From Nitrospirota bacterium (GTDB lineage Bacteria > JACPQY01), in contig JACPAV010000014.1 in assembly GCA_016180645.1 (NCBI GenBank), positions 1-64,000 of the forward strand: DNA of 64,000 nucleotides. Direction: 5' to 3'. A program made the position numbers and the translations under genes. The notes below the pieces were generated by a model. It saw nothing but the letters and a program-made list of their open reading frames with translations. It had not been told where the DNA came from and did not search any database. Shown piece by piece: positions 1 to 64,000 of the stretch. Positions within the stretch are counted from its first letter, which is position 1. Every line of letters begins with the position of its first letter.

Positions 1-378
1 GTGAGCACAAGACCTCGATTGCTCTTGGTTGTTTTCAAGATTCGAGGGCTTGCCGTGGCCATCGAAAGCATCGTACGCCGTGTCCGATAGATCGCAAGAC
101 CAATCAGTCACAATAGGGGCGTAACCAGCAGAAAGGCGGAATTCGCGGCTCTCCCGGGCTGCAAGGCCCGTTTGCGGCATTTTCGCAGTTCTCAGGAGAT
201 TGAACCATGACGTTGAGTGTGTCTTTTTCCCTATCCTGTACCGGTGCCGACAGGCCTGGCGATTTCCAGCATACGCGATCGCTTCGTGATTGAGGGGTGG
301 GTTGGCGCCTCGTCAAGGTCCTGGGAAGAGAAAGTGCGTGGAGGGGCGCCGGATGGACTCAAGGTCCAAGAAGGTTCT

Positions 379-996
379 CTACTGACACTGAGTCAGGCAT
401 GACTTCTGGATCTCCGTGTCTTTGAAGCCCTGGCAGGTGCGGAGGCACTCGTCCTTGCGCCGGCGCCGGTCGCGCTCGCGTTCCGCTTCTTCGGGGGAGA
501 CCCGCGAACCGAAATTCCAGAGTGAAGAAGGGAGTTCGGTTCCCGGCGAGGCGGCAGCGCCCGGCCGCTGGGCCGAGGAGGCGGGCTGGCTCACGATCAG
601 CGACTCCCCTTTGGCGTCGGTCATGGTGAATCCGGGCTGGCCGTCGTCCGCGATGAAAAAACTGGCCACGGATTTGGCGTTCTTGTGAGTGAGTACAAGG
701 CCGGCGGACCCCTTCTGGGAGACCGTGAACTGGGTGCGGAGGACGCCCTCTTTGTCCATGATCCTCATGCCCACGGAGCCGTCGGGGAGGAGTCCGAAAA
801 AGGCCCGATTCTTTCCCTGTTCGTCTTTCACCACGTAGAGCTGGGCGCGTGCGATAGGGGCATCCGGGCTGTGCTCTTTCTCCGCACGGGCGGTGGTCGT
901 GGCCAGAAAGAGGGTATGGACCAGAAGTGTGGTCATGACCGAGGCCACGACGGCGGACCAAACGGGTTTGAAAACCAGCTTCTTCATCTCATTCAT
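379..996 (-). CDS. Hypothetical exported/membrane-anchored protein with short beta-type repeats and a C-terminal CxxxC pair
   Basis: AAGGAG RBS before ATG at 996; N-terminal hydrophobic segment; repeats like VKDEQGKNRA/IMDKEGVLRT; ends ECLRTCQ...SCLTQCQ. Confidence 0.7.
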   Translation of the reverse strand: MNEMKKLVFKPVWSAVVASVMTTLLVHTLFLATTTARAEKEHSPDAPIARAQLYVVKDEQGKNRAFFGLLPDGSVGMRIMDKEGVLRTQFTVSQKGSAGLVLTHKNAKSVASFFIADDGQPGFTMTDAKGESLIVSQPASSAQRPGAAASPGTELPSSLWNFGSRVSPEEAERERDRRRRKDECLRTCQGFKDTEIQKSCLTQCQ

Positions 997-1022
997 GAGG
1001 ATCTCCTTTCCATGGGGGATGT

Positions 1023-1397
1023 TCACGGCAGATCCGGCGGGATGATCGAACGGTGCGAGAACAACCAGGCCAACGCGACGAGGGCGGAGACCGTCAAGAT
1101 CACCGCATAACCCGCCATCATCCGCGGCAGAAATGATTTGGGATTGAAGTTGGCCCGCAGCGATCTCGAAAGACCGGTTGCGACGGCGGAGGCGACGGTT
1201 CCCGCTGTGAGCGCAAGGATGATCCTGCCGTAGAAATCCATTCCGACGAGGCTCCCCGAGGCTGCGAAACGCCAGACGCGTTCGACCGGTTCGTACCAGA
1301 GGAGTCGAGTGGGCACGAGATACGCATACAGGAATGCCGCGAGATATCCGGTGACAAAAGTGCTTGCGGCAAGATGGCGGTTGGTCGCCGTGGGCAT
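1023..1397 (-). CDS. Hypothetical membrane protein (about 3 TM helices)
   Basis: Hydrophobic segments; ATG at 1397 directly follows the upstream stop at 1399. Confidence 0.7.
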   Translation of the reverse strand: MPTATNRHLAASTFVTGYLAAFLYAYLVPTRLLWYEPVERVWRFAASGSLVGMDFYGRIILALTAGTVASAVATGLSRSLRANFNPKSFLPRMMAGYAVILTVSALVALAWLFSHRSIIPPDLP

Positions 1398-1398
1398 G

Positions 1399-1884
1399 TC
1401 AAACCGCCCGGTAGGAGACAATGGCCAGGCCGGAGACCACGTTGAACAATACGATCAGCGCCGTGGCACCGGACAGGAATAAGTAGAAAGGAAGCCCGCT
1501 CCGGTCGTTCTTGGGATCGAAAGACGGCCCGATCCACGCGATGGCCAGAACGAGCGGAAGACCGACGGCGCCCCACGCCTCTTTGAGGTCGAACCAATTC
1601 GAGAGCCGCGGCAGGTGAGAGTCGAAATAGGCGGCGCGCACGCGATAACGATAGGTGGGATAGGTCAGAAGGCCCAAGGCAACCGTCGCAACGTACGCGG
1701 CCGGCAGGATCCGGGAGTGAAGTTTCTCCAGCCGGTTTCGGATCGTCGATCCACGCTGATACTGGATCAGGGCGGCCAGGTGGTGAAAACTGGACCCGGT
1801 GGCGGCGAAGGCGAACAGCGCGTGGAGTACGAGGAGCGGCTTTCGGAAGTCCTCAAGGAAGAGTCGGATGGGCTCAGTGTCCAA
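1399..1884 (-). CDS. Hypothetical membrane protein (about 4 TM helices)
   Basis: C-terminal part of ORF 1399..2235; TTG start at 1884 overlaps the radical SAM gene end; four hydrophobic stretches. Confidence 0.65.
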   Translation of the reverse strand: MDTEPIRLFLEDFRKPLLVLHALFAFAATGSSFHHLAALIQYQRGSTIRNRLEKLHSRILPAAYVATVALGLLTYPTYRYRVRAAYFDSHLPRLSNWFDLKEAWGAVGLPLVLAIAWIGPSFDPKNDRSGLPFYLFLSGATALIVLFNVVSGLAIVSYRAV

Positions 1885-3127
1885 CGGCGTCGCCCGAGAT
1901 CCGTTCCCGGTGGTAGTCGATGACTTTGGGGCATTCGGGGTCCGGCTGACGGGCATCACCTGTCGCGAAAGCGGCGACCGCCCGGCATCCGCCCCGGCAA
2001 AGGTGAAGGTACGCGCAGGATTGACATGGTTCAGGCGCATCTTGATTCCAGTTCCTGAACACGGCAAAACGCCCGGGATCTTCCCATGTATTTGGAAGCT
2101 CGGCCAGCGGGGCCTCGGCGCCGGTCCAGAAGCTGCATCCGGAAGCCGAACCATCCGCGTGCACCGCCATGAGGTAGTTCCCCGCGACGCATCCCTGAAC
2201 GGTGAAGTGCTCCAATCGCTCCACGCCGGGGTCATGATAGCAAAGGAATGGCACGAACGAGCAGTCGGATTTCAGCCGGATGCGGTGCCGGCGAGTCCAT
2301 TCAAACAGGAGTGGAAAAAACGATCGGCCCTGGGCTTCCGTGAGGCGCGTGCTTTCGTAACTGGACGCCGCCGCACTCGCCGCGTCATCCGGCCATCCTT
2401 GGCCGGAGCGAGAGGTTGCGAGTGCCGCAGGCTTCCTGCCTGCGGCTCGCCCCGTCGGTTTGTACCGGAGGAATTCGACCTCGTTGAGCTTCAGCGATTT
2501 GGCGTAGCGAACGACCTCTTCGAGCACCTCGAAATTCTTCCGGCTCACCACGCAGTTGATGCCGACGCGTTTGACGCGCCGCCGGAGAAGCCGAAGGGCC
2601 CGATCGGCCGCCTCGAATCCCCGATATCCGCGATGGACCGCATACGCCTCCCCCACGCCGTCGAGACTGACATTGACCTGGCCAAAGATACGGCTTTGGC
2701 GTGCCTGCTCTTCCGTCATGGACCTCCCGCTCGTGGTGACATTGGGGATCATCCCTTTTTCGCGGATGTAAGCGGCGAGATCGAACAGCCCATCGAAGGT
2801 GAACGGTTCCCCGCCGCCGAGAGCCACGTGGAGAGCGCCCAGGCGGTGAAGATCATCCACCCGCTGCTTCAGGACGTCGAGGGGGGGGCGGAAGGACGGC
2901 GCGGGTGTGGAGTTGGAGTAGCAATGACGGCAACCATTGGAACAGAAATCCGTAATCGAGAGATGCACTTCCACGGGCCCCGAGAGGAGCCCCACGGAGG
3001 TCTCGCCCGACCAGCGGGCGCCGCCTTCGTGCCCCATCTTCCGCATGAGGGCGCGGTCGGCCAGCACCAGGAGCGCCGGCTTTTCAAATGCGACGATGCC
3101 GCCGAAGTTCTCGAGGCGGACGCGCAT
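1874..3127 (-). CDS. Radical SAM protein with SPASM domain
   Basis: CSNGCRHC (CxxxCxxC), GGGEP, SPASM cysteines CVAG...GCSF...CQSC...CRGGC...DPEC. Confidence 0.93.
   Translation of the reverse strand: MRVRLENFGGIVAFEKPALLVLADRALMRKMGHEGGARWSGETSVGLLSGPVEVHLSITDFCSNGCRHCYSNSTPAPSFRPPLDVLKQRVDDLHRLGALHVALGGGEPFTFDGLFDLAAYIREKGMIPNVTTSGRSMTEEQARQSRIFGQVNVSLDGVGEAYAVHRGYRGFEAADRALRLLRRRVKRVGINCVVSRKNFEVLEEVVRYAKSLKLNEVEFLRYKPTGRAAGRKPAALATSRSGQGWPDDAASAAASSYESTRLTEAQGRSFFPLLFEWTRRHRIRLKSDCSFVPFLCYHDPGVERLEHFTVQGCVAGNYLMAVHADGSASGCSFWTGAEAPLAELPNTWEDPGRFAVFRNWNQDAPEPCQSCAYLHLCRGGCRAVAAFATGDARQPDPECPKVIDYHRERISGDAVGH
2373..2446 (-). mobile_element. Double-hairpin GGA-loop mini-insert (copy D), in frame inside the radical SAM gene
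   Basis: Minus strand gc-[cgcaggc AGGAA gcctgcg]-gc-[actcgc..tccggcca AGGA tggccgga..gcgagt]-gc; removing 72 bp keeps the frame. Confidence 0.55.
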
Positions 3128-3129
3128 TC

Positions 3130-4176
3130 TCAGGCGTTCGCCCGTACCTCTTTGGCCGCCTTCAGAATGTCATATCCCGTGATCTTCGCGCTGCGCGCGG
3201 CTTTGTCCGCCAGGTACGCGGCTTCCACGAGGCCGGCTTGAACGCCCTTGCTCAGGTCGCCCAGCGCCATCTTGGCCGTGGCCTCATCCACCATCTCGCC
3301 CCGGTGGTGGTCGAACATCGCCCCGCCGCCCTGTTCGTGATAGAGCTCGATGACGCGCTTGGCGTTGTCAATCTCGTCCTTCGACGGCGTGTAGCACTCG
3401 TTGGAAATTGCGGCCTGACTGGGATGGATCACCCACGTGCCGTCCATTCCAAGCGCCGCGGCCCCCATGTTCTTCTCACGAATCCCGCGTTCTATGGCAG
3501 CCACGTCCTCCGGTGATGCACCCTTGCGGGGAAGGCGGAGGAACACATTGTCGATGGCGTGCAGGCCGTGCGCCTTCGCGGCGGCGCACACGCGCTGCTT
3601 TGCATATCCGAAATTGACGTTCTGATCCTCCACGATATTGCGAATCCGCATCCAGGAGGCGTAGTCGGCGATGCCGAAAATGAGCCCCGCCATCCGGGGC
3701 GAGGAGGCGGCGATCTCGTAGGCGTTTTCGAGCGAAACCGGATTCTCGATCAGCGTTTCGATCTGGATCTTGTACGTCCAGCCGGCCTGCTTCTCGCACT
3801 CCGTCAGGAGCTTGTCTACCAGCCGCACATCTTCCGGCCCGAAAATCTTCGGAAGGATGATGCCGTGGAACCGGTTGGGCGCGCCGGTGACCACGGCACG
3901 AACGTCGGCTTCGAAGAACGACGACTTGATGTTGTTGGGCCTGAACGTGACGACCTTCGGCCCGTAGTTGAGCGTGTTGAAGGCCTCCACGATCGTCTTG
4001 CGGCTGACGTCGCCCTTGAACTCGTAGGGGCAGGCGTCCTCGAGGTCCGCCATCACGAGATCGACCGGGGATTTCACCGGGTCTGCCGCGTTGCGGTGGA
4101 ACTTCATGTCGTGACCGGGATACGTGAGCTCCGTCCGCGGGACCACGACTCTTTTTCCGTCATCGAGAACAAACAT
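3130..4176 (-). CDS. CoA-ester lyase, CitE/malyl-CoA lyase (HpcH/HpaI aldolase-citrate lyase) family
   Basis: RTELTYPG, DLEDA, ILPK, LIE, FGIADY, AID, G..G.WVIHPSQ, MVDEAT motifs; GGAGG RBS before ATG 4176. Confidence 0.88.
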   Translation of the reverse strand: MFVLDDGKRVVVPRTELTYPGHDMKFHRNAADPVKSPVDLVMADLEDACPYEFKGDVSRKTIVEAFNTLNYGPKVVTFRPNNIKSSFFEADVRAVVTGAPNRFHGIILPKIFGPEDVRLVDKLLTECEKQAGWTYKIQIETLIENPVSLENAYEIAASSPRMAGLIFGIADYASWMRIRNIVEDQNVNFGYAKQRVCAAAKAHGLHAIDNVFLRLPRKGASPEDVAAIERGIREKNMGAAALGMDGTWVIHPSQAAISNECYTPSKDEIDNAKRVIELYHEQGGGAMFDHHRGEMVDEATAKMALGDLSKGVQAGLVEAAYLADKAARSAKITGYDILKAAKEVRANA

Positions 4177-4189
4177 GGGTTTCCTCCTT

Positions 4190-4600
4190 CTACTTTTTCC
4201 TGGGCGTTTCGCAAAGTTCCAGAAGAACACCGCCCGTTGATTTCGGGTGGATAAACGCAATCTTCTTCCCGTGGGCGCCGACGCGGGGTTTCTCATCGAT
4301 GAGCTGCGCGCCCTTCGCCTTGCAGTCGGCCAGTTTTCCTTCGAGGTTCTCCACGCCGAGCGCCAGGTGGTGGATGCCGGGTCCCCGCTTGTCGATGAAT
4401 TTCGCGATCGGGCTGTCCGGCGAGGTCGGCTCCAGGAGCTCGATGTGGGTCTCGCCCACCGGAATAAAGGCGGTGCGGACTTTCTGTTCTTCCACCTCTT
4501 CGAAATGATCCGGGTGGATGCCGAGGACCTCCTCGTAGAACTTCAGCGCGCCCTCCAGACTCGGGACGGCGATTCCGATGTGGTCCACCTTCTTGAACAT
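4190..4600 (-). CDS. mce: Methylmalonyl-CoA epimerase
   Basis: [49 protein letters not shown]. Confidence 0.95.
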
Positions 4601-4727
4601 GGTTGCCTCCGCAATGGGGATCGAAAGGGAATTTCGAACCGGAGCCGAATTAGCACAGGCGCGAGGGCTTCGTCAATTCGGGGCCGACGGGGAGTGGGAG
4701 ATCCACAATGCCTGGCCTCCCCATCCT

Positions 4728-4850
4728 GGTAGCCGCAGCCCCTTGCCTAGGATGGCATGGGGCCATGATAGGTTGTGGCCCAGGGAATGGGCCACATGGA
4801 ACATGGCCTTCAGGCTGCGCACAAGACGCGGGCTGAAGCCCGCGTCTACC
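4728..4850 (-). repeat. GTAG-type REP doublet interrupted by mini-insert copy A
   Basis: Closely matches the intact copy at 23859..23913 once the insert is removed. Confidence 0.85.
4741..4806 (+). mobile_element. Double-hairpin GGA-loop mini-insert (copy A)
   Basis: cc-[ccttgcc TAGGAT ggcatgg]-gg-[ccatg..gtggccca GGGAA tgggccac..catgg]-cc. Confidence 0.75.
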
Positions 4851-5637
4851 GTCCCTTAAACTCCGGTTCGCGCTTTTGGATGAAGGCGCTCACGCCTTCG
4901 ACCAGATCTTCCGTTTGCGTCACGATCGTCTGGCAGAGCGCCTCGTATTCCAGCGCGGCTCGAAGATCCGTTTCGGCCTGGCGATAGACGGCGCGCTTCA
5001 CCAACTTCATCGGGATCGCCGGCCCCTTCGCCAATTTGCCCACGAACGCTTCCGTCACTTCCCGGAGTTTGTCCGGAGGAGCGATTTTGTTGACGAGCCC
5101 GACCCGATGCGCCTCCTGGGCTTCAATCATCTCGGAGGTCCAGATCAATTCGAGGGCCTTGGAGAGTCCCACCAGCCGCGGCATGAAGTAGGTGCCGCCC
5201 ATGCCGGGACTGAGCCCGATCCGCAGGAACCCGGTGCTGATTTTCGCTTCGGTCGACATGACGCGTAGATCGCACGCGAGGGCGAGCATCATGCCGGCGC
5301 CCACGGCATGGCCGTTGATCATGGCCACCGTCGGGATCTCCAACTGCGTGATGCACAAGAACTTCGGGTAGAACCTGAGGAACCCTTCGCGCCGTTCGGG
5401 TACAGGGGCTTGGAGGTCCATCGAGGTGCTTCGGAGGTCCCCCCCTGAAGAAAACGATTTGCCCGCTCCGGTTACCACCACCACCCGGGCCTCGCGATCG
5501 TCCCGGAGTTCTGCGATGCATCGCGAGAACTCATCCCCCATTTCGGGGCTCATGGCGTTTCGCATGTCCGGCCGGTTCAGCGTGATCCAGACGGCGCCGT
5601 TTTTTCTCTCGACCAGAAATGTAGTGTACTCGGCCAT
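4846..5637 (-). CDS. Enoyl-CoA hydratase/isomerase (crotonase family)
   Basis: ITLNRP..RNA, VTGAGKSFSSGGDL, INGHAVGAG..LALACD, EGVSAF..KREPEFKG. Confidence 0.93.
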   Translation of the reverse strand: MAEYTTFLVERKNGAVWITLNRPDMRNAMSPEMGDEFSRCIAELRDDREARVVVVTGAGKSFSSGGDLRSTSMDLQAPVPERREGFLRFYPKFLCITQLEIPTVAMINGHAVGAGMMLALACDLRVMSTEAKISTGFLRIGLSPGMGGTYFMPRLVGLSKALELIWTSEMIEAQEAHRVGLVNKIAPPDKLREVTEAFVGKLAKGPAIPMKLVKRAVYRQAETDLRAALEYEALCQTIVTQTEDLVEGVSAFIQKREPEFKGR

Positions 5638-5742
5638 GCTGAGGGTCACGTTTACCTCATGGAGGGGCGGGTGCGCAAGCGCGGAAGTGTGACCGCGCCT
5701 ATTGAACAACCGCGGCAATTGGACTAGGTTTCAGAGCGGCGG

Positions 5743-8700
5743 ATGCTGACAAAGAAACGAACCATTCTGCTCGGTACAGGCGCGATCCTGCTCCTGATCG
5801 TCGCTTCGGCGATTAACGGCTACCGGCATACGGTGGATGAAACCGCTGTCGATTTCAACCGATTCCAACTGGCCTTGGTGCGCACGGTGGCCCTGTCCGT
5901 TCATGCGCGTCTTGAAGTCATGGTGTCGGACCTCAAGCAGCTTAACAATCGCCCGCCGATCCAGTACCTCGATCAACCCTTCATGTCGGACAGGCTCCTC
6001 AAGTTTGTGCGTGAATCTCCCCGGAGCTTGGTCAAGGAGGCGTTCCGGGTCGACGCCTCGGGCCGTGAGGTGGCGAAGGTGCGGGGAGACGGCGAGGGAC
6101 CGGCGCATCGCCGCCTCTGGTCCGAAAAGGAGATGTTCGACTGGGCACGCCAACTCTCCCACCGTGGACATGCGCGGTTTGGCGACGTGCGGAGTATTCC
6201 GGGTGGAGGGCAGGAAGTCCTCCTGATCATGCCGACCTACGAGGAAACAACCGGCACCTCCCATCGCAAAGCAACGAACCGGTTTGCGGGAGTGACGGGA
6301 CTGGTCATCGACGTGGACCGAATGCTCCAGCTCTATGTCTCCACAACCGAGAAGGCGGCGCCGGCCAGTTTCATCTGCGTGGTGGACGGCGCTCATCGGT
6401 TCCTCCTGCACACGCGTGTTCCGTCGATGGTGGGGAAGGGGGTTCTTGAGGGGGTCGATCCTGAAAGCCGCGAAGGCCGGTTTCTGACCCGCGCCACGGA
6501 GGAGCCGGAAGGAACGGCCGAGGGATTCTCCCCAGACCGCACGGGACGGGGAAAACCGAGCGAAGAAGTGGTGGCGTGGTCGTCCGCCGAGGTCGAGAAC
6601 CTGAACTGGCGGATCAAGCTTCACACGGCTCACTCCACGGTGGTGGCCAAGGCCCGCCATGCCTTTGCCATGCAGCTCTGGACGGTGGTCTTCCTGATCC
6701 TGACCGTGGGAGGGGGTGCCTGGCTGATGCTCCGGAGCGAACGGCTTGAGATCGCCGCCCGGGATCGCGACCTCGCCCAGCGGCGCGAGTCCGAACTTCG
6801 CTTCCTCGTCGATCGTATCCCGGCCATTCTCTGGTCGGTGGATACCGACCTCAAGATCACTTCCATCCTCGGGGCGGGACTGGCGCCCCTCGGGGTCAAG
6901 CCGAACGAGACGGTGGGGATGAGCCTGTATGACTACATGCAGACGCGCGACCCCGCGAATCCCGCGTTGTCTGCGGCGGCCCGCGCGCTGAAGGGTGAGA
7001 AAGTATCCTACGAAATGGAATGGCAGGGCCATCCCTTCCAATCGTTTGTGGAGCCTCTGCACGATTGGACCGGAAAAATCGTCGGTTGCCTCGGTCTGAG
7101 CCTGGATTTTTCCGAAAGAAAGAAAATCGAGGAGACGCTTCGTCGCAGCGAGGAGCGGTTTCGGATCATCGTGGAGAACGCGCTGGACCCGGTCATGATC
7201 GTGAATCGCGACGGCACCATCCGCTATGCCAGCCGAATGGTGGAAGAGGTTCTCGGCTATTCCCTGGACGAATACCTCGGCCAGTCGGCCTTCGAGTTCA
7301 TGCACCCGGATGACCTCGGCGCCTCGGTCAGTGAGTTCACCCATTCCGTTGAGCATCCCGAAGAGACGAGGCACTTCACCAATCGCATCCGCCGGAAAGA
7401 TGGATCGTGGAGAACGGTGGAGGCCACCGGCAAGAACCTGCTCGGCGACCCGGCCATCGCGGGCATCGTGGTCAATTTCCGGGACGTGACGGATCAACGC
7501 AAGGCCGAAGAGACGGCCCAGGCCGCGCAGAAGCAACTCCTCAGCATCCTGGATACCTTCGACGCGATCATCTGGTCGCAATCGCCATGGGACCGGAAAT
7601 TCTTGTACGTGAGCCCGGCAGCCGAGCGGATTCTCGGGCACCCCATCGCACCCATCCTCGAGAACACCCGGTCCTATTTAGACGTGGTCCTTCCGGAAGA
7701 CCGGGATCGCGTGGATTTCGGAACGGAGATCATGGAGAAGGGCAAGTCCGACACGGAGTACCGGATCCGGAGGCCGGACGGTGAAATCCGCTGGCTTCGG
7801 TCCCGGGGTTGGGTGGTCAAGGACGAGAAGGGGTCCGTGGTGCGTCTGGACGGCATCACCTCGGACATCACTCAGCGGAAGCGGGCGGAGGAAGCCCTCC
7901 AGCGGGAAAAGACCTACTTGCAGGGAATACTGGACAACTCGATGGACCTGATCTTCACCGTGAGGCGAGACGGGACCTTTGGCTACTTCAACCCCCGGCT
8001 CGAAGATGTGACAGGGTATCGGCAGCAAGACCTCACAGGCCGATCGTTCATGGAGTTCATACCGGAGCATCGCAAGGCCTTCATGCTTGAGCGGTGGGAG
8101 GAGATCAATCGCGGCATTTCCGGCCGGTACGAGACGGAGATCATTAGGGCAGACCGAACGCTGATGCAGTGCAGGATTTCTCACTCGGTCTTGCCCGGCT
8201 TCGACGAGTTTCTCGTTGCGTTGCAGGACGTCACGGAGCAGAAAATGGCTGTCGAAGCCCGGAAGGAAAGCGTGGCGTTGTTCGGATCGCTGGTCGAAAA
8301 CATGCAGGCGGGGGTGCTCGTGGAATCCGAACAACGAAAAATCTTCGTGGTGAACCAGGCTTTCTGCAACATGTTCTCGGTTCCCGTTTCGCCCGACCGA
8401 CTGATCGGTGCGGATTGTAAGGAGGCGGCGGTGCGCGACAAGGATCAGTTCGCGGAGGGCGAGACGCTTGTGCAGCGGATCGACGAGATCGTGGAGCGGC
8501 GGGAGGGAGTCATCGGCGAGGAAGTGCGCATGGCGGATGGACGCGTCTTCGAGCGCGACTACATTCCGATCGTCACCGATCATCAAAAGTTCATCGCTCA
8601 TCTGTGGCAGTACCGGGATGTCACCGAACGGAAGCGCGCCGAGGCGGAGCGCATCCGGGTGAGCAAGATGGAATCGATCGGGCTCCTGTCCGGCGGGATC

Positions 8701-9789
8701 GCGCACGATTTCAACAATATTCTGACCGGCATCCTCGCGAACGTCTCCGTGGCGAAGAAAGAGGGGAAGGCGGACACCGAACTCTTCGCCGCCATGGCCG
8801 ACGCGGAGAAGGCCGCTCTGCGCGCCCGGCAACTTACGCAGCAGCTCCTCACACTCTCGCTGGGCGGGGCACCGGTCAAGAAGACGGTGGATCTCGCGCC
8901 TCTCGTTCGCGATGCCGCGGATCTGGCGGTGAAAGGAACCCGGGTGAAATGTGAGTTCGCGTTGCCGGAGGATCTATGGCCCGTGGAGGCGGATACGGTC
9001 CAGCTCAGTCAGGCCGTGGCAAACCTTGTGATCAACGCATGGCAGGCCATGCCTCAGGGCGGCGTGGCCGAAATCAAGGCGGAGAACGTGTATGTCGGTC
9101 CCGGGCACGTGCTGCCGCTCAAGAGTGGTCAGTATGTGGTGGTGACGATTGGAGACCACGGCCCGGGCATCCCGCCCCAAAACCTTCAGAAGATATTCGA
9201 GCCCTACTACAGCACCAAGCCGAGGGGGAGCGGTCTCGGACTGACGGTGGCTCATTCCATCGTGGCCCGGCACCTTGGTTATCTCGCCGTGGACTCGAAG
9301 GTGGGCGTCGGGACGACCGTTGCCGTCTACCTCCCGGCCTCCGAAGGGCGCGTGATCCCCGCACTGGAAGAAAAGATGGAAGTGGCGATGGGCGAAGGAC
9401 GGGTGCTCGTGGTGGATGACGATGAACACGTGCTGATCGCGGCCGAGCGGCTGTTGAAGAAGCTCGGGTACACGGTGGAAGTGGTGCAAGATGCGGAATC
9501 CGGCATCGATGTGTATCGCCGGGCCATGGAGGCCGGGCTGCGGTTCGACCTGGTGATGATGGATCTTACGATTCCCGGCGGCATGGGGGGGAAGGAGGCC
9601 GTGGCCGAGCTGCTCAAGATCGATCCCGAAGCAAGGGTGGTTTGCGCAAGCGGTTACTCCAGCGACCCCGTGATGTCGGACTTTCGCCGGTACGGTTTCC
9701 TGGGCTGCCTGCCGAAGCCGTTCCGAATCCAGGAGTTGAGCCGCGTTCTCGGCGAGGTCCTTGCGCAGCGCTTGCGCCCCTCATCTTGA
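5743..9789 (+). CDS. Hybrid sensor histidine kinase: extracytoplasmic Cache-like domain, 5 PAS domains, HisKA, HATPase, receiver
   Basis: Two TM segments, five PAS/PAC repeats, GGIAHDFNN, NLVINA, DHGPGI, GSGLGL, VLVVDD..MDLTIPGG..KPF. Confidence 0.95.
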   Translation: MLTKKRTILLGTGAILLLIVASAINGYRHTVDETAVDFNRFQLALVRTVALSVHARLEVMVSDLKQLNNRPPIQYLDQPFMSDRLLKFVRESPRSLVKEAFRVDASGREVAKVRGDGEGPAHRRLWSEKEMFDWARQLSHRGHARFGDVRSIPGGGQEVLLIMPTYEETTGTSHRKATNRFAGVTGLVIDVDRMLQLYVSTTEKAAPASFICVVDGAHRFLLHTRVPSMVGKGVLEGVDPESREGRFLTRATEEPEGTAEGFSPDRTGRGKPSEEVVAWSSAEVENLNWRIKLHTAHSTVVAKARHAFAMQLWTVVFLILTVGGGAWLMLRSERLEIAARDRDLAQRRESELRFLVDRIPAILWSVDTDLKITSILGAGLAPLGVKPNETVGMSLYDYMQTRDPANPALSAAARALKGEKVSYEMEWQGHPFQSFVEPLHDWTGKIVGCLGLSLDFSERKKIEETLRRSEERFRIIVENALDPVMIVNRDGTIRYASRMVEEVLGYSLDEYLGQSAFEFMHPDDLGASVSEFTHSVEHPEETRHFTNRIRRKDGSWRTVEATGKNLLGDPAIAGIVVNFRDVTDQRKAEETAQAAQKQLLSILDTFDAIIWSQSPWDRKFLYVSPAAERILGHPIAPILENTRSYLDVVLPEDRDRVDFGTEIMEKGKSDTEYRIRRPDGEIRWLRSRGWVVKDEKGSVVRLDGITSDITQRKRAEEALQREKTYLQGILDNSMDLIFTVRRDGTFGYFNPRLEDVTGYRQQDLTGRSFMEFIPEHRKAFMLERWEEINRGISGRYETEIIRADRTLMQCRISHSVLPGFDEFLVALQDVTEQKMAVEARKESVALFGSLVENMQAGVLVESEQRKIFVVNQAFCNMFSVPVSPDRLIGADCKEAAVRDKDQFAEGETLVQRIDEIVERREGVIGEEVRMADGRVFERDYIPIVTDHQKFIAHLWQYRDVTERKRAEAERIRVSKMESIGLLSGGIAHDFNNILTGILANVSVAKKEGKADTELFAAMADAEKAALRARQLTQQLLTLSLGGAPVKKTVDLAPLVRDAADLAVKGTRVKCEFALPEDLWPVEADTVQLSQAVANLVINAWQAMPQGGVAEIKAENVYVGPGHVLPLKSGQYVVVTIGDHGPGIPPQNLQKIFEPYYSTKPRGSGLGLTVAHSIVARHLGYLAVDSKVGVGTTVAVYLPASEGRVIPALEEKMEVAMGEGRVLVVDDDEHVLIAAERLLKKLGYTVEVVQDAESGIDVYRRAMEAGLRFDLVMMDLTIPGGMGGKEAVAELLKIDPEARVVCASGYSSDPVMSDFRRYGFLGCLPKPFRIQELSRVLGEVLAQRLRPSS

Positions 9790-9820
9790 TCCGACGTCTC
9801 CGGTCCTGTAGCATCCGCCG

Positions 9821-10144
9821 ATGCTTCCCCTTGGCTCGCTGAAAGATCAAGTCGCCGTCATCACCGGCGGCGGCACCGGTCTCGGGAAGGCCATGGCCGA
9901 TGAATTCGGGCGGCTGGGAGCCAGGCTGGTTCTCGCGAGTCGAAAAAAAGAGAACCTCGATTCCGCTGCGGAGGATCTTCGCAAGAGGAAGATCGAGGTG
10001 CTGACCGTTCAAATGGACGTGCGGAAGCCGGAGGACTTCGTCAACGGCGACGTGTTCACGATGGACGGGGGGGAGTGGCTCAACCGGGGAATCTTCCGCG
10101 CTCTGGATCGCCAGGAAGCTCCCTCGATTCCTCCAAGGAAATAG
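9821..10144 (+). pseudogene. SDR (2,4-dienoyl-CoA reductase-like) with a large in-frame internal deletion
   Basis: ITGGGTGLG...MDVRKPE is joined directly to the C-terminal FVNG..TMDGG.WL; no NNAG or YxxxK region; only 107 aa. Confidence 0.75.
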
Positions 10145-10208
10145 AGGCCCGCACGCCCCTCACGGGGCGGGAGGATCTCCGGCTTTTTCTCTGAACCCGG
10201 CGGGTGCC

Positions 10209-10445
10209 CTATCGGGCCGGCGGCTTGAAAAGGTCGGAAGGGGAGACACGAAGGACCTGGCCCAGCGTGAAAATCGTGTCGAAGGACGGCATCCGCTGTC
10301 CCCTTTCGAGCAGTCCCAGGTAATTGGCGGAAAGCTTGAGCGCCTTCGCCAATTGCTCCTGCGTCATCCCCACCTTTGCACGGAATCGGCGCGTGTTGGC
10401 GCCCACCCATGTCGCGAGTTCCTGAGTATCTTTTGCCTGTCTCAT
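10209..10445 (-). CDS. XRE/Cro-family HTH transcriptional regulator
   Basis: GMTQEQLA...SANYLGLLERGQRMPS; GGAG RBS upstream of ATG 10445. Confidence 0.9.
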   Translation of the reverse strand: MRQAKDTQELATWVGANTRRFRAKVGMTQEQLAKALKLSANYLGLLERGQRMPSFDTIFTLGQVLRVSPSDLFKPPAR

Positions 10446-10574
10446 GATCGCTTTGCTCCCTCCTCGGCAACGATCCGGCCTTTCGGCCGGTCGTGATACC
10501 GGCCGACCTCTGAACTTCTTCGGCGGACCCAACGCCCGCAATTCAGGCCAGAGAGCGGCCGGGAACGAATGCCC

Positions 10575-10760
10575 CTACAGGTCGCTCGGTTTCAGCGTCT
10601 TGCGACCGTTCGCTTTGCAGCGCGAGATCGCCTGACCGATCAGGTCGCGGACGACCTTGTCCAACGCGCCGTAGAATTCCGACGAAACGTTGTGACCCTT
10701 GGCGGCGCCCTTCGTTCGGCTCTTCGAGATGATCAGTTCTTTTGATTTTCCTTTTGCCAT
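10575..10760 (-). CDS. Prokaryotic histone-fold protein (61 aa)
   Basis: LII.S+.K...NVSSEFYGALDKVVRDLIGQAISRCKANGRKTLKPSDL with the RKTxxxxD signature; basic; AAGGAG RBS. Confidence 0.85.
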   Translation of the reverse strand: MAKGKSKELIISKSRTKGAAKGHNVSSEFYGALDKVVRDLIGQAISRCKANGRKTLKPSDL

Positions 10761-10871
10761 GTCGAATCTCCTTTCGGTTTCAATTTCAATTTGTGAGCGT
10801 AAAGCCATGTATCACAGGCATGAGGCCCATTGCAAGTCATTAATCACCGGGGTGACAAGCTGAAAGGGCCG

Positions 10872-12131
10872 TCAGAACCCGATCCCGAGGGAGAATCGGA
10901 TGCCGGAGCCCTCACGGGAACCGGCAAGCGTCTCCTCCGCGGCCTGCCAAGACACCTCCGTGACCCATTTCAAGCGGCGGAAGAGTCCGAACTGCGCGCC
11001 GCCCTTGAGTTCGAAACCGAAACCGAATTTGGAATCTCCCCCCTGGTTCGTGGGATTGAAAACGGCGCTGTTGCTGAGGGACTGATACTGGAACGCCGGG
11101 CCGACCCCCACGAAAGGTCGGGCGAATTCCGAACCGCCCAGTGGGAAAAGGACGAGGATGCCGAAGGGGATCCGGGTCAAATTGGAAGTATCGGTCCGGC
11201 CGTCGGATCGGGAAAGGCTCGCCGAGCCGGAGAAATAACCCATCGATGCCTGAACGATCCATGGCTCACGCCATACGAAGCCGACGTCGATGGCGGGGCC
11301 GAGAAGCTGGCCGAAAACCTGCCCGGTCTTGGCCGAGGGGCTGAGGATGGAAAGGAATCCTGCGATGTGAATGCGGCGGCTCGGCGGCAGGGGCACGGGA
11401 CGGTCCGCCTGTTTCGGCCCTGTGGCGTTCGCAAGCTCCGCCACCGGCTCTTCATTTCCGGGGTCGATCGGCTGGCCCTGAAGTTTGATCCAGCCGGGGT
11501 TGCCGAGGCTCCATTCCACGGTGCGTTCCAAAGGCGAGCCGACGAGGGCGACCAGCTGGCCCAGTTCGGGTCTCAGCCGGGATTCGAGGTGCTCCACGCG
11601 ATTCAGGAGATCGTTCCACGCCAGCACGTCCGGAGCGGGGAGTGCGGTTCTCGGCCGGCGACCTTCCTCTCCGCTGATGGAAGCGGGCCTGCCTTGCCCC
11701 AAGTGGTCCAACCGGGCCACGAGCGCTCCCAGGGAAGTGCCCCGGCGTACCACGCGCTGCGCAACGATCCGGGGCTGCGCTGGTTTTGCCCGGTAGTCGC
11801 GGGCCAGGTAGATGACGGCCTCGAAGGGGGAATCCCAATCGAACGCCTCGATCGGGATGCTGCCGAGCCATCCACTGAGTCGCCGCGCCAGTCTGCCCTT
11901 CGTTTCCCTGCTGTAGACGGCGGTCCGGTCGGTCTTGACCCGGAGTCGCACCGCCTTGAAGTCAATCCCGCGACTGCGAAGAATGCGCTGCACTTCGAAC
12001 GAAACGGGCTTGGGCACATCCGCCGAGACGAAGAGGGCGACCGTGGACCGCGACTTGGGGGGTGCGGCCATCGCAGGATGAGTGATTCCGAGGACCAAAA
12101 GGGCCGGCAGGAGAAATCTCAGACGCATCAC
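10872..12131 (-). CDS. Exported protein with C-terminal outer-membrane beta-barrel
   Basis: Signal peptide; alternating beta-strand pattern (RPFVGVG, FGFGFELKGG); ends SLGIGF. Confidence 0.65.
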   Translation of the reverse strand: MMRLRFLLPALLVLGITHPAMAAPPKSRSTVALFVSADVPKPVSFEVQRILRSRGIDFKAVRLRVKTDRTAVYSRETKGRLARRLSGWLGSIPIEAFDWDSPFEAVIYLARDYRAKPAQPRIVAQRVVRRGTSLGALVARLDHLGQGRPASISGEEGRRPRTALPAPDVLAWNDLLNRVEHLESRLRPELGQLVALVGSPLERTVEWSLGNPGWIKLQGQPIDPGNEEPVAELANATGPKQADRPVPLPPSRRIHIAGFLSILSPSAKTGQVFGQLLGPAIDVGFVWREPWIVQASMGYFSGSASLSRSDGRTDTSNLTRIPFGILVLFPLGGSEFARPFVGVGPAFQYQSLSNSAVFNPTNQGGDSKFGFGFELKGGAQFGLFRRLKWVTEVSWQAAEETLAGSREGSGIRFSLGIGF

Positions 12132-12143
12132 GCCGCCATTATA

Positions 12144-12725
12144 TCACCGGGATGATTTCGACAGGATGGCGGCGGAGAATTCCAGAGCGGAGGTCAAATG
12201 CAGCGCTTCTTCGAGTGTAGCCCCGATGGCATATGAGCCGTGGCCCCGCATCACGGCGATCCGATGCTCCCGAAGCACTCCGGGCAAGATGCGCGGCATC
12301 TTCCGGTAGCTCTCGATGGTGTTGGCGCCGACGACGGGAACGCGCTGAAGGTGATGAATGCCTTCAACATCCACCGGAACGACGTCCCTCCGGTGTAAGG
12401 AGAGAGCCACAGCCTGAACGGGATGCGCGTGCACGATGGCCCTTGCGCCCGTCAGAGCATAGATGGCCCGGTGGATCTCGACATCCACGGAGGGGGTTCT
12501 TGATCTCCCTCTCCCCTTGCCCGCCGCGGCGGGCTGGCGGGAGAGGGTCAGGGTGAGGGGTACCTTCACAATGTCCTTCGCCCTCAGAACCCCCAGCATT
12601 GCATCATGCCTCGTGATGAAAATGGCCTGCCCGATCCTCACACTCATGTTCCCACTGTGCGACCCGACAAGGCCCAGATCGAAGAGGATTCGGCCGACCG
12701 AACTGAAAGTGTGGGCAAGCGTCAC
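12144..12725 (-). CDS. Class II aldolase/adducin family protein (FucA-like)
   Basis: SGNMSVR, H..IY, AIVHAHP, MRGHG; contains an in-frame palindromic insertion. Confidence 0.88.
   Translation of the reverse strand: MTLAHTFSSVGRILFDLGLVGSHSGNMSVRIGQAIFITRHDAMLGVLRAKDIVKVPLTLTLSRQPAAAGKGRGRSRTPSVDVEIHRAIYALTGARAIVHAHPVQAVALSLHRRDVVPVDVEGIHHLQRVPVVGANTIESYRKMPRILPGVLREHRIAVMRGHGSYAIGATLEEALHLTSALEFSAAILSKSSR
12505..12560. repeat. CCCTCTCCC/GGGAGAGGG-type palindromic element in frame inside the aldolase gene, with nested cccgccgcggcggg hairpin
   Basis: ctccctctccccttg-cccgccgcggcggg-ctggcgggagagggtcagggtgagggg. Confidence 0.7.
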
Positions 12726-15700
12726 GAATGCCGGATCTTCCGCTTCTTCTTGATAGCTCTACGTGCTGATGGCGAGGGTGGAAGCGAATCGGAAATGCTC
12801 CATAGAGCCTCGATTGCGGCTGCACCGTCCAGAGAACGCGGAGTTCGTTTCTTGAGCAGTCGGAGAAGCGGTTGGACGCCCTCTTCCTGTCCAAGTCTGC
12901 CCACCGCGATGGCAGCCGATCTTCTGACTTCCACGTTCTTGTCAAGCAAGGCGGCAAGGAGCGGTCGCAGGCCTTTTCGATCACCGATCTCGCCAAGGGC
13001 CATGGCAGCCGGGGCGCGCACCCTGGGATCCGATTCTTGTGTGAGCATCTTCAGGAGCCTTGGAACTGCGTCAAACATCCGGGCGGCTGATACGCCGAGG
13101 GTTCCTGCCCGTTTCACATCCGGGCTTCCATCCATCAACGCCTTCAGCAACGCATCTTTCGCCTGTGGAGAGCGCATGCCGGCCAGTGCAAGTATGGCGG
13201 GTGCGCGAATTTCCGGTCTTCGGTCCTGGGAGGCGTCGAGCAGTATTCTTTCCGCATCGGAACCTCCAATCCGTGCCAGAGCAAAGGCGACCTCCCGGCG
13301 GGTGTCACCGTCACTTTCACGCTTAAACCGCTCCTCAAGGGGACCCAACGCATCGGGATTTCCCAATTGAGCCAAGGCTTGGGCAGCGGCGCTTCTTACT
13401 TTCGGGTTGGAATCATCGGACAGGATGTTCAAGAGCGTCCGAATCGATTGGGCGCTCCTGAAAAGGCCCAATACCAGCGTCGAGGTGAATCGGACAACCG
13501 GGCTGTTGTCGTTGATGGCCTTGAAAACCTCTTCTTTCGCTCTGGCGCTCCGTGCCCACGTCAAACCGTTGATTGCAGAAGCGCGGACAGTGTCGTCGCG
13601 GCTCTGAAGCGCCTCGATCAGGATTTTCTCGGTTTCCGGAGTTTTCCTCCTGCCCAGTTCTGTTCCGGCCAACCACGAAAGGGGCGGATCACCGCCGTGG
13701 AGTTTTGTGATCAAAGCTTCAATGGGATCCTCGTCAGGCCACCACACTTGGCCTCGTCTCATTTTGACCAAGGCTCTTGAGATTTCACCGTGCAGGCCGG
13801 AGTGACGAACTTCCCTCAAAGCCCACTTCCAAACCTGAAAAGGGATTCTTGGGAAAGTCTTGACGAAGTTTGTTGCAATGGTCGCCCTTAGGTCTTGCGG
13901 CAATGCTTCCGTTACCTCCGCGCCTAGAAGAACGGCCAGGACATCCTGCTTGTGAAGAATCTTGGTGATCCAATTCCGCCTCCCGCCCTGACGAAGGTTC
14001 ATGAAATGTTCGACGAGATTCCTTGCATCTTCCTGACGATTCTGGACGTGGCCCATGTAGCCTGTCCCGAGGCGAATGACCTCCTGCCATCTTGGATCAT
14101 GGAGATGTTGAAGAACCTCGCTCTCAAAATTGCCTTCAGCGTGCAGGCCAACAGCCGCAAAGAACTCCTGAAACTCCAAGTGCATGAACCCCCACTGGCC
14201 GGGGCCTCTTTCAATGAGGATTTGGACCTCTTCCCCGGCCTTGTCCAGAAACACCGCGGCCACGCGACGGGCCTCGGCCTTGGACAGCTTTTCTCTCTCT
14301 CGAATCTTTTCCGCGAGGACGTCGATCACGAACTCTTTTGGGGCCGCTCCCGTCGGCCACTCTCGATGCAGGTTGAGTGCGAGATGTCCGAGGACGGGCA
14401 CGGCCTGTTCCGCATACGGGATGGGCCGACCCGATACATGGCCGGAAACGAGTCGTCGAGCGGTCTCCCACGTTTCGCAAAGGGCGCGGGAGAATATCTC
14501 GTACGCCAGAACCCTGTGGTGAGGGAGATCTCCTTCAGCTCGGTGGATGAGGGCAAGGGCCGAGAGAGCGAACGGGTTTCGAGCGACCTCCGACAGGCGC
14601 GGATTCTCCCGAAGCCTGGAGAGGAGCTTATCCGCATCACGGAGAGCCATCGGATCGTCACCGCCGATCTCCCATTTCCGGTAAGCCCGCGTGAATGCCC
14701 TAACGTAGGTCTCAACCTGGCGGTCGTCGAATGAATCCAGATAGATTTCGGCTTTGTCGTTCATTTCGAAACCGGAATAGCCGACTGTTCGCGAAGAAAT
14801 GATGAACCGATTTCTTGGATATGCGGTGATGAATGTTTCAAGCCAGGCGCGGGTCGCATGCCGGTTTTCGGTTTTTACCTCATCCAACCCATCGAGCAGG
14901 ACCAAACATTCTCCCTGTTCCAGGGAGCGGTGAAGGAAGGTCCGAAGTTCATCTTCCTGCCCAACATTCCGCTCGTGGAAATACCGCGCCATGGCATCTG
15001 GAACCGAGGGGCTTCCTGTCATGGAGTTCCTCATTTCGGCCAGATGGCCCACACTGACAGGCAAAGGCAGAAGTCTTTCACTGAAGCCCAATTGCCGATC
15101 AAGACCGATCCTTCCCTCGGACGAAACGACGGCCAGCCACCTGAGGACCGTCGTTTTCCCCGATCCAGGTTCCCCCAGCAGGACGATCCGTCGATTTACC
15201 CGAAGGGCTTCCGCCAGATCGCGTGTTAAGAGAGGCGACAGCACTTTACCCGCCTCGACGTCTGTCTTTGCGGCCTCACTGGAAGGTCGGTCGAAGGGGA
15301 TGATGCCGTCCGTAGTGCTTTCTTTCTCAGCTTGTTTGATGTGAGGTGAGACAAACACATCCAGGAGGCCCAAGACCGGGGGTTCCTTTCTGGTGAGGCG
15401 GAAACCGACGTAACGAAGATTTTTTATCTCCGGGCTGTTCGAGTAGTACCTGAATTTGTCCCAATACTTCAGATCCTTGTCGGGGAGAAACTTCTCCGGA
15501 TCGGCTCGCTCACGCGCCGCCGGGGGGAAAACGTATGCCACCACATGATCCTTCTCGGAAAGACCGAGACACGGGAAATGTTCAGGTCGTTCGCGCTCGG
15601 GCAGCATTAGATAGACATCCTCCGTAACCGCAACGGAGTTGGAAGGCGTGGCCTGCTCCAGATGCCCGCACAAGTCAATGGCCTGGTGAGACATCTTTCC

Positions 15701-16081
15701 CGTTTCAGGCTCCCATTCCACGGTTGCGGAACTCACGGCAATCCGAGCCTGCAACCCCAGTGAAACACACACCTCTTCCCAGAGATTCTTTGCAAGCTGA
15801 AAACCCCGAACGGGCGCCGGTGTTCCTTCATCATCGGTGAGGTAAATCATGACGCCGTCCCCCTGCCAGGTCAGCGGTTGGACGGCATGAAAACCACGCG
15901 CGGCCGCCTCTACGGCCGCCCAGTAGCGATTGTTGCGCTTGCGCCATTGCCCCTCGATCAGCTCCTTCTTCTCCTGTGTGGACCCCTCCCTGTCGATCTT
16001 CACAAACGCAAGGGAAATCCTTTCCCCTGGGATGATCTTGTCCCACCAAAGGTAGGGTGAGGAGGGGGAATCTGTAATCAA
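12722..16081 (-). CDS. NACHT (STAND) NTPase with N-terminal class III nucleotide cyclase-like domain and C-terminal HEAT repeats
   Basis: Cyclase-like IDREGST/QGDG/ARIAV/HLEQAT..VAVTEDVY; Walker A GEPGSGKTT; Walker B LLDGLDE; FMHLEFQEFFAA; many VR..AA.ALG HEAT repeats; TTG start overlaps the upstream TGA. Confidence 0.88.
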   Translation of the reverse strand: MITDSPSSPYLWWDKIIPGERISLAFVKIDREGSTQEKKELIEGQWRKRNNRYWAAVEAAARGFHAVQPLTWQGDGVMIYLTDDEGTPAPVRGFQLAKNLWEEVCVSLGLQARIAVSSATVEWEPETGKMSHQAIDLCGHLEQATPSNSVAVTEDVYLMLPERERPEHFPCLGLSEKDHVVAYVFPPAARERADPEKFLPDKDLKYWDKFRYYSNSPEIKNLRYVGFRLTRKEPPVLGLLDVFVSPHIKQAEKESTTDGIIPFDRPSSEAAKTDVEAGKVLSPLLTRDLAEALRVNRRIVLLGEPGSGKTTVLRWLAVVSSEGRIGLDRQLGFSERLLPLPVSVGHLAEMRNSMTGSPSVPDAMARYFHERNVGQEDELRTFLHRSLEQGECLVLLDGLDEVKTENRHATRAWLETFITAYPRNRFIISSRTVGYSGFEMNDKAEIYLDSFDDRQVETYVRAFTRAYRKWEIGGDDPMALRDADKLLSRLRENPRLSEVARNPFALSALALIHRAEGDLPHHRVLAYEIFSRALCETWETARRLVSGHVSGRPIPYAEQAVPVLGHLALNLHREWPTGAAPKEFVIDVLAEKIREREKLSKAEARRVAAVFLDKAGEEVQILIERGPGQWGFMHLEFQEFFAAVGLHAEGNFESEVLQHLHDPRWQEVIRLGTGYMGHVQNRQEDARNLVEHFMNLRQGGRRNWITKILHKQDVLAVLLGAEVTEALPQDLRATIATNFVKTFPRIPFQVWKWALREVRHSGLHGEISRALVKMRRGQVWWPDEDPIEALITKLHGGDPPLSWLAGTELGRRKTPETEKILIEALQSRDDTVRASAINGLTWARSARAKEEVFKAINDNSPVVRFTSTLVLGLFRSAQSIRTLLNILSDDSNPKVRSAAAQALAQLGNPDALGPLEERFKRESDGDTRREVAFALARIGGSDAERILLDASQDRRPEIRAPAILALAGMRSPQAKDALLKALMDGSPDVKRAGTLGVSAARMFDAVPRLLKMLTQESDPRVRAPAAMALGEIGDRKGLRPLLAALLDKNVEVRRSAAIAVGRLGQEEGVQPLLRLLKKRTPRSLDGAAAIEALWSISDSLPPSPSARRAIKKKRKIRHS

Positions 16082-17265
16082 GGTCTGACTACACGACCGC
16101 TGAGCACCACTCGGAAGTGCCCCCCTTCCTCCCTGAAATCGGGGTCCGGAGCCCCAAGTTGTCTCATGCGCCGGATCATCTCGGGGACGCCAAATCCGAT
16201 GCTCTCCCGCTTGGTCGTGCGATTCAAGAGAGCGGAAATAATCGGATTCCGGCGCTGAGTGATTCCGTTCTTGATGTTCTCGATCGTCAGCTTGTTCAAG
16301 AGGCCGCCTGGGTTCACGATTTCAATCCGGTCATCGAAGACGAATAGGCGAATTTGTGAGCTGGCCCGGTAGTCCCGGTGAGCAAGGGCATTGAGGACCG
16401 CCTCCCGCAGGGCTTCTTCAGGTATGCCACCTGGTCCCGGTTGTTCCACACGGTCCCATCCCTCGATGTGTGAGGGGGACACAATCTGTTTTCTGATGAA
16501 TGCGAGAACCGACTCCAATTGTTGGGAAATCCTCCCTGTGATGTCTTGTTGATCCTTGACATCATGCCTGAACTCTTTTCCTCGAATGCGGACGGCGGAG
16601 ATCCTGGCATCAAGGAGCCATTTCCCGGGAAACTTTGCGAAGAAAAGAATTCCTGCGAGGGTAGGGATCCCACTTGGGTCGAGGCATTTCAATTCTTGGA
16701 GATAGCGAGGGAGTTCCTCTTCCGTGAAATTCCTCCCATACATTTCTTGGGTAAATTCGCTCGTGGCCTGCTGGTCCAAGTCTTCGTAGGTCGAGCCTGA
16801 TACCGGTGTTTCGTCGAAGTGGGAATCGGCGGATTGGAGAAGCCTCACAAGCTCATCGCGTGAAGCCTCTCGCGACCGGTTGGCGTCTCTGACGTAGTAA
16901 AGGTGTCCTGCCCTAAAAGGTCTGTCCGTAGAAAACCCGGGGATTTCCACAACAAGAAGGGGCATTTCTCCGACCATGATCTTGTTTTGCGTACAGGAAA
17001 TTGGCGGATGAACTTTATCCCGACATGCTTGACTGACCTTACGCATGATGGAGTCGGCTTGCCCCATGTCCCCGATGCCGGAGAGACTTCCATCATCCTC
17101 TACGCCGATGAGGATGACGCCGCCCCCGGAATTGGCGAAGGCCACGATTGCCTTGGCCATGATGTCGAGATCAACGTCGAAACCCGCCTTTGCGACGCCC
17201 TTGAACTCGGTCCTGGAATCTTCTCCTAGAGAGAGCCTTTGCTGGATTTGAGCTGCATCAACCAT
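16078..17265 (-). CDS. Schlafen/AlbA_2 domain + HATPase_c_4 ATP-binding protein
   Basis: GEDSRTEFK, AFANSGGGVILIGVEDDG, REAVLNALAHRDY, NPGGL, RNPII. Confidence 0.88.
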   Translation of the reverse strand: MVDAAQIQQRLSLGEDSRTEFKGVAKAGFDVDLDIMAKAIVAFANSGGGVILIGVEDDGSLSGIGDMGQADSIMRKVSQACRDKVHPPISCTQNKIMVGEMPLLVVEIPGFSTDRPFRAGHLYYVRDANRSREASRDELVRLLQSADSHFDETPVSGSTYEDLDQQATSEFTQEMYGRNFTEEELPRYLQELKCLDPSGIPTLAGILFFAKFPGKWLLDARISAVRIRGKEFRHDVKDQQDITGRISQQLESVLAFIRKQIVSPSHIEGWDRVEQPGPGGIPEEALREAVLNALAHRDYRASSQIRLFVFDDRIEIVNPGGLLNKLTIENIKNGITQRRNPIISALLNRTTKRESIGFGVPEMIRRMRQLGAPDPDFREEGGHFRVVLSGRVVRP

Positions 17266-17371
17266 GGCAAGAGTATAACCACCGCAGGGACACGGCGCAA
17301 AACGCCAGAGCCGGAACCGGCTTGCCCCTCACCGCCCGAAAATGGAATAATGCGGCCCAAAGGAGAAAACG

Positions 17372-18196
17372 ATGGATTGGGGAATGAAAAACAGAATGTC
17401 CGCCGTGTTCCGGCCGGAAACGGGCCGCGCCGTCATGCTGGCCGTGGATCACGGGTATTTTCAAGGTCCGACCACCGGCCTGGAATCGCCGAGGGATGTG
17501 GTGGCGCCGCTCCTGCCGCATGCCGACGCGCTGATGTGCACGCGCGGGCTACTCCGAAATTGCGTCGATCCCTCCACGAACGCTCCCGTAGTGCTGCGAG
17601 TTTCAGGCGGGCCGAGCGTGCTCAAAGAGCTTTCCGATGAGGAGATCACGACGTCCATGCAGGAGGCCGTCCGTCTGAACGCGGTGGGCGTGGGCATGTC
17701 CATCTTCGTCGGTTCCGAGAACGAACGGCGCAATATCGTGAATCTCGGCCGATTGGTGAACGAGGCGGAGGATTGGGGGATGCCGGTGTTGGCGATCACC
17801 GCGGTCGGCCGCGAGATGGAGCGCGATGCCCGTTACCTCGGATTATGCTGCCGGATCGCCGCCGAGATCGGAGCCCACTACGTGAAGACGTATTTCTGCA
17901 AGGATTTCGAGAAAGTGGTGCAAGGGACGCCGGTGCCCGTGGTCATCGCAGGCGGGAAGAAACTCCCCGAACGGGAGGCGCTGGAACTTTCGTACAACGC
18001 CATCCAGGGTGGGGCTTCGGGAGTCGACATGGGCCGGAATATCTTCCAATCCGAACATCCGGTGGCCATGATCCGCGCCGTGCGGGCGGTGGTCCACCAG
18101 AAAGCAACGGCCAAGGAGGCGTTCGATCTGTACGAATCCCTCGCCCGCGGAAGAGAGGAGGTGGCTCAGTTGCCGAAATCCCGGAAGGCGAGATAA
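17372..18196 (+). CDS. lsrF: LsrF-type class I aldolase/thiolase
   Basis: MDWGMKNR..MLAVDHGYFQGPTTGLE, VKTY, VPVVIAGGKKLPE, GVDMGRNIFQ. Confidence 0.9.
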   Translation: MDWGMKNRMSAVFRPETGRAVMLAVDHGYFQGPTTGLESPRDVVAPLLPHADALMCTRGLLRNCVDPSTNAPVVLRVSGGPSVLKELSDEEITTSMQEAVRLNAVGVGMSIFVGSENERRNIVNLGRLVNEAEDWGMPVLAITAVGREMERDARYLGLCCRIAAEIGAHYVKTYFCKDFEKVVQGTPVPVVIAGGKKLPEREALELSYNAIQGGASGVDMGRNIFQSEHPVAMIRAVRAVVHQKATAKEAFDLYESLARGREEVAQLPKSRKAR

Positions 18197-18216
18197 CAAG
18201 CGAAAGAGTCTTCCGG

Positions 18217-18250
18217 CTCCGCCCCTTTGCAAGGGGAGGTTGGGTGGGGT
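18217..18250. repeat. Short palindromic element (cccctttgcaagggg + G-rich tail)
   Basis: Same general class as elements at 12505 and 45998; intergenic. Confidence 0.45.
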
Positions 18251-18262
18251 AGAAAAGCTACC

Positions 18263-19291
18263 ATGCGCGTAGGAATGTACTACAGCAATAAGGACGTTCG
18301 GGTGGAGCAGAAGCCCGTCCCGAAAATCGGTCCCGGCGAGGTCCTCGTCAAAATCCACGCCAGCGGAATTTGCGGGAGTGACTTGATGGAATGGTACCGG
18401 GCGAATCGGGTCCCGGTGGTACTGGGCCATGAGGTGGCGGGGGAAATCGTCGAGGCGGGCGAAGGCGTCGAGGGCTTCAAGGTGGGGGATCGCGTTTCGG
18501 TGACGCACCACGTGCCCTGCCTCAACTGCCACTACTGCCGGACCGGACACGAAACCACCTGCGACACCCTCCGGCGCACAAACTTCGATCCCGGAGGCTT
18601 CTGCGAATTCGTCCGCCTGCCGGCCATCAACGTTCAGCTTGGCGTGGTGAGACTTCCCGATGGCGTGTCGTACGAGGAGGGCTCGATGGTGGAGCCGGTG
18701 GGGTGCGTGGTGCGCGGCCTCCGGCTGGCGCGCTTCCGGCCGGGCCTCACCGTGCTGGTGATGGGCACGGGCGCCTCGGGGCTGCTGTACGTGAATGTGG
18801 CGTTCGTGCTGGGCGCGGGACGAGTCTTTGGCGTGGATCTTTCCCCCATGCGTCTTGAGGCCGCCCGGACCTTCGGCGCGATTTCCACCTTCGAGGCGGA
18901 AGATGGCGTGCCGGCCCGCCTCCGCTCGATGAATGAAGGGCGGCTTGCCGACCTTGTGATTCTCTGCGCGGGCGCACCGGAGGCGATCGCCCAGTCGCAT
19001 CGATGCGTGGAGCGCGGCGGCACGGTCCTCTTCTCGGCGCCATGCAACGGAAATCAGCCGGTCTCCCTGCCGTTCAACGACCTCTTCTGGCGGAACGAAA
19101 TCACCTTGACGAGCACGTACGGCAGCGCTCCGGCCGATTCGAACGAGGCTCTCGCGCTGATCCGAAGCGGGCGGCTCCACCTGAAGAACATGATCACCCA
19201 CCGGCTGGGCCTGGGTGAGATCGGCAAGGGCTTTCGACTGGCACTAGAGGCCCGGGACGCCCTCAAGGTGATGATCGAGCCTCAGCGGTAG
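18263..19291 (+). CDS. Zinc-dependent alcohol/polyol dehydrogenase (MDR family)
   Basis: GICGSD, GHE, C..C..C...C structural Zn site, GTGASG. Confidence 0.93.
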   Translation: MRVGMYYSNKDVRVEQKPVPKIGPGEVLVKIHASGICGSDLMEWYRANRVPVVLGHEVAGEIVEAGEGVEGFKVGDRVSVTHHVPCLNCHYCRTGHETTCDTLRRTNFDPGGFCEFVRLPAINVQLGVVRLPDGVSYEEGSMVEPVGCVVRGLRLARFRPGLTVLVMGTGASGLLYVNVAFVLGAGRVFGVDLSPMRLEAARTFGAISTFEAEDGVPARLRSMNEGRLADLVILCAGAPEAIAQSHRCVERGGTVLFSAPCNGNQPVSLPFNDLFWRNEITLTSTYGSAPADSNEALALIRSGRLHLKNMITHRLGLGEIGKGFRLALEARDALKVMIEPQR

Positions 19292-19296
19292 TCGTT

Positions 19297-19370
19297 GGGG
19301 TCAAGTCTTGACTTGATACTTCTCACCGATCTCGGCAGGACCAAGAAGTGTCAAGTCAAGACTTGACCCC
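19297..19370. repeat. GGGGTCAAGTCTTGAC inverted-repeat element (copy 1)
   Basis: 27-bp arms 19297-19323 and 19344-19370 with one mismatch. Confidence 0.85.
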
Positions 19371-21414
19371 CAGGCGGAGGATCCGCCGGGCCATCGCAGT
19401 CGGACTCCTCATCTTTGTCATCCAGTTTGCCCTCTCTCTCGCGTTTCTTGCGAGTCAATCCGTGATGGGGGTCCAGGATCCCCGTTTTGAGGAGCTCTTC
19501 AAAAAGTATTTTCTCCTCTCCGCCGCCTGGATGCAGCTCCGGATTCTTGGCGCCTACGTGGCGGTGGGTTTGGTGCTCTCCCTATTCTCCGCCCTGCCGT
19601 TCGTGGCCGTTCCGAGCCTGTCCCGGTTGCCCGCGCGCGTGCGAGGGTACGGCTTTCTGGCCATGCTCTCCCTCCTGCACATCGGGTTTCTATGTGGAGA
19701 TATTCAAGCCCACCCCCAGAACTATGCGGAGTTTCTTTATGATCGGGGGAGGGGGAGACGACTGCTCCAGATTCTTCTCACGGATCACGGGTTGGGGAAC
19801 TGGGCGAGGGGATTCGCCTGGGGTCTGATGGGGGCCTGTGCCCTCGCGGGCTGCGCGGCGCTGTTTCGCCGATGGCCTCGTCGGACCTTGGCGGCGGGCG
19901 TGGCCTGTATCCTCGGGCTTTGGGTTGGATGGAAGGGCGTTGGGATTTCATCGAATTCGGGGCCCAACGTCATCGTGATTGCGGTGGACTCCTTCCGATC
20001 CGATCGCCTGTTTTCGCCGATCACGCCGCGGATCAGTCGACTGGCGGAGGACGGGGTGTCCTTCCTGCGCGCCTATCCCGACGTCGCCCGCACCTTTCCG
20101 TCCATGGTGACGATCCACACCGGCCGCTACGCGCCCCGGCACGGCATCCGGGAAATGTTTCCGACGCAGGAGCAACGGGCCCGCATCGGCACGACGCTCC
20201 CGCGGTTCCTTCGCGACCACGGCTACGCGACGGCCGTCGTGGCCGACTACGCCGGCGATATTTTCCCCCGCGTCGACCTGGGGTTCGACCATGTGGACTG
20301 CCCGGACTTCACCGCCGAAGTGCTGATGGAACAGCGCTCGCTGGAAACCCACCCACTGCTCCTGCCCTACGTAAGCCATCCGCTTGGCATGAAGTTGTTC
20401 CCCGCGCTTCGGGAATTCACAAGTCTCAGCGAGCCGGCTGCCCTGGCCGCGCGCGCCGACGGAATGATCGGCCGACTCTCTCGTTCGCAAAAATTCTTCC
20501 TGACGATCTTCTTTTCCTCGCCTCACTTTCCCTATTCGGCGCCGGATCCCTACTACCGGCAGTTCACTGATCCGGCCTACCGGGGGCCGTACAAGTATCA
20601 CAAGGCCAATCGCATCGATCTGGCTGAAGAAACGCTCACGGTGGATGACCGCGCCCAGGTCCGCGGGCTCTACGACGGGGCTCTCTACGCCGCCGATGAA
20701 GCGGTGGGCGCATTGGTGCGGCGAATTCAGGAATCGCCCATCGGGCCGAACACCCTCGTCATCATCACCGCGGACCACGGCGAAAACCTTTATGAGCACG
20801 GGTGGATGGGACATGGCGACGAGTTGTGGAATGAAGAAGGGATTCGAGTCCCGATGGTGTTTCTGGGAGCCGGACTCACGCCGAGAAAAATCAGCGACGA
20901 TCCCATCTCACTCGCGAGCTTCACGCCCACACTGGTGGAATGGCTGGGATTCCGGCTGGAGCAGTACGGCCCAACAGACGGAAAGAGTCTGGCGCCGGCG
21001 CTCCGCGGCGGGCTTCCACCGAGTGATCCCATTTATCTTGAGACAGGAGCATGGTTCGTGCCGAAAGGGAGCGCCCGGTTCCACCGCGAGCGCATTCCGT
21101 ACGCGAGCCTGCTCGATTTCACCGAGATGGACGTGGACCACCGTTTCGAGATTGTGGTGCGCCCGGAGTACGAATCGATCATCAACGGCAGCAAGCATCG
21201 GGCGATCATGTCAGGAGACTCTCGACTGGTTTACAAGCCCCTGCGCGGCGGCCCGGAGTATAACTTGCTCCGGATCAAGGGTTATGACGTGGATCCCGGG
21301 TTTGATGCCGCGGAGGGACTCCGACTCCTCCTAGGGCTGAGGAGAATGGCGATGGAGATCGGTGGTGAAACCCTGTTTCACGAATTCCTTGTGGAGAATC
21401 CGGATGCTCCGTAG
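19348..21414 (+). CDS. Membrane-bound sulfatase-like hydrolase/transferase (alkaline phosphatase superfamily); start uncertain
   Basis: Several N-terminal TM helices; NVIVIAVDSFRSD, RTFPS, PHFPY, ADHGE..GHG. Confidence 0.85.
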   Translation: MSSQDLTPRRRIRRAIAVGLLIFVIQFALSLAFLASQSVMGVQDPRFEELFKKYFLLSAAWMQLRILGAYVAVGLVLSLFSALPFVAVPSLSRLPARVRGYGFLAMLSLLHIGFLCGDIQAHPQNYAEFLYDRGRGRRLLQILLTDHGLGNWARGFAWGLMGACALAGCAALFRRWPRRTLAAGVACILGLWVGWKGVGISSNSGPNVIVIAVDSFRSDRLFSPITPRISRLAEDGVSFLRAYPDVARTFPSMVTIHTGRYAPRHGIREMFPTQEQRARIGTTLPRFLRDHGYATAVVADYAGDIFPRVDLGFDHVDCPDFTAEVLMEQRSLETHPLLLPYVSHPLGMKLFPALREFTSLSEPAALAARADGMIGRLSRSQKFFLTIFFSSPHFPYSAPDPYYRQFTDPAYRGPYKYHKANRIDLAEETLTVDDRAQVRGLYDGALYAADEAVGALVRRIQESPIGPNTLVIITADHGENLYEHGWMGHGDELWNEEGIRVPMVFLGAGLTPRKISDDPISLASFTPTLVEWLGFRLEQYGPTDGKSLAPALRGGLPPSDPIYLETGAWFVPKGSARFHRERIPYASLLDFTEMDVDHRFEIVVRPEYESIINGSKHRAIMSGDSRLVYKPLRGGPEYNLLRIKGYDVDPGFDAAEGLRLLLGLRRMAMEIGGETLFHEFLVENPDAP

Positions 21415-23806
21415 TTTGTTCAAACTGGTCGTCGCCCTGCTGGCGCTGGTGGCGCTCCGGAAGATCGCTTTCGAATTTCCCCACTGGCGGCCCGATGTGC
21501 TGGGAGAACTTCCCGAAGGCCGGCTCTTGAAGCAGGGCGAATTCGAGGTGGCAGAGCGGCTGGCCGAGAAGCACCCCGTTTTGGTGAACTTCGATGAATC
21601 AACGGATGTGCGAATCCAGTCGGCCTTCAACCTTGGAGTAGCGATGAAGGGGACCGGCCGTCGAGCCGGACAATCTTGGGCCGCCGTCGGGCGGCTTGGT
21701 CTCGCTCTCGAATCGATGCCCGTGGTTCTCGTTCCTCCGGGCGGTGTGGTGGCGTACCAGGTTGTCCTGCCCCCAAAGGCCGCCTTTGAAACGCACGTCG
21801 CGTCCTGGTTTCCCGATAGCGACTCGGCACGGCTCCTGCGGTTCAGACTGGACGTTATCTCTGAGGGGAGCGCTACCACGGTGATGGACGAATCGGGGCC
21901 CTCCCACCACCCTCCGCATTCTTCCCTCCTCTCGCGGGGCTTGGCCGCGATTGAAAAGTGGTTCGCGCGGGGTGCGCGACCGAAGCGGTGGCTGTTCAAG
22001 AGGGTGGAGACGGATCTTTCTCGATGGAGCGGTCGGTCTGTCATCCTGCGATTTCGAGTGGAGGGGGAAGGACGGGATTCCGCCGGCGTCGGCCTGTGGG
22101 GCGCACCGATCGTGATCGGAGAGCGGACCGCCCCGAAACCGAATCTCCTCTTTCTGGTGATCGACGGACTCAGCCCCCAATTCACCGACTGCCTGGAAGA
22201 CCGCCCTTGGACGGACACTCCGGTCATTGCCGAACTATGCCGGAGTGGAGAGGTGGTGAGGCGGATGTACACGGCGGCGAACGGAACGAGGGCGAGCGTG
22301 GCTGCGCTTGCGTATGGTGTCCGCGCCTCCGATCTTCTGCTGCCGATTTACGACCGCGAAATCCCGGACCGTGTGCGCCGGCTCCGCGCTTGGGGGCCGC
22401 CGTCGATCTTCGAACAGTTGGCGGAGCGGGGATATCGGACCGCCGGCATCCACGACAATATCTTTGCCGTTGAAACCCACGAGGCGGGCTACGATCTCGG
22501 CATCGAGGAGAGCTACATCGTGCACGGCACGATGCAAGACACGCCGAACATCGTGCATCTTGCATCGAACTGGATCCGGAACCACCGCGGATTGCCTTTC
22601 GCTATGTACGTTCACGTGGATGTGACGCACGACTTGTTCAAAGTTCCGCCGATTCGCGACATGGCCGCGACGCTGGTCCACGCGCCGAGCTCCGTATTCA
22701 AAGCCTTCCGATATGCCTCAGGAGCCCACTACAGCGATCGCGTGGCCGGGTGGTTGCGGGATCTCCTGAAAGAGGAAGGGCTGGAGGACGATACGATTTT
22801 CGTCGTCCTCTCGGACCACGGCAACATTTTCAGCCGGGACAAGAAGCGTTCGTATTTCTCGAAGCGCGATGGCCGATGGCAGTGGAGCGATCCGTATGGG
22901 TGGCACGGAGGAACGACGTATGAAGACGACCTCCGCGTGCTGTGGGTCCTGAATGGACCGGGCGTGAAGCCGGGGGAGCGTGAATTCGGGTGGCTGCCCG
23001 AGGAGGCGGGGAAATGGGCGCGAGCGGCGGGCGACGACCTGCCCGATCCCGCTGAATCTTTCACCGATTCCTGCCGGCCGATTGACATGCAAATGGGGGA
23101 GGCATGGGTGTGTCCCGACTCGCTGAAGTTCGTTCGTTTTGCAGAAGGAATTCGGGTCAAAGGGGATGGCCCCGAGCGCCGCGCGGTGGATGAGGCGTGG
23201 CGAGTTTCGGATGATTTCCGTGAACACGTGCTTTCGGGAGCCGACAGCGAAGAGGCGTTTCGCCGAAATCCGCATCCCAATACCCATTCACCGCGAGGAT
23301 GGGTGCTGAGGATACCCCCAAGTTCCTCGATCGATGGGCGCGTGGATTGGGAGCGGGGGGGGGGGCCGTCCGGGAAGAAGACAACAGCCGCGTCTCCTTC
23401 GTTGCCCGTCGTGGCGTCGGACGAATCGCTCGGATGCACGATTCAAGAACTGACCCCAAGCGGGATGGCATTACGGGCGAGGACGCAAACGGAATGGTGC
23501 GAATTCTATTTTGAATCCCCCGAAACCCGGATCCACCTGGACTTGAGCGAAAATGGGCAAGAAGTGAAAACGCTTTCGCTCGGCCCGTTGGGAGTAATCG
23601 AGAAGGGGTCTCGTTTTGAATTCGACTCGTCGAAAGCCCCGCTCCTGACAGCGGGCAAAGGGATGCCCTCGGTCTTTCTCACCGAGTTCCCCGTCCTCTT
23701 CATCACCGGGCGGCGAACGTGGGCCTATTCGAACCTTCCGACGAATCTGAGTCGCCAGACCCCCGAGGTCGTCCAGATCATGAAGGATTGGGGCTATCTC
23801 AAGTGA
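21404..23806 (+). CDS. Sulfatase-like hydrolase/transferase with N-terminal anchor
   Basis: PNLLFLVIDGL, GTRAS, SDHG..HGG..YEDDLRV; ATG 21404 overlaps the upstream gene end. Confidence 0.75.
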   Translation: MLRSLFKLVVALLALVALRKIAFEFPHWRPDVLGELPEGRLLKQGEFEVAERLAEKHPVLVNFDESTDVRIQSAFNLGVAMKGTGRRAGQSWAAVGRLGLALESMPVVLVPPGGVVAYQVVLPPKAAFETHVASWFPDSDSARLLRFRLDVISEGSATTVMDESGPSHHPPHSSLLSRGLAAIEKWFARGARPKRWLFKRVETDLSRWSGRSVILRFRVEGEGRDSAGVGLWGAPIVIGERTAPKPNLLFLVIDGLSPQFTDCLEDRPWTDTPVIAELCRSGEVVRRMYTAANGTRASVAALAYGVRASDLLLPIYDREIPDRVRRLRAWGPPSIFEQLAERGYRTAGIHDNIFAVETHEAGYDLGIEESYIVHGTMQDTPNIVHLASNWIRNHRGLPFAMYVHVDVTHDLFKVPPIRDMAATLVHAPSSVFKAFRYASGAHYSDRVAGWLRDLLKEEGLEDDTIFVVLSDHGNIFSRDKKRSYFSKRDGRWQWSDPYGWHGGTTYEDDLRVLWVLNGPGVKPGEREFGWLPEEAGKWARAAGDDLPDPAESFTDSCRPIDMQMGEAWVCPDSLKFVRFAEGIRVKGDGPERRAVDEAWRVSDDFREHVLSGADSEEAFRRNPHPNTHSPRGWVLRIPPSSSIDGRVDWERGGGPSGKKTTAASPSLPVVASDESLGCTIQELTPSGMALRARTQTEWCEFYFESPETRIHLDLSENGQEVKTLSLGPLGVIEKGSRFEFDSSKAPLLTAGKGMPSVFLTEFPVLFITGRRTWAYSNLPTNLSRQTPEVVQIMKDWGYLK

Positions 23807-23858
23807 CAGCTTGCTTGGAGCCGACCTCCGGACTGGGTTGTGTTCCGGGCCGGAACCC

Positions 23859-23913
23859 GGTAGCCGCGGGCTTTAGCCCGCGTCTAGTACGCAGCCTGAA
23901 GGCTGCGGCTACC
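23859..23913 (+). repeat. Intact GTAG-type REP doublet
   Basis: ggtagccgcgggctttagcccgcg-tctagta-cgcagcctgaaggctgcggctacc: two hairpins with inverted GTAG ends. Confidence 0.88.
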
Positions 23914-23990
23914 CGGAACGGCCTGGAACAGGGATGGAATTCGGGTGTGGATCGAACAAGAAGAAGGGTAGTGGTAGAAGGGCGTGGAGC

Positions 23991-25037
23991 GTGAGAGCGA
24001 ATTTCCATTGGGCGGGAGGGAGCGAGGCCGCCGACGTCGTTGCCCGCGAGCGAGCACTGCTCTCGGGAATGGGATCGGGCGAGATCGAACCGGTTCCTTG
24101 GATGGTCTGCTCCGCCTTCCGTTCGGAGTTCGTTGCGGCAGGCGCGTATCAACGGCACGATTCCGCTCTGAACCTCGATGCGTGCGCCCGCATGAAAACT
24201 CCGATCATGACGCGATGGACCGGCGGGATCTCCACGCGATGGGGCCCCGGCGTCCTTCACATGGCTCTGTTTCTTCCGAACGCTTCGGCATGGACGGAAA
24301 CACCCATGGATCGCATCATCAACCGATACGTGAGAGGCATTCTGTCAGGCCTTGGATCAATGGGACTGGAAGCGGCTTATAACGGAAAGGAATTCCTCTG
24401 GGCGAACGGGAAACACATCGGGTATCTCTCGTTCGAGGTCGCCCCCGGTGGCGCCGTGTTGTTCGAGTGTTTGCTGGCCATGACAGGCCCGTGGGTCTTG
24501 CCGAAAGAGTTCCTCGCCTACCCGGCCGGTGAATCGTATCTGAGCGGAGGATTCCCTTCCGCCTGTCTCAAGGAATTCGACCTGGAGGCCCTCGCGCCGG
24601 ACGTCCTGGCCCGGAAGTTGGCGGAAGGTTTTGAACGTCGATTCGGGGTTTCATTCGAGGAGGCGAAAGCGCCCGTCTCATCCGCTCCTGCGGTCGAGGA
24701 GGCCCCTCGAAGGACCGATGATCGCTTGCGGAGGGGTGGAGTGGGCCGGGCGAGATCCCGAGTCAGCATCGGGTTTCTTGAAGTCTACGCGTCCATCGAG
24801 AACGAACGGTTCTCGGACTTGGAGGTGTGTGGGGATTTTCTCGCCGATTCAGATGGAATCCGGCGACTGCGTGAAGGTCTGCTTGGCCGGGGAATTCGCA
24901 ACGACGACGTCGAAGGTGTGGTCCGCTCGATTTTCGATCAGAAGAAGCACGTCCTCCTCGGGGCGCGGTTGGCGGAACTGACCTCGACCATTTTGGCGGC
25001 TGGGGAAGCTGCGACCGAATCGAAGTTGCACCCATGA
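23991..25037 (+). CDS. Divergent lipoate-protein ligase A-like protein
   Basis: Degenerate RWTGG and NGKHIG motifs; C-terminal VCGDFLA ligase-C-like region; start uncertain. Confidence 0.55.
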   Translation: MRANFHWAGGSEAADVVARERALLSGMGSGEIEPVPWMVCSAFRSEFVAAGAYQRHDSALNLDACARMKTPIMTRWTGGISTRWGPGVLHMALFLPNASAWTETPMDRIINRYVRGILSGLGSMGLEAAYNGKEFLWANGKHIGYLSFEVAPGGAVLFECLLAMTGPWVLPKEFLAYPAGESYLSGGFPSACLKEFDLEALAPDVLARKLAEGFERRFGVSFEEAKAPVSSAPAVEEAPRRTDDRLRRGGVGRARSRVSIGFLEVYASIENERFSDLEVCGDFLADSDGIRRLREGLLGRGIRNDDVEGVVRSIFDQKKHVLLGARLAELTSTILAAGEAATESKLHP

Positions 25038-26173
25038 AGATCGCCGTTGACCTCAAAGCCGTGGCGCGCGAAACGATGGGCATCGGTGTCTATGCAATGG
25101 AGTTGGCCCGTCGATTTCCTGCCCTGGCCCCGGCGCATCGACTCACGTATCTCGTCCGATCAAACGATATCTTCGAGGTGGCCGAATGGAATCGCTCCGT
25201 GCGATTCATCGCCGCCCCTCCCGCTCTCCGGAGCAAGACGGGTTTCATCGCGTGGGAGCATTTCTTGATGCCGGGCGACTTCGAGCGATTCGAGGCCGAC
25301 GTCGTCTTTTTCCCGGAGACGGTGGTTCCGATCCGACGCTTCGACGCGCCCGCCGTCGTGACGGTCCACGATCTGGCCTACGCCGAAGCCGGTGAAACCC
25401 TGACGATGTCGAAGAGGCTTTATAAGGCGTGGTCTGCACGTCACGCCTCGCGCCGGGCAGCCCGCTTTATTGCCGATTCAGCCTACACGGCCGAGAGCAT
25501 GGAACGCGTCCTCGGAATCCGGCGACAGCGGATCACGGTCGTTCCGCTCGGGGTGGACCCGGCCGTGTTTCGTCCTGTTCGGGATCCGGATCGTCGGCAC
25601 TTGCTTTGGGACCGCGTCGGAATTGGCAATGCCCCATACCTCCTATACGCGGGAAACATCAACCCGAAGAAGAACATCGGCGTTCTGATCGACGCGTTTC
25701 GGGAAGTCCGGAAAGAGTGGGGGAAAGACCTTCGGCTCGTCTTTTCCGGAAAAGTGGGCTGGAAGTTGGACGAGATCGCACCCTGGATGACGGGGGAATG
25801 GAAGGATGGGATTCGGCACGTGGGATTTCTCTCGCGAGAGGAGTTGGTGAGGCTCTACTCGGAAGCGGCGACGTTTGTGTATCCGAGCAGCCATGAAGGA
25901 TTTGGTCTGCCGCTGGCGGAGGCGATGGCCTGCGGGTGTCCCGTCGTTTCGACACGGCGGACGTCCATTCCCGAAGTGGTGGGAGAGGCAGGAATTCTGC
26001 TGGACGAAATGTCATCGGCCACGCTCAGCGCCGCCATTCTTCGTCTCCTCCGGGATCCGGGACTTCGCTCCGATCTCGTCGGGCGTGGCCTCGAACGCGC
26101 CCGCGCCTTTTCCTGGGATCGCGCAGCGCGGCTGACTCTGGACGTGCTGGAAGAAACGGCGCGAACGACCTGA
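25034..26173 (+). CDS. Glycosyltransferase family 4 (GT-B)
   Basis: TVHDL, YAGNINPKKN, PSSHEGFGLPLAEAMACG. Confidence 0.93.
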   Translation: MKIAVDLKAVARETMGIGVYAMELARRFPALAPAHRLTYLVRSNDIFEVAEWNRSVRFIAAPPALRSKTGFIAWEHFLMPGDFERFEADVVFFPETVVPIRRFDAPAVVTVHDLAYAEAGETLTMSKRLYKAWSARHASRRAARFIADSAYTAESMERVLGIRRQRITVVPLGVDPAVFRPVRDPDRRHLLWDRVGIGNAPYLLYAGNINPKKNIGVLIDAFREVRKEWGKDLRLVFSGKVGWKLDEIAPWMTGEWKDGIRHVGFLSREELVRLYSEAATFVYPSSHEGFGLPLAEAMACGCPVVSTRRTSIPEVVGEAGILLDEMSSATLSAAILRLLRDPGLRSDLVGRGLERARAFSWDRAARLTLDVLEETARTT

Positions 26174-26181
26174 ACTTTCCG

Positions 26182-27756
26182 CTACGCGCGGCCCAAGTTC
26201 TTCACGCTTCGCAGGAGGTCTCGCGTCCACGCCTTTGTCATGAAGGCGAGAGCGAGGAAGAGGGCCAGGGAGGCTAGTGCGCCGCCGAATCGCCACAGCG
26301 GTTCGGCTTGGGAGAGCGAAAGGCCCAGACCCGCGGTCATCGGGATTCCGGCCACCAGGATTCTGGAGATGTTCACGCCATCCAAGAGTTCCCACGCCCG
26401 CGTCCGGATCGCGCGGGCCACGAGGATCAGAGTCAGAACGGCCATCAAGGCGTACGAGATCAGCCCCGCCGCGGCCGAGCCGCTCAATCCCCACACGGGA
26501 ATCAGGAGAAGGTTCAGGCCGACGTTCAGCAGGGAGCCGACACCGATGGGGATGGATGCTTGGAACGGCCGATTCGTCGCTAGAAGAATGTTTCCCGTAA
26601 GTTGGGCGACGCTGTGCAAGAGGCACCCGGCGAGCAGGATGCGGAGCGCCGGGGTGGCCTGCCGGAAATCGTCTCCAAACCATCCCATGATGACATCTGA
26701 AAATCCGATCCCCGCGAGCATGATGGGCCAGCCCAGTAGGACGAGGTAGCGGTGGGTATCGCGGTAGGTCTTGAGAACCTGATGGCTCTCCCCGCGGTGC
26801 CAGAGCCCCGAGAGGGAGGAGAAAAGCATCTGGGCGGGCAATCTCGTAATCATGTCGAACACTTTGAAAACCGAGTAGGCGCTGGCGTAGTAGCCCAGTT
26901 GCTCCACCGTGAGCAGGAGGGGGATGATCAGGCGGTCGGCGTATTCAATGACGATTTCCGAAAGCTGCTGCGGCAGCGCGCGCGCGTTGTAACTGATCAC
27001 GGAGCGGGAAGAAGGAATTGACCCGCCCGCCTCGGTGGTGCGTCGTCGGTATTCAAGCCATACGAAAATCCCGCCACCAATGAACGCGCAGAACGGGAAA
27101 AACACTTTGTACATCGCAGCCGATTGGGCCGATCGACCCAGAAGCCAGGGAAGCGCGAAGACGAAACCCAGCGTGAGATACTGCGCCGCGGTTTCCGCGC
27201 GGAAAAAGAATTTCATCCGTTGCGTGGCGCGGAAACGGCATTGGGCGAACTGCCAACTGTGCTCCAGGAACGCCGCGGCGAGAACGAGCGGGATCAGCGC
27301 CTTCCACAGTGATCCCTGACCGTACGCACGATCGAGAACGATCGCCGACATCGGTATCAACACCGCCGAGGAAAGCGCCATCATCCAGATGGATGTCCGG
27401 TAGGTTTTCCAGAAGAGCGACCAGCCGCGCGAGCTGTCCGGCGGATAGGCGGTGAGGGCATGGGCGAGCCCCGCCCCTCCCGTCAACCGGGAGACATAGG
27501 CCAGGAGGCCCGAGAAAAAGAGGAGCAGGGTGACCTGTCCCACCACCTCCGCCCCGAAAAGGCGGGCGAGCGCGACATTGATTCCAACGACGGCCGGGAA
27601 CGGGATGATCCGTGCCATCGTGTTGTAGACGACGGCCGAGACGAGTTGCCTGGAAACAGTGGAAGGCGGGGGCCCCCCACTGCCCGAAAAGGGACGCGGA
27701 GCGGACTCGGAGCCTGTCGGCTCGCTCGGCGAGCCGGATTCAGGTGGTGGGGTCAA
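26182..27756 (-). CDS. Wzx-like oligosaccharide flippase (MOP superfamily)
   Basis: Many TM helices; D.LII..LGYYASA; LNLLLIPVWGLSGSAAA. Confidence 0.85.
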   Translation of the reverse strand: MTPPPESGSPSEPTGSESAPRPFSGSGGPPPSTVSRQLVSAVVYNTMARIIPFPAVVGINVALARLFGAEVVGQVTLLLFFSGLLAYVSRLTGGAGLAHALTAYPPDSSRGWSLFWKTYRTSIWMMALSSAVLIPMSAIVLDRAYGQGSLWKALIPLVLAAAFLEHSWQFAQCRFRATQRMKFFFRAETAAQYLTLGFVFALPWLLGRSAQSAAMYKVFFPFCAFIGGGIFVWLEYRRRTTEAGGSIPSSRSVISYNARALPQQLSEIVIEYADRLIIPLLLTVEQLGYYASAYSVFKVFDMITRLPAQMLFSSLSGLWHRGESHQVLKTYRDTHRYLVLLGWPIMLAGIGFSDVIMGWFGDDFRQATPALRILLAGCLLHSVAQLTGNILLATNRPFQASIPIGVGSLLNVGLNLLLIPVWGLSGSAAAGLISYALMAVLTLILVARAIRTRAWELLDGVNISRILVAGIPMTAGLGLSLSQAEPLWRFGGALASLALFLALAFMTKAWTRDLLRSVKNLGRA

Positions 27757-28922
27757 ACGCGGCCTCGCAAGGCGGTCTGGTAGACGGCGAGAGTGTCTGT
27801 CGTGAAGCGTGCGAGCGAGAACATCCCGCGGGCACGCTGCCGGCCCGCGTCTCCAAAACGCCGTTCCCCCGAAGGCTCTTTCAGGACTCTGATCAGGGCA
27901 GGTGCGAGAAGCTCCGGGTGGTCATGCGGCACCACGAGGCCACAACGCTCATGTTCGACGACCTCGGGCAGGCCGCCCGTGTTCGACACGACGACCGGCA
28001 CGCCCTCGGCCATCGCTTCCGCGACGGACAGGCCGAAACCTTCGATGGAGGAACCGGCAGGGAGACTGAACAGCACGAGGGTGTCGGCCACGGCGAAAAA
28101 AGCGGCGGCATCGGGCGCCTCGCCGCAGAATCGTACGGCGCCATCGAGTCCCATCGCATGGGCCTCCAACTTGAGCTCGGTCATCGAATCCCCGCTCCCC
28201 ACCATGACGTAAGCCGCCTCCGGGACGGTCCGCAGAATCTCCGGAAGGGCACGGATCACCTCCATCTGTCCCTTGCGGGGGTGAAGATGCGCGATCGTGA
28301 GGATGACTTTCTTTCCGTAGAGGTCGAATCGCGACCGAAGATCAGATGCCGCCTCCGGAGCATGATATCGGGGGCGTGTGTCCACTCCGTTGTAGACCAC
28401 GTGCAGCTTGTCGGCCGGCAGACCGTGTGATTCGGCCAGCGATCGCGTGAACCGACTTACACAGATAATACGGTCGGCCTCCAAGTAAGCCGGACGAAAC
28501 AGTCGATCTCTCAGGCGGAGCCCTCGGCGATTCAGGTTTCGGAGCAGTTCCGTGCCGTGAACGGTCATGACGCGCGGAAGGGCCGGGGTTTCCATCCGCC
28601 CCAAAGCCAGATGGGCTATCGAACTCACCGCATGGAGGACGTCGGGCCGCACGCTATTCAGAACCTCTTCCATCGCTTCGACTCCCTTCCGATAGCGGTG
28701 GAAATCCGACCCGGTGGCATCGAAACGATGGATGTAGGGTCGCTGTCCGCCGGCATCCCACGGTGTTCCGGGGCAGACCACGTGCACTTCATGACCCAAC
28801 TCGCCCAGACCGACCGCGAGACTTCGCGCATAGGCCGAAATCCCACCGATGAAGGGAGGGAAATCGTAGGTGAACAGAACAATCGTCAGTCGGCCCTGAG
28901 GAGTTTGCGTTTCCAGATCCAT
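27753..28922 (-). CDS. Glycosyltransferase family 4
   Basis: YDFPPFIGGI, VHGTE, HPRKG, EGFGLSVAEAMAEG. Confidence 0.92.
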   Translation of the reverse strand: MDLETQTPQGRLTIVLFTYDFPPFIGGISAYARSLAVGLGELGHEVHVVCPGTPWDAGGQRPYIHRFDATGSDFHRYRKGVEAMEEVLNSVRPDVLHAVSSIAHLALGRMETPALPRVMTVHGTELLRNLNRRGLRLRDRLFRPAYLEADRIICVSRFTRSLAESHGLPADKLHVVYNGVDTRPRYHAPEAASDLRSRFDLYGKKVILTIAHLHPRKGQMEVIRALPEILRTVPEAAYVMVGSGDSMTELKLEAHAMGLDGAVRFCGEAPDAAAFFAVADTLVLFSLPAGSSIEGFGLSVAEAMAEGVPVVVSNTGGLPEVVEHERCGLVVPHDHPELLAPALIRVLKEPSGERRFGDAGRQRARGMFSLARFTTDTLAVYQTALRGRV

Positions 28923-30352
28923 CCTCCGAAGAGTGCACAAAATAGGAGCGCGAGTCCACCCATCTCCAAGGGCGTATCCACGGTGATCCACGCCCCCAAG
29001 GCCCAGAGCAGGGCGGCCAGTGCGGCGCCGGCGGCGAGGACTTCGATCTGCGACAAACTGAAAGTCTGCACTCGGGTTTTGGAGTTCATGAGGAGGACGA
29101 GGGGAATTTTGGAAACGGCCGTCCCGGCGCAGGTGATCCACGCGGCGGTCACACCCGCACCCCCCGGGATCAGGAGCGGACCGAGTACCAGCGTGAGAAT
29201 CATAGGGAGGCTGTTGAAGAGCGTGTAGGCGTAGGGTCTGCCCGTTGCCGCGAGAACCTCGCCGGCCGGCCCACCCGCCGTATACGCGAAGTGACCGAGG
29301 ACCAGCAGGATGAGCGGCGCATGCCCGAAGCGCGGCTCCATTCCAAACGCTTCCATCAAGGGCGCCCCGAAGAGGAGGGCGAGAACCACGGCGGGAATCG
29401 TGGCCACGGTGCTCCACAGGGCTGCGGCGCGCGCCGATTCCCTGAGCCGCTTGTGGTCTCCGGTGGTTGAAGCCTCCGCCAGCAGGGGCGACATGATGGG
29501 GGGAAACGCGGCACGAATCTTGACGATAATGAATGCCACTTCCGTGGCAAGGTTATACGCGGCGACCTGCGGGAGAGGGAGGTAACGCCCGACCAGAAAA
29601 ATATCGACGCGGCGGGAAAGAAGGGTGGACATGTTCACGCCGCCGAGCGCCACCGAGTAGGAAAAAGTCTCGCGGTGAAACCACGCAGGGTGCGGCATGA
29701 ACATTTGGCCCAGGGAGAAATGGCGCCGTGTGGTGACGAACGCCACCAAGACCACGGCGAATTCGGCGACAAGATGCGCCACGAAAGGTCCCTCCGCTTT
29801 GGGGATCGGCAGCTGGAACTGTAGAAAGAGCAGGGCCAGAGAAACCATCGCGAGAGGCTCAAACATCTCGATCCCGATGACGTAGTACTTCATGATCTTG
29901 AGACCCCGCGTGGCGGCGAACAGGATTCGAGCCAGCGTGGCCAGCGGAAGGATGGCCCCCATCCACCGGAGTCCGGGGGCGACCTCCGGCTTGCGGAACA
30001 GCAGACTCGCCACCGGTTCGGCGCCCAGGACCAGTCCCGCGCCGAGGACGAGGGATGCGAACGCGGGCAGCAGTATCGCCGTTTGGAGGCAGGACCGCTC
30101 ACGAGCCCTGTCGGTTCCCCGGTACCGCGGAATGAAGTTCCAGAGTGCGTTGTCGAATCCCGCGAGGCAGAGGAAGAGAAGAACGTCGTATACGGCGAAA
30201 CTGAGGGAGTACACCGCGTACTCCGACGTGCCGTAGAGTTTGGCAACGATCCAGAGAAAACCCACGCGCGAGGTGCGAAGCGCGATGCCGGTGAAATTCG
30301 TCAGGACCCCCCGGCCCAGCGAAGACGAAGGGGTCAAGTCTTGATTTGGCAC
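28886..30352 (-). CDS. Wzx-like oligosaccharide flippase; start uncertain (lies inside a repeat)
   Basis: Many TM helices; RVDIFLVG..VAAYNLA; LLIP..G..AAW. Confidence 0.85.
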   Translation of the reverse strand: MPNQDLTPSSSLGRGVLTNFTGIALRTSRVGFLWIVAKLYGTSEYAVYSLSFAVYDVLLFLCLAGFDNALWNFIPRYRGTDRARERSCLQTAILLPAFASLVLGAGLVLGAEPVASLLFRKPEVAPGLRWMGAILPLATLARILFAATRGLKIMKYYVIGIEMFEPLAMVSLALLFLQFQLPIPKAEGPFVAHLVAEFAVVLVAFVTTRRHFSLGQMFMPHPAWFHRETFSYSVALGGVNMSTLLSRRVDIFLVGRYLPLPQVAAYNLATEVAFIIVKIRAAFPPIMSPLLAEASTTGDHKRLRESARAAALWSTVATIPAVVLALLFGAPLMEAFGMEPRFGHAPLILLVLGHFAYTAGGPAGEVLAATGRPYAYTLFNSLPMILTLVLGPLLIPGGAGVTAAWITCAGTAVSKIPLVLLMNSKTRVQTFSLSQIEVLAAGAALAALLWALGAWITVDTPLEMGGLALLFCALFGGWIWKRKLLRAD

Positions 30353-30422
30353 AACTTCCGCGGATGGGGGTTACGGGCGGTCGGGCCGCGGCCCAAGAAG
30401 TATCAAGTCAAGACTCGACCCC
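30330..30422. repeat. GGGGTCAAGTCTTGA inverted-repeat element (copy 2)
   Basis: Arms match copy 1 at 19297; right arm ccaagaagtatcaagtcaagactcgacccc. Confidence 0.8.
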
Positions 30423-30429
30423 ATGGGGC

Positions 30430-31569
30430 TCATACGGGGTCGAGGACCGATTCGATGCGGCGGGCCATCACCGGAGCGGCGAAATTCTTTCGAACGTGAT
30501 CCGATGCCGCGCGGGCGATCCGTCCGGCCAGGGCCGGATCGTCCAAGAGTTTCAGAATCCCTTCCGCGAATTCGAGCGGCGCACCGGGCGGCACAAGGAC
30601 TCCATCCTCGCCATCGTGGATGATTTCCGGGATACCACCGACCGCCGTGGCCACCACCGGCACGCCCATGGCCATCGCCTCGATGACGACCCGCCCGAAC
30701 GGCTCTTGAAGCGAAGGAATGGCGGCCACGTTCACCTCGCTCAAATAGGGCCGGATGTCCGGAACGGCGCCGGTGAAATGGACCGCGCTTTCGACGCCCA
30801 ATTGACGGACACGGTCGGCCAACCGTTGTCTAAATCGGCCGCTGCCTCCGACGGGCTCGTCGCCGACGAGAACGAACTGTGCGTCGCGTTGTCGTCGAAG
30901 CACGTGCGGTGCGGATTCGACGAGGATCTGCGGTCCCTTCCGTGGGATCAGATTTCCGAAATATCCGACGAGCGGCGCCGATCGCTCCAGCTTCAGCGCG
31001 CTTCTGACGGCTCCGGACGCGTTTTGCGCGGAGAAGCGATCGAGGTCCACCCCGTTGTGAATCACGACGGTCTTGCCGCCCACCCATCGCGCGTACGGTT
31101 CCCGCGAAGCCTCCGAATTGCAGATCACCTTTTTCACCCGCGGCGAGCGCGCGAGCATCGGATAGAAAGTCGCTCGGGCTCGCGTGTCATGGATATTCCG
31201 ACAGTGAAAGACGACCGGCCTCCTGGCGCTTCCCCCCGCCAGCCAGCCGACCGGTTTTGTGAGCATATTGTTGCAGTAGATCAGATCGAACTCTCCGGAT
31301 TGGGCGAGCGCGGCGACCTCCCGCGCGGCGAGCGCGAGCCCGATGACGCGCCGGGGCGCCGAGGCCGGAGACTCCATTCGTTCAGGCAGGCTTCGGATCT
31401 CGGTCAGCGGAACACGCAAGCCTCGATACAGTTCCCCGAAAATGCCCGAGGAGGGCACGACCACATGGGGTTCGAATCGGGTCCGATCGAGGTTCTTGAT
31501 CAGGCTGTAGAGGCTCCAGCCGGCGCCGCCGCCTCGAACGCATGTGGAAAGGAAGAGGATCTTCTTCAT
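30430..31569 (-). CDS. Glycosyltransferase family 4
   Basis: GGGA..SL, IHNGVD, PRKG, EPFGRVVIEAMAMG. Confidence 0.92.
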   Translation of the reverse strand: MKKILFLSTCVRGGGAGWSLYSLIKNLDRTRFEPHVVVPSSGIFGELYRGLRVPLTEIRSLPERMESPASAPRRVIGLALAAREVAALAQSGEFDLIYCNNMLTKPVGWLAGGSARRPVVFHCRNIHDTRARATFYPMLARSPRVKKVICNSEASREPYARWVGGKTVVIHNGVDLDRFSAQNASGAVRSALKLERSAPLVGYFGNLIPRKGPQILVESAPHVLRRQRDAQFVLVGDEPVGGSGRFRQRLADRVRQLGVESAVHFTGAVPDIRPYLSEVNVAAIPSLQEPFGRVVIEAMAMGVPVVATAVGGIPEIIHDGEDGVLVPPGAPLEFAEGILKLLDDPALAGRIARAASDHVRKNFAAPVMARRIESVLDPV

Positions 31570-31604
31570 GGGGTGGAGGCCCACATGCTATTGCGTTTGG
31601 CCCG

Positions 31605-31638
31605 AAAAAAAAAGCGCCTCGGGGGATACCCAAGGCGC
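31605..31638 (-). terminator. Rho-independent terminator after the ferredoxin gene
   Basis: Minus strand gcgccttggg-tatc-cccgaggcgc hairpin followed by T9. Confidence 0.8.
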
Positions 31639-31658
31639 CGATTAGACTCCAGGGGAGA

Positions 31659-31991
31659 TCAGGCGGCCTTCTTCCCTCCGAGGGACATCAGCTTGTTGTA
31701 CTTTTCAGTGAGCTGCTCCTTGGATTCGACGATCTCCGAGTGTTTGGGGATGCAGTCCACGGGGCAGACATCCACGCACTGGGAAGTCTCGTAATGGCCG
31801 ACGCACTCCGTGCATTTGGTGGGAACGATATAGTAGACGTCATTGCCGATCTTGGCGGCTTCAACGGGATCATGGTCACCCGACTCGCCGGGGTAGATCC
31901 AGCGGACACCGGCTTCGTAAATCGCGTCGTTCGGGCATTCCGGCTCGCACACGCCGCAATTGGTGCATTCTTCTGTGATCATCAACGCCAT
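31659..31991 (-). CDS. 2x[4Fe-4S] ferredoxin (YfhL-like)
   Basis: CTNCGVCEPECP and CTECVGHYETSQCVDVCP. Confidence 0.93.
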   Translation of the reverse strand: MALMITEECTNCGVCEPECPNDAIYEAGVRWIYPGESGDHDPVEAAKIGNDVYYIVPTKCTECVGHYETSQCVDVCPVDCIPKHSEIVESKEQLTEKYNKLMSLGGKKAA

Positions 31992-32075
31992 GTTTTGCTC
32001 TCTCCTTCCGGGGTAATAATTGCCGGAAACACTATGCTACGCCTGCGGGAAACAGGAGTCAAATCGGGGAAACCG

Positions 32076-32158
32076 TCAGCTCTCAGCTTTCGGCTCTCAG
32101 CCACGAAATCCGAGCCGGTCCTGTTGATCCGATCGCTGCGCGCTGAACACTGATCGCT
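32076..32158. repeat. Heptamer tandem repeats (tctcagc-like) with an imperfect inverted array
   Basis: tcagc tctcagc tttcggc tctcagc ... gctgcgc gctgaac actgatc. Confidence 0.5.
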
Positions 32159-32161
32159 TTT

Positions 32162-32683
32162 CTACTTCTTCAGAGTCGCGATCCGATGCAGCTCGTCGTA
32201 GGTGTAGCTGGTCAATTCGCGGTCGGTAAATCGAAATTTCTTCACCAGATCGTCGACGTGCTTCTTCGCGTCGTGAACCGGGGTGGTTGGGTCCACCGGT
32301 GCCTCGATCTTGACGAACTTGCCGATGTCCAGCACGTCGTCCAGGAAGATCCGGATGGAGTCGAGCATGTAGCGGGATCGCTTGCGCTTGATCTCCACGC
32401 CCTGGCCGAAATTCGCCTGCAGGAACTGGCTCATCTTCCCGCGCTCTTTGAGCGGAAGTTTTTCGCACACGCAGAGCTTGGCGCCCTTGACCGCATCTTT
32501 GAAGTAGAAAAGGAGCGCCGACTTGCCGTCCTCGTCCGTCTTGAGCTTGTATTTGCCGCGCTTGACCTTGAAGTAGACGTCCTTCTCTTCCCACTCTCCC
32601 CCGCGGCGCGCCCCGAGGTCTTTGAGTGTCTTCTGGACGTCCGTGAACTCGTCCACCCTCGCCTTCGCTTCAACGGCTCTCAT
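32162..32683 (-). CDS. CYTH domain protein (class IV adenylate cyclase/triphosphatase-like)
   Basis: VEAKARV, DVYF, KRKR..Y, RIFLDDV..IGKFVKIE, YDEL. Confidence 0.8.
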   Translation of the reverse strand: MRAVEAKARVDEFTDVQKTLKDLGARRGGEWEEKDVYFKVKRGKYKLKTDEDGKSALLFYFKDAVKGAKLCVCEKLPLKERGKMSQFLQANFGQGVEIKRKRSRYMLDSIRIFLDDVLDIGKFVKIEAPVDPTTPVHDAKKHVDDLVKKFRFTDRELTSYTYDELHRIATLKK

Positions 32684-32740
32684 GGAATGTCAATACTCTC
32701 TACTGAAAAAGGGCGGTGAAATCAAGTGGCATCGTGGCTA

Positions 32741-34141
32741 CTAAATGGCCCACGCGATTTTCTCCATGATGTTCTGGAGGTGGCGCGGAGTGGAGCATTC
32801 GGAGGCCACTTGGCAGAAATGGCCGTAGATGTGCATCAGGCTGTCGCCCGTGCCCCAGAGGAGGGGACTCTCGGGGTTGAGCCAGACCAGCATCCGCGAT
32901 TTCTTGCGGATTTCCTGAAGGACCCATTCCTGACCCGGCCCGTAGTTGTTCCGGCCGTCGCCCAGAACGACCACAACGGTGGAGGACCTCACGTGGTTGA
33001 AATGCTCGTGGTAGAACTGTTCGAGCGCGGAACCGTAATCGGTGTACAGGTGCGGGTTCACCACCTTGCCCGTGAGGGCGAGCTGGATTGCGTCGTTGAG
33101 ATCGTGCGCCTTGAAAAGATCCGTGCTCTCGCCGAGGTCCCCCGCGAACAGGAAGCTGCGCACTCTCCGGAACGCCCGCTGGAGTTGATGCACGAAGATG
33201 AGCATGAACCGCGCGGCGTGACGGACGGAGCTGGAAATGTCGCAGATGACGATCAGCTCGGGCTGGTTGTACGGCCGCTTGCGGTTGAACAGTTCCAGCG
33301 GCAGGAGATCGTGCTTGATGTTGTGGCGGAGAATGCGGCGGATGTCCGGCACCCCCGTGTTTTCGCGGTGCTTCTTGCGGGACAGTACATCGTAGAAATA
33401 CTGGCTGAGGTTCTTGAGGATCTGCTGGACCTCCTTCGCCTCGTTCTCGCTGATGTTGTAGAAGGGGCGATCCATCAGGTAGTGCTCCCCGACCTTCCGT
33501 TCGGGCTTCACGTGCAGATCGCCGGGGAAGGCCGTTTCGATCTTCTTGGCCATTTCGGTGAGGATCCGGCGGAACTCCTCGGACATCGCCTGGATGACAT
33601 TTCCCGGGAGGCCCTCGGCCTGGAGTGCCTCCTCGATCTTTCGGAGGTCGTCGAACAGAAATCCCTTGATTCGCATCGGCCGGCGGAACATGCGAAAGAT
33701 GGGCGAGTCGGCCAGGTCGCGGTCCTCCCCGTAAAGGTCTTCGAGCATTTCGCGGAGGACTTCGAGCCGCCTCGGATCGGTGGAGAGGAGGTATCGGGCA
33801 AGGGGTGATAGGCGGTCCAGCAGCTTCGCCAGAACTTTCTCGATCGCCTCTTTCTGCGCGGGCGTGAGCTGGAGTTGGGAAAGCATGTCCCCCAGGCCGG
33901 GAAGATTGGCGTGGAGGCCGGTCGTCTGCCCGTAGAGGAAGAACAAGTTGTAGAGTTTGCGGAAAACTTCGAGGTCCACTTCACGCTTGATCAGGGCGGA
34001 TTCGAGGACGGCTTCGACGGCTACGGAGTCGAGCAGGTCGATTTTGCAGAGTCCCTGCATGGCATCGAGAAGTTCCGCGGGGGAAACCTGCACCCCTTCC
34101 TCGCGAAGTTTCTGGATGAAATCGAGCAGACGGTTCTGCAT
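32741..34141 (-). CDS. VWA domain protein, CoxE-like
   Basis: LR..GV.VS..E, CDISSS MIDAS, TDYG, LGDGRNN, WLNPE..WGTGDS. Confidence 0.88.
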   Translation of the reverse strand: MQNRLLDFIQKLREEGVQVSPAELLDAMQGLCKIDLLDSVAVEAVLESALIKREVDLEVFRKLYNLFFLYGQTTGLHANLPGLGDMLSQLQLTPAQKEAIEKVLAKLLDRLSPLARYLLSTDPRRLEVLREMLEDLYGEDRDLADSPIFRMFRRPMRIKGFLFDDLRKIEEALQAEGLPGNVIQAMSEEFRRILTEMAKKIETAFPGDLHVKPERKVGEHYLMDRPFYNISENEAKEVQQILKNLSQYFYDVLSRKKHRENTGVPDIRRILRHNIKHDLLPLELFNRKRPYNQPELIVICDISSSVRHAARFMLIFVHQLQRAFRRVRSFLFAGDLGESTDLFKAHDLNDAIQLALTGKVVNPHLYTDYGSALEQFYHEHFNHVRSSTVVVVLGDGRNNYGPGQEWVLQEIRKKSRMLVWLNPESPLLWGTGDSLMHIYGHFCQVASECSTPRHLQNIMEKIAWAI

Positions 34142-34222
34142 GGAGGGGATTGTAGTCGTCGGCGCCGTGTGGGGCAAGTTCCGACTTGCACTGGGATTCA
34201 TTCCGTGTCAAGAATCCTCCGA

Positions 34223-34435
34223 ATGGATTGGCAGACCGTTGAAGTCACCGCAAAGAGCTTCAACGAGGCCGCACGGAGGATCTCGGCCTTGGTTGGGGAT
34301 TCGATCGCCGAGGACGAAGTTCGGGTGACATACTCCGGCTGCCCCTCGTGCGGCCACCGCGTCTTCGCCTACGACATCCTGCCGAGACCCCAGCGGCTCA
34401 CGGATATCCCGGCCGAGTTCTTCCTGGGCGCCTGA
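34223..34435 (+). CDS. Small hypothetical protein with CxxC (70 aa)
   Basis: Fills the gap between the VWA and MoxR genes; host-like GC3; GCPSCGH. Confidence 0.55.
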   Translation: MDWQTVEVTAKSFNEAARRISALVGDSIAEDEVRVTYSGCPSCGHRVFAYDILPRPQRLTDIPAEFFLGA

Positions 34436-34492
34436 ACCAACTTCCTGGCGAGCTCGATCGAGCCGCGGTCCGGGATCAGAGCCGGGAGCGGC

Positions 34493-35449
34493 TCAGTTCA
34501 GCGAGGAGCGGACGGCGGACTTGATGGGAGTGACGGGGGTGGAGGTGTCGGCGAGGACTTCGTCGAGACGGGAGCGGACTTTCTTGAGATCCTGTTCGTA
34601 CTTCAAAAGCACGTTCAACGTTTCATCCACGAGCTTCGGATCGAGTTCCTTGGCGCTCAGCAAAACGAACACGCGCGCCCAATCGATGGATTCGCTCACG
34701 CCCGGTACTTTCTTCAAATCCATTCGGCGGATCTGCTGAATGGTGTCCACGACTTTCGCGGCCAAGGCGGCGGGGAGCTCGGGCACGCGGGTGCGGATGA
34801 TCGTCGCCTCCCGGTCTTTCTCCGGGTAGTTGATGAAGAGATGAAGGCACCGGCGCCGCAGGGCGTCGGACAAGTCCCGCTGCCGGTTATTTGTAAGAAT
34901 CACCAGGGGAATGTGGTTCGCCTTCACGGTGCCGATTTCGGGGAGCGTCACCTGCATGTCGCTCAGAATCTCAAGCAGAAAAGCTTCGAACTCCGACTCC
35001 GCGCGGTCGATTTCGTCGATCAGCAGCACGGTCTTCTCTTTTTTCAGGATCGCCTTCAGGAGCGGCCTCGGTTGAACAAAATCCATGGAGAAGAAAAGGC
35101 TGTCTTCCTTATGAAGGAGTTTCACGGCCTCGGCCAGGGAGGGGGCCTTGTCCAGAAATCCCTTGAGCCGGTCGCGCAGAATCTGTGTGTAGAGGAGCTG
35201 CTTGGAATACTCCCACTCGTATAGGGCCTTCGATTCGTCAAGCCCCTCGTAGCATTGGAGGCGGACCAATTCGCAGTCGAGCACGGAGGCCAGAGCCTTC
35301 GCGAGTTCCGTCTTCCCCACACCGGAGGGTCCCTCGATGAGGAGCGGTTTTTCGAGACGCAGGGCCAGGAAGACCGACGCGGCGATCCGGCGGTCGGCCA
35401 CGTAGCCTGCGTTCAACAGGCGCTTCTCGACTTCTTCTATGCTGTCCAC
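34493..35449 (-). CDS. MoxR-family AAA+ ATPase (CoxD-like)
   Basis: EGPSGVGKT, RLQCYEGLD, LLIDEIDR, LSDALRRRC; GAGG RBS before GTG 35449. Confidence 0.93.
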   Translation of the reverse strand: MDSIEEVEKRLLNAGYVADRRIAASVFLALRLEKPLLIEGPSGVGKTELAKALASVLDCELVRLQCYEGLDESKALYEWEYSKQLLYTQILRDRLKGFLDKAPSLAEAVKLLHKEDSLFFSMDFVQPRPLLKAILKKEKTVLLIDEIDRAESEFEAFLLEILSDMQVTLPEIGTVKANHIPLVILTNNRQRDLSDALRRRCLHLFINYPEKDREATIIRTRVPELPAALAAKVVDTIQQIRRMDLKKVPGVSESIDWARVFVLLSAKELDPKLVDETLNVLLKYEQDLKKVRSRLDEVLADTSTPVTPIKSAVRSSLN

Positions 35450-35472
35450 GCTGTTTCCTCTATTATTCTTCT

Positions 35473-36183
35473 GTGATGCTCGCGTCGCGCGTTTCCTACG
35501 GGCTTTTTCGAATGTCGCTGGCGCTCGGGTTGTCGGCCACGCCCCTGATGTTTCCATGCCGGGGGACGGCCGAAACGGCTTCGAGCCCGCCCAAAGCAGC
35601 GCGCATCGTGGACGGAATCATCGCAAAAGTCAACGGAGAGCCCGTGTTTCTGAGGGGAATGAAGGCCGATTACTGGCTCGCCCAGGGGGGGGGCGCCAAA
35701 ACCAGAATCCGCGATCGGATGGACCGAGTCCTCGACCGCAAGCTGCTCGCGCAGGAGGCGGAGCGGCTCAAGATGGGGGCCGGCGATGCCGAGGAGTTGG
35801 CCCGTGAAGTTCAGAAGAAGGTGCGGGATCTTGGTGCACGAACAGGCGGGGGGAAGGGTGGGGTGTCGCGGGAGGAAATCGAACGGTGGGTGCGGGAGGA
35901 TCTGGCCATTCGGGTGCTGAAAGAAAAGCGGATCGGCCTCCTTGTCGTGGTGTCCGATTCGGACGTGGAGACCTACTATGCCGAGCATGCCGGTGAGTTC
36001 GGCGGGGCGGCGCTTACGGGTGTCCGCCACAAGGTGGTGGATCGGATTTACCGGAAGAAATTCGATGAGCAGTATGATCGGTGGTTCACGTCGCTCAAAC
36101 GTCGGAGCCAATTCGAGGTGTTTCTCGATGAAGACCCCTGGAAGACGTTCGATTTCGAAGCGTATTTCCAATCGGGGCCGTGA
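35473..36183 (+). CDS. SurA N-terminal-domain-like periplasmic chaperone (no PPIase domain); start uncertain
   Basis: IVDGIIAKVNGE, LL.QEA.RL, VSDSDVETYY, W..SLK. Confidence 0.65.
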   Translation: MMLASRVSYGLFRMSLALGLSATPLMFPCRGTAETASSPPKAARIVDGIIAKVNGEPVFLRGMKADYWLAQGGGAKTRIRDRMDRVLDRKLLAQEAERLKMGAGDAEELAREVQKKVRDLGARTGGGKGGVSREEIERWVREDLAIRVLKEKRIGLLVVVSDSDVETYYAEHAGEFGGAALTGVRHKVVDRIYRKKFDEQYDRWFTSLKRRSQFEVFLDEDPWKTFDFEAYFQSGP

Positions 36184-36246
36184 GTCCGAGTCCGGATCCT
36201 GCGCGGCGAGTTGACTTGACCGGATTTTCACGCGATAAACTTACTC

Positions 36247-36561
36247 ATGCAAACCGTATCGGATGACAGCTTCGACAAAGATGTCCTGAAATCACCGGTC
36301 CCGGTGCTGGTGGATTTCTGGGCCGAATGGTGCGCCCCCTGCCGGGCCATCAGCCCGATGGTGGAGGAGCTGGCCAAGGAATACGACGGCAAACTCAAGG
36401 TTGTGAAGATGAACGTGGACGACAACCCAGGCACGCCGTCGAAATACCAGGTCATGGGCATCCCCACGCTGATTCTGTTCAAGGCGGGAAGCCCCATCGA
36501 TCAGGTCGTGGGCGCCGTGCCCAAGGCGAAGCTGGTCCAGCTCCTTCAGGGCAACCTGTAG
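36247..36561 (+). CDS. trxA: Thioredoxin
   Basis: VLVDFWAEWCAPC, GIPTL. Confidence 0.95.
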   Translation: MQTVSDDSFDKDVLKSPVPVLVDFWAEWCAPCRAISPMVEELAKEYDGKLKVVKMNVDDNPGTPSKYQVMGIPTLILFKAGSPIDQVVGAVPKAKLVQLLQGNL

Positions 36562-36592
36562 CGCCCCCATCCTGGTTCCCCGGAATGCGCCG

Positions 36593-36685
36593 GTGGTTCG
36601 ACACGCTCACCACGAACGGGCTCTTTCGGCTGGACAGACGGAAACACCGCTCGCCCTGTCCGCCTCAGGCGGATTGTCGAAGGGT
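36593..36685. repeat. GTTCGAC..GCTCACCACGAACGG / CCCTG..TGTCGAAGGG palindromic element with nested tccgcctcaggcgga hairpin
   Basis: Inverted ends ttcgaca...tgtcgaa; perfect hairpin at 36659-36673. Confidence 0.6.
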
Positions 36686-37732
36686 GTGCACTCCATCCCG
36701 AGATCGGCTCTCTCCGGATTGATCGCCGTGGGGGTACTGCTCCTCCCCGCCTGCGGGTCTGAGGAAACCGTCACCGAATGCCGGACAGAACTCCATGTGT
36801 CCTCCGCCAAACTCATTTGCCCAGCTTTCTCGGTGGTGTACGACTTCCAGAGGTCCCGGACTTCGATTGCCGACCGGAGCGGGCGGGTGGTGGTTCGCAA
36901 CGCGACGGCCACCTACCAGGTTCTTGATCCCAACACGTTCGAGGAGAGGCGGCTCACGAACTACGATGTGTCGGACGCCGAGCCGTTCGAAGGAGCACGC
37001 CTGGGCCCAAAAGAGCGGCACGGCACCAATGTAAAGTTTCCCTCTCCATTGACGGAGACGGAATCCGATTTCGGGAAGCAGGTTTTCATGATGGTGACGG
37101 CGGGAGGTGGACTGGGCGGATTTGAACAGAGATTCGTCGGCTTCTCCAGGAAGGATTTCCTTCTCATCTACACCTCCTTTTCGAGCGGGGTGAAGTGCCC
37201 GGCGAAGCTTCTGCGCCTCTCCCCGCTTGAGGTGGACGGCGCCAAGCAGCCGTGGTCTTCCGAATCCGAAAGGAGTGGGTTGTTCGTTGCGGGGCGGCCC
37301 GAGGACACGTCCGTCGATTGGCCGGAACCTTCCTATCAGATCATCCGCGACCTCCGTTCAGACCGGATGCTGCTCACGGGCGTCTTGCGGAGCGCCTTTG
37401 AGGTTGCCGCTCGCCAGGTGCCCGGAGAGCCGGCGGAATGCTCGATCGCTGGGCAAGCCCCGCCCACGACGTTCACCGAGCCGGAGCGAATCGAGAAACT
37501 TGCCTTGCGCGATCGCGGTCGAACCGGCTACGGCCGGTGGTCCGTGGAACAGAAATTCGATGGAGTGATCATGGATACCTCCGCAGGTCTCTACCCCATG
37601 GCGGTGCTGTACTTGGACCTCGGCCGCCGTCCTCGTGAAGAAGCCGAAGCGGATTTCCTTTTCTACCGCGAGCATTTCCGACCAGACGGCCTGCCGGGCG
37701 AATTCCCCTTCGCCTTCGCCGAGCCCGAATGA
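36686..37732 (+). CDS. Hypothetical lipoprotein
   Basis: Lipobox-like LLLPAC after a hydrophobic stretch; start placed after the repeat, uncertain. Confidence 0.6.
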   Translation: MHSIPRSALSGLIAVGVLLLPACGSEETVTECRTELHVSSAKLICPAFSVVYDFQRSRTSIADRSGRVVVRNATATYQVLDPNTFEERRLTNYDVSDAEPFEGARLGPKERHGTNVKFPSPLTETESDFGKQVFMMVTAGGGLGGFEQRFVGFSRKDFLLIYTSFSSGVKCPAKLLRLSPLEVDGAKQPWSSESERSGLFVAGRPEDTSVDWPEPSYQIIRDLRSDRMLLTGVLRSAFEVAARQVPGEPAECSIAGQAPPTTFTEPERIEKLALRDRGRTGYGRWSVEQKFDGVIMDTSAGLYPMAVLYLDLGRRPREEAEADFLFYREHFRPDGLPGEFPFAFAEPE

Positions 37733-37974
37733 TCTCGGGCCGACCACGGGCCACTGACCACAAATAACGATCCTGGGTACTCCTGTCCCCATCGCATAGA
37801 AAAAAAGTCAGGAAAAATCGACGCAGAGAGTCCAAGAGAGCTTGAATTTGAAGTTGGCACGCCGTTGCTGTAAGACGGTGCCCCATGAGCCATAGGGAAC
37901 ACTTCACAAATCGAGCCAGAGCAAGTCTCCAGGCCATTGAAATCGACTCAAACATCAGCCCCAATGTTTTCTCT

Positions 37975-37998
37975 GTAGCCGCGGGCTTCAGCCTGCGT
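37975..37998 (+). repeat. Single GTAG-type REP
   Basis: gtagccgcgggcttcagcctgcgt. Confidence 0.75.
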
Positions 37999-38022
37999 CC
38001 GAGAGTAATAGAAGGAGGTCAC

Positions 38023-40875
38023 ATGAAATCCAGGTTTCTGACATTGATCGGCGCCGGTCTGGCCATTGCATTGGCTGGATGTAGCGCCGAAGAACTGGCC
38101 GCGCTCAATGCGCAAATGCAGGCCGCCGGAGTCCAAGGCGCGCAGACGGGCACCGCCGTCACAGCCGTCGGCTCAACGACGACCACGATCAACAGCACCG
38201 TGCAGACCATTCAAACGGTGACCGACATGGCTTCAAGCGTGTCGGACATGAGCAGCTCGAGCGAGAGCCTGTCGGACAGCTCGTCCACCGCCTCCTCAGG
38301 CAGCGCCACCAACAGCTCGTCGCTCATGGGCGGCCTCCGCGGCGCGCCGATGAGACAGACGACCTCCACCACCACCGCCTGCGATCCAGCGAAAATGCTG
38401 TGCCCCCCACCCCCCTGTGATCCGGCCAAGATGCTGTGCCCTCCCCCCCCAACGGGAACGACAACGACCACTCAGCCCGTCCAGCCTCCGCCGCCCCCGA
38501 AGCCGCCGGATCCGGAAACCGTCTGCACCACAACACCCCCCGCAGGCTCTTACATTCCCTGCTTCTGCGTGTTCCACAAGCCGGCTCTGTTCGCCGACCA
38601 AGGCGCTGTAACCTGCGAAGAGCAGCGTCCACCCGCGCCCGGCGAAGGAAGCAACTTCCAGAAAATGACAGGCACGATTACCGTGGTTACTCAGGAGGAC
38701 GGCTGTCTCAACGCCTCCTTTGCGATCGCCGGCATGCCGAGCGACGCCCAGGTGGGCGATGATATGAAAAAGAACTGCACGGCCTCCGGGAGCACCATGA
38801 GCTGCAAGCTGGGCATGCTCGTCTGCCCGGTCACCGCCAAATGCCAGGACGGGAGCGTGAAGACCTTCTATAACCCGGCTCAGCAGCAGCAGGGTGGCCC
38901 TCCAACCCTTCGAGGCCGGTTCCAATTTCCTCCGGGGCTGGAACCCCCCAAGGAGTTCACGAAGGACAACAAGGAAGACACGAAGGCGTGGCTCCGAAAG
39001 CTCGTGGACACCATCGAGGCGGCGAAAGACGAGAGCAACCTCCGCGCGCTGCTCAAAACGTTCGTCACCTCCGAATCCGGCTGGGTGACGATGGTCAATG
39101 TCGAGCGGTGCAACAACAACGGTGGAAAGCCTTGCCCTCCGGATCCGGATCCCAACGGACCGAAGGAGGTCAAAGCGACCATGATCCAGTTCGGCACGCA
39201 GCAGCTGCCTCCGGCCGTCTGCCCCGGTGAACAAGGACCCACCGCGCCCCCGTTGATGGTGAACTACCAAACGGGTTTCGCCGCGATCACGGTGGATGGG
39301 AAAGTGCCGGGCATCGGACAGATCAGCATGGACGTGTTCCACGCTGAGTTCGAGAGACCCTCCGACGAAGCGTGCACGCCAAACAAACTGGATGGCACAC
39401 CGCTATCGGACAGTGTGAAGGGCAAGGGACGTCTGATCAACGGCCGTCGAGCCGAAATCGGCAGCCAGGGCGACTACTTCGCCGCGGGCAAGACCACCCG
39501 CTGCCAGGCCCTCGAGGCCGTGGCCGCCGCGAGCACCGCAGGCGCACAGTTCACCCCGCCGATCACCTACGTGGACGAGCTGCGGAACGACGTTCGCCAA
39601 CTTCCTAAACCGCAAGCGAACAAGGACGGCAAATTGCCGTTCCGCTATCCGGTGTTGATGAATGAAGAAACACGCATGTCCATGGTGGTGAAACCGCAGG
39701 GCTTGCGCAGCGAAGCAGGCAAGTATGGCGGTGATCTCCCCCCCGTGCCGCAGGCGAGACCCGGTCAACCCGGTCCCGGTCAGCCCGGCCCCGGACCCAT
39801 TGTCGGCCCGCCGCCGGCACCGGTTGGCCTTCCGGGTCCCGGAACCCCGCCTCCTCCGGCCATAGCCGTGAGCGAACTCAGATTGCAGGTTCAACGGCCC
39901 GGCGGTGATCAAACCAAGCCCGGCACCGGAGTCCAGGGCGGCCAACCCGGCCAAGGCCCCGGTGGCCCCGGCCAGATGATGGGCGGATGCCCCGGCGAAG
40001 GCGCGGGCCAACGCACGGAGGTCATCACGTTCTCCGACGACAAAACCGAAACCCGTGTCCAGTCTTTCATCAAGAAGGAAGGCCAGTGCCGTCCGACCCC
40101 GATCGGAAAAGACGGCAAGCCCCTCGAGATCACGGAGGACGACAAGGGCAACCTGAAAACGAAGCTGAAGGATGAAGCGACCGGCGAGGAGATCGAGGCG
40201 ACCGTGGAGAACCCCGACTCTGAGAACAAGGTCGTGAAGATCAGCGCGGGCTTTGTGACGGGATCGATCTCGTATCACGCGGCCGACGAAAACGGCATCA
40301 TCGCCGAGGGCGAGCTCAAGGTGAAAGTGCTGAAGACCGAGGTCGAAGTGACGATCCTCTTGAGCGAAGCCGGCTGGCAGCACGTGCGCGGCAAGGTTGG
40401 AACGTCGGATAGCAAGACGGTCACCTTCTGGCAAAACCGCACGACCTTCAAGGATGAAGCGACCGGCACCGACCGTGATGGCGCGGAGATCGTGTTCGCG
40501 CTCGGCAGCCAACCCCCGGCGAAGCTGACCGAAACGCCCGACACCACGGGCGCCGAAGCCACGGGATCGATCAACATGTTCGTCCCCGGCACCCCGGACA
40601 AGAAGGACTGCGAGAACACCGGCAATGGTGTGATGAAGCTCGTCACCGGAGGGGATTCGGGCCAGGAACTCACGCTCGCGCTCTTCGAGGATGAAACGTC
40701 CATCGTGAAAACGAAGGACGGCACGGTAGCTAACGAGCCGCTCGAAGGCTGTGCGCTCGCGAAAGGCGGAACGGGCAAAGCCACGTCCGCTTCCACCACG
40801 GGTCAGACCGCATCCAGCGGTCAGGCGACCACGACGGGCGGAACCACCGCGACAGCGACGGCCTACCGCTTCTAG
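38023..40875 (+). CDS. Large Cys/Pro/Thr-rich orphan lipoprotein (950 aa)
   Basis: AAGGAGG RBS; MKSRFLTLIGAGLAIALAGC lipobox; low-complexity linkers; followed by a terminator. Confidence 0.85.
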   Translation: MKSRFLTLIGAGLAIALAGCSAEELAALNAQMQAAGVQGAQTGTAVTAVGSTTTTINSTVQTIQTVTDMASSVSDMSSSSESLSDSSSTASSGSATNSSSLMGGLRGAPMRQTTSTTTACDPAKMLCPPPPCDPAKMLCPPPPTGTTTTTQPVQPPPPPKPPDPETVCTTTPPAGSYIPCFCVFHKPALFADQGAVTCEEQRPPAPGEGSNFQKMTGTITVVTQEDGCLNASFAIAGMPSDAQVGDDMKKNCTASGSTMSCKLGMLVCPVTAKCQDGSVKTFYNPAQQQQGGPPTLRGRFQFPPGLEPPKEFTKDNKEDTKAWLRKLVDTIEAAKDESNLRALLKTFVTSESGWVTMVNVERCNNNGGKPCPPDPDPNGPKEVKATMIQFGTQQLPPAVCPGEQGPTAPPLMVNYQTGFAAITVDGKVPGIGQISMDVFHAEFERPSDEACTPNKLDGTPLSDSVKGKGRLINGRRAEIGSQGDYFAAGKTTRCQALEAVAAASTAGAQFTPPITYVDELRNDVRQLPKPQANKDGKLPFRYPVLMNEETRMSMVVKPQGLRSEAGKYGGDLPPVPQARPGQPGPGQPGPGPIVGPPPAPVGLPGPGTPPPPAIAVSELRLQVQRPGGDQTKPGTGVQGGQPGQGPGGPGQMMGGCPGEGAGQRTEVITFSDDKTETRVQSFIKKEGQCRPTPIGKDGKPLEITEDDKGNLKTKLKDEATGEEIEATVENPDSENKVVKISAGFVTGSISYHAADENGIIAEGELKVKVLKTEVEVTILLSEAGWQHVRGKVGTSDSKTVTFWQNRTTFKDEATGTDRDGAEIVFALGSQPPAKLTETPDTTGAEATGSINMFVPGTPDKKDCENTGNGVMKLVTGGDSGQELTLALFEDETSIVKTKDGTVANEPLEGCALAKGGTGKATSASTTGQTASSGQATTTGGTTATATAYRF

Positions 40876-40899
40876 ACCGTCTAACTCAAGCCAACAACG

Positions 40900-40934
40900 C
40901 CCCCCATCACGAAAGTGATGGGGGGTTCTTTTTT
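40900..40934 (+). terminator. Rho-independent terminator
   Basis: ccccccatcac-gaaa-gtgatgggggg then ttctttttt. Confidence 0.88.
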
Positions 40935-41236
40935 CCGGCCAGAATCAGCCACGCTCAGGGTGGTTTTGGCGAAATCCGGCAATATCTCAAAATTGCACTG
41001 TGGCGCGCTCCATCTCCAATTCAGCCCCGAAGACCTCCGAATCTGGGCTGTAGCAAAATACTTGTAATTATATTGACTTATGAGAACGCTCCTTGGGTTT
41101 CCTATTCGAGCACTTTCAGAGCATTTGGATGGAGTGGAACCATTGTTGCACTTGAAAGACTGTGACGGGCACGGCCACGAGAAAACGCTTGACACGAAAA
41201 ACTTGTGGTGCTTTAGTACGCGCGTTGGAGGTGCAC

Positions 41237-42799
41237 ATGCGACACCAAGTTGTGAGAACTAAGTTTCTAGCTGTCTTCATGGTTTCGCTCTCGGCCCTGA
41301 TCGTGGGCTGCGCGAAAGGGGGGCCCGATCCGGAGCGAACTCTGAATCTCCGCATGTATGACGCGCAAGTCCCAAAGGCCCTCGCCAAACTCCAACTGCG
41401 CGCCGTCACCTTCGGCGGGTTCCAGGATTTCAACACCGATGGCGAAGCGAAAATCAATCTCCCGGAAGGGCGTACGCAAGTCGGTGTCGTCGTCGAGCGG
41501 AAGACCGATCGTATGGTGCTCCTCTCCTACAGCTTCCCCGAATGGATCGAACGCGATGCCCTCCGTCCCTTCACCAGCCGGAACGACAAAGTCAAAGTCA
41601 ACGCCGAAAGCACCGCCCTCGCGCTCACCATGATCAACCCCCTGTTCTTCGGGACGACGATCGAGCAGAAGGCCGACATCGCGGAAAAAGCCGTGATCCT
41701 GCCCGAATTCAATGAACTTACCAGGCAAATCCGGAAGGCGTGGGATGACGATCCGACGAACGCCCTCGACTACAACCGCAATCCGCATCTTTTCTATCTG
41801 GCCCATGATGTGTCCGTCAGCGCCGCGAAGATGCTCGTCGATGAGCGCGTGCCTCAGAACGCCCCCCGCCGAGCCGCCTCCATCGACAAAGATGCCGCGT
41901 GGATCGAGCAAATCTCCGGCCTGAACGCCGTTTTCAAGAATCCGAAAATGATCTACTACGGCGCGGGCGTGTACACCCAGTCGGCCAGCGACAAGAATCC
42001 GACGGCCACCGTATTGGTGAACGACAAGGAGAAAGTCATCGATTTCAGCATCTGGCCCCCGAAGGTGGAAATCGCGGCGCCTCGCGAAACCCCCTACACG
42101 CTGCCGGGCCCCGGACTCTGGCGCGTGGGCATCTTCAAAGGCATGGACATCAACATGCCGCTCGAGGAGATGTGGGCCACTCCGCCCGCGCAGCTCGCCT
42201 TTATCGGCAACACCTGGCAGACAGTCATCATGATCATCAGCCTTGCGGGCGACACGGGCCTCGTGCCGGGCGCCGGCCAGGTCGGTTCCTTCATGCGAAG
42301 CATGATGGACTTTGACGACATCTACCCGATCTACCAGGCCATCCAGACGGGGGACCAAATGACGATCATCAACGCCTTCGTGAAGTTTTTCCAAGACCAC
42401 TGGACGGACATCGCCGGCTTCATCTTCAACTCCGTGAAGTCCAACGGCGGCGACACCCAGGCCGCGTCCAGCCTCCTGGGCAAAGTCGGCGAACTCGCCG
42501 GCATTGCCACAAGCCTGTTCAACGTGGTGAATGTCGAGGTCCCGTTCTTCTATGATCTGATCACGGCCCATCCGAAAGCCGTCTACCTCATGCAGGACGG
42601 CGTCGTCTCCAGCAGCCAGGTTCAGACCAGCTCCTGCGCGCAGGTGTACTACGGCGCCGTTCCAGTGGGCGGACTCAAAGACGCTGCCGTGTCCGTGGTG
42701 TTGCTCATCGCACCCCTCCTCATTGTCATCTATATCCGTCGGCAAGAACGAAAGGTGCGCCCCCGGCGCCCCGTATCCATTAGCCTCGACAGAGGCTAG
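41237..42799 (+). CDS. Hypothetical lipoprotein with an additional C-terminal TM/basic tail
   Basis: GGAGG RBS; lipobox LIVGC; C-terminal SSC...AVSVVLLIAPLLIVIYIRR. Confidence 0.8.
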   Translation: MRHQVVRTKFLAVFMVSLSALIVGCAKGGPDPERTLNLRMYDAQVPKALAKLQLRAVTFGGFQDFNTDGEAKINLPEGRTQVGVVVERKTDRMVLLSYSFPEWIERDALRPFTSRNDKVKVNAESTALALTMINPLFFGTTIEQKADIAEKAVILPEFNELTRQIRKAWDDDPTNALDYNRNPHLFYLAHDVSVSAAKMLVDERVPQNAPRRAASIDKDAAWIEQISGLNAVFKNPKMIYYGAGVYTQSASDKNPTATVLVNDKEKVIDFSIWPPKVEIAAPRETPYTLPGPGLWRVGIFKGMDINMPLEEMWATPPAQLAFIGNTWQTVIMIISLAGDTGLVPGAGQVGSFMRSMMDFDDIYPIYQAIQTGDQMTIINAFVKFFQDHWTDIAGFIFNSVKSNGGDTQAASSLLGKVGELAGIATSLFNVVNVEVPFFYDLITAHPKAVYLMQDGVVSSSQVQTSSCAQVYYGAVPVGGLKDAAVSVVLLIAPLLIVIYIRRQERKVRPRRPVSISLDRG

Positions 42800-42821
42800 C
42801 TCCCCAGTACTCGCAGGGAGA

Positions 42822-42849
42822 GGCCCCGCTTCCGGGGCCCTCTTTTTTT
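42822..42849 (+). terminator. Rho-independent terminator
   Basis: ggccccg-cttc-cggggcc then ctcttttttt. Confidence 0.8.
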
Positions 42850-42864
42850 GTGTAGCATAGCCGG

Positions 42865-43254
42865 GTGAATCCTCTTCCCCGCTCCGCACTGCTGTTCACT
42901 GTTCACTGTTTACTGTTCACTGCTTCGTGCGGCAGCGACAACCCCTGCGAGGGCAAGGCCGGCGGCCTTCCCGCCTTGAAGGTCATCAATCCGACGGATT
43001 GCGACTTGAACGTAACGGTAGAGCAGGGCCGGCTACTCTATGTTCCGGCGAAGGGCATCGGCTGCCAGGCGGATTTGGGATCTACTCCCCTGACAGGCGA
43101 TCACACCGTCCAGGCAACGAAGAACAAGACCGGCGAAGTGTGCGAGACCCAAAGTGTGGATTTCGGTTCGGCCCCCTCCGATCCGGCGGCCCAAGGCCGC
43201 GTCGTGACCTACCAGCCCTCGCTGGCAAGCTGTATTTGCGAAGTCCCGAAGTAG
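42865..43254 (+). CDS. Small Cys-rich lipoprotein
   Basis: Lipobox-like FTASC; six further Cys; signal peptide encoded partly by heptamer repeats. Confidence 0.65.
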   Translation: MNPLPRSALLFTVHCLLFTASCGSDNPCEGKAGGLPALKVINPTDCDLNVTVEQGRLLYVPAKGIGCQADLGSTPLTGDHTVQATKNKTGEVCETQSVDFGSAPSDPAAQGRVVTYQPSLASCICEVPK

Positions 43255-43289
43255 CGGCGACTAGGCTCTGTTTGAAAACGCGATGGACC

Positions 43290-43413
43290 GGTAGCCGCAG
43301 GCTTCAGCCTGCGTCCGAAGACGCACCCTAAAGGCCATGTGACATGCCGTGCCATCCGTGGCACGGCGACATCTCATGGCCCCATACCGTCCTCGGCATG
43401 GGGGTGCGACTAC
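43290..43413 (+). repeat. GTAG-type REP doublet interrupted by mini-insert copy B
   Basis: ggtagccgcaggcttcagcctgcg...cgcaccctaaagg[insert]ggtgcgactacc. Confidence 0.85.
43335..43401 (-). mobile_element. Double-hairpin GGA-loop mini-insert (copy B)
   Basis: Minus strand cc-[ccatgcc GAGGAC ggtatgg]-gg-[ccatg..gccgtgcca CGGA tggcacggc..catgg]-cc. Confidence 0.75.
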
Positions 43414-43455
43414 CCAGAGATGCGCCTTGGCAATGATGGGTTTTTCAAGCAGCGC

Positions 43456-44229
43456 CTACGCGCCGAGGGCCTGCTTGATGCGCGAGAGGGATTCCGGAAT
43501 GGCGTCCCGCTCCACGAGCTCCAGAGTGAGCAAGGGACGGCCCACCAGAGGCAAGTCTTCCTTCAAGATTTTTTCAAAGTCGATCTTCCCCCGGCCGAGC
43601 GGAAGGTGCTGGTCCTCGGTCCCGTCATTGTCGTGCAGGTGAAGCTCGATGATGTGGTCCTTCAGCGCGTCGAACCAATTCCGAACGGAAACCTTGGAAT
43701 AGAGGTTGGCATGCCCCACGTCGATGCAGATCCCCATGCTGTCGTCCTTCAGGAGTTCGAGCAATTTCTGGTGCAGCACGGGGGAGTCTTCGTAGACATT
43801 CTCCAGCGCAATCCGAATTCCGGCATTCTGCGCCGTTTCCGCCAGATGGGACCAGGTTTCGACGCTGTTTTGAAGCCACTCATCGGTGTGCCGGTGGTGT
43901 TGCTTCGGCTCGTAGCCCAGATGGCACACAACCGATCGAGCGCGTAACACCTCGGCCACCTCCAGCAGTTCTTCCAGCCGCTCCCGGGTCGCCGTCCGCA
44001 CCCGGCGGTCGAACGCGCCGGGGCTCAAGTCGCGGTAAGGAGCGTGAACGGTGACGTGAAGGGACTGGGGCAACTCGCGCGCGAGCTTTTCCACGTCCTT
44101 CATCTTCAGGGAATCGAGATCCTCCGCGTTGAGGCGAACTTCGGGTTGCACCGCGTGCGGAGTGAGGAATTCGAGATCCTGCCTCAGACGGCTGAAAGGT
44201 ATGTATGCGTGATACGAGTAGGGTTCCAT
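43456..44229 (-). CDS. Sugar phosphate isomerase/epimerase (xylose isomerase-like TIM barrel)
   Basis: HAPY, IALENV, CIDVGH, LHLHDN..DQH..LG.G.IDF, TLE. Confidence 0.88.
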   Translation of the reverse strand: MEPYSYHAYIPFSRLRQDLEFLTPHAVQPEVRLNAEDLDSLKMKDVEKLARELPQSLHVTVHAPYRDLSPGAFDRRVRTATRERLEELLEVAEVLRARSVVCHLGYEPKQHHRHTDEWLQNSVETWSHLAETAQNAGIRIALENVYEDSPVLHQKLLELLKDDSMGICIDVGHANLYSKVSVRNWFDALKDHIIELHLHDNDGTEDQHLPLGRGKIDFEKILKEDLPLVGRPLLTLELVERDAIPESLSRIKQALGA

Positions 44230-44343
44230 AGTGCGCGGGATATTACAGTGTTTATTTTCCCCCGTCCATGGGTTGACTCACTTTTCTGTTCGCCGTCAGT
44301 GCTTGGGAGTGGGTTTTCGGTCTGGGGTCGCGGCGCAGGGGGC

Positions 44344-45435
44344 CTATGACCCTTCCGATCGCCGTCCCCCCGCGTTCCGCGGAGGGGCTGAGGCGTTTTT
44401 CCTGAAGGCGCGCTTCTGTACGATCGTCTGCGCAGCGTGACTGACCGCGCCGGACACTTCCCTGCTCTTGGCCAACCGCTCGAGTTCGAGCAGGCTGCCG
44501 ATCCCTTCGAGAAACCGGAGGACCAGAAAATGCGGTGTCTTGGGATTCTTGACGAGGAGATTCCGCACACGCGCATCCTTGGACCAATCGGTATGCGTTC
44601 CGATTCGGCGCAGGATGTCCTGCGACACGTTTCGGAGCTGGCAGAACTGGACGACCTCATCCACCGTCAGCGCCGGATTGGACAACACGCCCATCGCAAC
44701 GTCCAGGAAACCATCCTGCACCAGGATGTATCGGACGAAACGATTCGCGATCGGCGCAAGGAGCACTCGCCGAGGTCCCTCCATGTCCTTGAGCAGAGAC
44801 CGGATGGCCGGGAGTTGGTCCTCCGGCGTGCCGGCGTCGATCAGTGCGCTTGGGAAGAAGGATGCGTCCGGTGCGCCCTCGGAAGGGAGCCGCGCGGGTG
44901 CGGTCGCCTCGGGGGCGGCCGGTTCGGGCAGGGGAGGCGCCGTCGGTGCGACGAGGCCGGGAATGTCTCCCTCAAGCTGGAGGAGAAGCCACTGGGGGGT
45001 CAGGGGATTCTTGCGAAGGGAATGAAAGATTTTCGGAGCGGCGCGGATGCGGTCGTGGCGCTCGGCGATGATGCGGAGGATGAGCGGATCTTCGCAGTAT
45101 TCTGAGAGGAAGCAGAGGGTGTCTTCCGGCATGGCCGGAAGAGCAACGAGTTTTCCGATGACGGCGCTTTCCTGCCGGTACTTCTGCGCCAGAAATCCGA
45201 TCAGCCCGGGATCGTCCACGTGTTCGCACGCCGCCACCACGAGATTCTTCGGGAAGGATTCCAAGGTCTCGAGGGCCGTCTCGCGCACGGCGTCCTCATC
45301 CGCCTGGGTCAGAACGTGGAGAACATACAGTTGTTCCGGCGGCGAGAGCGGGAGCAGGCGGCGCGCGGCCAGCATGCGCGTCGCGGTCGGGCTGTCGGCC
45401 GCAATCGCCTTGCGGGCGGCTTCGGAGAGAATCAC
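44344..45435 (-). CDS. Conserved hypothetical alpha-helical repeat protein
   Basis: VLSNP.LT..EV...R.V..D.LR.I...W...VR..LVKNPKTP pattern recalled from deltaproteobacterial hypotheticals. Confidence 0.7.
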   Translation of the reverse strand: MILSEAARKAIAADSPTATRMLAARRLLPLSPPEQLYVLHVLTQADEDAVRETALETLESFPKNLVVAACEHVDDPGLIGFLAQKYRQESAVIGKLVALPAMPEDTLCFLSEYCEDPLILRIIAERHDRIRAAPKIFHSLRKNPLTPQWLLLQLEGDIPGLVAPTAPPLPEPAAPEATAPARLPSEGAPDASFFPSALIDAGTPEDQLPAIRSLLKDMEGPRRVLLAPIANRFVRYILVQDGFLDVAMGVLSNPALTVDEVVQFCQLRNVSQDILRRIGTHTDWSKDARVRNLLVKNPKTPHFLVLRFLEGIGSLLELERLAKSREVSGAVSHAAQTIVQKRAFRKNASAPPRNAGGRRSEGS

Positions 45436-45453
45436 AAGAGGAAAGTGGACCGG

Positions 45454-46410
45454 CTACTCTTCGAGAATCTTGGGCTCGTACCCTTTCTCCTTGAGCTTGC
45501 CGACGAGTCTTTGTGCCTGTGGCCGCGTAAGATGATCCACCCGCACGACGCGAACCTGCTTGGCCCCTTCCTCCTTGCGAATGTTGCTGGGCAGGCCCAG
45601 CGAGCGCACTTTCTTGACGCGGCGGTCCAACAGGCCCTGATCGCTGACGGCCTCAAACGTGATGAGATAAAGGATGCTTTCATCCTTCCTGCGGAACGTT
45701 CGGAGGGACATCTCGGTGGGCTTGAATCCGTGCTCCGGAAGATTCCGGAACACCAGCTCGGCGTCCTCGCGCTCCGGGAACGGACCGATCCTCAATTCAT
45801 ACGAGGTCCCTCCGGAATTCTTCCGGGTGACCAACGGCTCGTACCCGATCCGCCGAATTTCCCGGAGGGCGCGCTGGTAGTACGTTTGGCTCGCATAGCT
45901 GCCGATCTGAACGCTGAGGTCGCCTGCAGGCATTCGGACCGGCTTGGGCGCGCTCGGCCCCAAGCCACCACGAGATTCGGAGCGCGTCCGCGCTGTGCCC
46001 TCACCCGGCCTCCGGCCACCCTCTCCCGCTTGCGGGATAGGGATGGGGTGAGGGGTATCGGGGCGGTTTTCATATGCGCTCTCGATGTTGTCTTCACTGG
46101 AGGGCAGCAGAAGGTCTGAGGGGCCCGGTGTTTGGTTGGGGGGAGGGGCCACCGCCACCTCCCCGGGAAGTTCGGGGCGTTCCAGAAAGGAGGCCACGTT
46201 CCGGTACACGAAGAAAGCACCGAGCGCGATTCCCCCGAGGAGAACCATCAGAATAGGGAGGGGCGTGATGCGGACCACGCGTTCGCGAGGCGGCGAGAAA
46301 TCCCGGCGCGCGGGCGCGGGAGAGCCGATGGCATCGGAAACGAGGTCTTCGAGGAGTTTGTCTTCGTCGCCTTCCGGATCGTCCGGCATCTTTCCTTGAT
46401 AGTACGGCAA
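45454..46410 (-). CDS. SPOR domain-containing membrane protein
   Basis: Single TM, Pro-rich linker, VQIGSY, YELRIGPF..REDA, second SPOR-like repeat; start uncertain. Confidence 0.75.
   Translation of the reverse strand: MPYYQGKMPDDPEGDEDKLLEDLVSDAIGSPAPARRDFSPPRERVVRITPLPILMVLLGGIALGAFFVYRNVASFLERPELPGEVAVAPPPNQTPGPSDLLLPSSEDNIESAYENRPDTPHPIPIPQAGEGGRRPGEGTARTRSESRGGLGPSAPKPVRMPAGDLSVQIGSYASQTYYQRALREIRRIGYEPLVTRKNSGGTSYELRIGPFPEREDAELVFRNLPEHGFKPTEMSLRTFRRKDESILYLITFEAVSDQGLLDRRVKKVRSLGLPSNIRKEEGAKQVRVVRVDHLTRPQAQRLVGKLKEKGYEPKILEE
45998..46055. repeat. CCCTCACCC/CCCTCTCCC-type palindromic element in frame inside the SPOR gene
   Basis: ccctcacccggcctccggccaccctctcccgcttgcgggatagggatggggtgagggg encodes PHPIPIPQAGEGGRRPGEG. 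Confidence 0.7.
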
Positions 46411-46502
46411 CTCCGAAATTGCAATCGAGGTCCAACACCTGGTTCCGCTTCTCCGGTAGCCGAACCCTTTACGGGTGCGTCTTTCCGCGCCCGCGTGTTT
46501 CC

Positions 46503-46598
46503 GTCATTCCCGCGAAAGCGGGAATCCCGTGCCCAGGAAGGTACGGGACCATGCAATGTCGCCGCGCCAGGGATGGCGCGGCATGGGCCATGGTCCAG
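46503..46598 (+). repeat. GTCATTCCCGCGAAAGCGGGAATCCAG palindromic element interrupted by mini-insert copy C
   Basis: Removing 46527..46595 restores gtcattcccgcgaaagcgggaatccag. Confidence 0.8.
46527..46593 (+). mobile_element. Double-hairpin GGA-loop mini-insert (copy C)
   Basis: tc-[ccgtgcc CAGGAA ggtacgg]-ga-[ccatg..gccgcgcca GGGA tggcgcggc..catgg]-tc. Confidence 0.75.
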
Positions 46599-46616
46599 AT
46601 TCCTTCTGACCGACTC

Positions 46617-47813
46617 CTACCGCGGAAGTACCCTGCACACGAGCACCTTGAGGTACTGCGACTCGGGCATGGACAGGAGCACGGGATGGTCGGGGGCCTG
46701 ATTCAGCGTGGCCAGGACTTGGAGACTCACGTTCGCGCGCACAGCGGCCTCTTGGAGGACTTCTTGGAAGGTGTCGGCAAAAATGTGGTGCGAGCAGGAG
46801 GCCGTAATAACGATGCCTCCGGATTCCACGAGAGCCAGAGCTTCCGCATTGAGGCGGAGGTAGGCCTTTTTCGCGCCGGGAACTTCTTTTCGCGAGTGGG
46901 CGAAGGAGGGGGGGTCCACCACCACCCGGTCGAACTTCCGCTCCTCCCCACGCAGGCGAGCGAGAGTCTCAAACACGTCGTCTTTGATGAATTCGCAACG
47001 CTCCTGCACGCCATTGATCTCGGCATTTTTCCGGGCACGTTCAAGGGCGCGATCAGAGGCATCGATGCCGAGCACGTTTGCGGCGCCCGATTTCGCGGCC
47101 CGGATGGCGAATGCCCCCTCACAGCAAAAGAGATCGAGCACCCTTGTCCCCTGCGAGGTTCCCGCGAGGAAGGCTCGTGCTTCACGCTGGTCGTAAAAGA
47201 ATCCCGTCTTCTGACCCTCCAGGAGATCCACCTCGAACTCAGCCTCACCTTCCCGGATGAGCCGGACCGCGGGTCCGCGGCCTGCAAGAATGCCTTTCCG
47301 GCGCGGGAGGCCTTCCGCGTCGCGGAGCGAGGAGTCGTTCCTCTCAACGACGAGTTCCGGATGGAAAAGCTCCTCCAAGGCTGAAAGGATTTCCGGCGTG
47401 TGCCGGTCCATGCCGGCGGACACGGCTTGAAGGGAATAGGCTTCGCCGTAGCGATCGATGATCAGCCCCGGGAGGCCATCCGATTCGCCGTGTACGAGGC
47501 GATAGAACGGGTTCCCAGGGAGCAGGGCTTCGCGCAATCCTGCCGCCCCTCGGAGGCGATCGCGAAGAATCACATCGAAGGCCGCACCGCCATCCAGAGA
47601 AAGGATCCGAAGCGCAATGAGCGAGTGGGGGTGATAGAAAGCCGTGGCCGCGGGATGGCCCGAGGCGTCCGCGATCCGCACAATCGTCCCCGCCGCGAGC
47701 GGGGGATCGGGATGCTTGAGCTCATTCGAGTAAATCCAGGGATAGCCCTCCCGGGCATGTCGCAACGCGCGCGCGGAGACGGCCACAAGCGGAAGATCAG
47801 GTGCTGGACCCAT
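46617..47813 (-). CDS. rlmI: Class I SAM-dependent rRNA methyltransferase (RlmI-like)
   Basis: YPWIYSNE, RLVHGESDGLPGLIIDRY, GQKTGFFYDQR, VLDLF, DPPSF, ASCS, DHP..PE..YLK. Confidence 0.88.
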   Translation of the reverse strand: MGPAPDLPLVAVSARALRHAREGYPWIYSNELKHPDPPLAAGTIVRIADASGHPAATAFYHPHSLIALRILSLDGGAAFDVILRDRLRGAAGLREALLPGNPFYRLVHGESDGLPGLIIDRYGEAYSLQAVSAGMDRHTPEILSALEELFHPELVVERNDSSLRDAEGLPRRKGILAGRGPAVRLIREGEAEFEVDLLEGQKTGFFYDQREARAFLAGTSQGTRVLDLFCCEGAFAIRAAKSGAANVLGIDASDRALERARKNAEINGVQERCEFIKDDVFETLARLRGEERKFDRVVVDPPSFAHSRKEVPGAKKAYLRLNAEALALVESGGIVITASCSHHIFADTFQEVLQEAAVRANVSLQVLATLNQAPDHPVLLSMPESQYLKVLVCRVLPR

Positions 47814-47882
47814 GCAGGCGCCATTGTACCGTGAATCTCGCGTTTGTAACGATGTGGGGTGGCGGGTATACTGTGCCCTCCA

Positions 47883-49292
47883 ATGAAAAAATGGATTCTG
47901 CTGATGGGCGTGGCCGCCGCCGCTGCGGCCGTCTGGGTGATGTGGAAGCCCCTCTTTCGGGGCATGGGCAAAGGGCCTGTGGCGGAGGCGTATCTCGACT
48001 TTCAGGATATGTCCTCGCGCGATTTCTATGGCCGCGCGTTCAAGCCCCTGAAGGGGAAATACGGCAAAGACGTTTCCTTTGAAGTCGTTCCGTTCCCCAT
48101 GCCCCTCCATCCGCGGTCGCGTCGGGCGGGCGTGGCCATTGAATGCGCCCAGGAACTGGGGAAGGCGGATGTCTTTATCGATGCTCTCCTCGAGTTTTTT
48201 TCGTTTACGGAGAGCGAACTGGTCCGCGCCGCCAAGAAAGCGCAACTCCCCATCGAAACATTTTCGAAGTGCCTGGCCAAAGCCCGACGCGAAGAAAACC
48301 TGGCGAAAAAGCTGGAGGGGTATCGCAAATCGGGCATCGTCAATGTGCCGACGTTCGTCCTTGGGGACGAACGAATCACGGGGAGCCAGCCGGTCGAGGT
48401 GTACGAGCGGGCGGTGCTGAAAGTTCTCGGAAAGCCCGTTGAAGAGCTCAAGACGTACGGAGTGAAAATCGTCTACGATCCGTCGTGCGACGTCTGCGAG
48501 CACACCGCCTACATGCGAGCCCTGAAAGAGAATTTCTATCCGAGTTTGGAGTCTCAGGACGTTGACTGCTCGTCGGACGAGGGCCGGGCGCTGATGGAGT
48601 CGGCCAAGTCGAGGGCCGTTCCCCTCTACGTATTTGAAAAGGGCATCGAGGCGATCACCTCGTTCCCGCAGATCCGTCCGATTTTCGGCGACATGGCGGA
48701 GGGCTTTTACATACGCCCGGACGCCTACCGATTCACCATGCGCGTACTCGATTCTCCGAATCTGACGGGCCTCCCGGAGAAGGGGAGTCCCAAGGCGAAA
48801 GTCAGGGTGATCGAGTTCATGGATTTCCACTGCCCCCACTGCGGGCAGTTCGCGCAGAATCAGTTGCCGATTCTCGTTGAGAAGTTCGTGAAGCCGGGAA
48901 TCGCCCGGTGGTCGGTGGCCGTCTACCCGCTTGGCGCAGAGAGCGTGCCCGTGGCGCAGGCCGCGTACTGCGCGGGCGAGCAGGGGAAGTTCTGGGAGTA
49001 CCACGACCAACTGTTCAAAAGCCAAACGCATCGGCACGGGCGGGAAGATCTCCTCAAGGTTGCCACGGAGATCAAGCTGGGCATGGAGCCGTTCAAGAAA
49101 TGCCTGGATAGCCCCGCCATGCGGGAGAAAGTCCAGAAGATCTCCAAGGCCGCCGCCGAGCTGGGTGTAAACTCGACACCAACGTTTTTTGTGGGCGATC
49201 TGAGGATCAAGGGGGGCCAGTCCGTACCGGTCTTCGAGGAAGCGATCCAGCAGAAGTTGAAGGACAAGGGACCGGCCTGCAGGAAATCATGA
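47883..49292 (+). CDS. Multi-domain DsbA/thioredoxin-fold protein
   Basis: N-terminal anchor; Trx-like domain without CxxC; CDVC; C-terminal EFMDFHCPHC ... GVNSTPTF. Confidence 0.88.
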   Translation: MKKWILLMGVAAAAAAVWVMWKPLFRGMGKGPVAEAYLDFQDMSSRDFYGRAFKPLKGKYGKDVSFEVVPFPMPLHPRSRRAGVAIECAQELGKADVFIDALLEFFSFTESELVRAAKKAQLPIETFSKCLAKARREENLAKKLEGYRKSGIVNVPTFVLGDERITGSQPVEVYERAVLKVLGKPVEELKTYGVKIVYDPSCDVCEHTAYMRALKENFYPSLESQDVDCSSDEGRALMESAKSRAVPLYVFEKGIEAITSFPQIRPIFGDMAEGFYIRPDAYRFTMRVLDSPNLTGLPEKGSPKAKVRVIEFMDFHCPHCGQFAQNQLPILVEKFVKPGIARWSVAVYPLGAESVPVAQAAYCAGEQGKFWEYHDQLFKSQTHRHGREDLLKVATEIKLGMEPFKKCLDSPAMREKVQKISKAAAELGVNSTPTFFVGDLRIKGGQSVPVFEEAIQQKLKDKGPACRKS

Positions 49293-49738
49293 CCCCGGGA
49301 AACCTGCGCCTCGTTCGGTGGGGTGTTTTTGTCCTGGGTGCACTGCTGACCGCAGGGAGCTTCTCTCTGAGTCTCGTGGGCGGTTGGACGCCCTGCATCT
49401 ACTGTCTTACCTTGAGATACACCGGGCTGGTCCTGTCGGCGGCGGCGCTGGCGAATGCGATCCGTCCCCGAAGATTCCTTGGAGTGGCCGTGGTGGTCCT
49501 TTCCCTCGCCGCCCTCGGTGTGGCCGGATATCTCGTCCGCAAAGACTTCAAACGGCTTGGAATCATCAAGCCCGATCCCCTCAAAGCCCTCACGGGCGGG
49601 GATGAATCCTGCGCCCCCGGGCAGGATTGCTCAACGCCCGTTCTGGGAGGCCTGCCGGCTTCGGCCTACGCTCTGGGTGGGTTTGCGGTCCTCTTGGCGG
49701 GCTCCGTTTTGGTGACTTTCAAGACCCCAAAAGGCTGA
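49289..49738 (+). CDS. DsbB-like disulfide bond formation membrane protein
   Basis: Four TM helices; PCIYC..LR; second Cys pair C....DCS; ATGA overlap with the DsbA-like gene. Confidence 0.75.
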   Translation: MTPGNLRLVRWGVFVLGALLTAGSFSLSLVGGWTPCIYCLTLRYTGLVLSAAALANAIRPRRFLGVAVVVLSLAALGVAGYLVRKDFKRLGIIKPDPLKALTGGDESCAPGQDCSTPVLGGLPASAYALGGFAVLLAGSVLVTFKTPKG

Positions 49739-49745
49739 CAACATA

Positions 49746-49775
49746 AACGCAACGCGTTGTATTAACGCAACGCGT
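49746..49775 (+). promoter_or_regulatory. Direct repeat AACGCAACGCGT x2, candidate activator site
   Basis: Copies at 49746-49757 and 49764-49775, upstream of the sigma-54 motif. Confidence 0.45.
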
Positions 49776-49822
49776 CACGGGAAAAAGTCCTCTGTAAGTG
49801 CCCAATAGTTCGATTGTTCCGA

Positions 49823-49838
49823 TGGCACACCTATTGCG
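49823..49838 (+). promoter_or_regulatory. Sigma-54 (-24/-12) promoter motif upstream of lpxC
   Basis: TGGCAC-ACCTA-TTGCG with the canonical 10 nt between GG and GC. Confidence 0.65.
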
Positions 49839-49853
49839 GTGAATTCTAGCAGA

Positions 49854-50705
49854 ATGACGCAAAGGACCATCGGAAACAACATCGAATTGGAAGGGGCGGG
49901 TCTCCACACCGGTAGGGCCTGCCGAATTCGGGTTCGTCCTTCGGAAGCCGGCACGGGGATTCGATTCCAGAAAAAGAATGGATCGATGGGACCGGTGACG
50001 GAAGTGTCGTGGAAAAACGTATCCCATACCGAATACGCCACAACCTTGGGCACGAATGGGATTCGCTTTGCCACGATCGAGCACTTGGTCAGTGCGCTCA
50101 GCGGCCTCGGTGTAGACAACGCTCACGTTGAAGTTGAAGGTGGTGAAGTTCCCATTCTCGACGGCAGCGCGCGCCCGTTCGTGGACGCGATTCGAGCGGC
50201 GGGGATCGTGGAAATGGATGCGCCGCGAAAGACCCTCCGGGTCCTCCGTCCGGTCCATGTCGAAGCAGATGGGAAATCGGCCGGTCTGATTCCTTTCGAT
50301 GGATTCCGCGTCGAGTGCGGCATTCACTTTGAATCGCCGCTCGTTCGCCACCAAGAGTACGACATGGAAATCACCCCTTCCCGGTACGCGGACGAAATTG
50401 CTCCGGCGCGCACGTTCTGCATGCGGGCGGAAGTGGACAAACTTTGGTCCCTGGGCCTCGCGAAAGGCGGATCGCTGGCGAACTCCGTCGTCTTCGAAAA
50501 CGGCCATATCCTCAATCCGGAAGGGCTCCGCTTCAAGGATGAGCCGGTCCGGCACAAGATTCTCGACGCCGTGGGGGACATGGCCCTCGCCGGCTCTCCG
50601 ATCAGCGGCGCCTACGTGGCCTCCCGATCCGGCCACACGCTCAATCTGGCCCTCCTCCGCGAACTCTTCTCCTCTCCCGACAACTACTCTCTCGAAGAAG
50701 CCTGA
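49854..50705 (+). CDS. lpxC: UDP-3-O-acyl-N-acetylglucosamine deacetylase
   Basis: QRTI..G.GLHTG, TIEHL.SAL.GLGVDN, EVPILDGSA, IAPARTF, RHKILDAVGD, SGH.LN. Confidence 0.97.
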   Translation: MTQRTIGNNIELEGAGLHTGRACRIRVRPSEAGTGIRFQKKNGSMGPVTEVSWKNVSHTEYATTLGTNGIRFATIEHLVSALSGLGVDNAHVEVEGGEVPILDGSARPFVDAIRAAGIVEMDAPRKTLRVLRPVHVEADGKSAGLIPFDGFRVECGIHFESPLVRHQEYDMEITPSRYADEIAPARTFCMRAEVDKLWSLGLAKGGSLANSVVFENGHILNPEGLRFKDEPVRHKILDAVGDMALAGSPISGAYVASRSGHTLNLALLRELFSSPDNYSLEEA

Positions 50706-50756
50706 CCTCGGTTCCGCTAGATGTAAATTCCCGCGCCAGGGGTCTATAATCCAGCC

Positions 50757-51383
50757 ATGCGTATCCAGGCCCTTTTCCTTGCCCTGACGCTCGTGGGAGC
50801 CCAGTGGGTCCTCTACCTGCTGATCGCCCTCAGCATCGGATCGGTGGCCGTGATGGTCGATCGATGGCTCCATCTTCGAAAGCGCCTCGCCTCCGCCTTG
50901 GTTCTGCGCCGCGAGTCGCCGGCGCTCATCCGCGACGGCCACTCCAAGGACCTTGACGCGCTTTTTCGAAAGCACAATCCCGGCGTCGGAAAGGTTTTGG
51001 CCGTTGCTCTCGAAGCGTATCCCAGGGGCCGCACGGCGTTTGAAGGCGTCCTGGCCGCCGAACGATCGCAGGAGAAGGAAGCCAACGAGAAATATCTGGC
51101 CTATCTGGGGACGCTCGGAAACAACGCCCCCTTCATCGGACTCTTCGGCACGGTTCTCGGCATCATCAAGGCCTTCCATGATCTCTCCATCAGCCAGGAG
51201 GCCGGTCCGAGCGTGGTGATGGGTGGCATCGCGGAAGCCCTCGTCGCCACCGCGGTCGGACTCATGGTGGCGATCCCCGCCGTCGTCGCGTTCAACCTGT
51301 TCCAGCAGCGTTCGCGCCGCATCCTGGCGGTCATCGACGAAATCGGCAACCTCCTGGTCGCACAGATCCCCCCTCCAAAGTAA
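50757..51383 (+). CDS. exbB: MotA/TolQ/ExbB proton channel protein
   Basis: LGTLGNNAPFIGLFGTVLGII, GIAEALVATAVGLMVAIPA. Confidence 0.93.
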   Translation: MRIQALFLALTLVGAQWVLYLLIALSIGSVAVMVDRWLHLRKRLASALVLRRESPALIRDGHSKDLDALFRKHNPGVGKVLAVALEAYPRGRTAFEGVLAAERSQEKEANEKYLAYLGTLGNNAPFIGLFGTVLGIIKAFHDLSISQEAGPSVVMGGIAEALVATAVGLMVAIPAVVAFNLFQQRSRRILAVIDEIGNLLVAQIPPPK

Positions 51384-51385
51384 CT

Positions 51386-51808
51386 TTGACGGCCCCGGAA
51401 AAAGAAGACGATCTTATCACGGGCATCAACGTGACGCCGTTGGTGGATATCACGCTGGTCCTCCTCATCATCTTCATGGTCACCGCCGTCTACATCGTCG
51501 CCCCAGCCATCAAGGTCAAGCTTCCCAAAGCCGCCACTGCCGAAAGCACGCCCATCACGAGCGTCGCCCTCGTCCTCGACATCAACCGGGTGCTGTACTT
51601 CAATGGAACGCCGACGAATGAGGAGGATGTCCGCAAGATTCTGGGCGACCTCGTCCGGGAGAAGACGGACGTGCAGGCCATGATCAGCGCCGACAAGGAT
51701 GTGACACACGGCGAGGTGATTCATCTGATGGATCTCGTCCGACAACTCGGTATCACCAAGTTTGCCGTAAACGTCGAAGGCCCGCGTGTCGCTCCGGCGC
51801 CACATTAA
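51386..51808 (+). CDS. exbD: ExbD/TolR protein
   Basis: INVTPLVDITLVLLIIFMVT, ISADK.V.HG. Confidence 0.93.
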   Translation: MTAPEKEDDLITGINVTPLVDITLVLLIIFMVTAVYIVAPAIKVKLPKAATAESTPITSVALVLDINRVLYFNGTPTNEEDVRKILGDLVREKTDVQAMISADKDVTHGEVIHLMDLVRQLGITKFAVNVEGPRVAPAPH

Positions 51809-52421
51809 CCCCATCCATCTCGGGATCGGCCTCTCGCTGGCGATCCACCTCGTCGGTCTGGGCGGATTGAGCCGGATCGCGCCGGCCCTCGCGCAGTTCC
51901 TTCCCATCGAAGTCGAATTGGTGGAAGAGGAAAAGCCGCCGGACCCGCCGCCGAAACCGCCCGAACCGGAAAAGCCTCCCGAGCCGAAACCGGCCGAAGA
52001 AGTCACGGATCTTCGCGACGTGCGGGCGAGCGAGGTGCGCGACGTGTTCGGCGTCACTCCCGACTCGGTTGCCGCGGAAGGGGATTTCGAGGCGCCCATC
52101 GGTACCACGCTGATGAAAGAGCCCGAGCCCGAATACGTCCCCCTCCCGGCGGTCTCCGCTTTGCCGAGCTTCAAGACGAAAATCGAACCGGAGTACCCGG
52201 ATCAAGCGCGCCGCGCCGGCCTCGACGGCCTCGTGGTCCTTGAGGTCGGGATCGACTCGGCGGGCAGGGTGTTCGAAGTTTCGGTCGTCCAATCTGCCGG
52301 GCACGGGTTTGACGAAGCCGCCATGACGGCGATGAAGAACTCGGTGTTCTATCCCGCTCGTCGCGGAAACGAGCCGGTGGCCGTGCGCCTTCGCATCCCC
52401 GTGAGGTTCACCCTCCGGTGA
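51786..52421 (+). CDS. tonB: Energy transducer TonB
   Basis: S..IH TM motif, Pro/Glu/Lys linker, PEYP.QARRAG..G.V, FDEAA, F.PA, IPVRF. Confidence 0.9.
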   Translation: MSLRRHINPIHLGIGLSLAIHLVGLGGLSRIAPALAQFLPIEVELVEEEKPPDPPPKPPEPEKPPEPKPAEEVTDLRDVRASEVRDVFGVTPDSVAAEGDFEAPIGTTLMKEPEPEYVPLPAVSALPSFKTKIEPEYPDQARRAGLDGLVVLEVGIDSAGRVFEVSVVQSAGHGFDEAAMTAMKNSVFYPARRGNEPVAVRLRIPVRFTLR

Positions 52422-54949
52422 GGGCATCCCGGCCGTTTGTTCTCGGTATTCTGATTGCTTTTCCGTCCTTGGTCCTTGGCGCGTGGGCCGATCCCAGCGG
52501 CACTCCGTCTGAACCGGCCGGCCATGCGCGCATCGTCTTGAAGGGAAAAGTCCGGGAAAACGGGAACCGGAAGCCGATCGTGGGCGCGACGATCATGCTC
52601 ATGGGACAGGCCAACCTCACGCTTACTGAATTTTCGGATGAGCAAGGACTCTACACATTCAAGGACCTCGCGCCCGGCCCGTACCAGATCTCCGTTCTGG
52701 CCGCCTCCTACGTGGTTGAAAAGCCGCGCTCCGTCGATCTTCAACCCTCGGACGAGCCCATCGAAGTGAACTTTTTCCTGACGCTCGATGTGACCGGCGG
52801 ACTCTTCCTCGAAGTGGAACGCGAACGGGAGAAGCGATCCGTCTCCACCCAGAAGGTTCGCAAGGAGGAAATTCGCCGGGTGCCCGGCACGCTGGGCGAT
52901 CCCCTCCGCGTCATCCAGCTCCTGCCGGGCGTCACCGTGCTCAACGAGGTCTTCGCGGACCTGATCGTGCAGGGCGGGGGGCCGGACGACAACAAGATCT
53001 GGTTGGACCGTACCCCGATGGCGTTCCCTTACCACCTTCTCAACAGCTCAAGTGTGCTCTCGGGTGAGTTCGTCGAGTCCCAGGAGCTCCACGCGGCCGG
53101 GTTCGGCGTGCAGTATGGCGATGCCACGGGCGGTGTACTGGAGATCACATCCTCCGACGGAAAGGAACAAGGCATCGGGGGTCACCTCAGCGTGGTAGGC
53201 GTGCGGGCCTATGAAGCCGAGAAATTCAGCGTGGGCCGCGTGGAGGGCAGCCTCCAGGCGGGCGACCCCGCGGTGGGCTCGGTGATTGCGGCGGGGCGAT
53301 ACCTGTTCCCACCGCCGACGATTCCCGGGTTTGAACTTCCCGGGCAAGGTCCGGTCTTCCAGTTTTCGCCGGTGGGCTGGGATTATCAGAGCAAGTACAC
53401 CGGGAAAACGGGGCGAATGGGGACGTTCCGTCTTTTGAGCTATGGCGCGGTGGACGAAGAAAAACAGAACATCCACTTCGAAGGGCCGGTCCCTCAGACG
53501 GGCCAAAACCTGACGTTCGAGATCAAGTTCCTCCAGGAGAAGCAATTCCACACGCAAGGAATCCTATGGGACTTGCCGGTGGGACCCGTCACTTCACGCC
53601 TGTCCCTCTATCGGACCGAGAACGTGGACGATTTCAAGATCAGTCTCCCCCTGCTGCAACTGGAGGATTTTATCGACCGCCGGGAAGCCAATCGAGAGTT
53701 CGGAATATGGGACGATCTTGAGATCCTGGCCGGCAAGCATCAGACGATTATTCTGGGGGTCCAGGCCGAGCGGGTGAGATCGAAAATCGGGGGGGTCGCA
53801 CCGGTGTTTATCGCAGCAGGAGGAGCGCAGTTTCGCCCGCCGGAAGACGGCGCCGTACCGGGGTCCTTCGCCGGCGGCGGCGCGCCCGCCAGGCAGGAAA
53901 GTGAGAGTGAGGGTGGAGGTGAGGAGGAGGCGGAAGAGGAAGAAGAAGAGGAGGAATTCACGCCGCTCTCGTTCAAGCCGTTCAGCGTGAAAGAGACGTT
54001 CAACGCGTACGGCTTTTACCTTGCGGACAAGGTTCGCCCGGTGGAGCGGTTGACGTTGGTCCCCGGCGTGCGCCTCGATCGCTCCACTCTCGTCTGGAAG
54101 AACTCCGACGTTCACTACCGCGACGTCTTCATGCCGCGAGCCCATGGTACGTTCCAACTCTTTTCCAAGACCAAGCTCCGCGGCGGGTGGGGGATCTACC
54201 GCCGGTTCCCCGAGGCGGACCAGGCAACCGATCAGGGGCAGGTGGATCAGGATGGCAATGTGACGCGGAAGTTCGGGAACCCGTACCTGCTTCCCGAGCG
54301 GGCGGTGCACTATGTCGGGGGCGTTGAGCAGAAGCTGACGGAAGCCTTGCGCGTGGAGGCCGACGTGTTCCACAAGAAGTTGACCCGCTTGATCATGGGC
54401 GAACCGGAATCGAACGACGGCAGCGGGTATGCCGATGGCGGCCAGGTTCTGCTACGGCACGACTTGACTCGACGGTTCTTCGGCTGGGTGTCCTATTCGT
54501 ACACCAAATCGAAACGCCGGAACCTTCGCACGGGCAAACTCATTCCGACCCAGTGGGACCAGCCCCACGTCCTCAGTGTCGTCTCCAGCGTCAAGATCAC
54601 CCCGGAGTGGGAAGTCGGCGCCAGCTTCCGGTACACAAGCGGCTCTCCCGTTACACCCATTTACAACGACGAGAAGCGGGACCCTGACTTGGACGAGGAT
54701 ATCCATGCGGATGCGCTGCCTGCCGAACCCAACTCGGGGCGCATGAGGGATTTTCAGCGGCTGGATCTCAGGGTTGAGCGGAGTCTGAAGATACGATACG
54801 CCGAAATCGCTCTCTTCCTGGATGGTTTCAACGTGTTCAACCGAAAGAACGAAATCTTTCGCATTCCCTCCTTCGAAGACCCGAGCCAGTACATCCCACT
54901 CTCCACGGCCGGACTCCTGGTCTATGGAGGCGCTACGGCGAGATTCTGA
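52418..54949 (+). CDS. TonB-dependent receptor with N-terminal carboxypeptidase-regulatory-like domain
   Basis: Signal peptide; plug RRVPGTLGDPLRVIQLLPGV; YGDATGG; NP.L.PERA.H; RLDLR; C-terminal F. Confidence 0.92.
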   Translation: MRASRPFVLGILIAFPSLVLGAWADPSGTPSEPAGHARIVLKGKVRENGNRKPIVGATIMLMGQANLTLTEFSDEQGLYTFKDLAPGPYQISVLAASYVVEKPRSVDLQPSDEPIEVNFFLTLDVTGGLFLEVEREREKRSVSTQKVRKEEIRRVPGTLGDPLRVIQLLPGVTVLNEVFADLIVQGGGPDDNKIWLDRTPMAFPYHLLNSSSVLSGEFVESQELHAAGFGVQYGDATGGVLEITSSDGKEQGIGGHLSVVGVRAYEAEKFSVGRVEGSLQAGDPAVGSVIAAGRYLFPPPTIPGFELPGQGPVFQFSPVGWDYQSKYTGKTGRMGTFRLLSYGAVDEEKQNIHFEGPVPQTGQNLTFEIKFLQEKQFHTQGILWDLPVGPVTSRLSLYRTENVDDFKISLPLLQLEDFIDRREANREFGIWDDLEILAGKHQTIILGVQAERVRSKIGGVAPVFIAAGGAQFRPPEDGAVPGSFAGGGAPARQESESEGGGEEEAEEEEEEEEFTPLSFKPFSVKETFNAYGFYLADKVRPVERLTLVPGVRLDRSTLVWKNSDVHYRDVFMPRAHGTFQLFSKTKLRGGWGIYRRFPEADQATDQGQVDQDGNVTRKFGNPYLLPERAVHYVGGVEQKLTEALRVEADVFHKKLTRLIMGEPESNDGSGYADGGQVLLRHDLTRRFFGWVSYSYTKSKRRNLRTGKLIPTQWDQPHVLSVVSSVKITPEWEVGASFRYTSGSPVTPIYNDEKRDPDLDEDIHADALPAEPNSGRMRDFQRLDLRVERSLKIRYAEIALFLDGFNVFNRKNEIFRIPSFEDPSQYIPLSTAGLLVYGGATARF

Positions 54950-57900
54950 ATGAACAAGTTTGTGATGAGGTTTTTCGTCGGGTCGTGGGCGCTACCGGTT
55001 CTGCTTGCAGCGTGTGAGGCGAAGAAACAGGACGCTCCACCGCCGGTGGCCGGAGTCGGTACGATTGAAGGCCGGGTGGTCCCCGCCCGAGCAGGCGTTT
55101 TCATTCGAGTTGAGAGGACTTCCCTCGCAACGACCACCGATTCGGCAGGAAAGTTTCGGATCCATCTTGCCCCGGAGGGGCAGATAAGTGTGACGGCGGA
55201 GTACCGCGATGAAGCGGGGGCGACCTTCATCGCACGACGGACCGTTACAGTCGAAAAGGAAGAAAAGACGACCGTGGAAGACTTGAGGGTGGTTCCGGCC
55301 GGAACGATTCGAGGGATGGCTCGACTCAAAGGGGGAAGCATACGCGCGGGGATCGAGGTTGTCCTGGTGGGGACCCGTCATGAGGCCCGAACGGAAAATG
55401 ACGGATCGTTCGTGATGGGCGCTGTCGCACCGGACGCCTACACCGTGGCCTTCGTATCCACCGGGTTTGGTGCGGTTCAGCGCGAAGACGTGGAAGTGGC
55501 TGAAGGAGAGACCACGGACCTTGGCTGGGTGGAGCTCGAAGCGGAGTCGGATCCCGGCAATCGCACGGTGTATGGCACGGTCACCGGCATGGTTACGGAT
55601 ACCGAAGGGAGTCCTATCAGTGAAGCGGTTATTTCCGCCACACCGGGAGCGGGCCTTGCCATGACGGATGAGAATGGGACCTACACCTTGGGGGGGCTCT
55701 TCCCTGTGACGGTTTCCCTTCTTGCGCAGAAAGTTGACTATGTATCACGGTCCCTGAGCGTGTTCATTACGGCGGGCCAGAAGGCGTCCGGGGATATCAC
55801 CCTCACCCGCCGGCGCCGGCTGGGCGACGCACGACACACGATCTTTTCCAATGAACCTCCAACCGTTGCGCTGAACTGTCCGGATGTCCTGGCGCCGGGT
55901 GGGAAAGGGTCCGTCTCCATCCGATCGGTGGATCCGGACGGGGATCACGCAACCCTTTCGAGTATTACCGCGTTGTCGGGCGCAGTCCTGTCGGAAAGCA
56001 TCATCCCGTGTGCGGGAGAGGAAAGGGCGGCGTGCGCCACCGTGGAAGTGGTTGCGCCCTCTTCGGGCGGCGAAGTGACCCTTCAGGTATCAGCAACGGA
56101 TGGTTCGCTGAGAGTGGACGGTCGCTGCGAAATGGCCGTGGCGGACGGAACGGGAGGGGTCAATCAATGCCCTGTGGTCTCGATGAGCGGTCCACTCACG
56201 GTTTCACCGGGGCGAACATTGCTGCTGCGGAACTCCCGGGTCGATGCCGACGGAGATCCCGTGTCGGTGAGATGGCAGGCGACGGGTGGGAGGATCATGG
56301 AAGCAACGGACGAGGCCGCGGCGTGGACGGCGCCGGGTCATACGGGTCAAGAAGAGATTCGGGCCTGCGTGACCGATGGAAAATGTGAACCGAGCGCCTG
56401 CGCGACGATCCGAATCCAAGTCGCCGAGTCGCCTGCGGACAGCCGCGCCCCGACGTGCGCTCCCACGGGGGCGTCTTCCGCCCGTATCCATGAAACGGTA
56501 ACCCTGACCGCGGCCGCGTCGGATCCGGACGGGGATTCGATCCGGATCTCCTGGAGCTCCTCCGGTGGCCACCTTTCTTCCAAGAGCGGGCCGGTGGTGA
56601 CGTGGACGGCCGGTGATGTGCCCGGCCCGTACGGTGTGACGTGCACGGCTCGTGACGAAAAAGGCTCCGAAGGAACCGGCCAGATCGGCATCTCCGTGAC
56701 GAAGCCACCGGTGGGCAAGACGTGTCCGACCCTCGCGGCCCGCGGCCCGGCCCTGGTCTCGCCAGGCGGAAAGGTGTCCATCGATTTCCTGGCCTCGGAC
56801 ACGAACCAACCTGAGGAGGTCCTCACAGGCGGGTGCACAATGCCCCCGGGTTCATACGACGTGTCGAATATTCGGGCGACCGGTGCTGCGAATTTTGGCT
56901 GGACGGCGCCGGATGTTCCGGGCGTATTCGTGTTCCACTGCTCCACCTCCAATTCGGTTTGCACGCGATCGTTCGAGCATGCCGTCCAGGTGGTGGCCGC
57001 CCCAGTCCTGGGGATCGGCGTGAGCTGTTCTTCCCCCGCGCTGCTGGGCGGCCAGTCCACTTCCTGCGCGGTGACCGCCTCCGAGCAGGCGGATTTCCGC
57101 TGGACCGCTTCCGGAGGACGCTTGTCCTCGACCACCGGATCGGAAGTGACTTGGACCGCCCCTTCCTGTCCGCGGTGCGCCGGTATGTATGCCCTGACCG
57201 TGGCTGCTTCGGCGGCCGATGGCCGGGTCAACGCCGCACAGCAGACCATCGGTGTCCAACTGGCAAATCGGGCACCCGAGGTTTCGTTGGATGGACCGGC
57301 CGAAGCGGATCCGTTGCAACTGGTCGGTCTCACGGCCCGCGCATCCGATGCCGATGATCTCCCGGCGCCCCTCGCATGCGATTGGACGGCTTCGGGGGGG
57401 ACCCTCGCCAAGGCAGAAGGCTGTGGCGAACAAGTTTGGACGGCTCCCGCCGTTCCTGGGAAGTATTCCGTCTTCGTCGTTGCCGGTGATTCGGACCGAT
57501 CCTCCTCCGCTTCCACCGAGATCACGGTCAAACCGCCTGCGGGCGGGCGTCGGCCCACAGGATCCATTTCCGCGCCGGCCAAGGTCGCCGTCGGTGCGCC
57601 GGCGGATCTTGCGTGCAGCGGCATGGCCCCAGATGCCAAACTCCTCACTTACGCTTGGAACGCGACGGGTGGATCTTTTTCCCAGACGGACGGGACTTCA
57701 GCGAGCGCTGGGACCGTTCGGACCCGGTGGACGGCTCCGAATGCCGCAGGACCGGTCACGATAACCTGCATCATTCAGGACGACGCGTCACCGCCGAGCA
57801 TCTTTCAAGATCGGCACATCGTGGAGGTGACCGCTCTCCCCTCCGGAGCCGCCTACGAGTGCGATGAGAATACCCTCGCTCTCTACCACCTCGATGAAAC

Positions 57901-60109
57901 GACGGGGACGGTTGCGTTCGACGCATGCGGCGAGCGCCATGGAGTTCGCAAAGAGGGGGAAATCGATCAGGACGGTGTTGCGGGTCGTTCCTATTTCTTC
58001 GATGGGGCGGACGATTTCCTGAAGATTCCCGATGCCCTCAATCCGGGAGTGGAATCGCGCTTCACGATCGAGGCGTGGTTCAAGCTCAAGTGCGATTGCC
58101 CCGGCTCCGGGCTGACGCTGGTCTCGAAGGGTGGGGGAAGCGAGGGGACGTTTGATCTGCGCGTGATGGAGAACGGACAGATTCGATTTTCGATGACGCC
58201 TTTCGATCGGTCCGCTCTGTCGCCCGTGGCCTCGGTGCGAACCGTGCATGATGACGGATGGCACCACGCCGCCGCCGCGTACGATGGTCGAACCCTCAGC
58301 CTCCATCTGGACGGACGCTTGGAGTCGAGCGGCGCGTATCACAAGACCCTCGGGGACTCGGATTTCCCGCTCCTGATCGGCGCGTCGGATTCCGATGAGG
58401 ATGGAAGGCCCGATGCGAGGTTTTTCAAGGGTTGGATCGATGAGGTCCGTATTTCTTCGGCGGCGAGAGCTTCCAACGAGATGAACGTGGTCCGGGAGAG
58501 CCGGGCGCTGAAATGGGCGAAAAGCAGCGGGAATCCGATCTTTGCAGCCACCGATCTCTGGGAAATGGCGAGCGTTGCGTATCCGTCGGTCCTCAAAGTC
58601 TCGTCGACCTATGTCATGTTCTATCAAGGGGGAAGCATTGCCGCATGGAACATCGGCGAGGCCACGTCCAAGGATGGAATCTCATGGACACGGCTGCCGG
58701 TGCCCATCGTTACCATCGGTTCGTCCGGCGCGTGGGACGCCGGTCGGGTGCAAATGCCTTCCATCTACTACGACGGAGCGGAGTACTGGATGTATTATGG
58801 CGGGAAGGCCAAGACAACCGATACCTCGAGCAAGCTGGGCCTGGCGAAATCGACGGACGGCCTCAAGTTCACCAAGCATGAGTCCAATCCTCTCCTCGAA
58901 CCGGGAGGGACCGCTGCCTGGGATGAAATCACCGGATTTCCAGGATCCGTGGTGAGGGAGAGTGGAGAGTTCAGGATCTACTACACCGGATACACCGCGT
59001 CCGAATCCACCAAAGGCCGCATCGGACTCGCGACATCCTCCGACGGGGTGAAGTGGACGCGCCACGACTCGAACCCGTTGCTCGCGCCGGGCGATACCGG
59101 CCAATTCGACGACACGTCGGTTCAGAATCCACGGGCCGTCAAGATTGGCGCGATCTGGTATCTCTTCTACGAGGGCGTGAAGAAGGGGGGAACGACCACC
59201 ATCGGCTTGGCCACCTCTCTGGATGGCATTCGATGGACCAAAGCCGACTCCAATCCCGTCCTCGGCGCCGGCCAGGCGTGGGAAGTGCTTCCCCAACTTC
59301 AGACGGGCTTTCCCCTCTTGGACGGGGACCAGATCAAACTCTACTACTCGGCCACAACCCTGACCGGAGCCAAGATCGCCCTTGCGTACGAACTCCCGGA
59401 GACTTTCATCCCGGCCGGGCGCTTTGTGATGGGGAGCGATGCCGATGAAGGCCTGGCGACGGAACGCCCGGAGCACGTTGTCTATCTGTCACCGTACTGG
59501 ATGGACCGCTTCGAAGTTACAAACGCGGCCTTCCGATCGTGCGTAGATACGGGCCCGTGCAGCGCTCCAAGCGGCGGGTCGGGGTCGGCCACGCGATCGT
59601 CCTACTACGGCGATGCCGCGTTCGATCTCCACCCGGTCGTCCGAGTGACGTGGAACCAGGCCGACCAGTATTGCCGTTGGATCGGGAAGCGATTGCCCAC
59701 GGAGGCGGAGTGGGAGAAAGCGGCCCGGGGGCCCTATCCGGACGAGCGCCCCTATCCATGGGGAGATGGAGAGCCATCCTGCTGGCCGGCGAATATTCGA
59801 GGTTGCGTGGGCGATACGGAAAGGGTCGGCTTCATGGCCGGAAGTTCCGCCTCCCCGTATGGCCTCTTCGATTTGGGCGGCAATGTGGCCGAATGGGTAG
59901 GCGATTGGTCCGACTCGACGTATTACGGCGTGAGTCTCCCTCGTGATCCTGCCGGTCCGGCTACCGGTTCCCTCAAAACGGCTCGCGGGGGCTCGTGGAA
60001 TGATGCGGAGCCGAAACAGACGACTCGCGTGTCGTACCGTGAATCCTCGGCGGGTGCGGAGAGTTTCGCGAGCACCGAAGTGGGGTTCCGTTGCGCGCGG
60101 AATCCGTGA
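54950..60109 (+). CDS. Giant modular lipoprotein: carboxypeptidase-regulatory-like domains, Cys-containing Ig/PKD-like repeats, LamG, five-bladed GH-like beta-propeller, FGE-sulfatase domain
   Basis: Lipobox LLAAC; W.A.GG...WTAP repeats; FTIEAW/WHH/IDEVRIS; IGLA.S.DG..W repeats; RLPTEAEWEKAARG, RGGSW, GFRC. Confidence 0.88.
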   Translation: MNKFVMRFFVGSWALPVLLAACEAKKQDAPPPVAGVGTIEGRVVPARAGVFIRVERTSLATTTDSAGKFRIHLAPEGQISVTAEYRDEAGATFIARRTVTVEKEEKTTVEDLRVVPAGTIRGMARLKGGSIRAGIEVVLVGTRHEARTENDGSFVMGAVAPDAYTVAFVSTGFGAVQREDVEVAEGETTDLGWVELEAESDPGNRTVYGTVTGMVTDTEGSPISEAVISATPGAGLAMTDENGTYTLGGLFPVTVSLLAQKVDYVSRSLSVFITAGQKASGDITLTRRRRLGDARHTIFSNEPPTVALNCPDVLAPGGKGSVSIRSVDPDGDHATLSSITALSGAVLSESIIPCAGEERAACATVEVVAPSSGGEVTLQVSATDGSLRVDGRCEMAVADGTGGVNQCPVVSMSGPLTVSPGRTLLLRNSRVDADGDPVSVRWQATGGRIMEATDEAAAWTAPGHTGQEEIRACVTDGKCEPSACATIRIQVAESPADSRAPTCAPTGASSARIHETVTLTAAASDPDGDSIRISWSSSGGHLSSKSGPVVTWTAGDVPGPYGVTCTARDEKGSEGTGQIGISVTKPPVGKTCPTLAARGPALVSPGGKVSIDFLASDTNQPEEVLTGGCTMPPGSYDVSNIRATGAANFGWTAPDVPGVFVFHCSTSNSVCTRSFEHAVQVVAAPVLGIGVSCSSPALLGGQSTSCAVTASEQADFRWTASGGRLSSTTGSEVTWTAPSCPRCAGMYALTVAASAADGRVNAAQQTIGVQLANRAPEVSLDGPAEADPLQLVGLTARASDADDLPAPLACDWTASGGTLAKAEGCGEQVWTAPAVPGKYSVFVVAGDSDRSSSASTEITVKPPAGGRRPTGSISAPAKVAVGAPADLACSGMAPDAKLLTYAWNATGGSFSQTDGTSASAGTVRTRWTAPNAAGPVTITCIIQDDASPPSIFQDRHIVEVTALPSGAAYECDENTLALYHLDETTGTVAFDACGERHGVRKEGEIDQDGVAGRSYFFDGADDFLKIPDALNPGVESRFTIEAWFKLKCDCPGSGLTLVSKGGGSEGTFDLRVMENGQIRFSMTPFDRSALSPVASVRTVHDDGWHHAAAAYDGRTLSLHLDGRLESSGAYHKTLGDSDFPLLIGASDSDEDGRPDARFFKGWIDEVRISSAARASNEMNVVRESRALKWAKSSGNPIFAATDLWEMASVAYPSVLKVSSTYVMFYQGGSIAAWNIGEATSKDGISWTRLPVPIVTIGSSGAWDAGRVQMPSIYYDGAEYWMYYGGKAKTTDTSSKLGLAKSTDGLKFTKHESNPLLEPGGTAAWDEITGFPGSVVRESGEFRIYYTGYTASESTKGRIGLATSSDGVKWTRHDSNPLLAPGDTGQFDDTSVQNPRAVKIGAIWYLFYEGVKKGGTTTIGLATSLDGIRWTKADSNPVLGAGQAWEVLPQLQTGFPLLDGDQIKLYYSATTLTGAKIALAYELPETFIPAGRFVMGSDADEGLATERPEHVVYLSPYWMDRFEVTNAAFRSCVDTGPCSAPSGGSGSATRSSYYGDAAFDLHPVVRVTWNQADQYCRWIGKRLPTEAEWEKAARGPYPDERPYPWGDGEPSCWPANIRGCVGDTERVGFMAGSSASPYGLFDLGGNVAEWVGDWSDSTYYGVSLPRDPAGPATGSLKTARGGSWNDAEPKQTTRVSYRESSAGAESFASTEVGFRCARNP

Positions 60110-63100
60110 TGAACCTGAACCGGTCGCTGAGTGTCTTTGCCGCCCTCTTCGTCGCCTTGGCCGCGGCCTGCGAGAAGAATGATCTCGGCGACCCCCTGAC
60201 TGTTCGAACAGGCTCGGTCGTCGGCCGAGTGACCCTCCTCGGCGAGGCAAAGTCCCAAGCGGCTATCCGGCTTGAGGGGACCAATACTCAAACCACATCG
60301 GATGCGAAAGGCGGCTTCCGTCTCGATCTTGCCGCGCCGGGGAAGAATGTGCTGACGGCCTTCTTCGATGCACCCGAGGGATCGACGTATGGGATTCGCC
60401 GGGACATCGAAATCGTGGAAGGCGAAGTTCTCGGCTTGGGAGAAGTAGCACTCGCCCAGGTCGGCGCCGTGGCGGGGGAAGTGAAGCTTCAAGATCGGAG
60501 GACCCATCTCGGCTCAGACGTCTTCGTACCGGGGACGGAAATGTGGACGCAGACGTCGACGGACGGTTCGTACACCCTGACGCGTGTCCCACCCGGTTTC
60601 TACCGCCTCGTGGCAGCGAATCGAGATTTTGAAATGGTCGAGTACGCCGAGTTCGAAGTGGCATCGGGAGAAACGACGGTTCTACCGGCGATTGAACTTC
60701 ATCGCAGAGGGGAAGACTCTCAGCGGGGAGCCCTTTCGGGTCGTGTCTTCAGTCTCGTGGGAAGGCCGCTTGAAGGAGCCATCGTGAGCATGATTCCACC
60801 GATTCGGACGGCCACCACCGGGGAGGACGGGGGTTACGAATTCAAAGACCTCGATCCCGCGGAATACCTCCTCCGCGCGGAACTCGAAGGAAAAGTGACC
60901 GGCAGCAAGCGCGCGGTCGTCCGCGCCAACGAGACGGCCACGGCCCACCTGGCGCTTCCGGCGTTGCCGAATCAGGACAAACCGGGCCGGGGAGGCTGGA
61001 ACTCGGAGCCTCGCCTCATGGTGACCTGTCCCGAATCTGTGCGCGTCGGAGAATCGGCGGGATTGCGGGCCGATGCGATGGATAGCGATGGCGATCCCGT
61101 CACCCTGGGCCCGTTTGCGGCAACCGGAGGGGCGTTCTCTTCGCCGAGCGATGGTGAGGCGTGCGAACCGGAAGAGGGCGGCGTCTGCGCGACCGCCGAA
61201 TGGAAAGCTCCCGATCGCCCCGGTCTGTACATGATCCGGTCGACGGCCTCGGATGGTCAACTCATGGCGGAGGCTTCCTGCGAGATCGCGGTCTCGCGGG
61301 CGTCCGGACCGGATAATCATTGCCCCATGGTGGCGATCACCGGCGCGACCCGAACGCTTGTGGCCCGTCACGTGTCGTTGGCGGTCTCGGGGTCGGACCA
61401 GGAGGGGGATCCGATTTCGTACAACTGGTCCGCTTCCGGCGGATCGCTCGACCGGCGGACGGGTGAAGAAGTAATCTGGACCGCCCCGCGCTCGGCAGGC
61501 GATTACGACGTTTCCGTCTGCGCATCGGACGGCCAATGCGCCAAGTCGTGCGCCACCGCGCGGATCAATGTCGGAGAAGAAGCCGAAAAGGCCACTTTTC
61601 CGGCCTGCGGGATCTCGGGCCCCACGCTGGCATCGGGGGGTTCCGTGGTCGGCCTCTGGGCGGCGACGTACGATCCCAACGCGTTTCCCGTCAAGGTCCA
61701 GTGGTCGGCCACGGGCGGAACTTTCCCCATTCCGGAAGGAGCCCTGGCCAATTGGTCGGCCCCGGCCCAAAGCGGCATGTACACCGTTTCCGCCAAAGCC
61801 ACGGCCGCCAGCGGCTCGACGGCTACGTGTCAAATGGGGATCGTCGTTACCGACTCCGCCGCGGTTCGCGGCTGTCCGACGCTGGACGTTCAAGGCTCCT
61901 CCACGTCGGTTAAAGCGATGCCGGTTCGGGTTGAATTTGTCGCCGAGGGGCGCGAGTCCGGCGGTCTTTCATCGAATCTATCGTGCGACACTCCAAACGG
62001 ACCGTTCCAAACGTTCGATGTCAGCGCCGAGGGAGCCGTGTTCGAGTGGTTCCCTCTTTTTGAAGGGGTCTACACATTCTCCTGCAAGATCGCAGAGGGG
62101 AGCTGCGCCGTGGGCCGCCTTCATTCCATAGCCGTCACGGACCGACCCGACGATCTCCCGCCGTTCGTCGGAGTCTCCTGCACCGCCGACAAGCTTCTTC
62201 CGGGCCAATCGACACTTTGCCTGGCCTTCGGCAAAGATCCCAAGGATCAGGAGGTGACGTTCACATGGTCCGTGGCCGCCGGTACGCTCTCCTCCCTGGC
62301 CGGAGATTCCGTGATGTGGACGGCGCCCCCGGCGGGCGGGGAATACCGAATCGCCATCGTGGGGAGCGATGGCGCCAACGAGGCCCGCTCGTCCCATTCG
62401 CTCCGGGTGGGCGCCCCTAGATCCGTCACCGACTTCTCCCCATCCGACGCCGTTCCGGAAGGGGAGTACGCGTGCGACGCAAGCACCGTCGCTCTCTACC
62501 ATTTCAACGAAACGGAGGGGGCGACCGCGCAAGATACGTGTGGATCCCATCCGGCGGTCATTCGCGGCGCTGCCGTCAACCGGGCCGGCCGGTGGGTGGG
62601 GGCGTACTCCTTCGATGGATGGGACGATTCGGTGGAGATCCCGGCGGCGGCGGTGTCGGGACTGGCCAACGGTACCGTCGAGGCGTGGGTGAAACTGACC
62701 GCTACATGGCGCGACTACGAATGGGCGATCCGAAGAAGCGAGGAGGCGGATCAATGTGATCTCAGGATGAGGTACACGGCGAGAACTCAGTCCTGGGGAG
62801 CGACGTGGAACAATGAGTGCGTGGATATCAACCACAAGCTGGACCGGAACACGGCGACGGATTTTGGCTGGCATCATCTGGCCGTGACGTGGGACGGCGT
62901 GCTCTGGAAAATGTACCAGGATGGGCTGTTGCGCGTCGCCTCGCCTGATGTGGCCGGGCTGGAATCGAACGACAACCCCTTGGTGATCGGCCTGGTGACG
63001 GCCGGGGTCGAAAGCGCGCTGTATGGCATGGTGGACGAGCTTCGCATTTCCGATCGCGCCCGCGAGCCGGAGGAATTTCGTGTTCTTGCGGCGCCGGTCT

Positions 63101-63981
63101 CTCCGATTTGGACCGACAAGTCGGCGATGGCGGGGGCGAGAGCCGATGCCGCCTCCGCCGCGGTGGAAGGGAAGTTGTATGTATTTGGAGGCAGAAAGGA
63201 GGAGAACGAGGCGCTCTCGACCAACGAGGAATTCGATCTTCTCAAAGATTCGTGGTCCTCGAAAAAAGACATGCCCACCGATCGGTGGGATGCGGTTGCG
63301 GTGGCCATCGGCCGCCGGGTCCATCTGATCGGGGGCACCCGGTTCAAAGACAAGCCACTTCTTGTGGCAAAGAACGAGGAGTACGACACGGAGAAGGACG
63401 CTTGGTCCAAGCGCGCGGATTGGCCGCGGCCCCGATTCGGCGCCGTGGCGGCGGCAGTGGACGGGCAGGTCTTTGTGCTCGGGGGATCGAGCGAATTCCA
63501 GGACCAGGGCAGCCTGCCGCAGGTCGATCGGTATGACCCGGTGACGGACGGATGGACGGAACGCGCGCCGATACCCACGGCCCGATCGCACGCGGCCGTG
63601 GCCGTGCGGGCAGGATCGATCTATGTCATCGGGGGAGCGAGTGATGAGGGATTTCGGAATTCCACCGAGCGATATGACGCGCGCTCCGATACCTGGTCGA
63701 TTCTTGCGCCCATGCCGACTCCAAGGAAATCCGCCGTGGCGCTGGTCGATAACGATTTCATTTACGTCATTGGCGGAGAGGACGGGTCCACGCTGAAGGT
63801 CGTCGAAGCCTACGATCCCGTTAGGAATACGTGGACATCATTGGATCCGCTTCCCGATCCTCGAACGCGGTTCGTGGGAACGGTATTTCAGAGGCTGTTG
63901 TTTCTGGTGGGTGGGTACGACGGTACAGCCGTTCTGTCATCGGTCCTTCAAGGATTTCTCTTTCCCCCCCGCCCGGAATAG
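60109..63981 (+). CDS. Giant modular lipoprotein paralog ending in LamG + Kelch beta-propeller
   Basis: TGATG overlap; lipobox LAAAC; same repeats; VDELRIS; six Kelch repeats (YVFGG..EFD...W...MPT.R). Confidence 0.88.
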   Translation: MNLNRSLSVFAALFVALAAACEKNDLGDPLTVRTGSVVGRVTLLGEAKSQAAIRLEGTNTQTTSDAKGGFRLDLAAPGKNVLTAFFDAPEGSTYGIRRDIEIVEGEVLGLGEVALAQVGAVAGEVKLQDRRTHLGSDVFVPGTEMWTQTSTDGSYTLTRVPPGFYRLVAANRDFEMVEYAEFEVASGETTVLPAIELHRRGEDSQRGALSGRVFSLVGRPLEGAIVSMIPPIRTATTGEDGGYEFKDLDPAEYLLRAELEGKVTGSKRAVVRANETATAHLALPALPNQDKPGRGGWNSEPRLMVTCPESVRVGESAGLRADAMDSDGDPVTLGPFAATGGAFSSPSDGEACEPEEGGVCATAEWKAPDRPGLYMIRSTASDGQLMAEASCEIAVSRASGPDNHCPMVAITGATRTLVARHVSLAVSGSDQEGDPISYNWSASGGSLDRRTGEEVIWTAPRSAGDYDVSVCASDGQCAKSCATARINVGEEAEKATFPACGISGPTLASGGSVVGLWAATYDPNAFPVKVQWSATGGTFPIPEGALANWSAPAQSGMYTVSAKATAASGSTATCQMGIVVTDSAAVRGCPTLDVQGSSTSVKAMPVRVEFVAEGRESGGLSSNLSCDTPNGPFQTFDVSAEGAVFEWFPLFEGVYTFSCKIAEGSCAVGRLHSIAVTDRPDDLPPFVGVSCTADKLLPGQSTLCLAFGKDPKDQEVTFTWSVAAGTLSSLAGDSVMWTAPPAGGEYRIAIVGSDGANEARSSHSLRVGAPRSVTDFSPSDAVPEGEYACDASTVALYHFNETEGATAQDTCGSHPAVIRGAAVNRAGRWVGAYSFDGWDDSVEIPAAAVSGLANGTVEAWVKLTATWRDYEWAIRRSEEADQCDLRMRYTARTQSWGATWNNECVDINHKLDRNTATDFGWHHLAVTWDGVLWKMYQDGLLRVASPDVAGLESNDNPLVIGLVTAGVESALYGMVDELRISDRAREPEEFRVLAAPVSPIWTDKSAMAGARADAASAAVEGKLYVFGGRKEENEALSTNEEFDLLKDSWSSKKDMPTDRWDAVAVAIGRRVHLIGGTRFKDKPLLVAKNEEYDTEKDAWSKRADWPRPRFGAVAAAVDGQVFVLGGSSEFQDQGSLPQVDRYDPVTDGWTERAPIPTARSHAAVAVRAGSIYVIGGASDEGFRNSTERYDARSDTWSILAPMPTPRKSAVALVDNDFIYVIGGEDGSTLKVVEAYDPVRNTWTSLDPLPDPRTRFVGTVFQRLLFLVGGYDGTAVLSSVLQGFLFPPRPE

Positions 63982-64000
63982 ACCGGGGCATTCATCTAAT

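Follow-up and report, generated by a model that had tools for sequence, protein, structure and literature searches.

Short inserts made of two neighboring hairpins, bordered on both sides by the same dinucleotide, interrupt palindromic repeats in the bacterial genome analyzed here, and the question they raise is whether the two nucleotides linking the hairpins help to choose where such an insert lands. Our analysis suggests that these inserts are a family of 67-69-nt (approximately 69 nt) non-autonomous insertion elements, referred to here as double-hairpin (DH) elements. Read on the top strand, a DH element has the order N1N2, hairpin 1, linker l1l2, hairpin 2, N1N2, so that subterminal hairpins lie at both ends on one strand. 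Hairpin 1 (CC-...-GG, 20 nt) is preceded directly by the flank dinucleotide, and hairpin 2 consists of CCATG-...-CATGG around an inner stem; GGA is almost invariant in both loops. The 4 nt located 5' of hairpin 2 are GGGG, GGGA, GGTG or GGTA. The features below were placed in the window, i.e., the whole 64-kb stretch of DNA under analysis, with scores given against the DH covariance model (CM).

Copy A, 4739..4808, plus strand, 79.8 bits: CC flanks (4739-4740 and 4807-4808), with hairpin 1 (4741-4760) and hairpin 2 (4763-4806) on either side of the GG linker (4761-4762); host, the stem-loop junction of a GTAG REP, with GGTAGCCGCAG at 4728-4738 and TTCAGGCTGCG at 4809-4819.
Copy B, 43333..43403, minus strand, 92 bits: class CC-GG-CC, linker at 43380-43381; host, the stem-loop junction of a GTAG REP, GGTAGTCGCAC..TTTAGGGTGCG, minus strand, at 43404-43414 and 43322-43332.
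Copy C, 46525..46595, plus strand, 89.4 bits: class TC-GA-TC, with TC flanks (46525-46526 and 46594-46595) and a GA linker (46547-46548); host, the repeat GTCATTCCCGCGAAAGCGGGAA, TC, CAG, at 46503-46524 and 46596-46598.
Empty paralogue of copy A's host REP, 23890..23913, minus strand: GGTAGCCGCAGCCTTCAGGCTGCG.
Copy D of the earlier note, 2373..2446, no strand assigned: a unique hairpin pair outside the DH family.

An earlier note on this DNA had proposed a family of four copies with a common architecture. Copies A, B and C do share it, and they are the same copies as in that note, which gave them without the flank dinucleotides; copy D was rejected as a member, since it scored 18.9 bits against the CM (E 0.1, minus strand). 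No match to copy D was returned by nhmmer at E<=10, the blastn-short matches elsewhere in the genome covered no more than parts of it (16-41 nt), and the best further CM match in the window after copies A, B and C reached 21.1 bits. The right arm of copy D resembles the stem of a GTAG REP.

The CM was built from 43 non-redundant copies, and the scan with it, as suggested in the earlier note, gave 81 matches in the genome of the window (G000) and 69 in a second genome of the same phylum (G001), but none in 59 other genomes, G000 and G001 being the phylum's sole representatives in the set searched. Together with the 73 full-length copies that nhmmer retrieved in G000, these matches mark DH as a real family and no chance pattern. 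Its carriers are two uncultured groundwater bacteria, both represented by metagenome-assembled genomes, holding approximately 150 copies together, and some copies are identical between the two genera. The structure is equally well established: the stem covariation described in the earlier note was borne out by compensatory changes on both sides in 11 of 23 stem pairs, by pairing in 93.7% of stem cells (versus 25-48% after shifting the partner 1-3 columns), and by a covariation score that none of 500 shuffles reached. Searching Rfam produced no match in the window at the gathering threshold; with six copies at E<=1, two weak matches appeared, far below gathering scores, the better one being PrrB/RsmZ (E 0.18, wrong strand). 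Neither Rfam nor the literature searched yielded a matching family, in line with the earlier note's failure to recognize a described one.

We then considered whether these copies are insertions, as the earlier note had claimed in describing a tiny non-autonomous element within palindromic hosts. Uninterrupted host repeats carry the flank dinucleotide once and filled sites carry it twice: a single CC was found in 102 of 104 uninterrupted REP-a copies and, at the site of copy B, in all 73 uninterrupted REP-b copies, while 28 of 30 uninterrupted copies of GGAGGA..TGAAGGTCCTCC have a single dinucleotide. Uninterrupted host strings are also present for TC, TA and TG/CA sites. Excision of copy A yields GGTAGCCGCAGCCTTCAGGCTGCG, a string occurring five times in the genome, including the empty paralogue listed above, and excision of copy C yields ...GCGGGAATCCAG, which occurs eight times (the 24-mer quoted in the earlier note, twice); both restorations proposed there are thus reproduced. 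The empty sites known are paralogous, no empty allele having been obtained at an orthologous site or in sequencing data. DH copies are also nested inside one another, and at least 28 different host contexts exist in G000 alone. The target duplication is 2 nt in every class, although the sequence reads equally well as insertion 3' of N1N2 of an element that itself ends in N1N2. In the CC/GG class, 27 of 31 host contexts have a T directly after the insertion point, i.e., CC^T. Within the CC-GA-CC subfamily, the mean pairwise difference is 0.27 and 0.09 in the host REP arms versus 0.07 in the insert, which fits repeated insertion into older REPs. That DH behaves as a tiny non-autonomous insert is therefore supported, and its insertion into repeats that also exist empty is established.

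The relation between linker and flanks was read in 145 complete copies, of which 135 have identical flanks and 10 differ on one side. Among the 135, l1 is complementary to N2 without exception, and 106 copies carry a linker that reads exactly as the flanks' reverse complement (flank/linker CC/GG in 82, TC/GA in 12, TA/TA in 8 and CA/TG in 4). The other 29 deviate at l2/N1 alone, with A·C in 28 copies and G·T in one; 26 of them are CC-GA-CC, nearly all within one REP type, which holds 24 copies of this kind. The earlier note had stated complementarity as a rule for every copy: this stands for l1/N2 and for the 106 exact matches, but not for l2/N1 in the remaining 29. Because copy D is invalid, that note effectively had one covarying example, copy C. 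Three further covarying classes (TC/GA in new hosts, CA/TG and TA/TA) were contributed by G001 and by divergent G000 copies, and Fisher tests counted by host family gave p values of 5e-7 for l1/N2 and 5e-5 for l2/N1. Linker-flank complementarity is thus confirmed as a strong tendency, not a law, extending well past the three valid examples of the window. Such statistics support the base-pairing interpretation offered earlier; they suggest that DH may choose insertion sites by pairing of its linker with the target, and it is from them that we infer base pairing during transposition.

How such pairing could operate is best approached through the strand on which DH may act. At columns 7-18 the commonest pair is G·T (23 of 43), the overall tally is 33 G·T versus 14 A·C, and of 122 distinct copies, 86 have a top strand that forms the better fold. 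Orientation relative to the sign of GC skew was not significantly biased (odds ratio 1.8-2.5, p 0.06-0.25) in a genome that is in 65 contigs. Our main reading, with a probability of roughly 50%, is that DH transposes as a single strand in a REP-like or IS200/IS605-like manner, with a Y1 (HUH) enzyme acting in trans and the linker as a guide. An ssDNA enzyme of the RAYT/TIRYT/IS200 kind, encoded elsewhere, would bind the top-strand hairpins, and the tetranucleotide GG+l1l2 at the 5' foot of hairpin 2 would serve as a DNA guide. This guide would pair with the N1N2 directly 3' of hairpin 2, the presumed right cleavage site, and also with the N1N2 5' of hairpin 1, the presumed left one, with hairpin 1 acting as a 20-nt spacer that brings the left site next to the guide. 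The guide would likewise pair with this dinucleotide in single-stranded target DNA, most often in the loop or at the top of the stem of a different palindrome. DH would be cut out or copied as ssDNA and joined 3' of the target N1N2, and would therefore end up with N1N2 on both sides. The parts of this scheme that we infer are the route through ssDNA, the class of enzyme and the role of the linker as guide.

Among the closest precedents are IS200/IS605 elements such as IS608 and ISDra2, in which an internal guide base-pairs with the cleavage sites and the target, insertion 3' of the target gives an apparent duplication made up of the target sequence and the end of the element itself, and retargeting by guide change is established (PMC8266576, PMC6006769). 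DH resembles them in its subterminal hairpins at both ends of one, favored strand, and in a putative guide 5' of a hairpin foot that is complementary to the site, here in the right hairpin only and over 2 nt. It differs in that IS200/IS605 elements contain tnpA and a separate 4-nt guide for each end, whereas DH, at 67-69 nt, encodes no gene, its left end lacks a guide of its own, and one guide of 2 nt (perhaps 3 nt) between the hairpins would serve both ends. Moreover, no Y1 protein of this genome reaches the cut-off of the IS200-type TnpA model NF033573, and a search for TnpB found none. In REP/RAYT systems, E. coli TnpAREP is described as cleaving ssDNA at C^T, 5' or 3' of the REP (PMC3333891), and the choice of CT or CA sites has been proposed to depend on the last GTAG guide positions 5' of the hairpin foot, mutation of GTAG having shifted the cleavage sites of one enzyme (PMC8266576). 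DH would resemble these systems as an abundant intergenic hairpin sequence processed in single-stranded form, with a short guide directly 5' of a hairpin foot and a dinucleotide cleavage site to either side, which in REPs is CT or, for one enzyme, CA (PMC3333891, PMC8266576); on the DH side, guided cleavage is represented by the covariation of linker and flanks. The mostly CC^T target of the main DH class is a further likeness. However, DH has no GTAG, its guide position being GG+l1l2; its unit is two different hairpins side by side; its insertions are visible alongside empty counterparts, with a guide that varies naturally together with the site; and its copies flank no Y1 gene.

A REPIN joins one REP to an inverted copy of itself, the two folding into a single long hairpin, whereas the hairpins of DH differ from each other, lie in tandem and are separated by a covarying linker. 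Both are small and non-autonomous, and for REPINs, as doublets, mobilization in trans by a single-copy RAYT has been proposed (PMC3116915, bioRxiv 10.1101/2021.07.10.451892).

The earlier note saw no mobilizing enzyme in the window, correctly, and none adjoins any DH copy elsewhere. It had also proposed looking for co-occurring enzyme genes; these do exist, with seven Y1_Tnp genes in G000 (eight matches in G001) and three IS110-family matches, but none is linked to DH. No DH copy lies less than 700 nt from any of the seven Y1 genes, the nearest being 0.7 and 1.1 kb downstream of C48b, and each of the seven already has its own cognate repeat. Two are true RAYTs, whose cognate repeats are GTAG REPs and which are flanked by repeats other than DH. 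The five longer genes each have their own terminal inverted repeats, and three of them (C46, C48a and C48b) are flanked by GGGGTCAAG... inverted repeats. These five are of the TIRYT/TIRtron kind, described as Y1 enzymes with a DnaA-C-like HTH domain (subclass 2.1) and the TIR motif GGGGWSAS (PMC3733652, PMC6006769). A GGGG run ahead of a hairpin, as at DH hairpin 2, is common to both, but GGGGCCAT matches GGGGWSAS at only six of eight positions, and those TIRs form MITE-like pairs of their own, while DH copies do not flank these genes. As for an autonomous partner, nhmmer gave partial matches, with no left-end/right-end pair around a gene.

Other routes to a duplicated dinucleotide were also weighed. 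IS110/IS1111 elements have a 2-nt core identical at both junctions, and are 1-2 kb long, with a DEDD recombinase and a structured guide RNA (bridge or seek RNA). A recombinase of this logic, or a serine recombinase, could use CATGG-NN-CCATG as its palindromic core and cross over at the central 2 nt: the joined DH ends would form the core site, the boundary of hairpin 1, linker and hairpin 2 would be a second, inverted copy, and the flank dinucleotide would be the crossover core common to donor and target. We regard this as unlikely, even though the internal CATGG-l1l2-CCATG, on the opposite strand, does equal the end-to-end junction CATGG-N1N2-CC(A)TG, and a shared core would give the identical dinucleotide seen at both junctions. 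IS110-family genes are present, and insertion into REPs is frequent for DH as it is for known IS110 elements, ISPpu9 being described as targeting REPs (PMC12288879). Nevertheless, the targets share N1N2 alone with DH, having no CATGG/CCATG half-sites; the two sites, 10-35 bp apart, are probably too close for duplex synapsis; single-stranded DNA is indicated both by the G·T wobbles and by the more stable folding of the top strand; and DH itself encodes nothing, neither a DEDD recombinase nor a guide RNA, while nhmmer finds no match to it on the contigs with IS110 genes (C10, C62, C41).

Less probable still is an ordinary MITE moved by a DDE transposase with a 2-bp target duplication, the complementarity being a by-product, either because flanks that extend a hairpin are better tolerated or because mismatches in an extruded cruciform are corrected after insertion. 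DH has the fixed 2-nt duplication and a short terminal inverted repeat (CCATG...CATGG), and the one-sided differences in 10 of 145 copies indicate that flanks decay like ordinary sequence. Yet this repeat is just 5 bp, whereas classical MITEs are described with TIRs of approximately 15-30 bp in common with a partner insertion sequence (PMC3733652), and no partner with DH ends was seen among the partial nhmmer matches. The duplicated dinucleotide shifts with the element's own linker in four classes and many unrelated hosts, which speaks against a MITE because a protein-determined target would not predict such change. That DH is not self-mobile but a functional motif (a CsrA-binding pair of GGA hairpins, a terminator or structural DNA) spread by REP hitch-hiking or gene conversion is very improbable: the GGA loops, a csrA gene, the 24 CC-GA-CC copies in one REP type and the copies identical between genera would suit it, but the host contexts are too many, the CC-GA-CC host arms are more diverse than the insert, Rfam gave no significant match, and copies between co-oriented genes favor neither transcriptional direction (14 sense, 20 antisense), which argues against an RNA role.

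Returning to the guide reading, a stronger version, which we put forward tentatively and at somewhat less than even odds, is that DH may be the smallest guide-directed transposon so far, in which the target as well as the two ends of DH itself would be read by a central 2-3-nt guide, domesticated Y1 enzymes would act in trans to mobilize it, and the natural variants GG, GA, TG and TA would each have been retargeted to the matching dinucleotide. If the guide reading is true, 67-69 nt would be close to a minimal site-programmable single-strand insertion element; and if retargeting by natural guide variants is true, it would document directly, from nature, the spread of REP-type sequences, a process called "poorly understood" in 2021 (PMC8266576). 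The family makes this spread testable through its empty-site insertions, its nested insertions and its four natural guide variants with correspondingly changed landing sites, which jointly resemble a retargeting experiment already set up. DH copies also interrupt REPs and other palindromes, and short-read contigs break at them; they should be allowed for when such genomes are assembled and their repeats annotated.

The double-hairpin (DH) element is a 67-69-nt insert in which a flank dinucleotide N1N2 is followed by hairpin 1, a linker l1l2, hairpin 2 and N1N2 again. Four examples had been put forward in the window:

4739-4808, forward strand: copy A
43333-43403, minus strand: copy B
46525-46595, forward strand: copy C
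2373-2446: copy D, proposed as a family member

Copies A, B (read on the minus strand) and C were aligned base for base, and each was folded as single-stranded DNA into two adjacent hairpins (z-scores of -2.8 to -5.4 against shuffles), which bears out the single architecture described for them in the earlier note. The consensus, with flanks, reads CC (left flank), CCnTGCC-nnGGAn-GGyAnGG (hairpin 1), G[G/A] (linker), CCATG..ATGTCGCCGyGCC-nGGA-nGGCrCGGCATG..CATGG (hairpin 2) and CC (right flank); the loop GGA is kept in both hairpins, and the stem base CCATG/CATGG is common to both. The same note's claim that the stems co-vary was also upheld, as in a 43-sequence alignment both sides had changed in 11 of the 23 base pairs and the covariation score was reached by none of 500 shuffles. 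In that alignment 93.7% of stem cells were paired, and pairing fell to 25-48% when the partner was slid by 1-3 columns. Copy D had to be withdrawn from the family, since nhmmer gave no match at E<=10 and the covariance model (CM) scored it at only 18.9 bits (E 0.1), on the opposite strand. Full-length relatives of copy D are absent from the genome, where only fragments of it recur. It is a unique hairpin pair, one hairpin with an AAGGAT loop like that of DH hairpin 1 and the other resembling a GTAG-REP stem.

The window is contig C8 of a genome, G000, assembled into 65 contigs (4.72 Mb, 60.8% G+C). A strict regular expression recovered 21 DH copies from this genome and an HMM 73 full-length ones, while CM R1, built from 43 non-redundant copies, matched 81 sites in G000 and 69 in G001, the only other genome of the same family and phylum in the collection searched. 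The CM found no DH match in 59 other genomes of that search. When 185,579 species genomes were scanned for a DH pattern, 50 stretches were returned, nine from a single MAG that is labelled Nitrospirae bacterium (JACPQY01) and 41 as single matches. Metagenome contigs yielded five pattern matches, none with a CM E-value better than 0.03, viral contigs seven pattern matches and no CM match, and blastn against a plasmid collection no DH match. At gathering threshold the window had no Rfam match, nor did six representative copies give anything significant, and no description of a DH-like element was found in Rfam or by full-text literature searches, the two sources compared.

Uninterrupted copies of the host repeats carry the flank dinucleotide once: a single CC is present in 102 of 104 copies of the repeat REP-a (..GCrGGCTGAAG-CC-yGCGGCTACC), in 73/73 of REP-b (GGTAGnCGCAC-CC-TTTAGGGTGCG) and in 28/30 of the host GGAGGA-CC-TGAAGGTCCTCC. 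Removal of copies A and C had been said to restore host sequence, and the uninterrupted strings indeed occur five times for the host of copy A and eight times for that of copy C, GCGGGAATCCAG. Judged from these empty sites, the DH element is an insert. DH copies also serve as hosts themselves: TA-class copies lie at the TA of CCATGA-TA-TGTCGCC (27 uninterrupted strings, two filled), one copy at the TG of CCATGCGA-TG-TCGCC (four uninterrupted, one filled), and nested CC-class copies occupy the complement of other copies' GGA loop (..TCC^T.., where ^ is the insertion point). The reconstructed hosts are mostly palindromes, with the site within or beside the loop, and when empty they form more stable folds than do random CC sites taken from ORF-free DNA (-10.0 versus -5.9 kcal/mol). 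Enclosure of the site by at least four pairs did not discriminate (18/28 hosts versus 206/400 control sites), because ORF-free DNA is itself rich in palindromes. The sequences would fit either a 67-nt element with a 2-nt duplication or a 69-nt element ending in N1N2 and inserted 3' of N1N2.

The two genomes are about 71% identical in coding DNA (from 24 aligned segments, each 300 nt or longer), and their intergenic DNA is too diverged for orthologous alignment. Some DH copies are identical in both, one of them a 68-nt copy (G000 C18:31786-31853 and G001 locus L162) in non-orthologous surroundings; the alignment there covers no more than about 124 nt, at 89.5%. Such identity, set against that of the shared genes, suggests recent exchange or strong constraint. 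The region is present in four groundwater metagenome runs from a single study, three of which may be the source of this DNA. Their contigs, compared with 20 kb carrying five DH copies, end at the copies, and among the 15 joints listed of 83 none skipped one element as an empty allele would.

To examine the linker, 145 complete copies were read (83 from G000 and 62 from G001; another five in G001, truncated or interrupted, were left out), with parses corrected by eye where an anchor motif was mutated. Flanks were unequal in 10 of the 145, mostly by one transition, and identical in 135.

Table. Combinations of left flank, linker and right flank, with number of copies.
CC-GG-CC: G000, 44; G001, 38
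TC-GA-TC: G000, 3; G001, 9
CA-TG-CA: G000, 0; G001, 4
TA-TA-TA: G000, 4; G001, 4
CC-GA-CC: G000, 24; G001, 2
CA-TA-CA: G000, 2; G001, 0
TC-GG-TC: G000, 1; G001, 0

The proposal that the linker is the reverse complement of the flanks held without exception for its first base, l1 being complementary to N2 in 135/135 identical-flank copies, but for the whole linker only in 106/135; all 29 exceptions fall at the l2/N1 pair (28 A·C and one G·T). Three further copies found later on contig C21 obey the l1/N2 rule, one of them adding an A·C case. As DH copies are not independent, counts were also made by host family, by hand: A-ending targets were hit by T-linker elements only (6/6) and C-ending ones by G-linker elements only (30/30; Fisher p 5e-7), and the l2/N1 position gave 8/1 versus 4/27 (p 5e-5).

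The CC-GA-CC copies form a young subfamily, found almost only in REP-a. Compared pairwise, their host REP arms differ on average by 0.27 and 0.09 and the inserts by 0.07, and the greater diversity of the arms fits repeated insertion rather than the spread of one composite. Within REP-a, 16 of 18 linker-GA copies occupy CC^C and 6/6 linker-GG copies CC^T (p 2e-4), and both variants of the site are also often found empty (40 and 61); recognition may thus reach the base after the site, and G22 could pair with the C that follows CC.

Overall, we favor guide-directed single-strand transposition of DH by a Y1 (HUH) enzyme acting in trans, to which we give a probability of about one half. The linker forms the last two positions of a tetranucleotide 5' of hairpin 2, with the right site directly 3' of hairpin 2 and the left site 20 nt upstream, from where hairpin 1 would bring it back to this one guide; the 20 nt resemble the spacing of 19 nt at the left end of IS608. 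For the main DH class, the insertion point reads CC^T in 27 of 31 host contexts. This anatomy fits published work: PMC3333891 and PMC6006769 describe a guide, lying 5' to the foot of each hairpin, that reads the cleavage sites and target in IS200/IS605, PMC3333891 also reports that E. coli TnpAREP cleaves single-stranded DNA at C^T, to either side of a REP, and PMC8266576 proposes that GTAG guide positions set CT and CA sites, which a GTAG mutation shifted for one enzyme. DH follows the guide principle of Y1 elements, pared down to a single short guide that lies between its hairpins, and natural retargeting variants of the element exist. Moreover, the excess of G·T over A·C in the stems (33 versus 14; at columns 7-18 most copies, 23/43, have G·T, the commonest pair there) and the predicted greater stability of the top strand in 86 of 122 distinct copies (Wilcoxon p 7.5e-8, overstated because copies are related) are signs of one strand folding alone. 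Orientation relative to GC skew, as a measure of replication strand, showed no significant bias.

G000 holds seven Y1_Tnp genes and G001 eight Y1 matches. Two G000 proteins, scoring 100.5 and 88 bits, pass the RAYT cut-off of NCBIfam:

C25:105731-106204: RAYT of 157 aa, its own REP type around the gene (REPtron)
C25:35020-35490: RAYT of 156 aa, its own REP type around the gene (REPtron)

Their REPs are of GTAG type, one GGTAGCCGCAGGC..GCCTGC and the other GGGAGGGTC-TTTA-GACCCTCCC. The REPs of these two REPtrons are the commonest DH hosts. Five longer Y1 proteins (C46, C48a, C48b, C52 and C36) are RAYT-like but below the cut-off, and all five genes are bordered by their own inverted repeats; four (C46, C48a, C48b and C52) have a weak DnaA-C-like tail, matching Y1 subclass 2.1/TIRYT as outlined in passages of PMC6006769 and PMC3733652. 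The G001 counterparts of the C46 and C48b proteins are 89.7% and 87.1% identical. No DH copy adjoins any of these candidate Y1 genes, so that no enzyme can be assigned.

Among the rival explanations, a core-site recombinase would be the agent in place of a Y1 enzyme; G000 has three IS110-type matches, and the contigs carrying them show no DH similarity. A second rival is that DH is a DDE-type MITE; nhmmer partial matches revealed no autonomous partner. TnpB was not found, and a Y2 transposase search gave no match, control genomes being equally silent. As for the third rival, a non-mobile functional motif, a CsrA-related or RNA function was rejected because orientation relative to neighboring genes shows no sense bias (14 sense, 20 antisense).

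Of the inverted repeats that border the long Y1 genes, the GGGGTCAAG... repeat also makes many short inverted pairs, one within the window. A MITE-like unit at 19296-19371 of the window consists of two inverted GGGGTCAAGTCTTGAcTTGAtAC... copies about 20 nt apart; this inverted repeat borders the long TIRYT-like Y1 genes on C48 and C46 and forms about ten pairs genome-wide. In addition, hairpin 1 (CC-CCATGCC..GGTATGG-GG, 24 nt) occurs alone in G000:

C46:16990-17013: solo hairpin 1
C23:9939-9962: solo hairpin 1
C18:158099-158123: solo hairpin 1

These could derive from partial excision or represent a separate mini-unit; two of the three lie at the center of host palindromes. Finally, 80-nt variants in G001 (L147, L153, L154, L155 and L160) carry an extra small palindrome (..TCCGCCGCGGCGGAGAT..) in the loop of hairpin 2.

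Follow-up and report, generated by a model that had tools for sequence, protein, structure and literature searches.

Alpha3-truncated histones and their described relatives

Bacterial histones were overlooked until about 2023. Among the prokaryotic histones with a truncated alpha3 helix, the face-to-face (FtF) class is defined by a ring-shaped tetramer and the conserved residues R48, N52, R54, T56 and D61 (HMM numbering), together with an alpha3 cut to 3–4 residues and a shortened alpha2. In the same account, bacterial dimer histones are described as being without R48 and N52, and an RKT motif is linked to bacterial dimers and nucleosomal histones (Schwab et al., 2024, PMC11390915). The main text of that paper describes alpha3 histone genes as single-gene operons.

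Two FtF histones with solved structures serve as references here. HTkC (9F2C) is the FtF histone of Thermococcus kodakarensis (Schwab et al., 2024, PMC11390915); it is reported to wrap DNA round its toroid (bioRxiv 10.64898/2025.12.06.692711), and its R45A mutant is described as collapsing to a dimer. HLp (9QT0, also 9QT1/9QT2), the FtF histone of Leptospira perolatii, is reported to be stable as a tetramer, to bind DNA with no sequence specificity and to wrap ~60 bp of it (Hu et al., 2025, PMC12701072). In published structures of the class, the conserved FtF arginine contacts the C-terminal carboxylate of the opposing dimer. Two further groups are needed for comparison. HBb (Bd0055) of Bdellovibrio bacteriovorus (8CMP, 8FVX) has the alpha3-truncated fold and is strictly a dimer that bends DNA. 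The DUF1931 (PF09123) pseudodimers, such as Aq_328 of Aquifex aeolicus, follow a two-fold model of 138 positions, and the published cluster map sets them apart from the FtF histones.

Fold and family of the Nitrospirota histone

The gene studied here lies in a stretch of 64,000 nucleotides (the window) from a Nitrospirota genome of 4.7 Mb in 65 contigs, which is 97% complete. It occupies 10575..10760 on the minus strand, and its translation is exactly the 61-aa basic protein quoted in an earlier reading of the letters alone (the sequence-only reading), in which the strand was absent. The ATG start codon is at 10760–10758. It is preceded by the ribosome-binding site GAAAGGAGA (10767..10775, minus strand), whose Shine-Dalgarno core AAGGAG at 10773–10768 ends 7 nt before the ATG, so the strong site noted in that reading is indeed there. 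A longer protein of 77 aa could start from an ATG at 10808, but this is unlikely because the paralog described below and the closest homologs all begin at the MAK... position.

The protein has a mass of 6.56 kDa and a pI of 10.2, with 14 lysines and arginines against 5 acidic residues. A basic tail (residues 1–8) is followed by alpha1 (~13–19), alpha2 (27–50) and a one-turn alpha3 (58–60), and the last residue is L61; R47, N51, R53, K54, T55 and D60 are the key positions. The Lys-rich N-terminal extension that had been remarked upon is present. However, it is short, with 8 residues ahead of the core compared with a median of 13 in 58 full-length rows of our alignment, and residues 1–4 have a pLDDT below 50 in the AlphaFold2 (AF2) model.

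Domain searches with the single sequence gave only matches below the respective cut-offs. Pfam PF00808 was matched with an E-value of 0.0068 (17.1 bits, cut-off 21.4) and PF09123 with 0.19 (12.4 bits, cut-off 21.8), the latter over profile positions 23–53 only, and NCBIfam returned no match for the histone. A single-sequence phmmer search of the PDB placed HTkC first (9f2c, E 2.1e-5), followed by 9qt0, 8cmp/8fvx and HMfB. To sharpen the comparison, an alignment of 71 sequences was used, comprising the query, its paralog, 56 of the 120 listed database matches and 13 locus translations. With the profile of this alignment, HLp (2.3e-14, 56.6 bits) and HTkC (2.9e-14, 56.2 bits) scored best, and the dimeric HBb (2.9e-9, 40.3 bits) fell 16 bits under these FtF structures. 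The nucleosomal histones HMfA and HMfB gave E-values from 2.8e-3, the value for HMfA, to 0.047. All 184 of 184 candidate homologs reached an E-value of 1e-3 or better, which places the likeness above chance.

The AF2 monomer was predicted with a pLDDT of 89.7 and consists of helices at 13–19 and 27–50 (24 residues) and a turn at 58–60. Foldseek ranks 1–9 were all HTkC, HLp or HBb, that is prokaryotic alpha3 histones, with query-normalised TM-scores of 0.73–0.81. The best match was HTkC (TM 0.81/0.85, rmsd 1.3 Å, 38% identity), with HLp (TM 0.80/0.85, 28% identity) and HBb (TM 0.77) next to it. The Foldseek E-values, 1.4e-3 to 7e-3, are modest because the chain is only 61 residues long. The histone fold proposed in the sequence-only reading was thus recovered by both profile and structure searches.

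At seven positions, A44, R47, N51, R53, K54, T55 and D60, no substitution occurs in any of the 71 aligned sequences, and the lysine K17, which corresponds to the conserved alpha1 lysine, is kept in at least 90% of the rows. These positions and the model agree with the FtF features point by point. Alpha3 is cut to one turn and alpha2 is shortened in the AF2 model; the dimer–dimer residues R48 and N52 (HMM numbering) are present as R47 and N51; the RxTxxxxD motif is found as R53, T55 and D60; and the chain stops right past the clamp aspartate (D60-L61-stop), as in the displayed homolog rows, which end in DL or DI. The features of the other classes do not apply. The single-turn alpha3 and the score under the gathering threshold do not fit a PF00808-type nucleosomal histone, the 138-position two-fold PF09123 model of the DUF1931 pseudodimers is not matched above its gathering score, and a bacterial dimer histone would be without R48 and N52 and with nothing confident above the dimer. 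Judged by its sequence and its predicted structure, the protein is a face-to-face, alpha3-truncated bacterial histone. The earlier guess of a 'face-to-face-like' type was right, since the tetramer residues R47 and N51 are present and the four-copy model described below uses the FtF interface. As the FtF class is known and homologs are annotated, the gene is a further member of a recently characterised class.

Comparison with the reference proteins shows what is shared and what is not. HLp resembles the Nitrospirota histone in being bacterial, in its length of ~60–65 aa, in the short basic tail at its N-terminus and in the truncation of alpha2 and alpha3. It shares the R-x3-N-x-R tetramer residues as well as the R-D clamp and is the best profile match; it differs in sequence (28% identity) and has RTT where the Nitrospirota protein has RKT. 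The genomic settings differ as well, since Leptospira has a single histone in an SMC/MAP neighbourhood and no HU, whereas the Nitrospirota genome has two histone copies, four HU/IHF genes and an XRE-family gene as histone neighbour. HTkC is the best match both in the single-sequence PDB search and in structure, but it is archaeal and tailless, has E at the position of N51 and coexists with nucleosomal histones. HBb shares the GRKT....D motif in addition to the truncated fold, and is without the two tetramer residues. The DUF1931 pseudodimers share with close homologs of our protein the NCBI label and show the weak Pfam match, in contrast to which our protein is a single fold of 61 aa.

Relatives were found in large numbers. 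The profile matched 2156 clusters (50% identity) at E≤1e-3 and 408 at E≤1e-10. It matched 100 of the 151 genomes sampled in the phylum to which G041 (NCBI title Krumholzibacteriia) belongs, 46 of 201 in that of the Myxococcota MAG G044 and, with the source genome included, 4 of 41 genomes. The view that such histones are uncommon in bacteria does not hold for phyla of this kind, in which they are common. Nor are they easily missed by annotation, as had been suggested, since homologs are named 'DUF1931 domain-containing protein' at NCBI (in entries from Planctomycetes, Planctomycetota and Latescibacterota) and 'histone H3/H4' at JGI. We also note that the phylum with the Krumholzibacteriia MAG of locus L004 is not one of those that Schwab et al. 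(2024, PMC11390915) name in the main text as predominant for FtF histones. Genomes with two copies of comparable strength are rare in the G041 phylum: 11 of the 151 had a second match, both reached ~1e-27 in two of these (G094 and G141), and the second was far weaker in the others. The four nearest named genomes carry one histone copy each.

Several observations on the relatives stand apart from the locus itself. In the phylum of G044, a DUF6178 (PF19676) gene adjoins the FtF histone in 19 of 30 loci (L205–L234) and is a conserved neighbour; it is convergent with the histone at L010, L016 and L019. In two MAGs, a Sir2-family deacetylase gene lies directly upstream of a tailed FtF histone and co-oriented with it (L016:2019–2786 and L019:2009–2776). 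A recurrent Sir2-histone pairing was considered and rejected, since no more than two cases came up in 30 further loci, and one of these was again in the genome of L016. At Planctomycetota-labelled loci the histone has housekeeping genes as neighbours, namely alanine racemase at L012, L013 and L015 and a TsaD-family (TsaB-like) gene at L005, L006, L013, L014, L015 and L018, and IMP dehydrogenase follows the histone at L009 (Krumholzibacteriia MAG) and L007 (unclassified bacterium MAG). Many of the top-scoring representatives (P0121–P0125 and similar) are ~114–130 aa long with two matched stretches and look like FtF-like tandem doublets, which would make them possible pseudodimers distinct from DUF1931. 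The only relative on a viral contig, at L168:1501–1668, is 38% identical and sits on a 102-kb giant-virus MAG contig. With this single viral relative, a phage-borne origin of the histone was dropped.

Oligomeric state and proposed role

The residues that hold the FtF tetramer together are present with the published spacing. R47, N51, R53, T55 and D60 are spaced like R41, N45, R47, T49 and D54 of D4GZE0 and like R49, N53, R55 and D62 of HLp. R47 aligns with R45 of HTkC, the residue whose mutation leaves a dimer, and the chain end one residue past D60 fits the published contact between arginine and carboxylate. At the positions of R47 and N51, HBb bears S and D in the profile alignment. Among six HLp interface residues, two differ, HLp S52 being A50 and HLp T61 being S59 in the Nitrospirota histone.

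A four-copy model was predicted with confidence. The ipSAE was 0.88 in each of three runs, compared with 0.00 for the best of three controls, on a score calibrated on two copies rather than four; among proteins of solved structure, 20 of 30 one-chain pairs and 1 of 23 single chains pass its mark. The runs had 98% or more of their contacts in common, and the partner pLDDT did not fall below 88. The contacts reported are those of a single copy. In this copy, residues 8–61 form the interface with the dimer mate, and the interface with the other dimer involves residues 44–48, 50–51 and 54–61 against 46–47, 49–51 and 57–60, which is the FtF interface. On the choice between dimer and tetramer raised in the sequence-only reading, the prediction thus gives a confident four-copy model with a dimer–dimer interface at 44–51 and 54–61. 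Since the HTkC and HLp tetramers are already solved, the four-copy result may reflect memory of these structures and speaks for likeness, not for assembly.

Could the histone instead act as a DNA-bending dimer like HBb, with no DNA-wrapping tetramer? HBb is a significant relative by both profile and Foldseek, and the RKT motif, which Schwab et al. (2024) tie to bacterial dimers and nucleosomal histones, is kept, with K54 invariant. The possible recall of solved structures also leaves room for a dimer. However, R47 and N51 are invariant in the 71 rows while bacterial dimers have neither, the lead of the FtF structures over HBb amounts to the 16 bits given above, and the confident dimer–dimer contact falls exactly where the FtF interface is expected, at 44–51 and 54–61. 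We therefore regard a purely dimeric, DNA-bending histone as highly improbable.

The reading that we prefer, and consider very likely as a whole, is that the protein is an FtF nucleoid-associated histone which forms a ring tetramer, wraps DNA without specificity and is one chromatin protein among several. By analogy with HLp and HTkC, two head-to-tail histone-fold dimers would close into a ring-shaped homotetramer, with contacts made by the C-terminal part of alpha2, by loop L2 and by the single turn of alpha3. R47 would pair with the free C-terminal carboxylate after D60-L61, N51 would pair with R53, and loop L2 would be held by a clamp of R53 and D60. The tetramer would bind DNA without sequence preference through a basic band of K13, R15, K17, K54 and T55 and through the Lys-rich tail, and would wrap roughly 50–60 bp, leading to compaction of the chromosome. 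The tetrameric state in solution, the wrapping of DNA and the abundance of the protein are inferred from these comparisons.

The genome also contains four matches to the HU/IHF family. The histone is thus not the sole nucleoid protein, and a dominant architectural role is not implied. As a proxy for expression, we calculated the codon adaptation index (CAI) against 21 ribosomal and elongation-factor genes (median 0.723), with 2958 crude ORFs as background (median 0.66). The histone reaches 0.722 (83rd percentile) and its paralog 0.705 (75th), whereas the neighbouring XRE genes have values of 0.645 (window copy, 43rd percentile) and 0.572 (paralog-side copy, 18th). With ~60 codons per histone gene and a weakly biased genome, codon usage is a noisy measure and only suggestive of histone expression. 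A look for sequencing runs covering positions 8000–13000 gave no RNA data set; the four entries were DNA runs from one groundwater study, three of which may be the source.

The XRE neighbour and the second locus

Downstream of the histone, 129 nt past its end and in the same orientation, as had been noticed from the letters, is a gene for an XRE-family helix-turn-helix (HTH) protein (10209..10445, minus strand, stop codon included). It encodes 78 aa with an HTH_3 domain (PF01381, E 1.7e-13, 50.8 bits against a cut-off of 23, residues 19–72) and no other domain. Its remaining likeness is generic, namely to HTH proteins, the 'control protein' of restriction-modification (R-M) systems, capH and phage repressors, with all NCBIfam matches below cut-off. 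PADLOC 'Control_protein' models matched the window XRE with an E-value of 1.5e-9 and the paralog-side XRE with 1.7e-10. With R-M controller (C) proteins it shares the HTH-only build and a length of ~75–80 aa, but there are no restriction-modification genes near the XRE and the likeness is generic to HTH_3.

The 129-nt spacer between the two genes (10446..10574, minus strand) is GC-rich and strongly structured. Its minimum free energy is −64.4 kcal/mol (z −3.34), and none of 200 shuffled sequences was as stable. It includes the ribosome-binding site of the XRE gene, GGAGGGAG. No T-tract terminator was found in the spacer and no Rfam family matched positions 9500–11500 at E≤1. The structure may act as a leaky terminator, or it may be a hairpin that stabilises the 3′ end. 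Terminator-like hairpins with a T-rich tail were detected by consensus match at 10143..10166 (minus strand), ~45 nt past the XRE stop; the scan returned 2 sites against a shuffle mean of 0.8, and this element is a possible end of a histone-XRE transcript. A sigma-70 promoter scan of 10100–10950 gave no sites. As a candidate operator, though a weak one, we note the palindrome TCACC-CC-GGTGA (10844..10855, minus strand), ~85–95 nt upstream of the histone ATG. The 9-mer ACCCCGGTG from this palindrome is found again, reverse-complemented, upstream of the paralog and is the only 9-mer that the two upstream regions share. Since ~0.13 shared 9-mers are expected by chance, this sharing is not significant and serves as a lead only. 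Inverted repeats with a seed of 6 and a length of at least 10 were absent from 10440–10880, and a tRNA scan of the window was negative.

The surroundings contain some further genes of note. On the plus strand, a 107-aa ORF (9821–10144) matches only positions 1–64 of the 195-position short-chain dehydrogenase (SDR) model and ends C-terminal-like, so that it resembles the remnant of an SDR that was truncated or has lost an internal part. Two large signalling genes lie on either side of the locus, one for a 1348-aa hybrid histidine kinase with multiple PAS domains and a receiver domain (5743–9789, plus strand) and one for a 1119-aa NACHT NTPase with many HEAT repeats (12722–16081, minus strand).

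A second histone of 59 aa is encoded on another contig of the genome (C20:5941–6120) and is 71% identical to the first over 58 matched residues (69% globally). It, too, is directly followed by an XRE gene on the same strand, and the two XRE proteins are 37–42% identical depending on the tool. Similarity between the loci is confined to these two genes, with 72% nucleotide identity over 159 nt for the histones and similarity at the protein level only for the XREs. The two XREs are mutual best matches (E 2.5e-12) among 14 XRE-like matches in the genome. The spacer at the paralog measures ~71 nt and contains a hairpin of ~14 pairs (arms of 12 nt; z −1.94, 8 of 200 shuffles as stable), and a stable GC-rich hairpin is thus found just past the histone stop at both loci. 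The ORFs scanned round both loci include no integrase, transposase or phage genes, and the neighbours are ordinary chromosomal genes. A tree of the 71 rows over 67 columns did not fix the place of the two paralogs (support 88/17 and 98/79).

Outside this genome the arrangement did not recur. An XRE relative (phmmer E<1) was found beside the histone at none of 77 loci of other species, and at the 23 bacterial loci in this set no HTH family was detected in 81 flanking ORFs (Pfam, E≤1e-5). Nor did any of 30 loci sampled in the G041 phylum, or of 30 in the G044 phylum, carry an XRE gene beside the histone. The pair had been put forward as a feature whose conservation could be checked; with none in 137 loci from other genomes, it is no general trait of the family and was seen in this genome only, where both copies have it. 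Conversely, no histone was detected at 80 metagenome loci with XRE relatives (80 of 202 relatives, at most 48% identical to the XRE), the best tblastn match having an E-value of 0.088 over 17 residues. The same-family genome G001 (84% complete), the only other genome of the phylum in the comparison, has neither a histone nor a close XRE. Among the papers found on FtF or bacterial histones and transcriptional regulators, none describes an XRE-coupled histone, and the terms 'XRE' and 'helix-turn-helix' were not found in the text of Schwab et al. (2024, PMC11390915).

How should the pair be understood? The XRE may be a mere neighbour, both pairs stemming from one old segmental duplication in which adjacency has no function. 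In favour of this explanation are the absence of the pairing from every other genome examined (0 of 77, 30 and 30 loci; 0 of the 81 flanking ORFs at 23 of the 77), the stable hairpins that separate the genes in gaps of 129 and ~71 nt, an XRE codon usage unlike that of the histones, the want of a convincing shared operator and the sheer number of XRE genes, 14 matches in the genome. Harder to reconcile with it is that adjacency and orientation outlived divergence to 72% nucleotide identity for the histone and ~40% amino acid identity for the XRE while the flanking DNA lost similarity, and that the XREs are still each other's best match. There are also weakly supported signs (the 88/17 and 98/79 above) that the nearest metagenomic relative may be a different one for each paralog, in which case the duplication would be old. 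We judge the mere-neighbour explanation to fall slightly short of an even chance. By contrast, there is very little probability that the pair belongs to a mobile element as an accessory cassette, or is a module for defence or of a toxin-antitoxin-like kind, with the XRE serving as antidote or repressor of harmful histone over-dosage. The XRE does generically resemble antitoxin, controller and phage-repressor HTH proteins, the distribution is patchy with no histone found in the sister genome G001, and expression of HLp is reported to disturb the E. coli nucleoid (Hu et al., 2025, PMC12701072). However, PADLOC and PHROGs gave no match for either histone copy, both loci sit among ordinary chromosomal genes with none for integrase, transposase or phage functions in the ORFs scanned, their GC contents of 0.565 and 0.60 are near the 0.608 of the genome, and viral contigs yielded only the one giant-virus MAG relative. 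Gene order and the wide spacer are also unlike typical type II toxin-antitoxin pairs.

We give about even odds to a role of the XRE as a low-level controller dedicated to the histone module, like the R-M controller proteins. An old duplication that kept the pair together speaks for such a link; against it are the absence of the pairing elsewhere, the description of alpha3 histone genes as single-gene operons and a search that gave no significant shared operator. The fuller picture is of a two-gene chromatin module, in which a highly expressed, DNA-wrapping FtF histone is followed by a leaky hairpin and a low-level HTH controller that sets histone dosage or guides the histone to particular sites, and which was duplicated with both copies kept. 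We regard this picture as doubtful, at roughly one chance in four. The two histone paralogs of such a duplicated module may form mixed tetramers.

As a finding, a bacterial FtF histone is sound but ordinary for the field as of 2024–2025, and the extra interest, which is modest, comes from the duplicated histone-XRE module and the thinly sampled phylum. The FtF class, with its solved structures and a DNA-wrapping mechanism, allows the gene to be named confidently where annotation alone gives a sub-threshold domain match. The class is thereby extended to a thinly sampled bacterial phylum, represented by two species genomes in the comparison set, and in this genome two FtF paralogs occur naturally together with HU. 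Should the histone-XRE arrangement with its two copies prove functional, it would be a simple system in which to study dose control of a genome-compacting protein. As a two-gene module, it would be the first regulator-coupled histone operon among the alpha3 histones, which are otherwise described as single-gene units.

Follow-up and report, generated by a model that had tools for sequence, protein, structure and literature searches.

Background

NLR-like NACHT switches and Schlafen tRNases are families common to bacterial and animal innate immunity. Pycsar is a messenger-coupled system in which a palm-fold cyclase is accompanied by a separately encoded effector. Among bacterial NACHT (bNACHT) proteins, cNMP cyclases have been listed as one kind of N-terminal effector domain and, according to the available parts of the same study, bNACHT genes are rarely found in operons, which are then poorly conserved (Kibby et al., bioRxiv 10.1101/2022.07.19.500537). 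Prokaryotic Schlafens have been described in a study whose accessible sections name the combination of a Schlafen (SLFN) domain with a GHKL ATPase 'Schlatpase', define its nuclease motif E-x4-(D/E)-x-K and SAFAN box, and present it as an effector tRNase that pAgo, NACHT and restriction-modification (RM) systems exchange with one another (bioRxiv 10.64898/2026.05.29.728809). In the same sections, the module is an ATP-driven tRNase in SLFN-pAgo, ATP-driven tetramerisation of such modules leads to tRNA cleavage, phage protection is reported, and regulator-like Schlafen relatives carry an HTH. Schlatpases described in the available texts include SLFN-NACHT, SLFN-pAgo and RM S subunit fusions as well as stand-alone genes in RM operons; the module is called pSlfn-HisKinase in another partly available article (Nat Microbiol 2026, PMC13056530). 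Similarly limited excerpts describe Cash, a cA4-activated Schlafen effector (PMC13462974), and Pucsar, a messenger-coupled system (bioRxiv 10.64898/2026.08.12.744502). The pairing of a cyclase-NACHT-HEAT protein with a Schlafen protein is not described in the literature searched. Here, we report such a gene pair, which is a new operonic variant of bNACHT and of prokaryotic Schlafens.

The gene pair and its surroundings

The pair and the genes on its two sides occupy the following positions in the window, i.e., the whole stretch of 64,000 nucleotides that was analysed.

12144..12725, minus strand: Aldolase_II gene, the GTG start of which overlaps the stop of the NACHT gene by GTGA
12722..16081, minus strand: gene for a 1119-aa cyclase-like domain-NACHT-HEAT protein (P0001), TTG start (open reading frame and translation, Pfam)
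16078..16081, minus strand: TTGA overlap between the Schlafen gene stop and the NACHT gene TTG start (sequence)
16078..17265, minus strand: gene for a 395-aa stand-alone Schlafen(AlbA_2)+GHKL ATPase ('Schlatpase', P0002), ATG start (open reading frame and translation, Pfam)
17372..18196, plus strand: DeoC/LacD-family aldolase gene, flanking the Schlafen gene

As claimed in the earlier note, the two genes overlap by 4 nucleotides (TTGA), the junction reading ...cct TGA / TTG att..., and a class II aldolase gene is located on one side of the pair; on the other side, in the place of the putative lsrF of that note, is the DeoC/LacD-family aldolase gene. For the larger gene, a gene caller chose a GTG 26 codons downstream of the TTG (P0003, 1093 aa), but the TTG is preferred because all homologues of the 1119-aa protein start approximately 10 residues ahead of a conserved WW motif. 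The GC contents of the 2 genes are 0.55 and 0.57, compared to 0.614 for the window, and their GC3 values are 0.62 and 0.63, compared to 0.72-0.80 in most neighbouring genes. The AT content of the pair is modestly higher than that of its surroundings, in agreement with the earlier impression of a compositional difference.

The large protein

The 1119-aa protein displays the layout of effector, STAND module and repeat sensor that had been proposed for it, with a cyclase-like head (from the predicted fold) followed by NACHT and HEAT regions (from Pfam).

15512..16033, minus strand: divergent class III cyclase homology domain, residues ~17-190 (AF2, Foldseek, VIA)
14687..15193, minus strand: NACHT NTPase module, residues 297-465 (Pfam PF05729)
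12803..13624, minus strand: HEAT-repeat array, residues ~820-1093, presumed ligand sensor (Pfam HEAT_2, HEAT, HEAT_PBS)

The NACHT domain (PF05729) scores 55 bits (cut-off, 26.7), with intact Walker A (GSGK309T) and Walker B (LLD397GLD400E401) motifs, and HEAT_2 scores 166.5 bits. The family comprises 105 representative clusters, nearly all of 900-1250 aa and with the cyclase-like domain at the N-terminus. The HEAT array is its fastest-diverging part, and the number of repeats changes: in the closest pair of homologues (L012 and L017), the array shows 46% identity and a length change of 186 residues, compared to 79-84% identity elsewhere, with the cyclase-like domain and the NACHT core at 84% each. 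The NCBIfam models EruA and HyoA match at the P-loop only (37 and 20 bits, with cut-offs of 1000 and 1200), and PADLOC matches to this protein are confined to the HEAT region. Among PADLOC models, neither a named system nor any Pycsar or CBASS model was matched by the pair at E<=0.01, consistent with the earlier note, in which the combination was not recognised as a named system.

No Pfam family matches residues 1-298 at E<=10, and Guanylate_cyc (PF00211) is among those not matched; it is the predicted fold that bears out the cyclase domain claimed in the earlier note. The AF2 model of the head (pLDDT 90.7, pTM 0.86) retrieved class III cyclases as all of its top Foldseek matches, with a probability of 1.00, and VIA aligned it with 159 of 163 residues of Rv1900c (Z 19.7, rmsd 2.2 A); the comparison with the Pycsar cUMP synthase 7r65 gave a Z of 17.2, which denotes resemblance only. 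As modelled, the N-terminal domain adopts a fold like that of class III cyclases. Furthermore, the head is 31-32% identical over ~100 residues to PF00211-positive cyclase-AAA_16-TPR proteins of Solirubrobacter, with the motif WQGDGVM found verbatim in both.

Class III cyclase domains are active solely as dimers, the Asn and Arg of the N..AAR motif being their transition-state residues, and base specificity is set by a Lys/Asp or Glu/Cys pair. In the family columns, 46 of 50 sequences have Asp at the metal position D30 and 3 have Glu; at the metal position D75, 45 of 53 have Asp and 5 have Glu. Both positions align with Asp residues of the PF00211-positive proteins. R113 is present in 48 of 53 sequences. 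The canonical Asn and Arg columns align to D136 and H140, respectively, and these replacements prevail in the family (D29/N7/S6/E3 at position 136 and H38/R3 at position 140). The base-specifying Lys position, 4 residues ahead of D75, is T71, in a variable column (H12, S8, A8, E7), and no confident place was found for the second position of the pair. Because the transition-state Asn and Arg are replaced and the T71 column is variable, cyclase activity is uncertain.

The small protein

The 395-aa protein carries 2 domains, both above the Pfam cut-offs (SLFN_AlbA_2, PF04326, 67.6 bits; HATPase_c_4, PF13749, 81.9 bits).

16864..17223, minus strand: SLFN_AlbA_2 nuclease domain, residues 15-134 (Pfam stretch)
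16102..16359, minus strand: GHKL-type ATP-binding domain, HATPase_c_4, residues 303-388 (Pfam)

The nuclease motifs are E15-x4-E20-x-K22 and V41-AFAN45, the latter followed by a GGG run. Across 17 aligned sequences, G14, E15, E20, F21, K22, N45, G48, and G49 are invariant in the SLFN domain, as are R287, E288, N292, A293, H296, R297, D298, Y299, P319, G320, R339, and N340 in the GHKL part, where the conserved NALAHRDY (292-299) sits just ahead of the HATPase_c_4 stretch. The AF2 model (pLDDT 85.1) has as its best Foldseek matches DIP2311 (3lmm), the N-domains of SLFN11/12/13/14, the tRNase domain of SAMD9, and GHKL domains of His-kinases. The nuclease and ATP-binding motifs are intact, and the protein is predicted to be an RNase. 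Pfam detected neither an HTH nor a cNMP-binding, CARF, SAVED or Csx15-type sensor domain in it. The GHKL ATPase half had been overlooked in the earlier note.

A Schlafen-ATPase relative of 32-34% identity (L035) is found inside a restriction-modification operon of another genome, where the same 4-nucleotide overlap couples it to a type III restriction subunit (ResIII). This partner has no cyclase; therefore, the Schlafen effector does not generally depend on a cyclase product.

Co-occurrence and distribution

The Schlafen gene is located directly upstream of the cyclase-NACHT-HEAT gene at 12 of 13 loci from several phyla, the window included, although 2 of the 13 (L011 and L019) may represent the same organism. 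At the thirteenth locus (L010), only a 55-residue remnant of the Schlafen gene is left, with the NACHT gene open across the 921 codons present before the contig ends within it. A 4-nucleotide NTGA overlap was found at 8 of the 9 junctions measured, and the 2 proteins diverge in parallel, their identities being correlated with an r of 0.94 over 36 non-independent pairs. Among 401 sampled genomes, 3 genomes from unrelated families encode the cyclase-like domain, all with the Schlafen gene upstream. The pairing across distant phyla is not due to chance, and the genes are inherited together. Thus, the proposed translationally coupled pair is a recurrent one, and the concern that its genes might never co-occur elsewhere, raised in the earlier note, does not apply.

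The neighbours are different housekeeping genes at every locus, none being conserved across loci, and GC or GC3 is below that of the flanks in the window and at L038, L012, and L017. The earlier note had suggested enrichment near defence loci as a test; PADLOC and Pfam revealed no defence genes in the flanks examined around the pair, either in the window or at the other loci. No copy of the pair was identified in plasmid, phage or viral-contig collections, and no true fusion of the 2 proteins was found. A 673-aa candidate fusion (P0005) has the look of adjacent genes read through a frameshift, and a search among longer proteins yielded an unrelated HerA/ResIII fusion and nothing else, a weak piece of evidence.

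Proposed function and alternative explanations

On balance, we lean towards an immune role: the two genes would form an NLR-type cassette that is self-contained and moves horizontally, and the Schlafen RNase would be its effector. The HEAT array would recognise a phage-derived cue, whereupon oligomerisation of the NACHT module would gather the cyclase-like heads together; the gathered heads would make or bind a nucleotide, which would license the Schlafen-GHKL protein to assemble and to cut tRNA or other RNA, and the cutting would halt translation in the infected cell, resulting in abortive infection. Much of this scheme, from HEAT sensing through a cyclase signal to the Schlafen effector, had been put forward in the earlier note, and the layout, the fold and the pairing agree with it, but the replacement of the Asn and Arg does not. 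A link from a cyclase signal to the Schlafen protein is further weakened by the lack of a Pfam-detectable cNMP sensor and by the L035 relative that has no cyclase. Since D136 and H140 stand in for the canonical Asn and Arg, a Pycsar-like signal is something we infer rather than find. A nucleotide signal is slightly favoured over direct contact between the 2 proteins, this coupling being the weakest link of the reading. It is rather unlikely, in our estimate, that an Asp/His cyclase variant, turned on by NLR-type oligomerisation, makes a non-canonical nucleotide read by the GHKL pocket or linker domain of the Schlafen protein; if true, this would be a new messenger-receptor pair linking an NLR-like sensor with a Schlafen tRNase and the first STAND head to signal to a separate effector by a small molecule.

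Possible, if doubtful, is that the same defence cassette operates through direct contact, the NACHT protein holding or docking the Schlafen-GHKL protein and its oligomerisation releasing or assembling the RNase tetramer, with the cyclase-like head as a nucleotide-binding or dimerising regulator or as a second effector rather than the maker of a diffusible signal. The loss of the catalytic Asn and Arg and the lack of a cNMP sensor domain in the Schlafen protein point in this direction, and the 4-nucleotide overlap at most junctions suggests matched stoichiometry. Schlafen-GHKL modules are also fused or adjacent to pAgo, a type I RM specificity subunit and NACHT, in the available parts of the literature, and to ResIII at L035, and this variety of partners argues for a generic gate at the protein level. 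However, both metal Asp residues are present in ~90% of the family and the head is conserved to the same degree as the NACHT core, which exceeds what a docking surface usually needs, and the 2 proteins were not found truly fused.

Explanations other than immunity appear less probable. The pair might be a housekeeping, sensor-gated cyclic-nucleotide switch resembling the actinobacterial cyclase-STAND-TPR regulators, in which the Schlafen-GHKL protein would regulate by binding RNA or DNA, an improbable reading despite the detectable relationship of the head to the Solirubrobacter proteins, one gene for which adjoins a Crp-type cNMP-binding regulator, and despite the housekeeping flanks, which in the window include a class II aldolase gene following with a 4-nucleotide overlap, with no defence island in sight. 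Indeed, the neighbours vary at every locus and hence tie the pair to no single pathway, the distribution is patchy (3 of 401 genomes), the composition is unlike that of the flanks, and the HEAT array is hypervariable; furthermore, the Schlafen nuclease motif is invariant and the protein has no HTH, unlike the regulator-like relatives in the accessible descriptions. Very improbable is a selfish addiction (toxin-antitoxin-like) pair, in which the Schlafen RNase would be a toxin checked by the large protein and maintained by post-segregational killing. The compact, overlapping and horizontally moving cassette would suit such a role, as would the L010 locus with its decayed RNase gene and still open NACHT gene, but an NLR-like protein of 1119 aa with an intact NTPase and hypervariable repeats far exceeds what an antitoxin needs, and plasmid or phage copies were not found.

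In this pair, a NACHT switch and a Schlafen are joined in a two-gene unit of fixed composition, and a cyclase-like domain stands between presumed sensing and killing. Should the head make a signal, an NLR-type sensor would act at a distance via a nucleotide, and an activation mechanism would be at hand for stand-alone Schlafen-GHKL proteins, which are widespread. Should it make none, the pair would offer a clean natural case for studying how a STAND oligomer gates a separate Schlafen RNase and what part a cyclase fold with altered catalytic residues plays in immunity. With ~100 sequence clusters, 2 genes and clear point mutants, the family is tractable.

Comparison with known systems

The actinobacterial cyclase-STAND(AAA_16)-TPR proteins (L015 and L016), a type that includes Mycobacterium Rv0386, share with the 1119-aa protein a cyclase head, a STAND NTPase, helical repeats and the WQGDGVM motif. 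They differ in passing PF00211 and keeping N..AAR, in having AAA_16 and TPR instead of NACHT and HEAT, and in having no Schlafen partner, one of them adjoining the Crp-type regulator.

As in Pycsar and, from its partial description, Pucsar, a palm-fold cyclase is accompanied by a separate effector gene, and a Schlafen RNase is switchable by a cyclic nucleotide in Cash, as far as the excerpts of that work go. Unlike in Pycsar, no PADLOC Pycsar model was matched and the effector lacks a Pfam-detectable cNMP-binding domain; unlike in messenger-coupled systems generally, the cyclase is not free but tethered to an NLR-type sensor. With Schlatpases and the SLFN-pAgo RzAgo, as characterised in the available sections, the small protein shares the two-domain module, the E-x4-(D/E)-x-K and SAFAN-type motifs and an intact GHKL pocket, whereas here the module is a separate polypeptide with a cyclase-like-NACHT-HEAT protein as its fixed partner.

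The enzymatic N-terminal head, NACHT and C-terminal HEAT-type repeats are shared with bNACHT proteins, as outlined in the accessible parts of Kibby et al., from which the pair differs in having a second gene at nearly all loci and in having heads of a divergent clade missed by Pfam, with Asp/His replacing Asn/Arg. SLFN-NACHT fusions such as bNACHT34, in the same account, likewise place a Schlafen RNase under a NACHT switch; in these the Schlafen domain is the N-terminal head, whereas here the head is cyclase-like and the Schlafen, with a GHKL domain of its own, is encoded upstream.

A Schlafen-GHKL gene overlapping a cyclase-like-NACHT-HEAT gene

Reanalysis of the window bore out the earlier note's description of a Schlafen gene overlapping a gene for a cyclase-NACHT-HEAT protein: the overlapping open reading frames, the Pfam domains, the lower GC and GC3 and the flanking aldolase genes were all recovered.

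Genes and protein domains at the locus
17265..16078, minus strand: Schlafen+GHKL gene (ORF; product P0002, 395 aa)
P0002 residues 15-134: SLFN_AlbA_2 (Pfam)
P0002 residues 303-388: HATPase_c_4 (Pfam)
16081..12722, minus strand: cyclase-like-NACHT-HEAT gene (ORF; product P0001, 1119 aa)
P0001 residues 297-465: NACHT (Pfam)
P0001 residues about 820-1093: long HEAT array (Pfam)
12144-12725, minus strand: class II aldolase gene directly after the NACHT gene, with a GTGA overlap between its GTG start and the stop of that gene
Other flank of the pair, divergent: DeoC/LacD-family aldolase gene

The junction of the pair, ...CCT TGA, can also be read as TTG ATT..., giving a TTGA overlap. The gene caller's version of the large protein (P0003, 1093 aa) is the same protein begun at a GTG 26 codons downstream; the TTG start is likelier, because all homologues of P0001 start about ten residues ahead of a conserved WW. 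The GC content of the two genes is 0.55 and 0.57, compared with 0.614 for the window, and their GC3 is 0.62 and 0.63, compared with 0.72-0.80 in most neighbouring genes. A promoter and terminator scan of positions 11900-17500 returned no more sites than in shuffled sequences. Three consecutive genes (Schlafen, NACHT and class II aldolase) are linked through 4-nt overlaps. Since the aldolase adjoins the pair at none of the other loci, its overlap resembles an insertion accident, through which its transcription may have come under the control of the cassette.

Pairing across genomes

The claim that the two genes belong together also held beyond the window. The region upstream of the head-NACHT gene, so named for its N-terminal cyclase-like head, was visible at 13 loci: the window, genomes G008 and G096, four metagenome contigs and six species genomes from Planctomycetota (three), Methylomirabilota, Thermoanaerobaculia and an unclassified bacterium. 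At 12 of the 13, the gene immediately upstream, on the same strand, encodes a Schlafen+GHKL protein, the copy at L018 being cut by the contig end; 2 of the loci, L011 and L019, have identical identity values and may represent one organism. At the thirteenth (L010, Methylomirabilota), a 55-residue Schlafen remnant is found at 5765-5929, with 40% identity to P0002 residues 220-274, and no head-NACHT-HEAT gene devoid of both gene and remnant was seen at the 13 loci. The large gene of L010 is still open although the Schlafen gene has decayed, so that this locus has naturally lost its RNase half. Eight of the nine measured junctions have an NTGA overlap, and in the ninth (L037) the overlap is 16 nt by the first-start rule. 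Between loci, identities of the small protein correlate with those of the large one (r 0.94; nine loci, 36 pairs, which are non-independent, so that the p-value means little). In a sample of 401 genomes, the head was present in 3, all with the Schlafen gene upstream.

Proteins resembling P0002 (E<=1e-50) occur in 8 of the 401 genomes: 3 with the head-NACHT gene, 1 linked to restriction-modification (RM) genes, 1 ahead of small unknown ORFs and 3 at contig ends. In the RM-linked case (G157, L035 5161-8816), the Schlafen+GHKL gene, 32-34% identical to P0002 at the protein level, lies between genes for a D12-class adenine methyltransferase and a ResIII/type III restriction subunit, overlapping the latter by 4 nt; a Schlafen module is here incorporated into a restriction-modification operon. 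The dependence is one-sided: the head-NACHT-HEAT gene was always seen accompanied by the Schlafen gene or its remnant, whereas Schlafen genes of this kind also serve other partners.

P0005, a 673-aa protein combining Schlafen, GHKL and head, was at first a candidate Rosetta-stone fusion but was discarded, since its junction reads like an out-of-frame Schlafen C-terminus, apparently a frameshift through the overlap; it is evidence of adjacency only. No true Schlafen fusion was found among longer proteins, where only the unrelated HerA/ResIII-type P0231 came up, a result that constitutes weak evidence. P0231 (1684 aa, from a metagenome) joins PF13749 GHKL to HerA-like (PF01935, PF05872), AAA_10 and ResIII domains, another wiring of the GHKL module to nucleic-acid enzymes.

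The Schlafen-GHKL protein

In P0002, E15-x4-E20-x-K22 and VAFAN (41-45), the latter with GGG after it, fit the E(x)4(D/E)xK and SAFAN motifs described for the Schlafen nuclease site (bioRxiv 10.64898/2026.05.29.728809). The nuclease-motif residues, as well as the GHKL block R287, E288, N292, A293, H296-Y299, P319 and G320, do not vary among 17 aligned sequences, namely the partners at nine loci, a relative linked to RM genes and seven relatives from databases. The structural model of P0002 (pLDDT 85.1) matches DIP2311 (3lmm), the nuclease domains of SLFN11/12/13/14, the tRNase domain of SAMD9 and histidine-kinase ATP-binding domains. Myxococcota names are numerous among its close relatives. 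According to the preprint text, proteins combining SLFN and PF13749 are named 'Schlatpases' and account for 60,692 of 103,533 prokaryotic Schlafen proteins; in a SLFN-pAgo, ATP binding to the GHKL domain leads to tetramerisation and tRNA cleavage (bioRxiv 10.64898/2026.05.29.728809). The same architecture appears as pSlfn-HisKinase, the commonest of 55 classes (34.0%), in a Nature Microbiology article (PMC13056530).

The cyclase-like head

For P0001 residues 1-298, Pfam gave no family even with the threshold at E 10, and none of the PADLOC cyclase models, those for Pycsar and CBASS included, hit P0001. Scanned with HMMER, 1.84 billion representatives yielded 105 clusters containing the head (84 at E<=1e-10 and 41 at E<=1e-30), nearly all of them proteins of 900-1250 aa with the head at the N-terminus. 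An AlphaFold2 model of residues 1-256, built from a 53-sequence alignment (A2), reached a pLDDT of 90.7 and a pTM of 0.86. In the PDB, its best Foldseek matches are without exception catalytic domains of class III adenylyl or guanylyl cyclases, including CyaC (E 8.7e-10) and Rv1900c (TM 0.79-0.83); VIA-align gave Z 19.7 against Rv1900c (rmsd 2.2 A over 159 aligned residues) and Z 17.2 against a Pycsar cUMP synthase. A search of solved structures using the A2 profile was dominated by HEAT repeats and uninformative on the head.

Scans with conserved motifs of the head led to Solirubrobacter proteins in which a domain passing Pfam Guanylate_cyc precedes AAA_16 and TPR; these proteins share 31-32% identity with the head over about 100 residues, with WQGDGVM verbatim in both. 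D30 and D75 of the head align with the two metal-binding Asp of these proteins, and the canonical N..AAR motif is replaced by D136..CGH140. In the family alignment, position 30 is D in 46/50 and E in 3/50 sequences and position 75 is D in 45/53 and E in 5/53, while positions 136 and 140 are D29/N7/S6/E3 and H38/R3, respectively. The Asn and Arg of N..AAR stabilise the transition state in textbook class III cyclases. The earlier note's cyclase assignment was upheld as to the fold and the metal-binding Asp, but not by a Pfam match or the canonical Asn and Arg. The head is predicted to have a class III cyclase fold and metal site, with both transition-state residues replaced, and we call it cyclase-like because it falls short of a canonical class III cyclase on two sequence criteria. 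Among its Pfam-positive relatives, the nearest is a canonical cyclase-AAA_16-TPR protein of a Solirubrobacteraceae genome (L016), the gene for which adjoins one for a Crp-type cNMP-binding transcription factor (4409-5080 and 5671-8856), an arrangement that resembles an ordinary pair for cAMP signalling.

Genomic context and probable mobility

The flanking genes are different at every locus and include those for aconitase, fumarase, malate dehydrogenase, AcrB, QueC, TrmO and a ParA-like ATPase. A role in regulating neighbouring aldolase genes was rejected, because the neighbours differ from locus to locus. In the window and at L038, L012 and L017, the AT content of the pair exceeds that of its flanks. 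Between the closest pair of loci (L012 and L017), the heads and NACHT cores are each 84% identical and the helical regions 79%, compared with 46% and a 186-residue difference for the HEAT array, the fastest-diverging part of the large protein. The varied flanks, the AT-rich pair and the HEAT divergence are all consistent with a small cassette that is self-sufficient, moves horizontally and carries a fast-evolving sensor. Searches for the head in collections of plasmids, phages and viral contigs found nothing. The source genome (G000) is phylogenetically isolated, with one same-family genome in the collection (G001, 84% complete) and all other relatives sharing the domain only; neither flanking aldolase was found in G001, so it offered no empty site for comparison.

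Residence in a defence island, which the earlier note put forward as a test, found no support: PADLOC, run on 33 ORFs of the window and 10 from other loci, gave only generic weak matches near the pair, except for the RM genes of L035. A radical SAM protein gene (1874-3127, minus strand) adjoining an HpcH-family aldolase/lyase gene weakly matched PADLOC models of prokaryotic viperins (E 4e-14), probably through generic radical SAM similarity.

Proposed mechanism

The domain set, intact motifs, conserved metal site and obligate coupled pairing were observed directly, and the steps beyond them are modelled on the families concerned. A phage cue would be sensed by the HEAT array, upon which the NACHT domains would oligomerise and bring the cyclase-like heads together; the Schlafen-GHKL protein would then be licensed to assemble and cut tRNA. 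Class III cyclase domains work only as dimers. We lean towards a defence cassette in which the heads are linked to the Schlafen protein through a nucleotide signal, because the metal dyad is conserved, the head is as conserved as the NTPase core, no fusions were found, and Cash, Pycsar and Pucsar provide precedents. Pycsar is a cyclase-effector pair. In Cash, a Schlafen protein is reported to be switched on by cA4 (PMC13462974), and Pucsar is described as a cyclase-effector pair (bioRxiv 10.64898/2026.08.12.744502).

The same defence cassette might instead couple the Schlafen protein and the head by direct contact, a less probable arrangement to which the head without canonical Asn and Arg, an effector with no nucleotide sensor recognised by Pfam, and the RM-linked relative (L035) without a cyclase all point. 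Complex prediction for the Schlafen protein and the head (scores 0.00 and 0.21, both below the mark of 0.32) speaks neither for nor against binding. That the pair is a non-immune signalling module appears unlikely, and that it is an addiction module, more unlikely still.

Comparison with known systems

Kibby et al. (bioRxiv 10.1101/2022.07.19.500537) list bacterial NACHT proteins that have cNMP-cyclase heads and describe Schlafen-NACHT fusions, and Schlafen-ATPase genes have been reported beside BREX, RM and CRISPR systems. Among the passages retrieved by a full-text literature search, none describes a separate Schlafen-GHKL gene as the fixed partner of a cyclase-like-NACHT-HEAT gene, although supplementary tables, which lie outside such a search, may list the clade; the words NACHT, cyclase and operon are all absent from the main text of PMC13056530. 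Schlatpase modules are described as exchanged among pAgo, NACHT and RM systems (bioRxiv 10.64898/2026.05.29.728809). The head departs from canonical class III cyclases on two sequence criteria, whereas P0001 as a whole has the architecture of a bNACHT protein and P0002 the features of a Schlatpase. The pair thus combines known kinds, a bNACHT-type large protein and a Schlatpase small protein.
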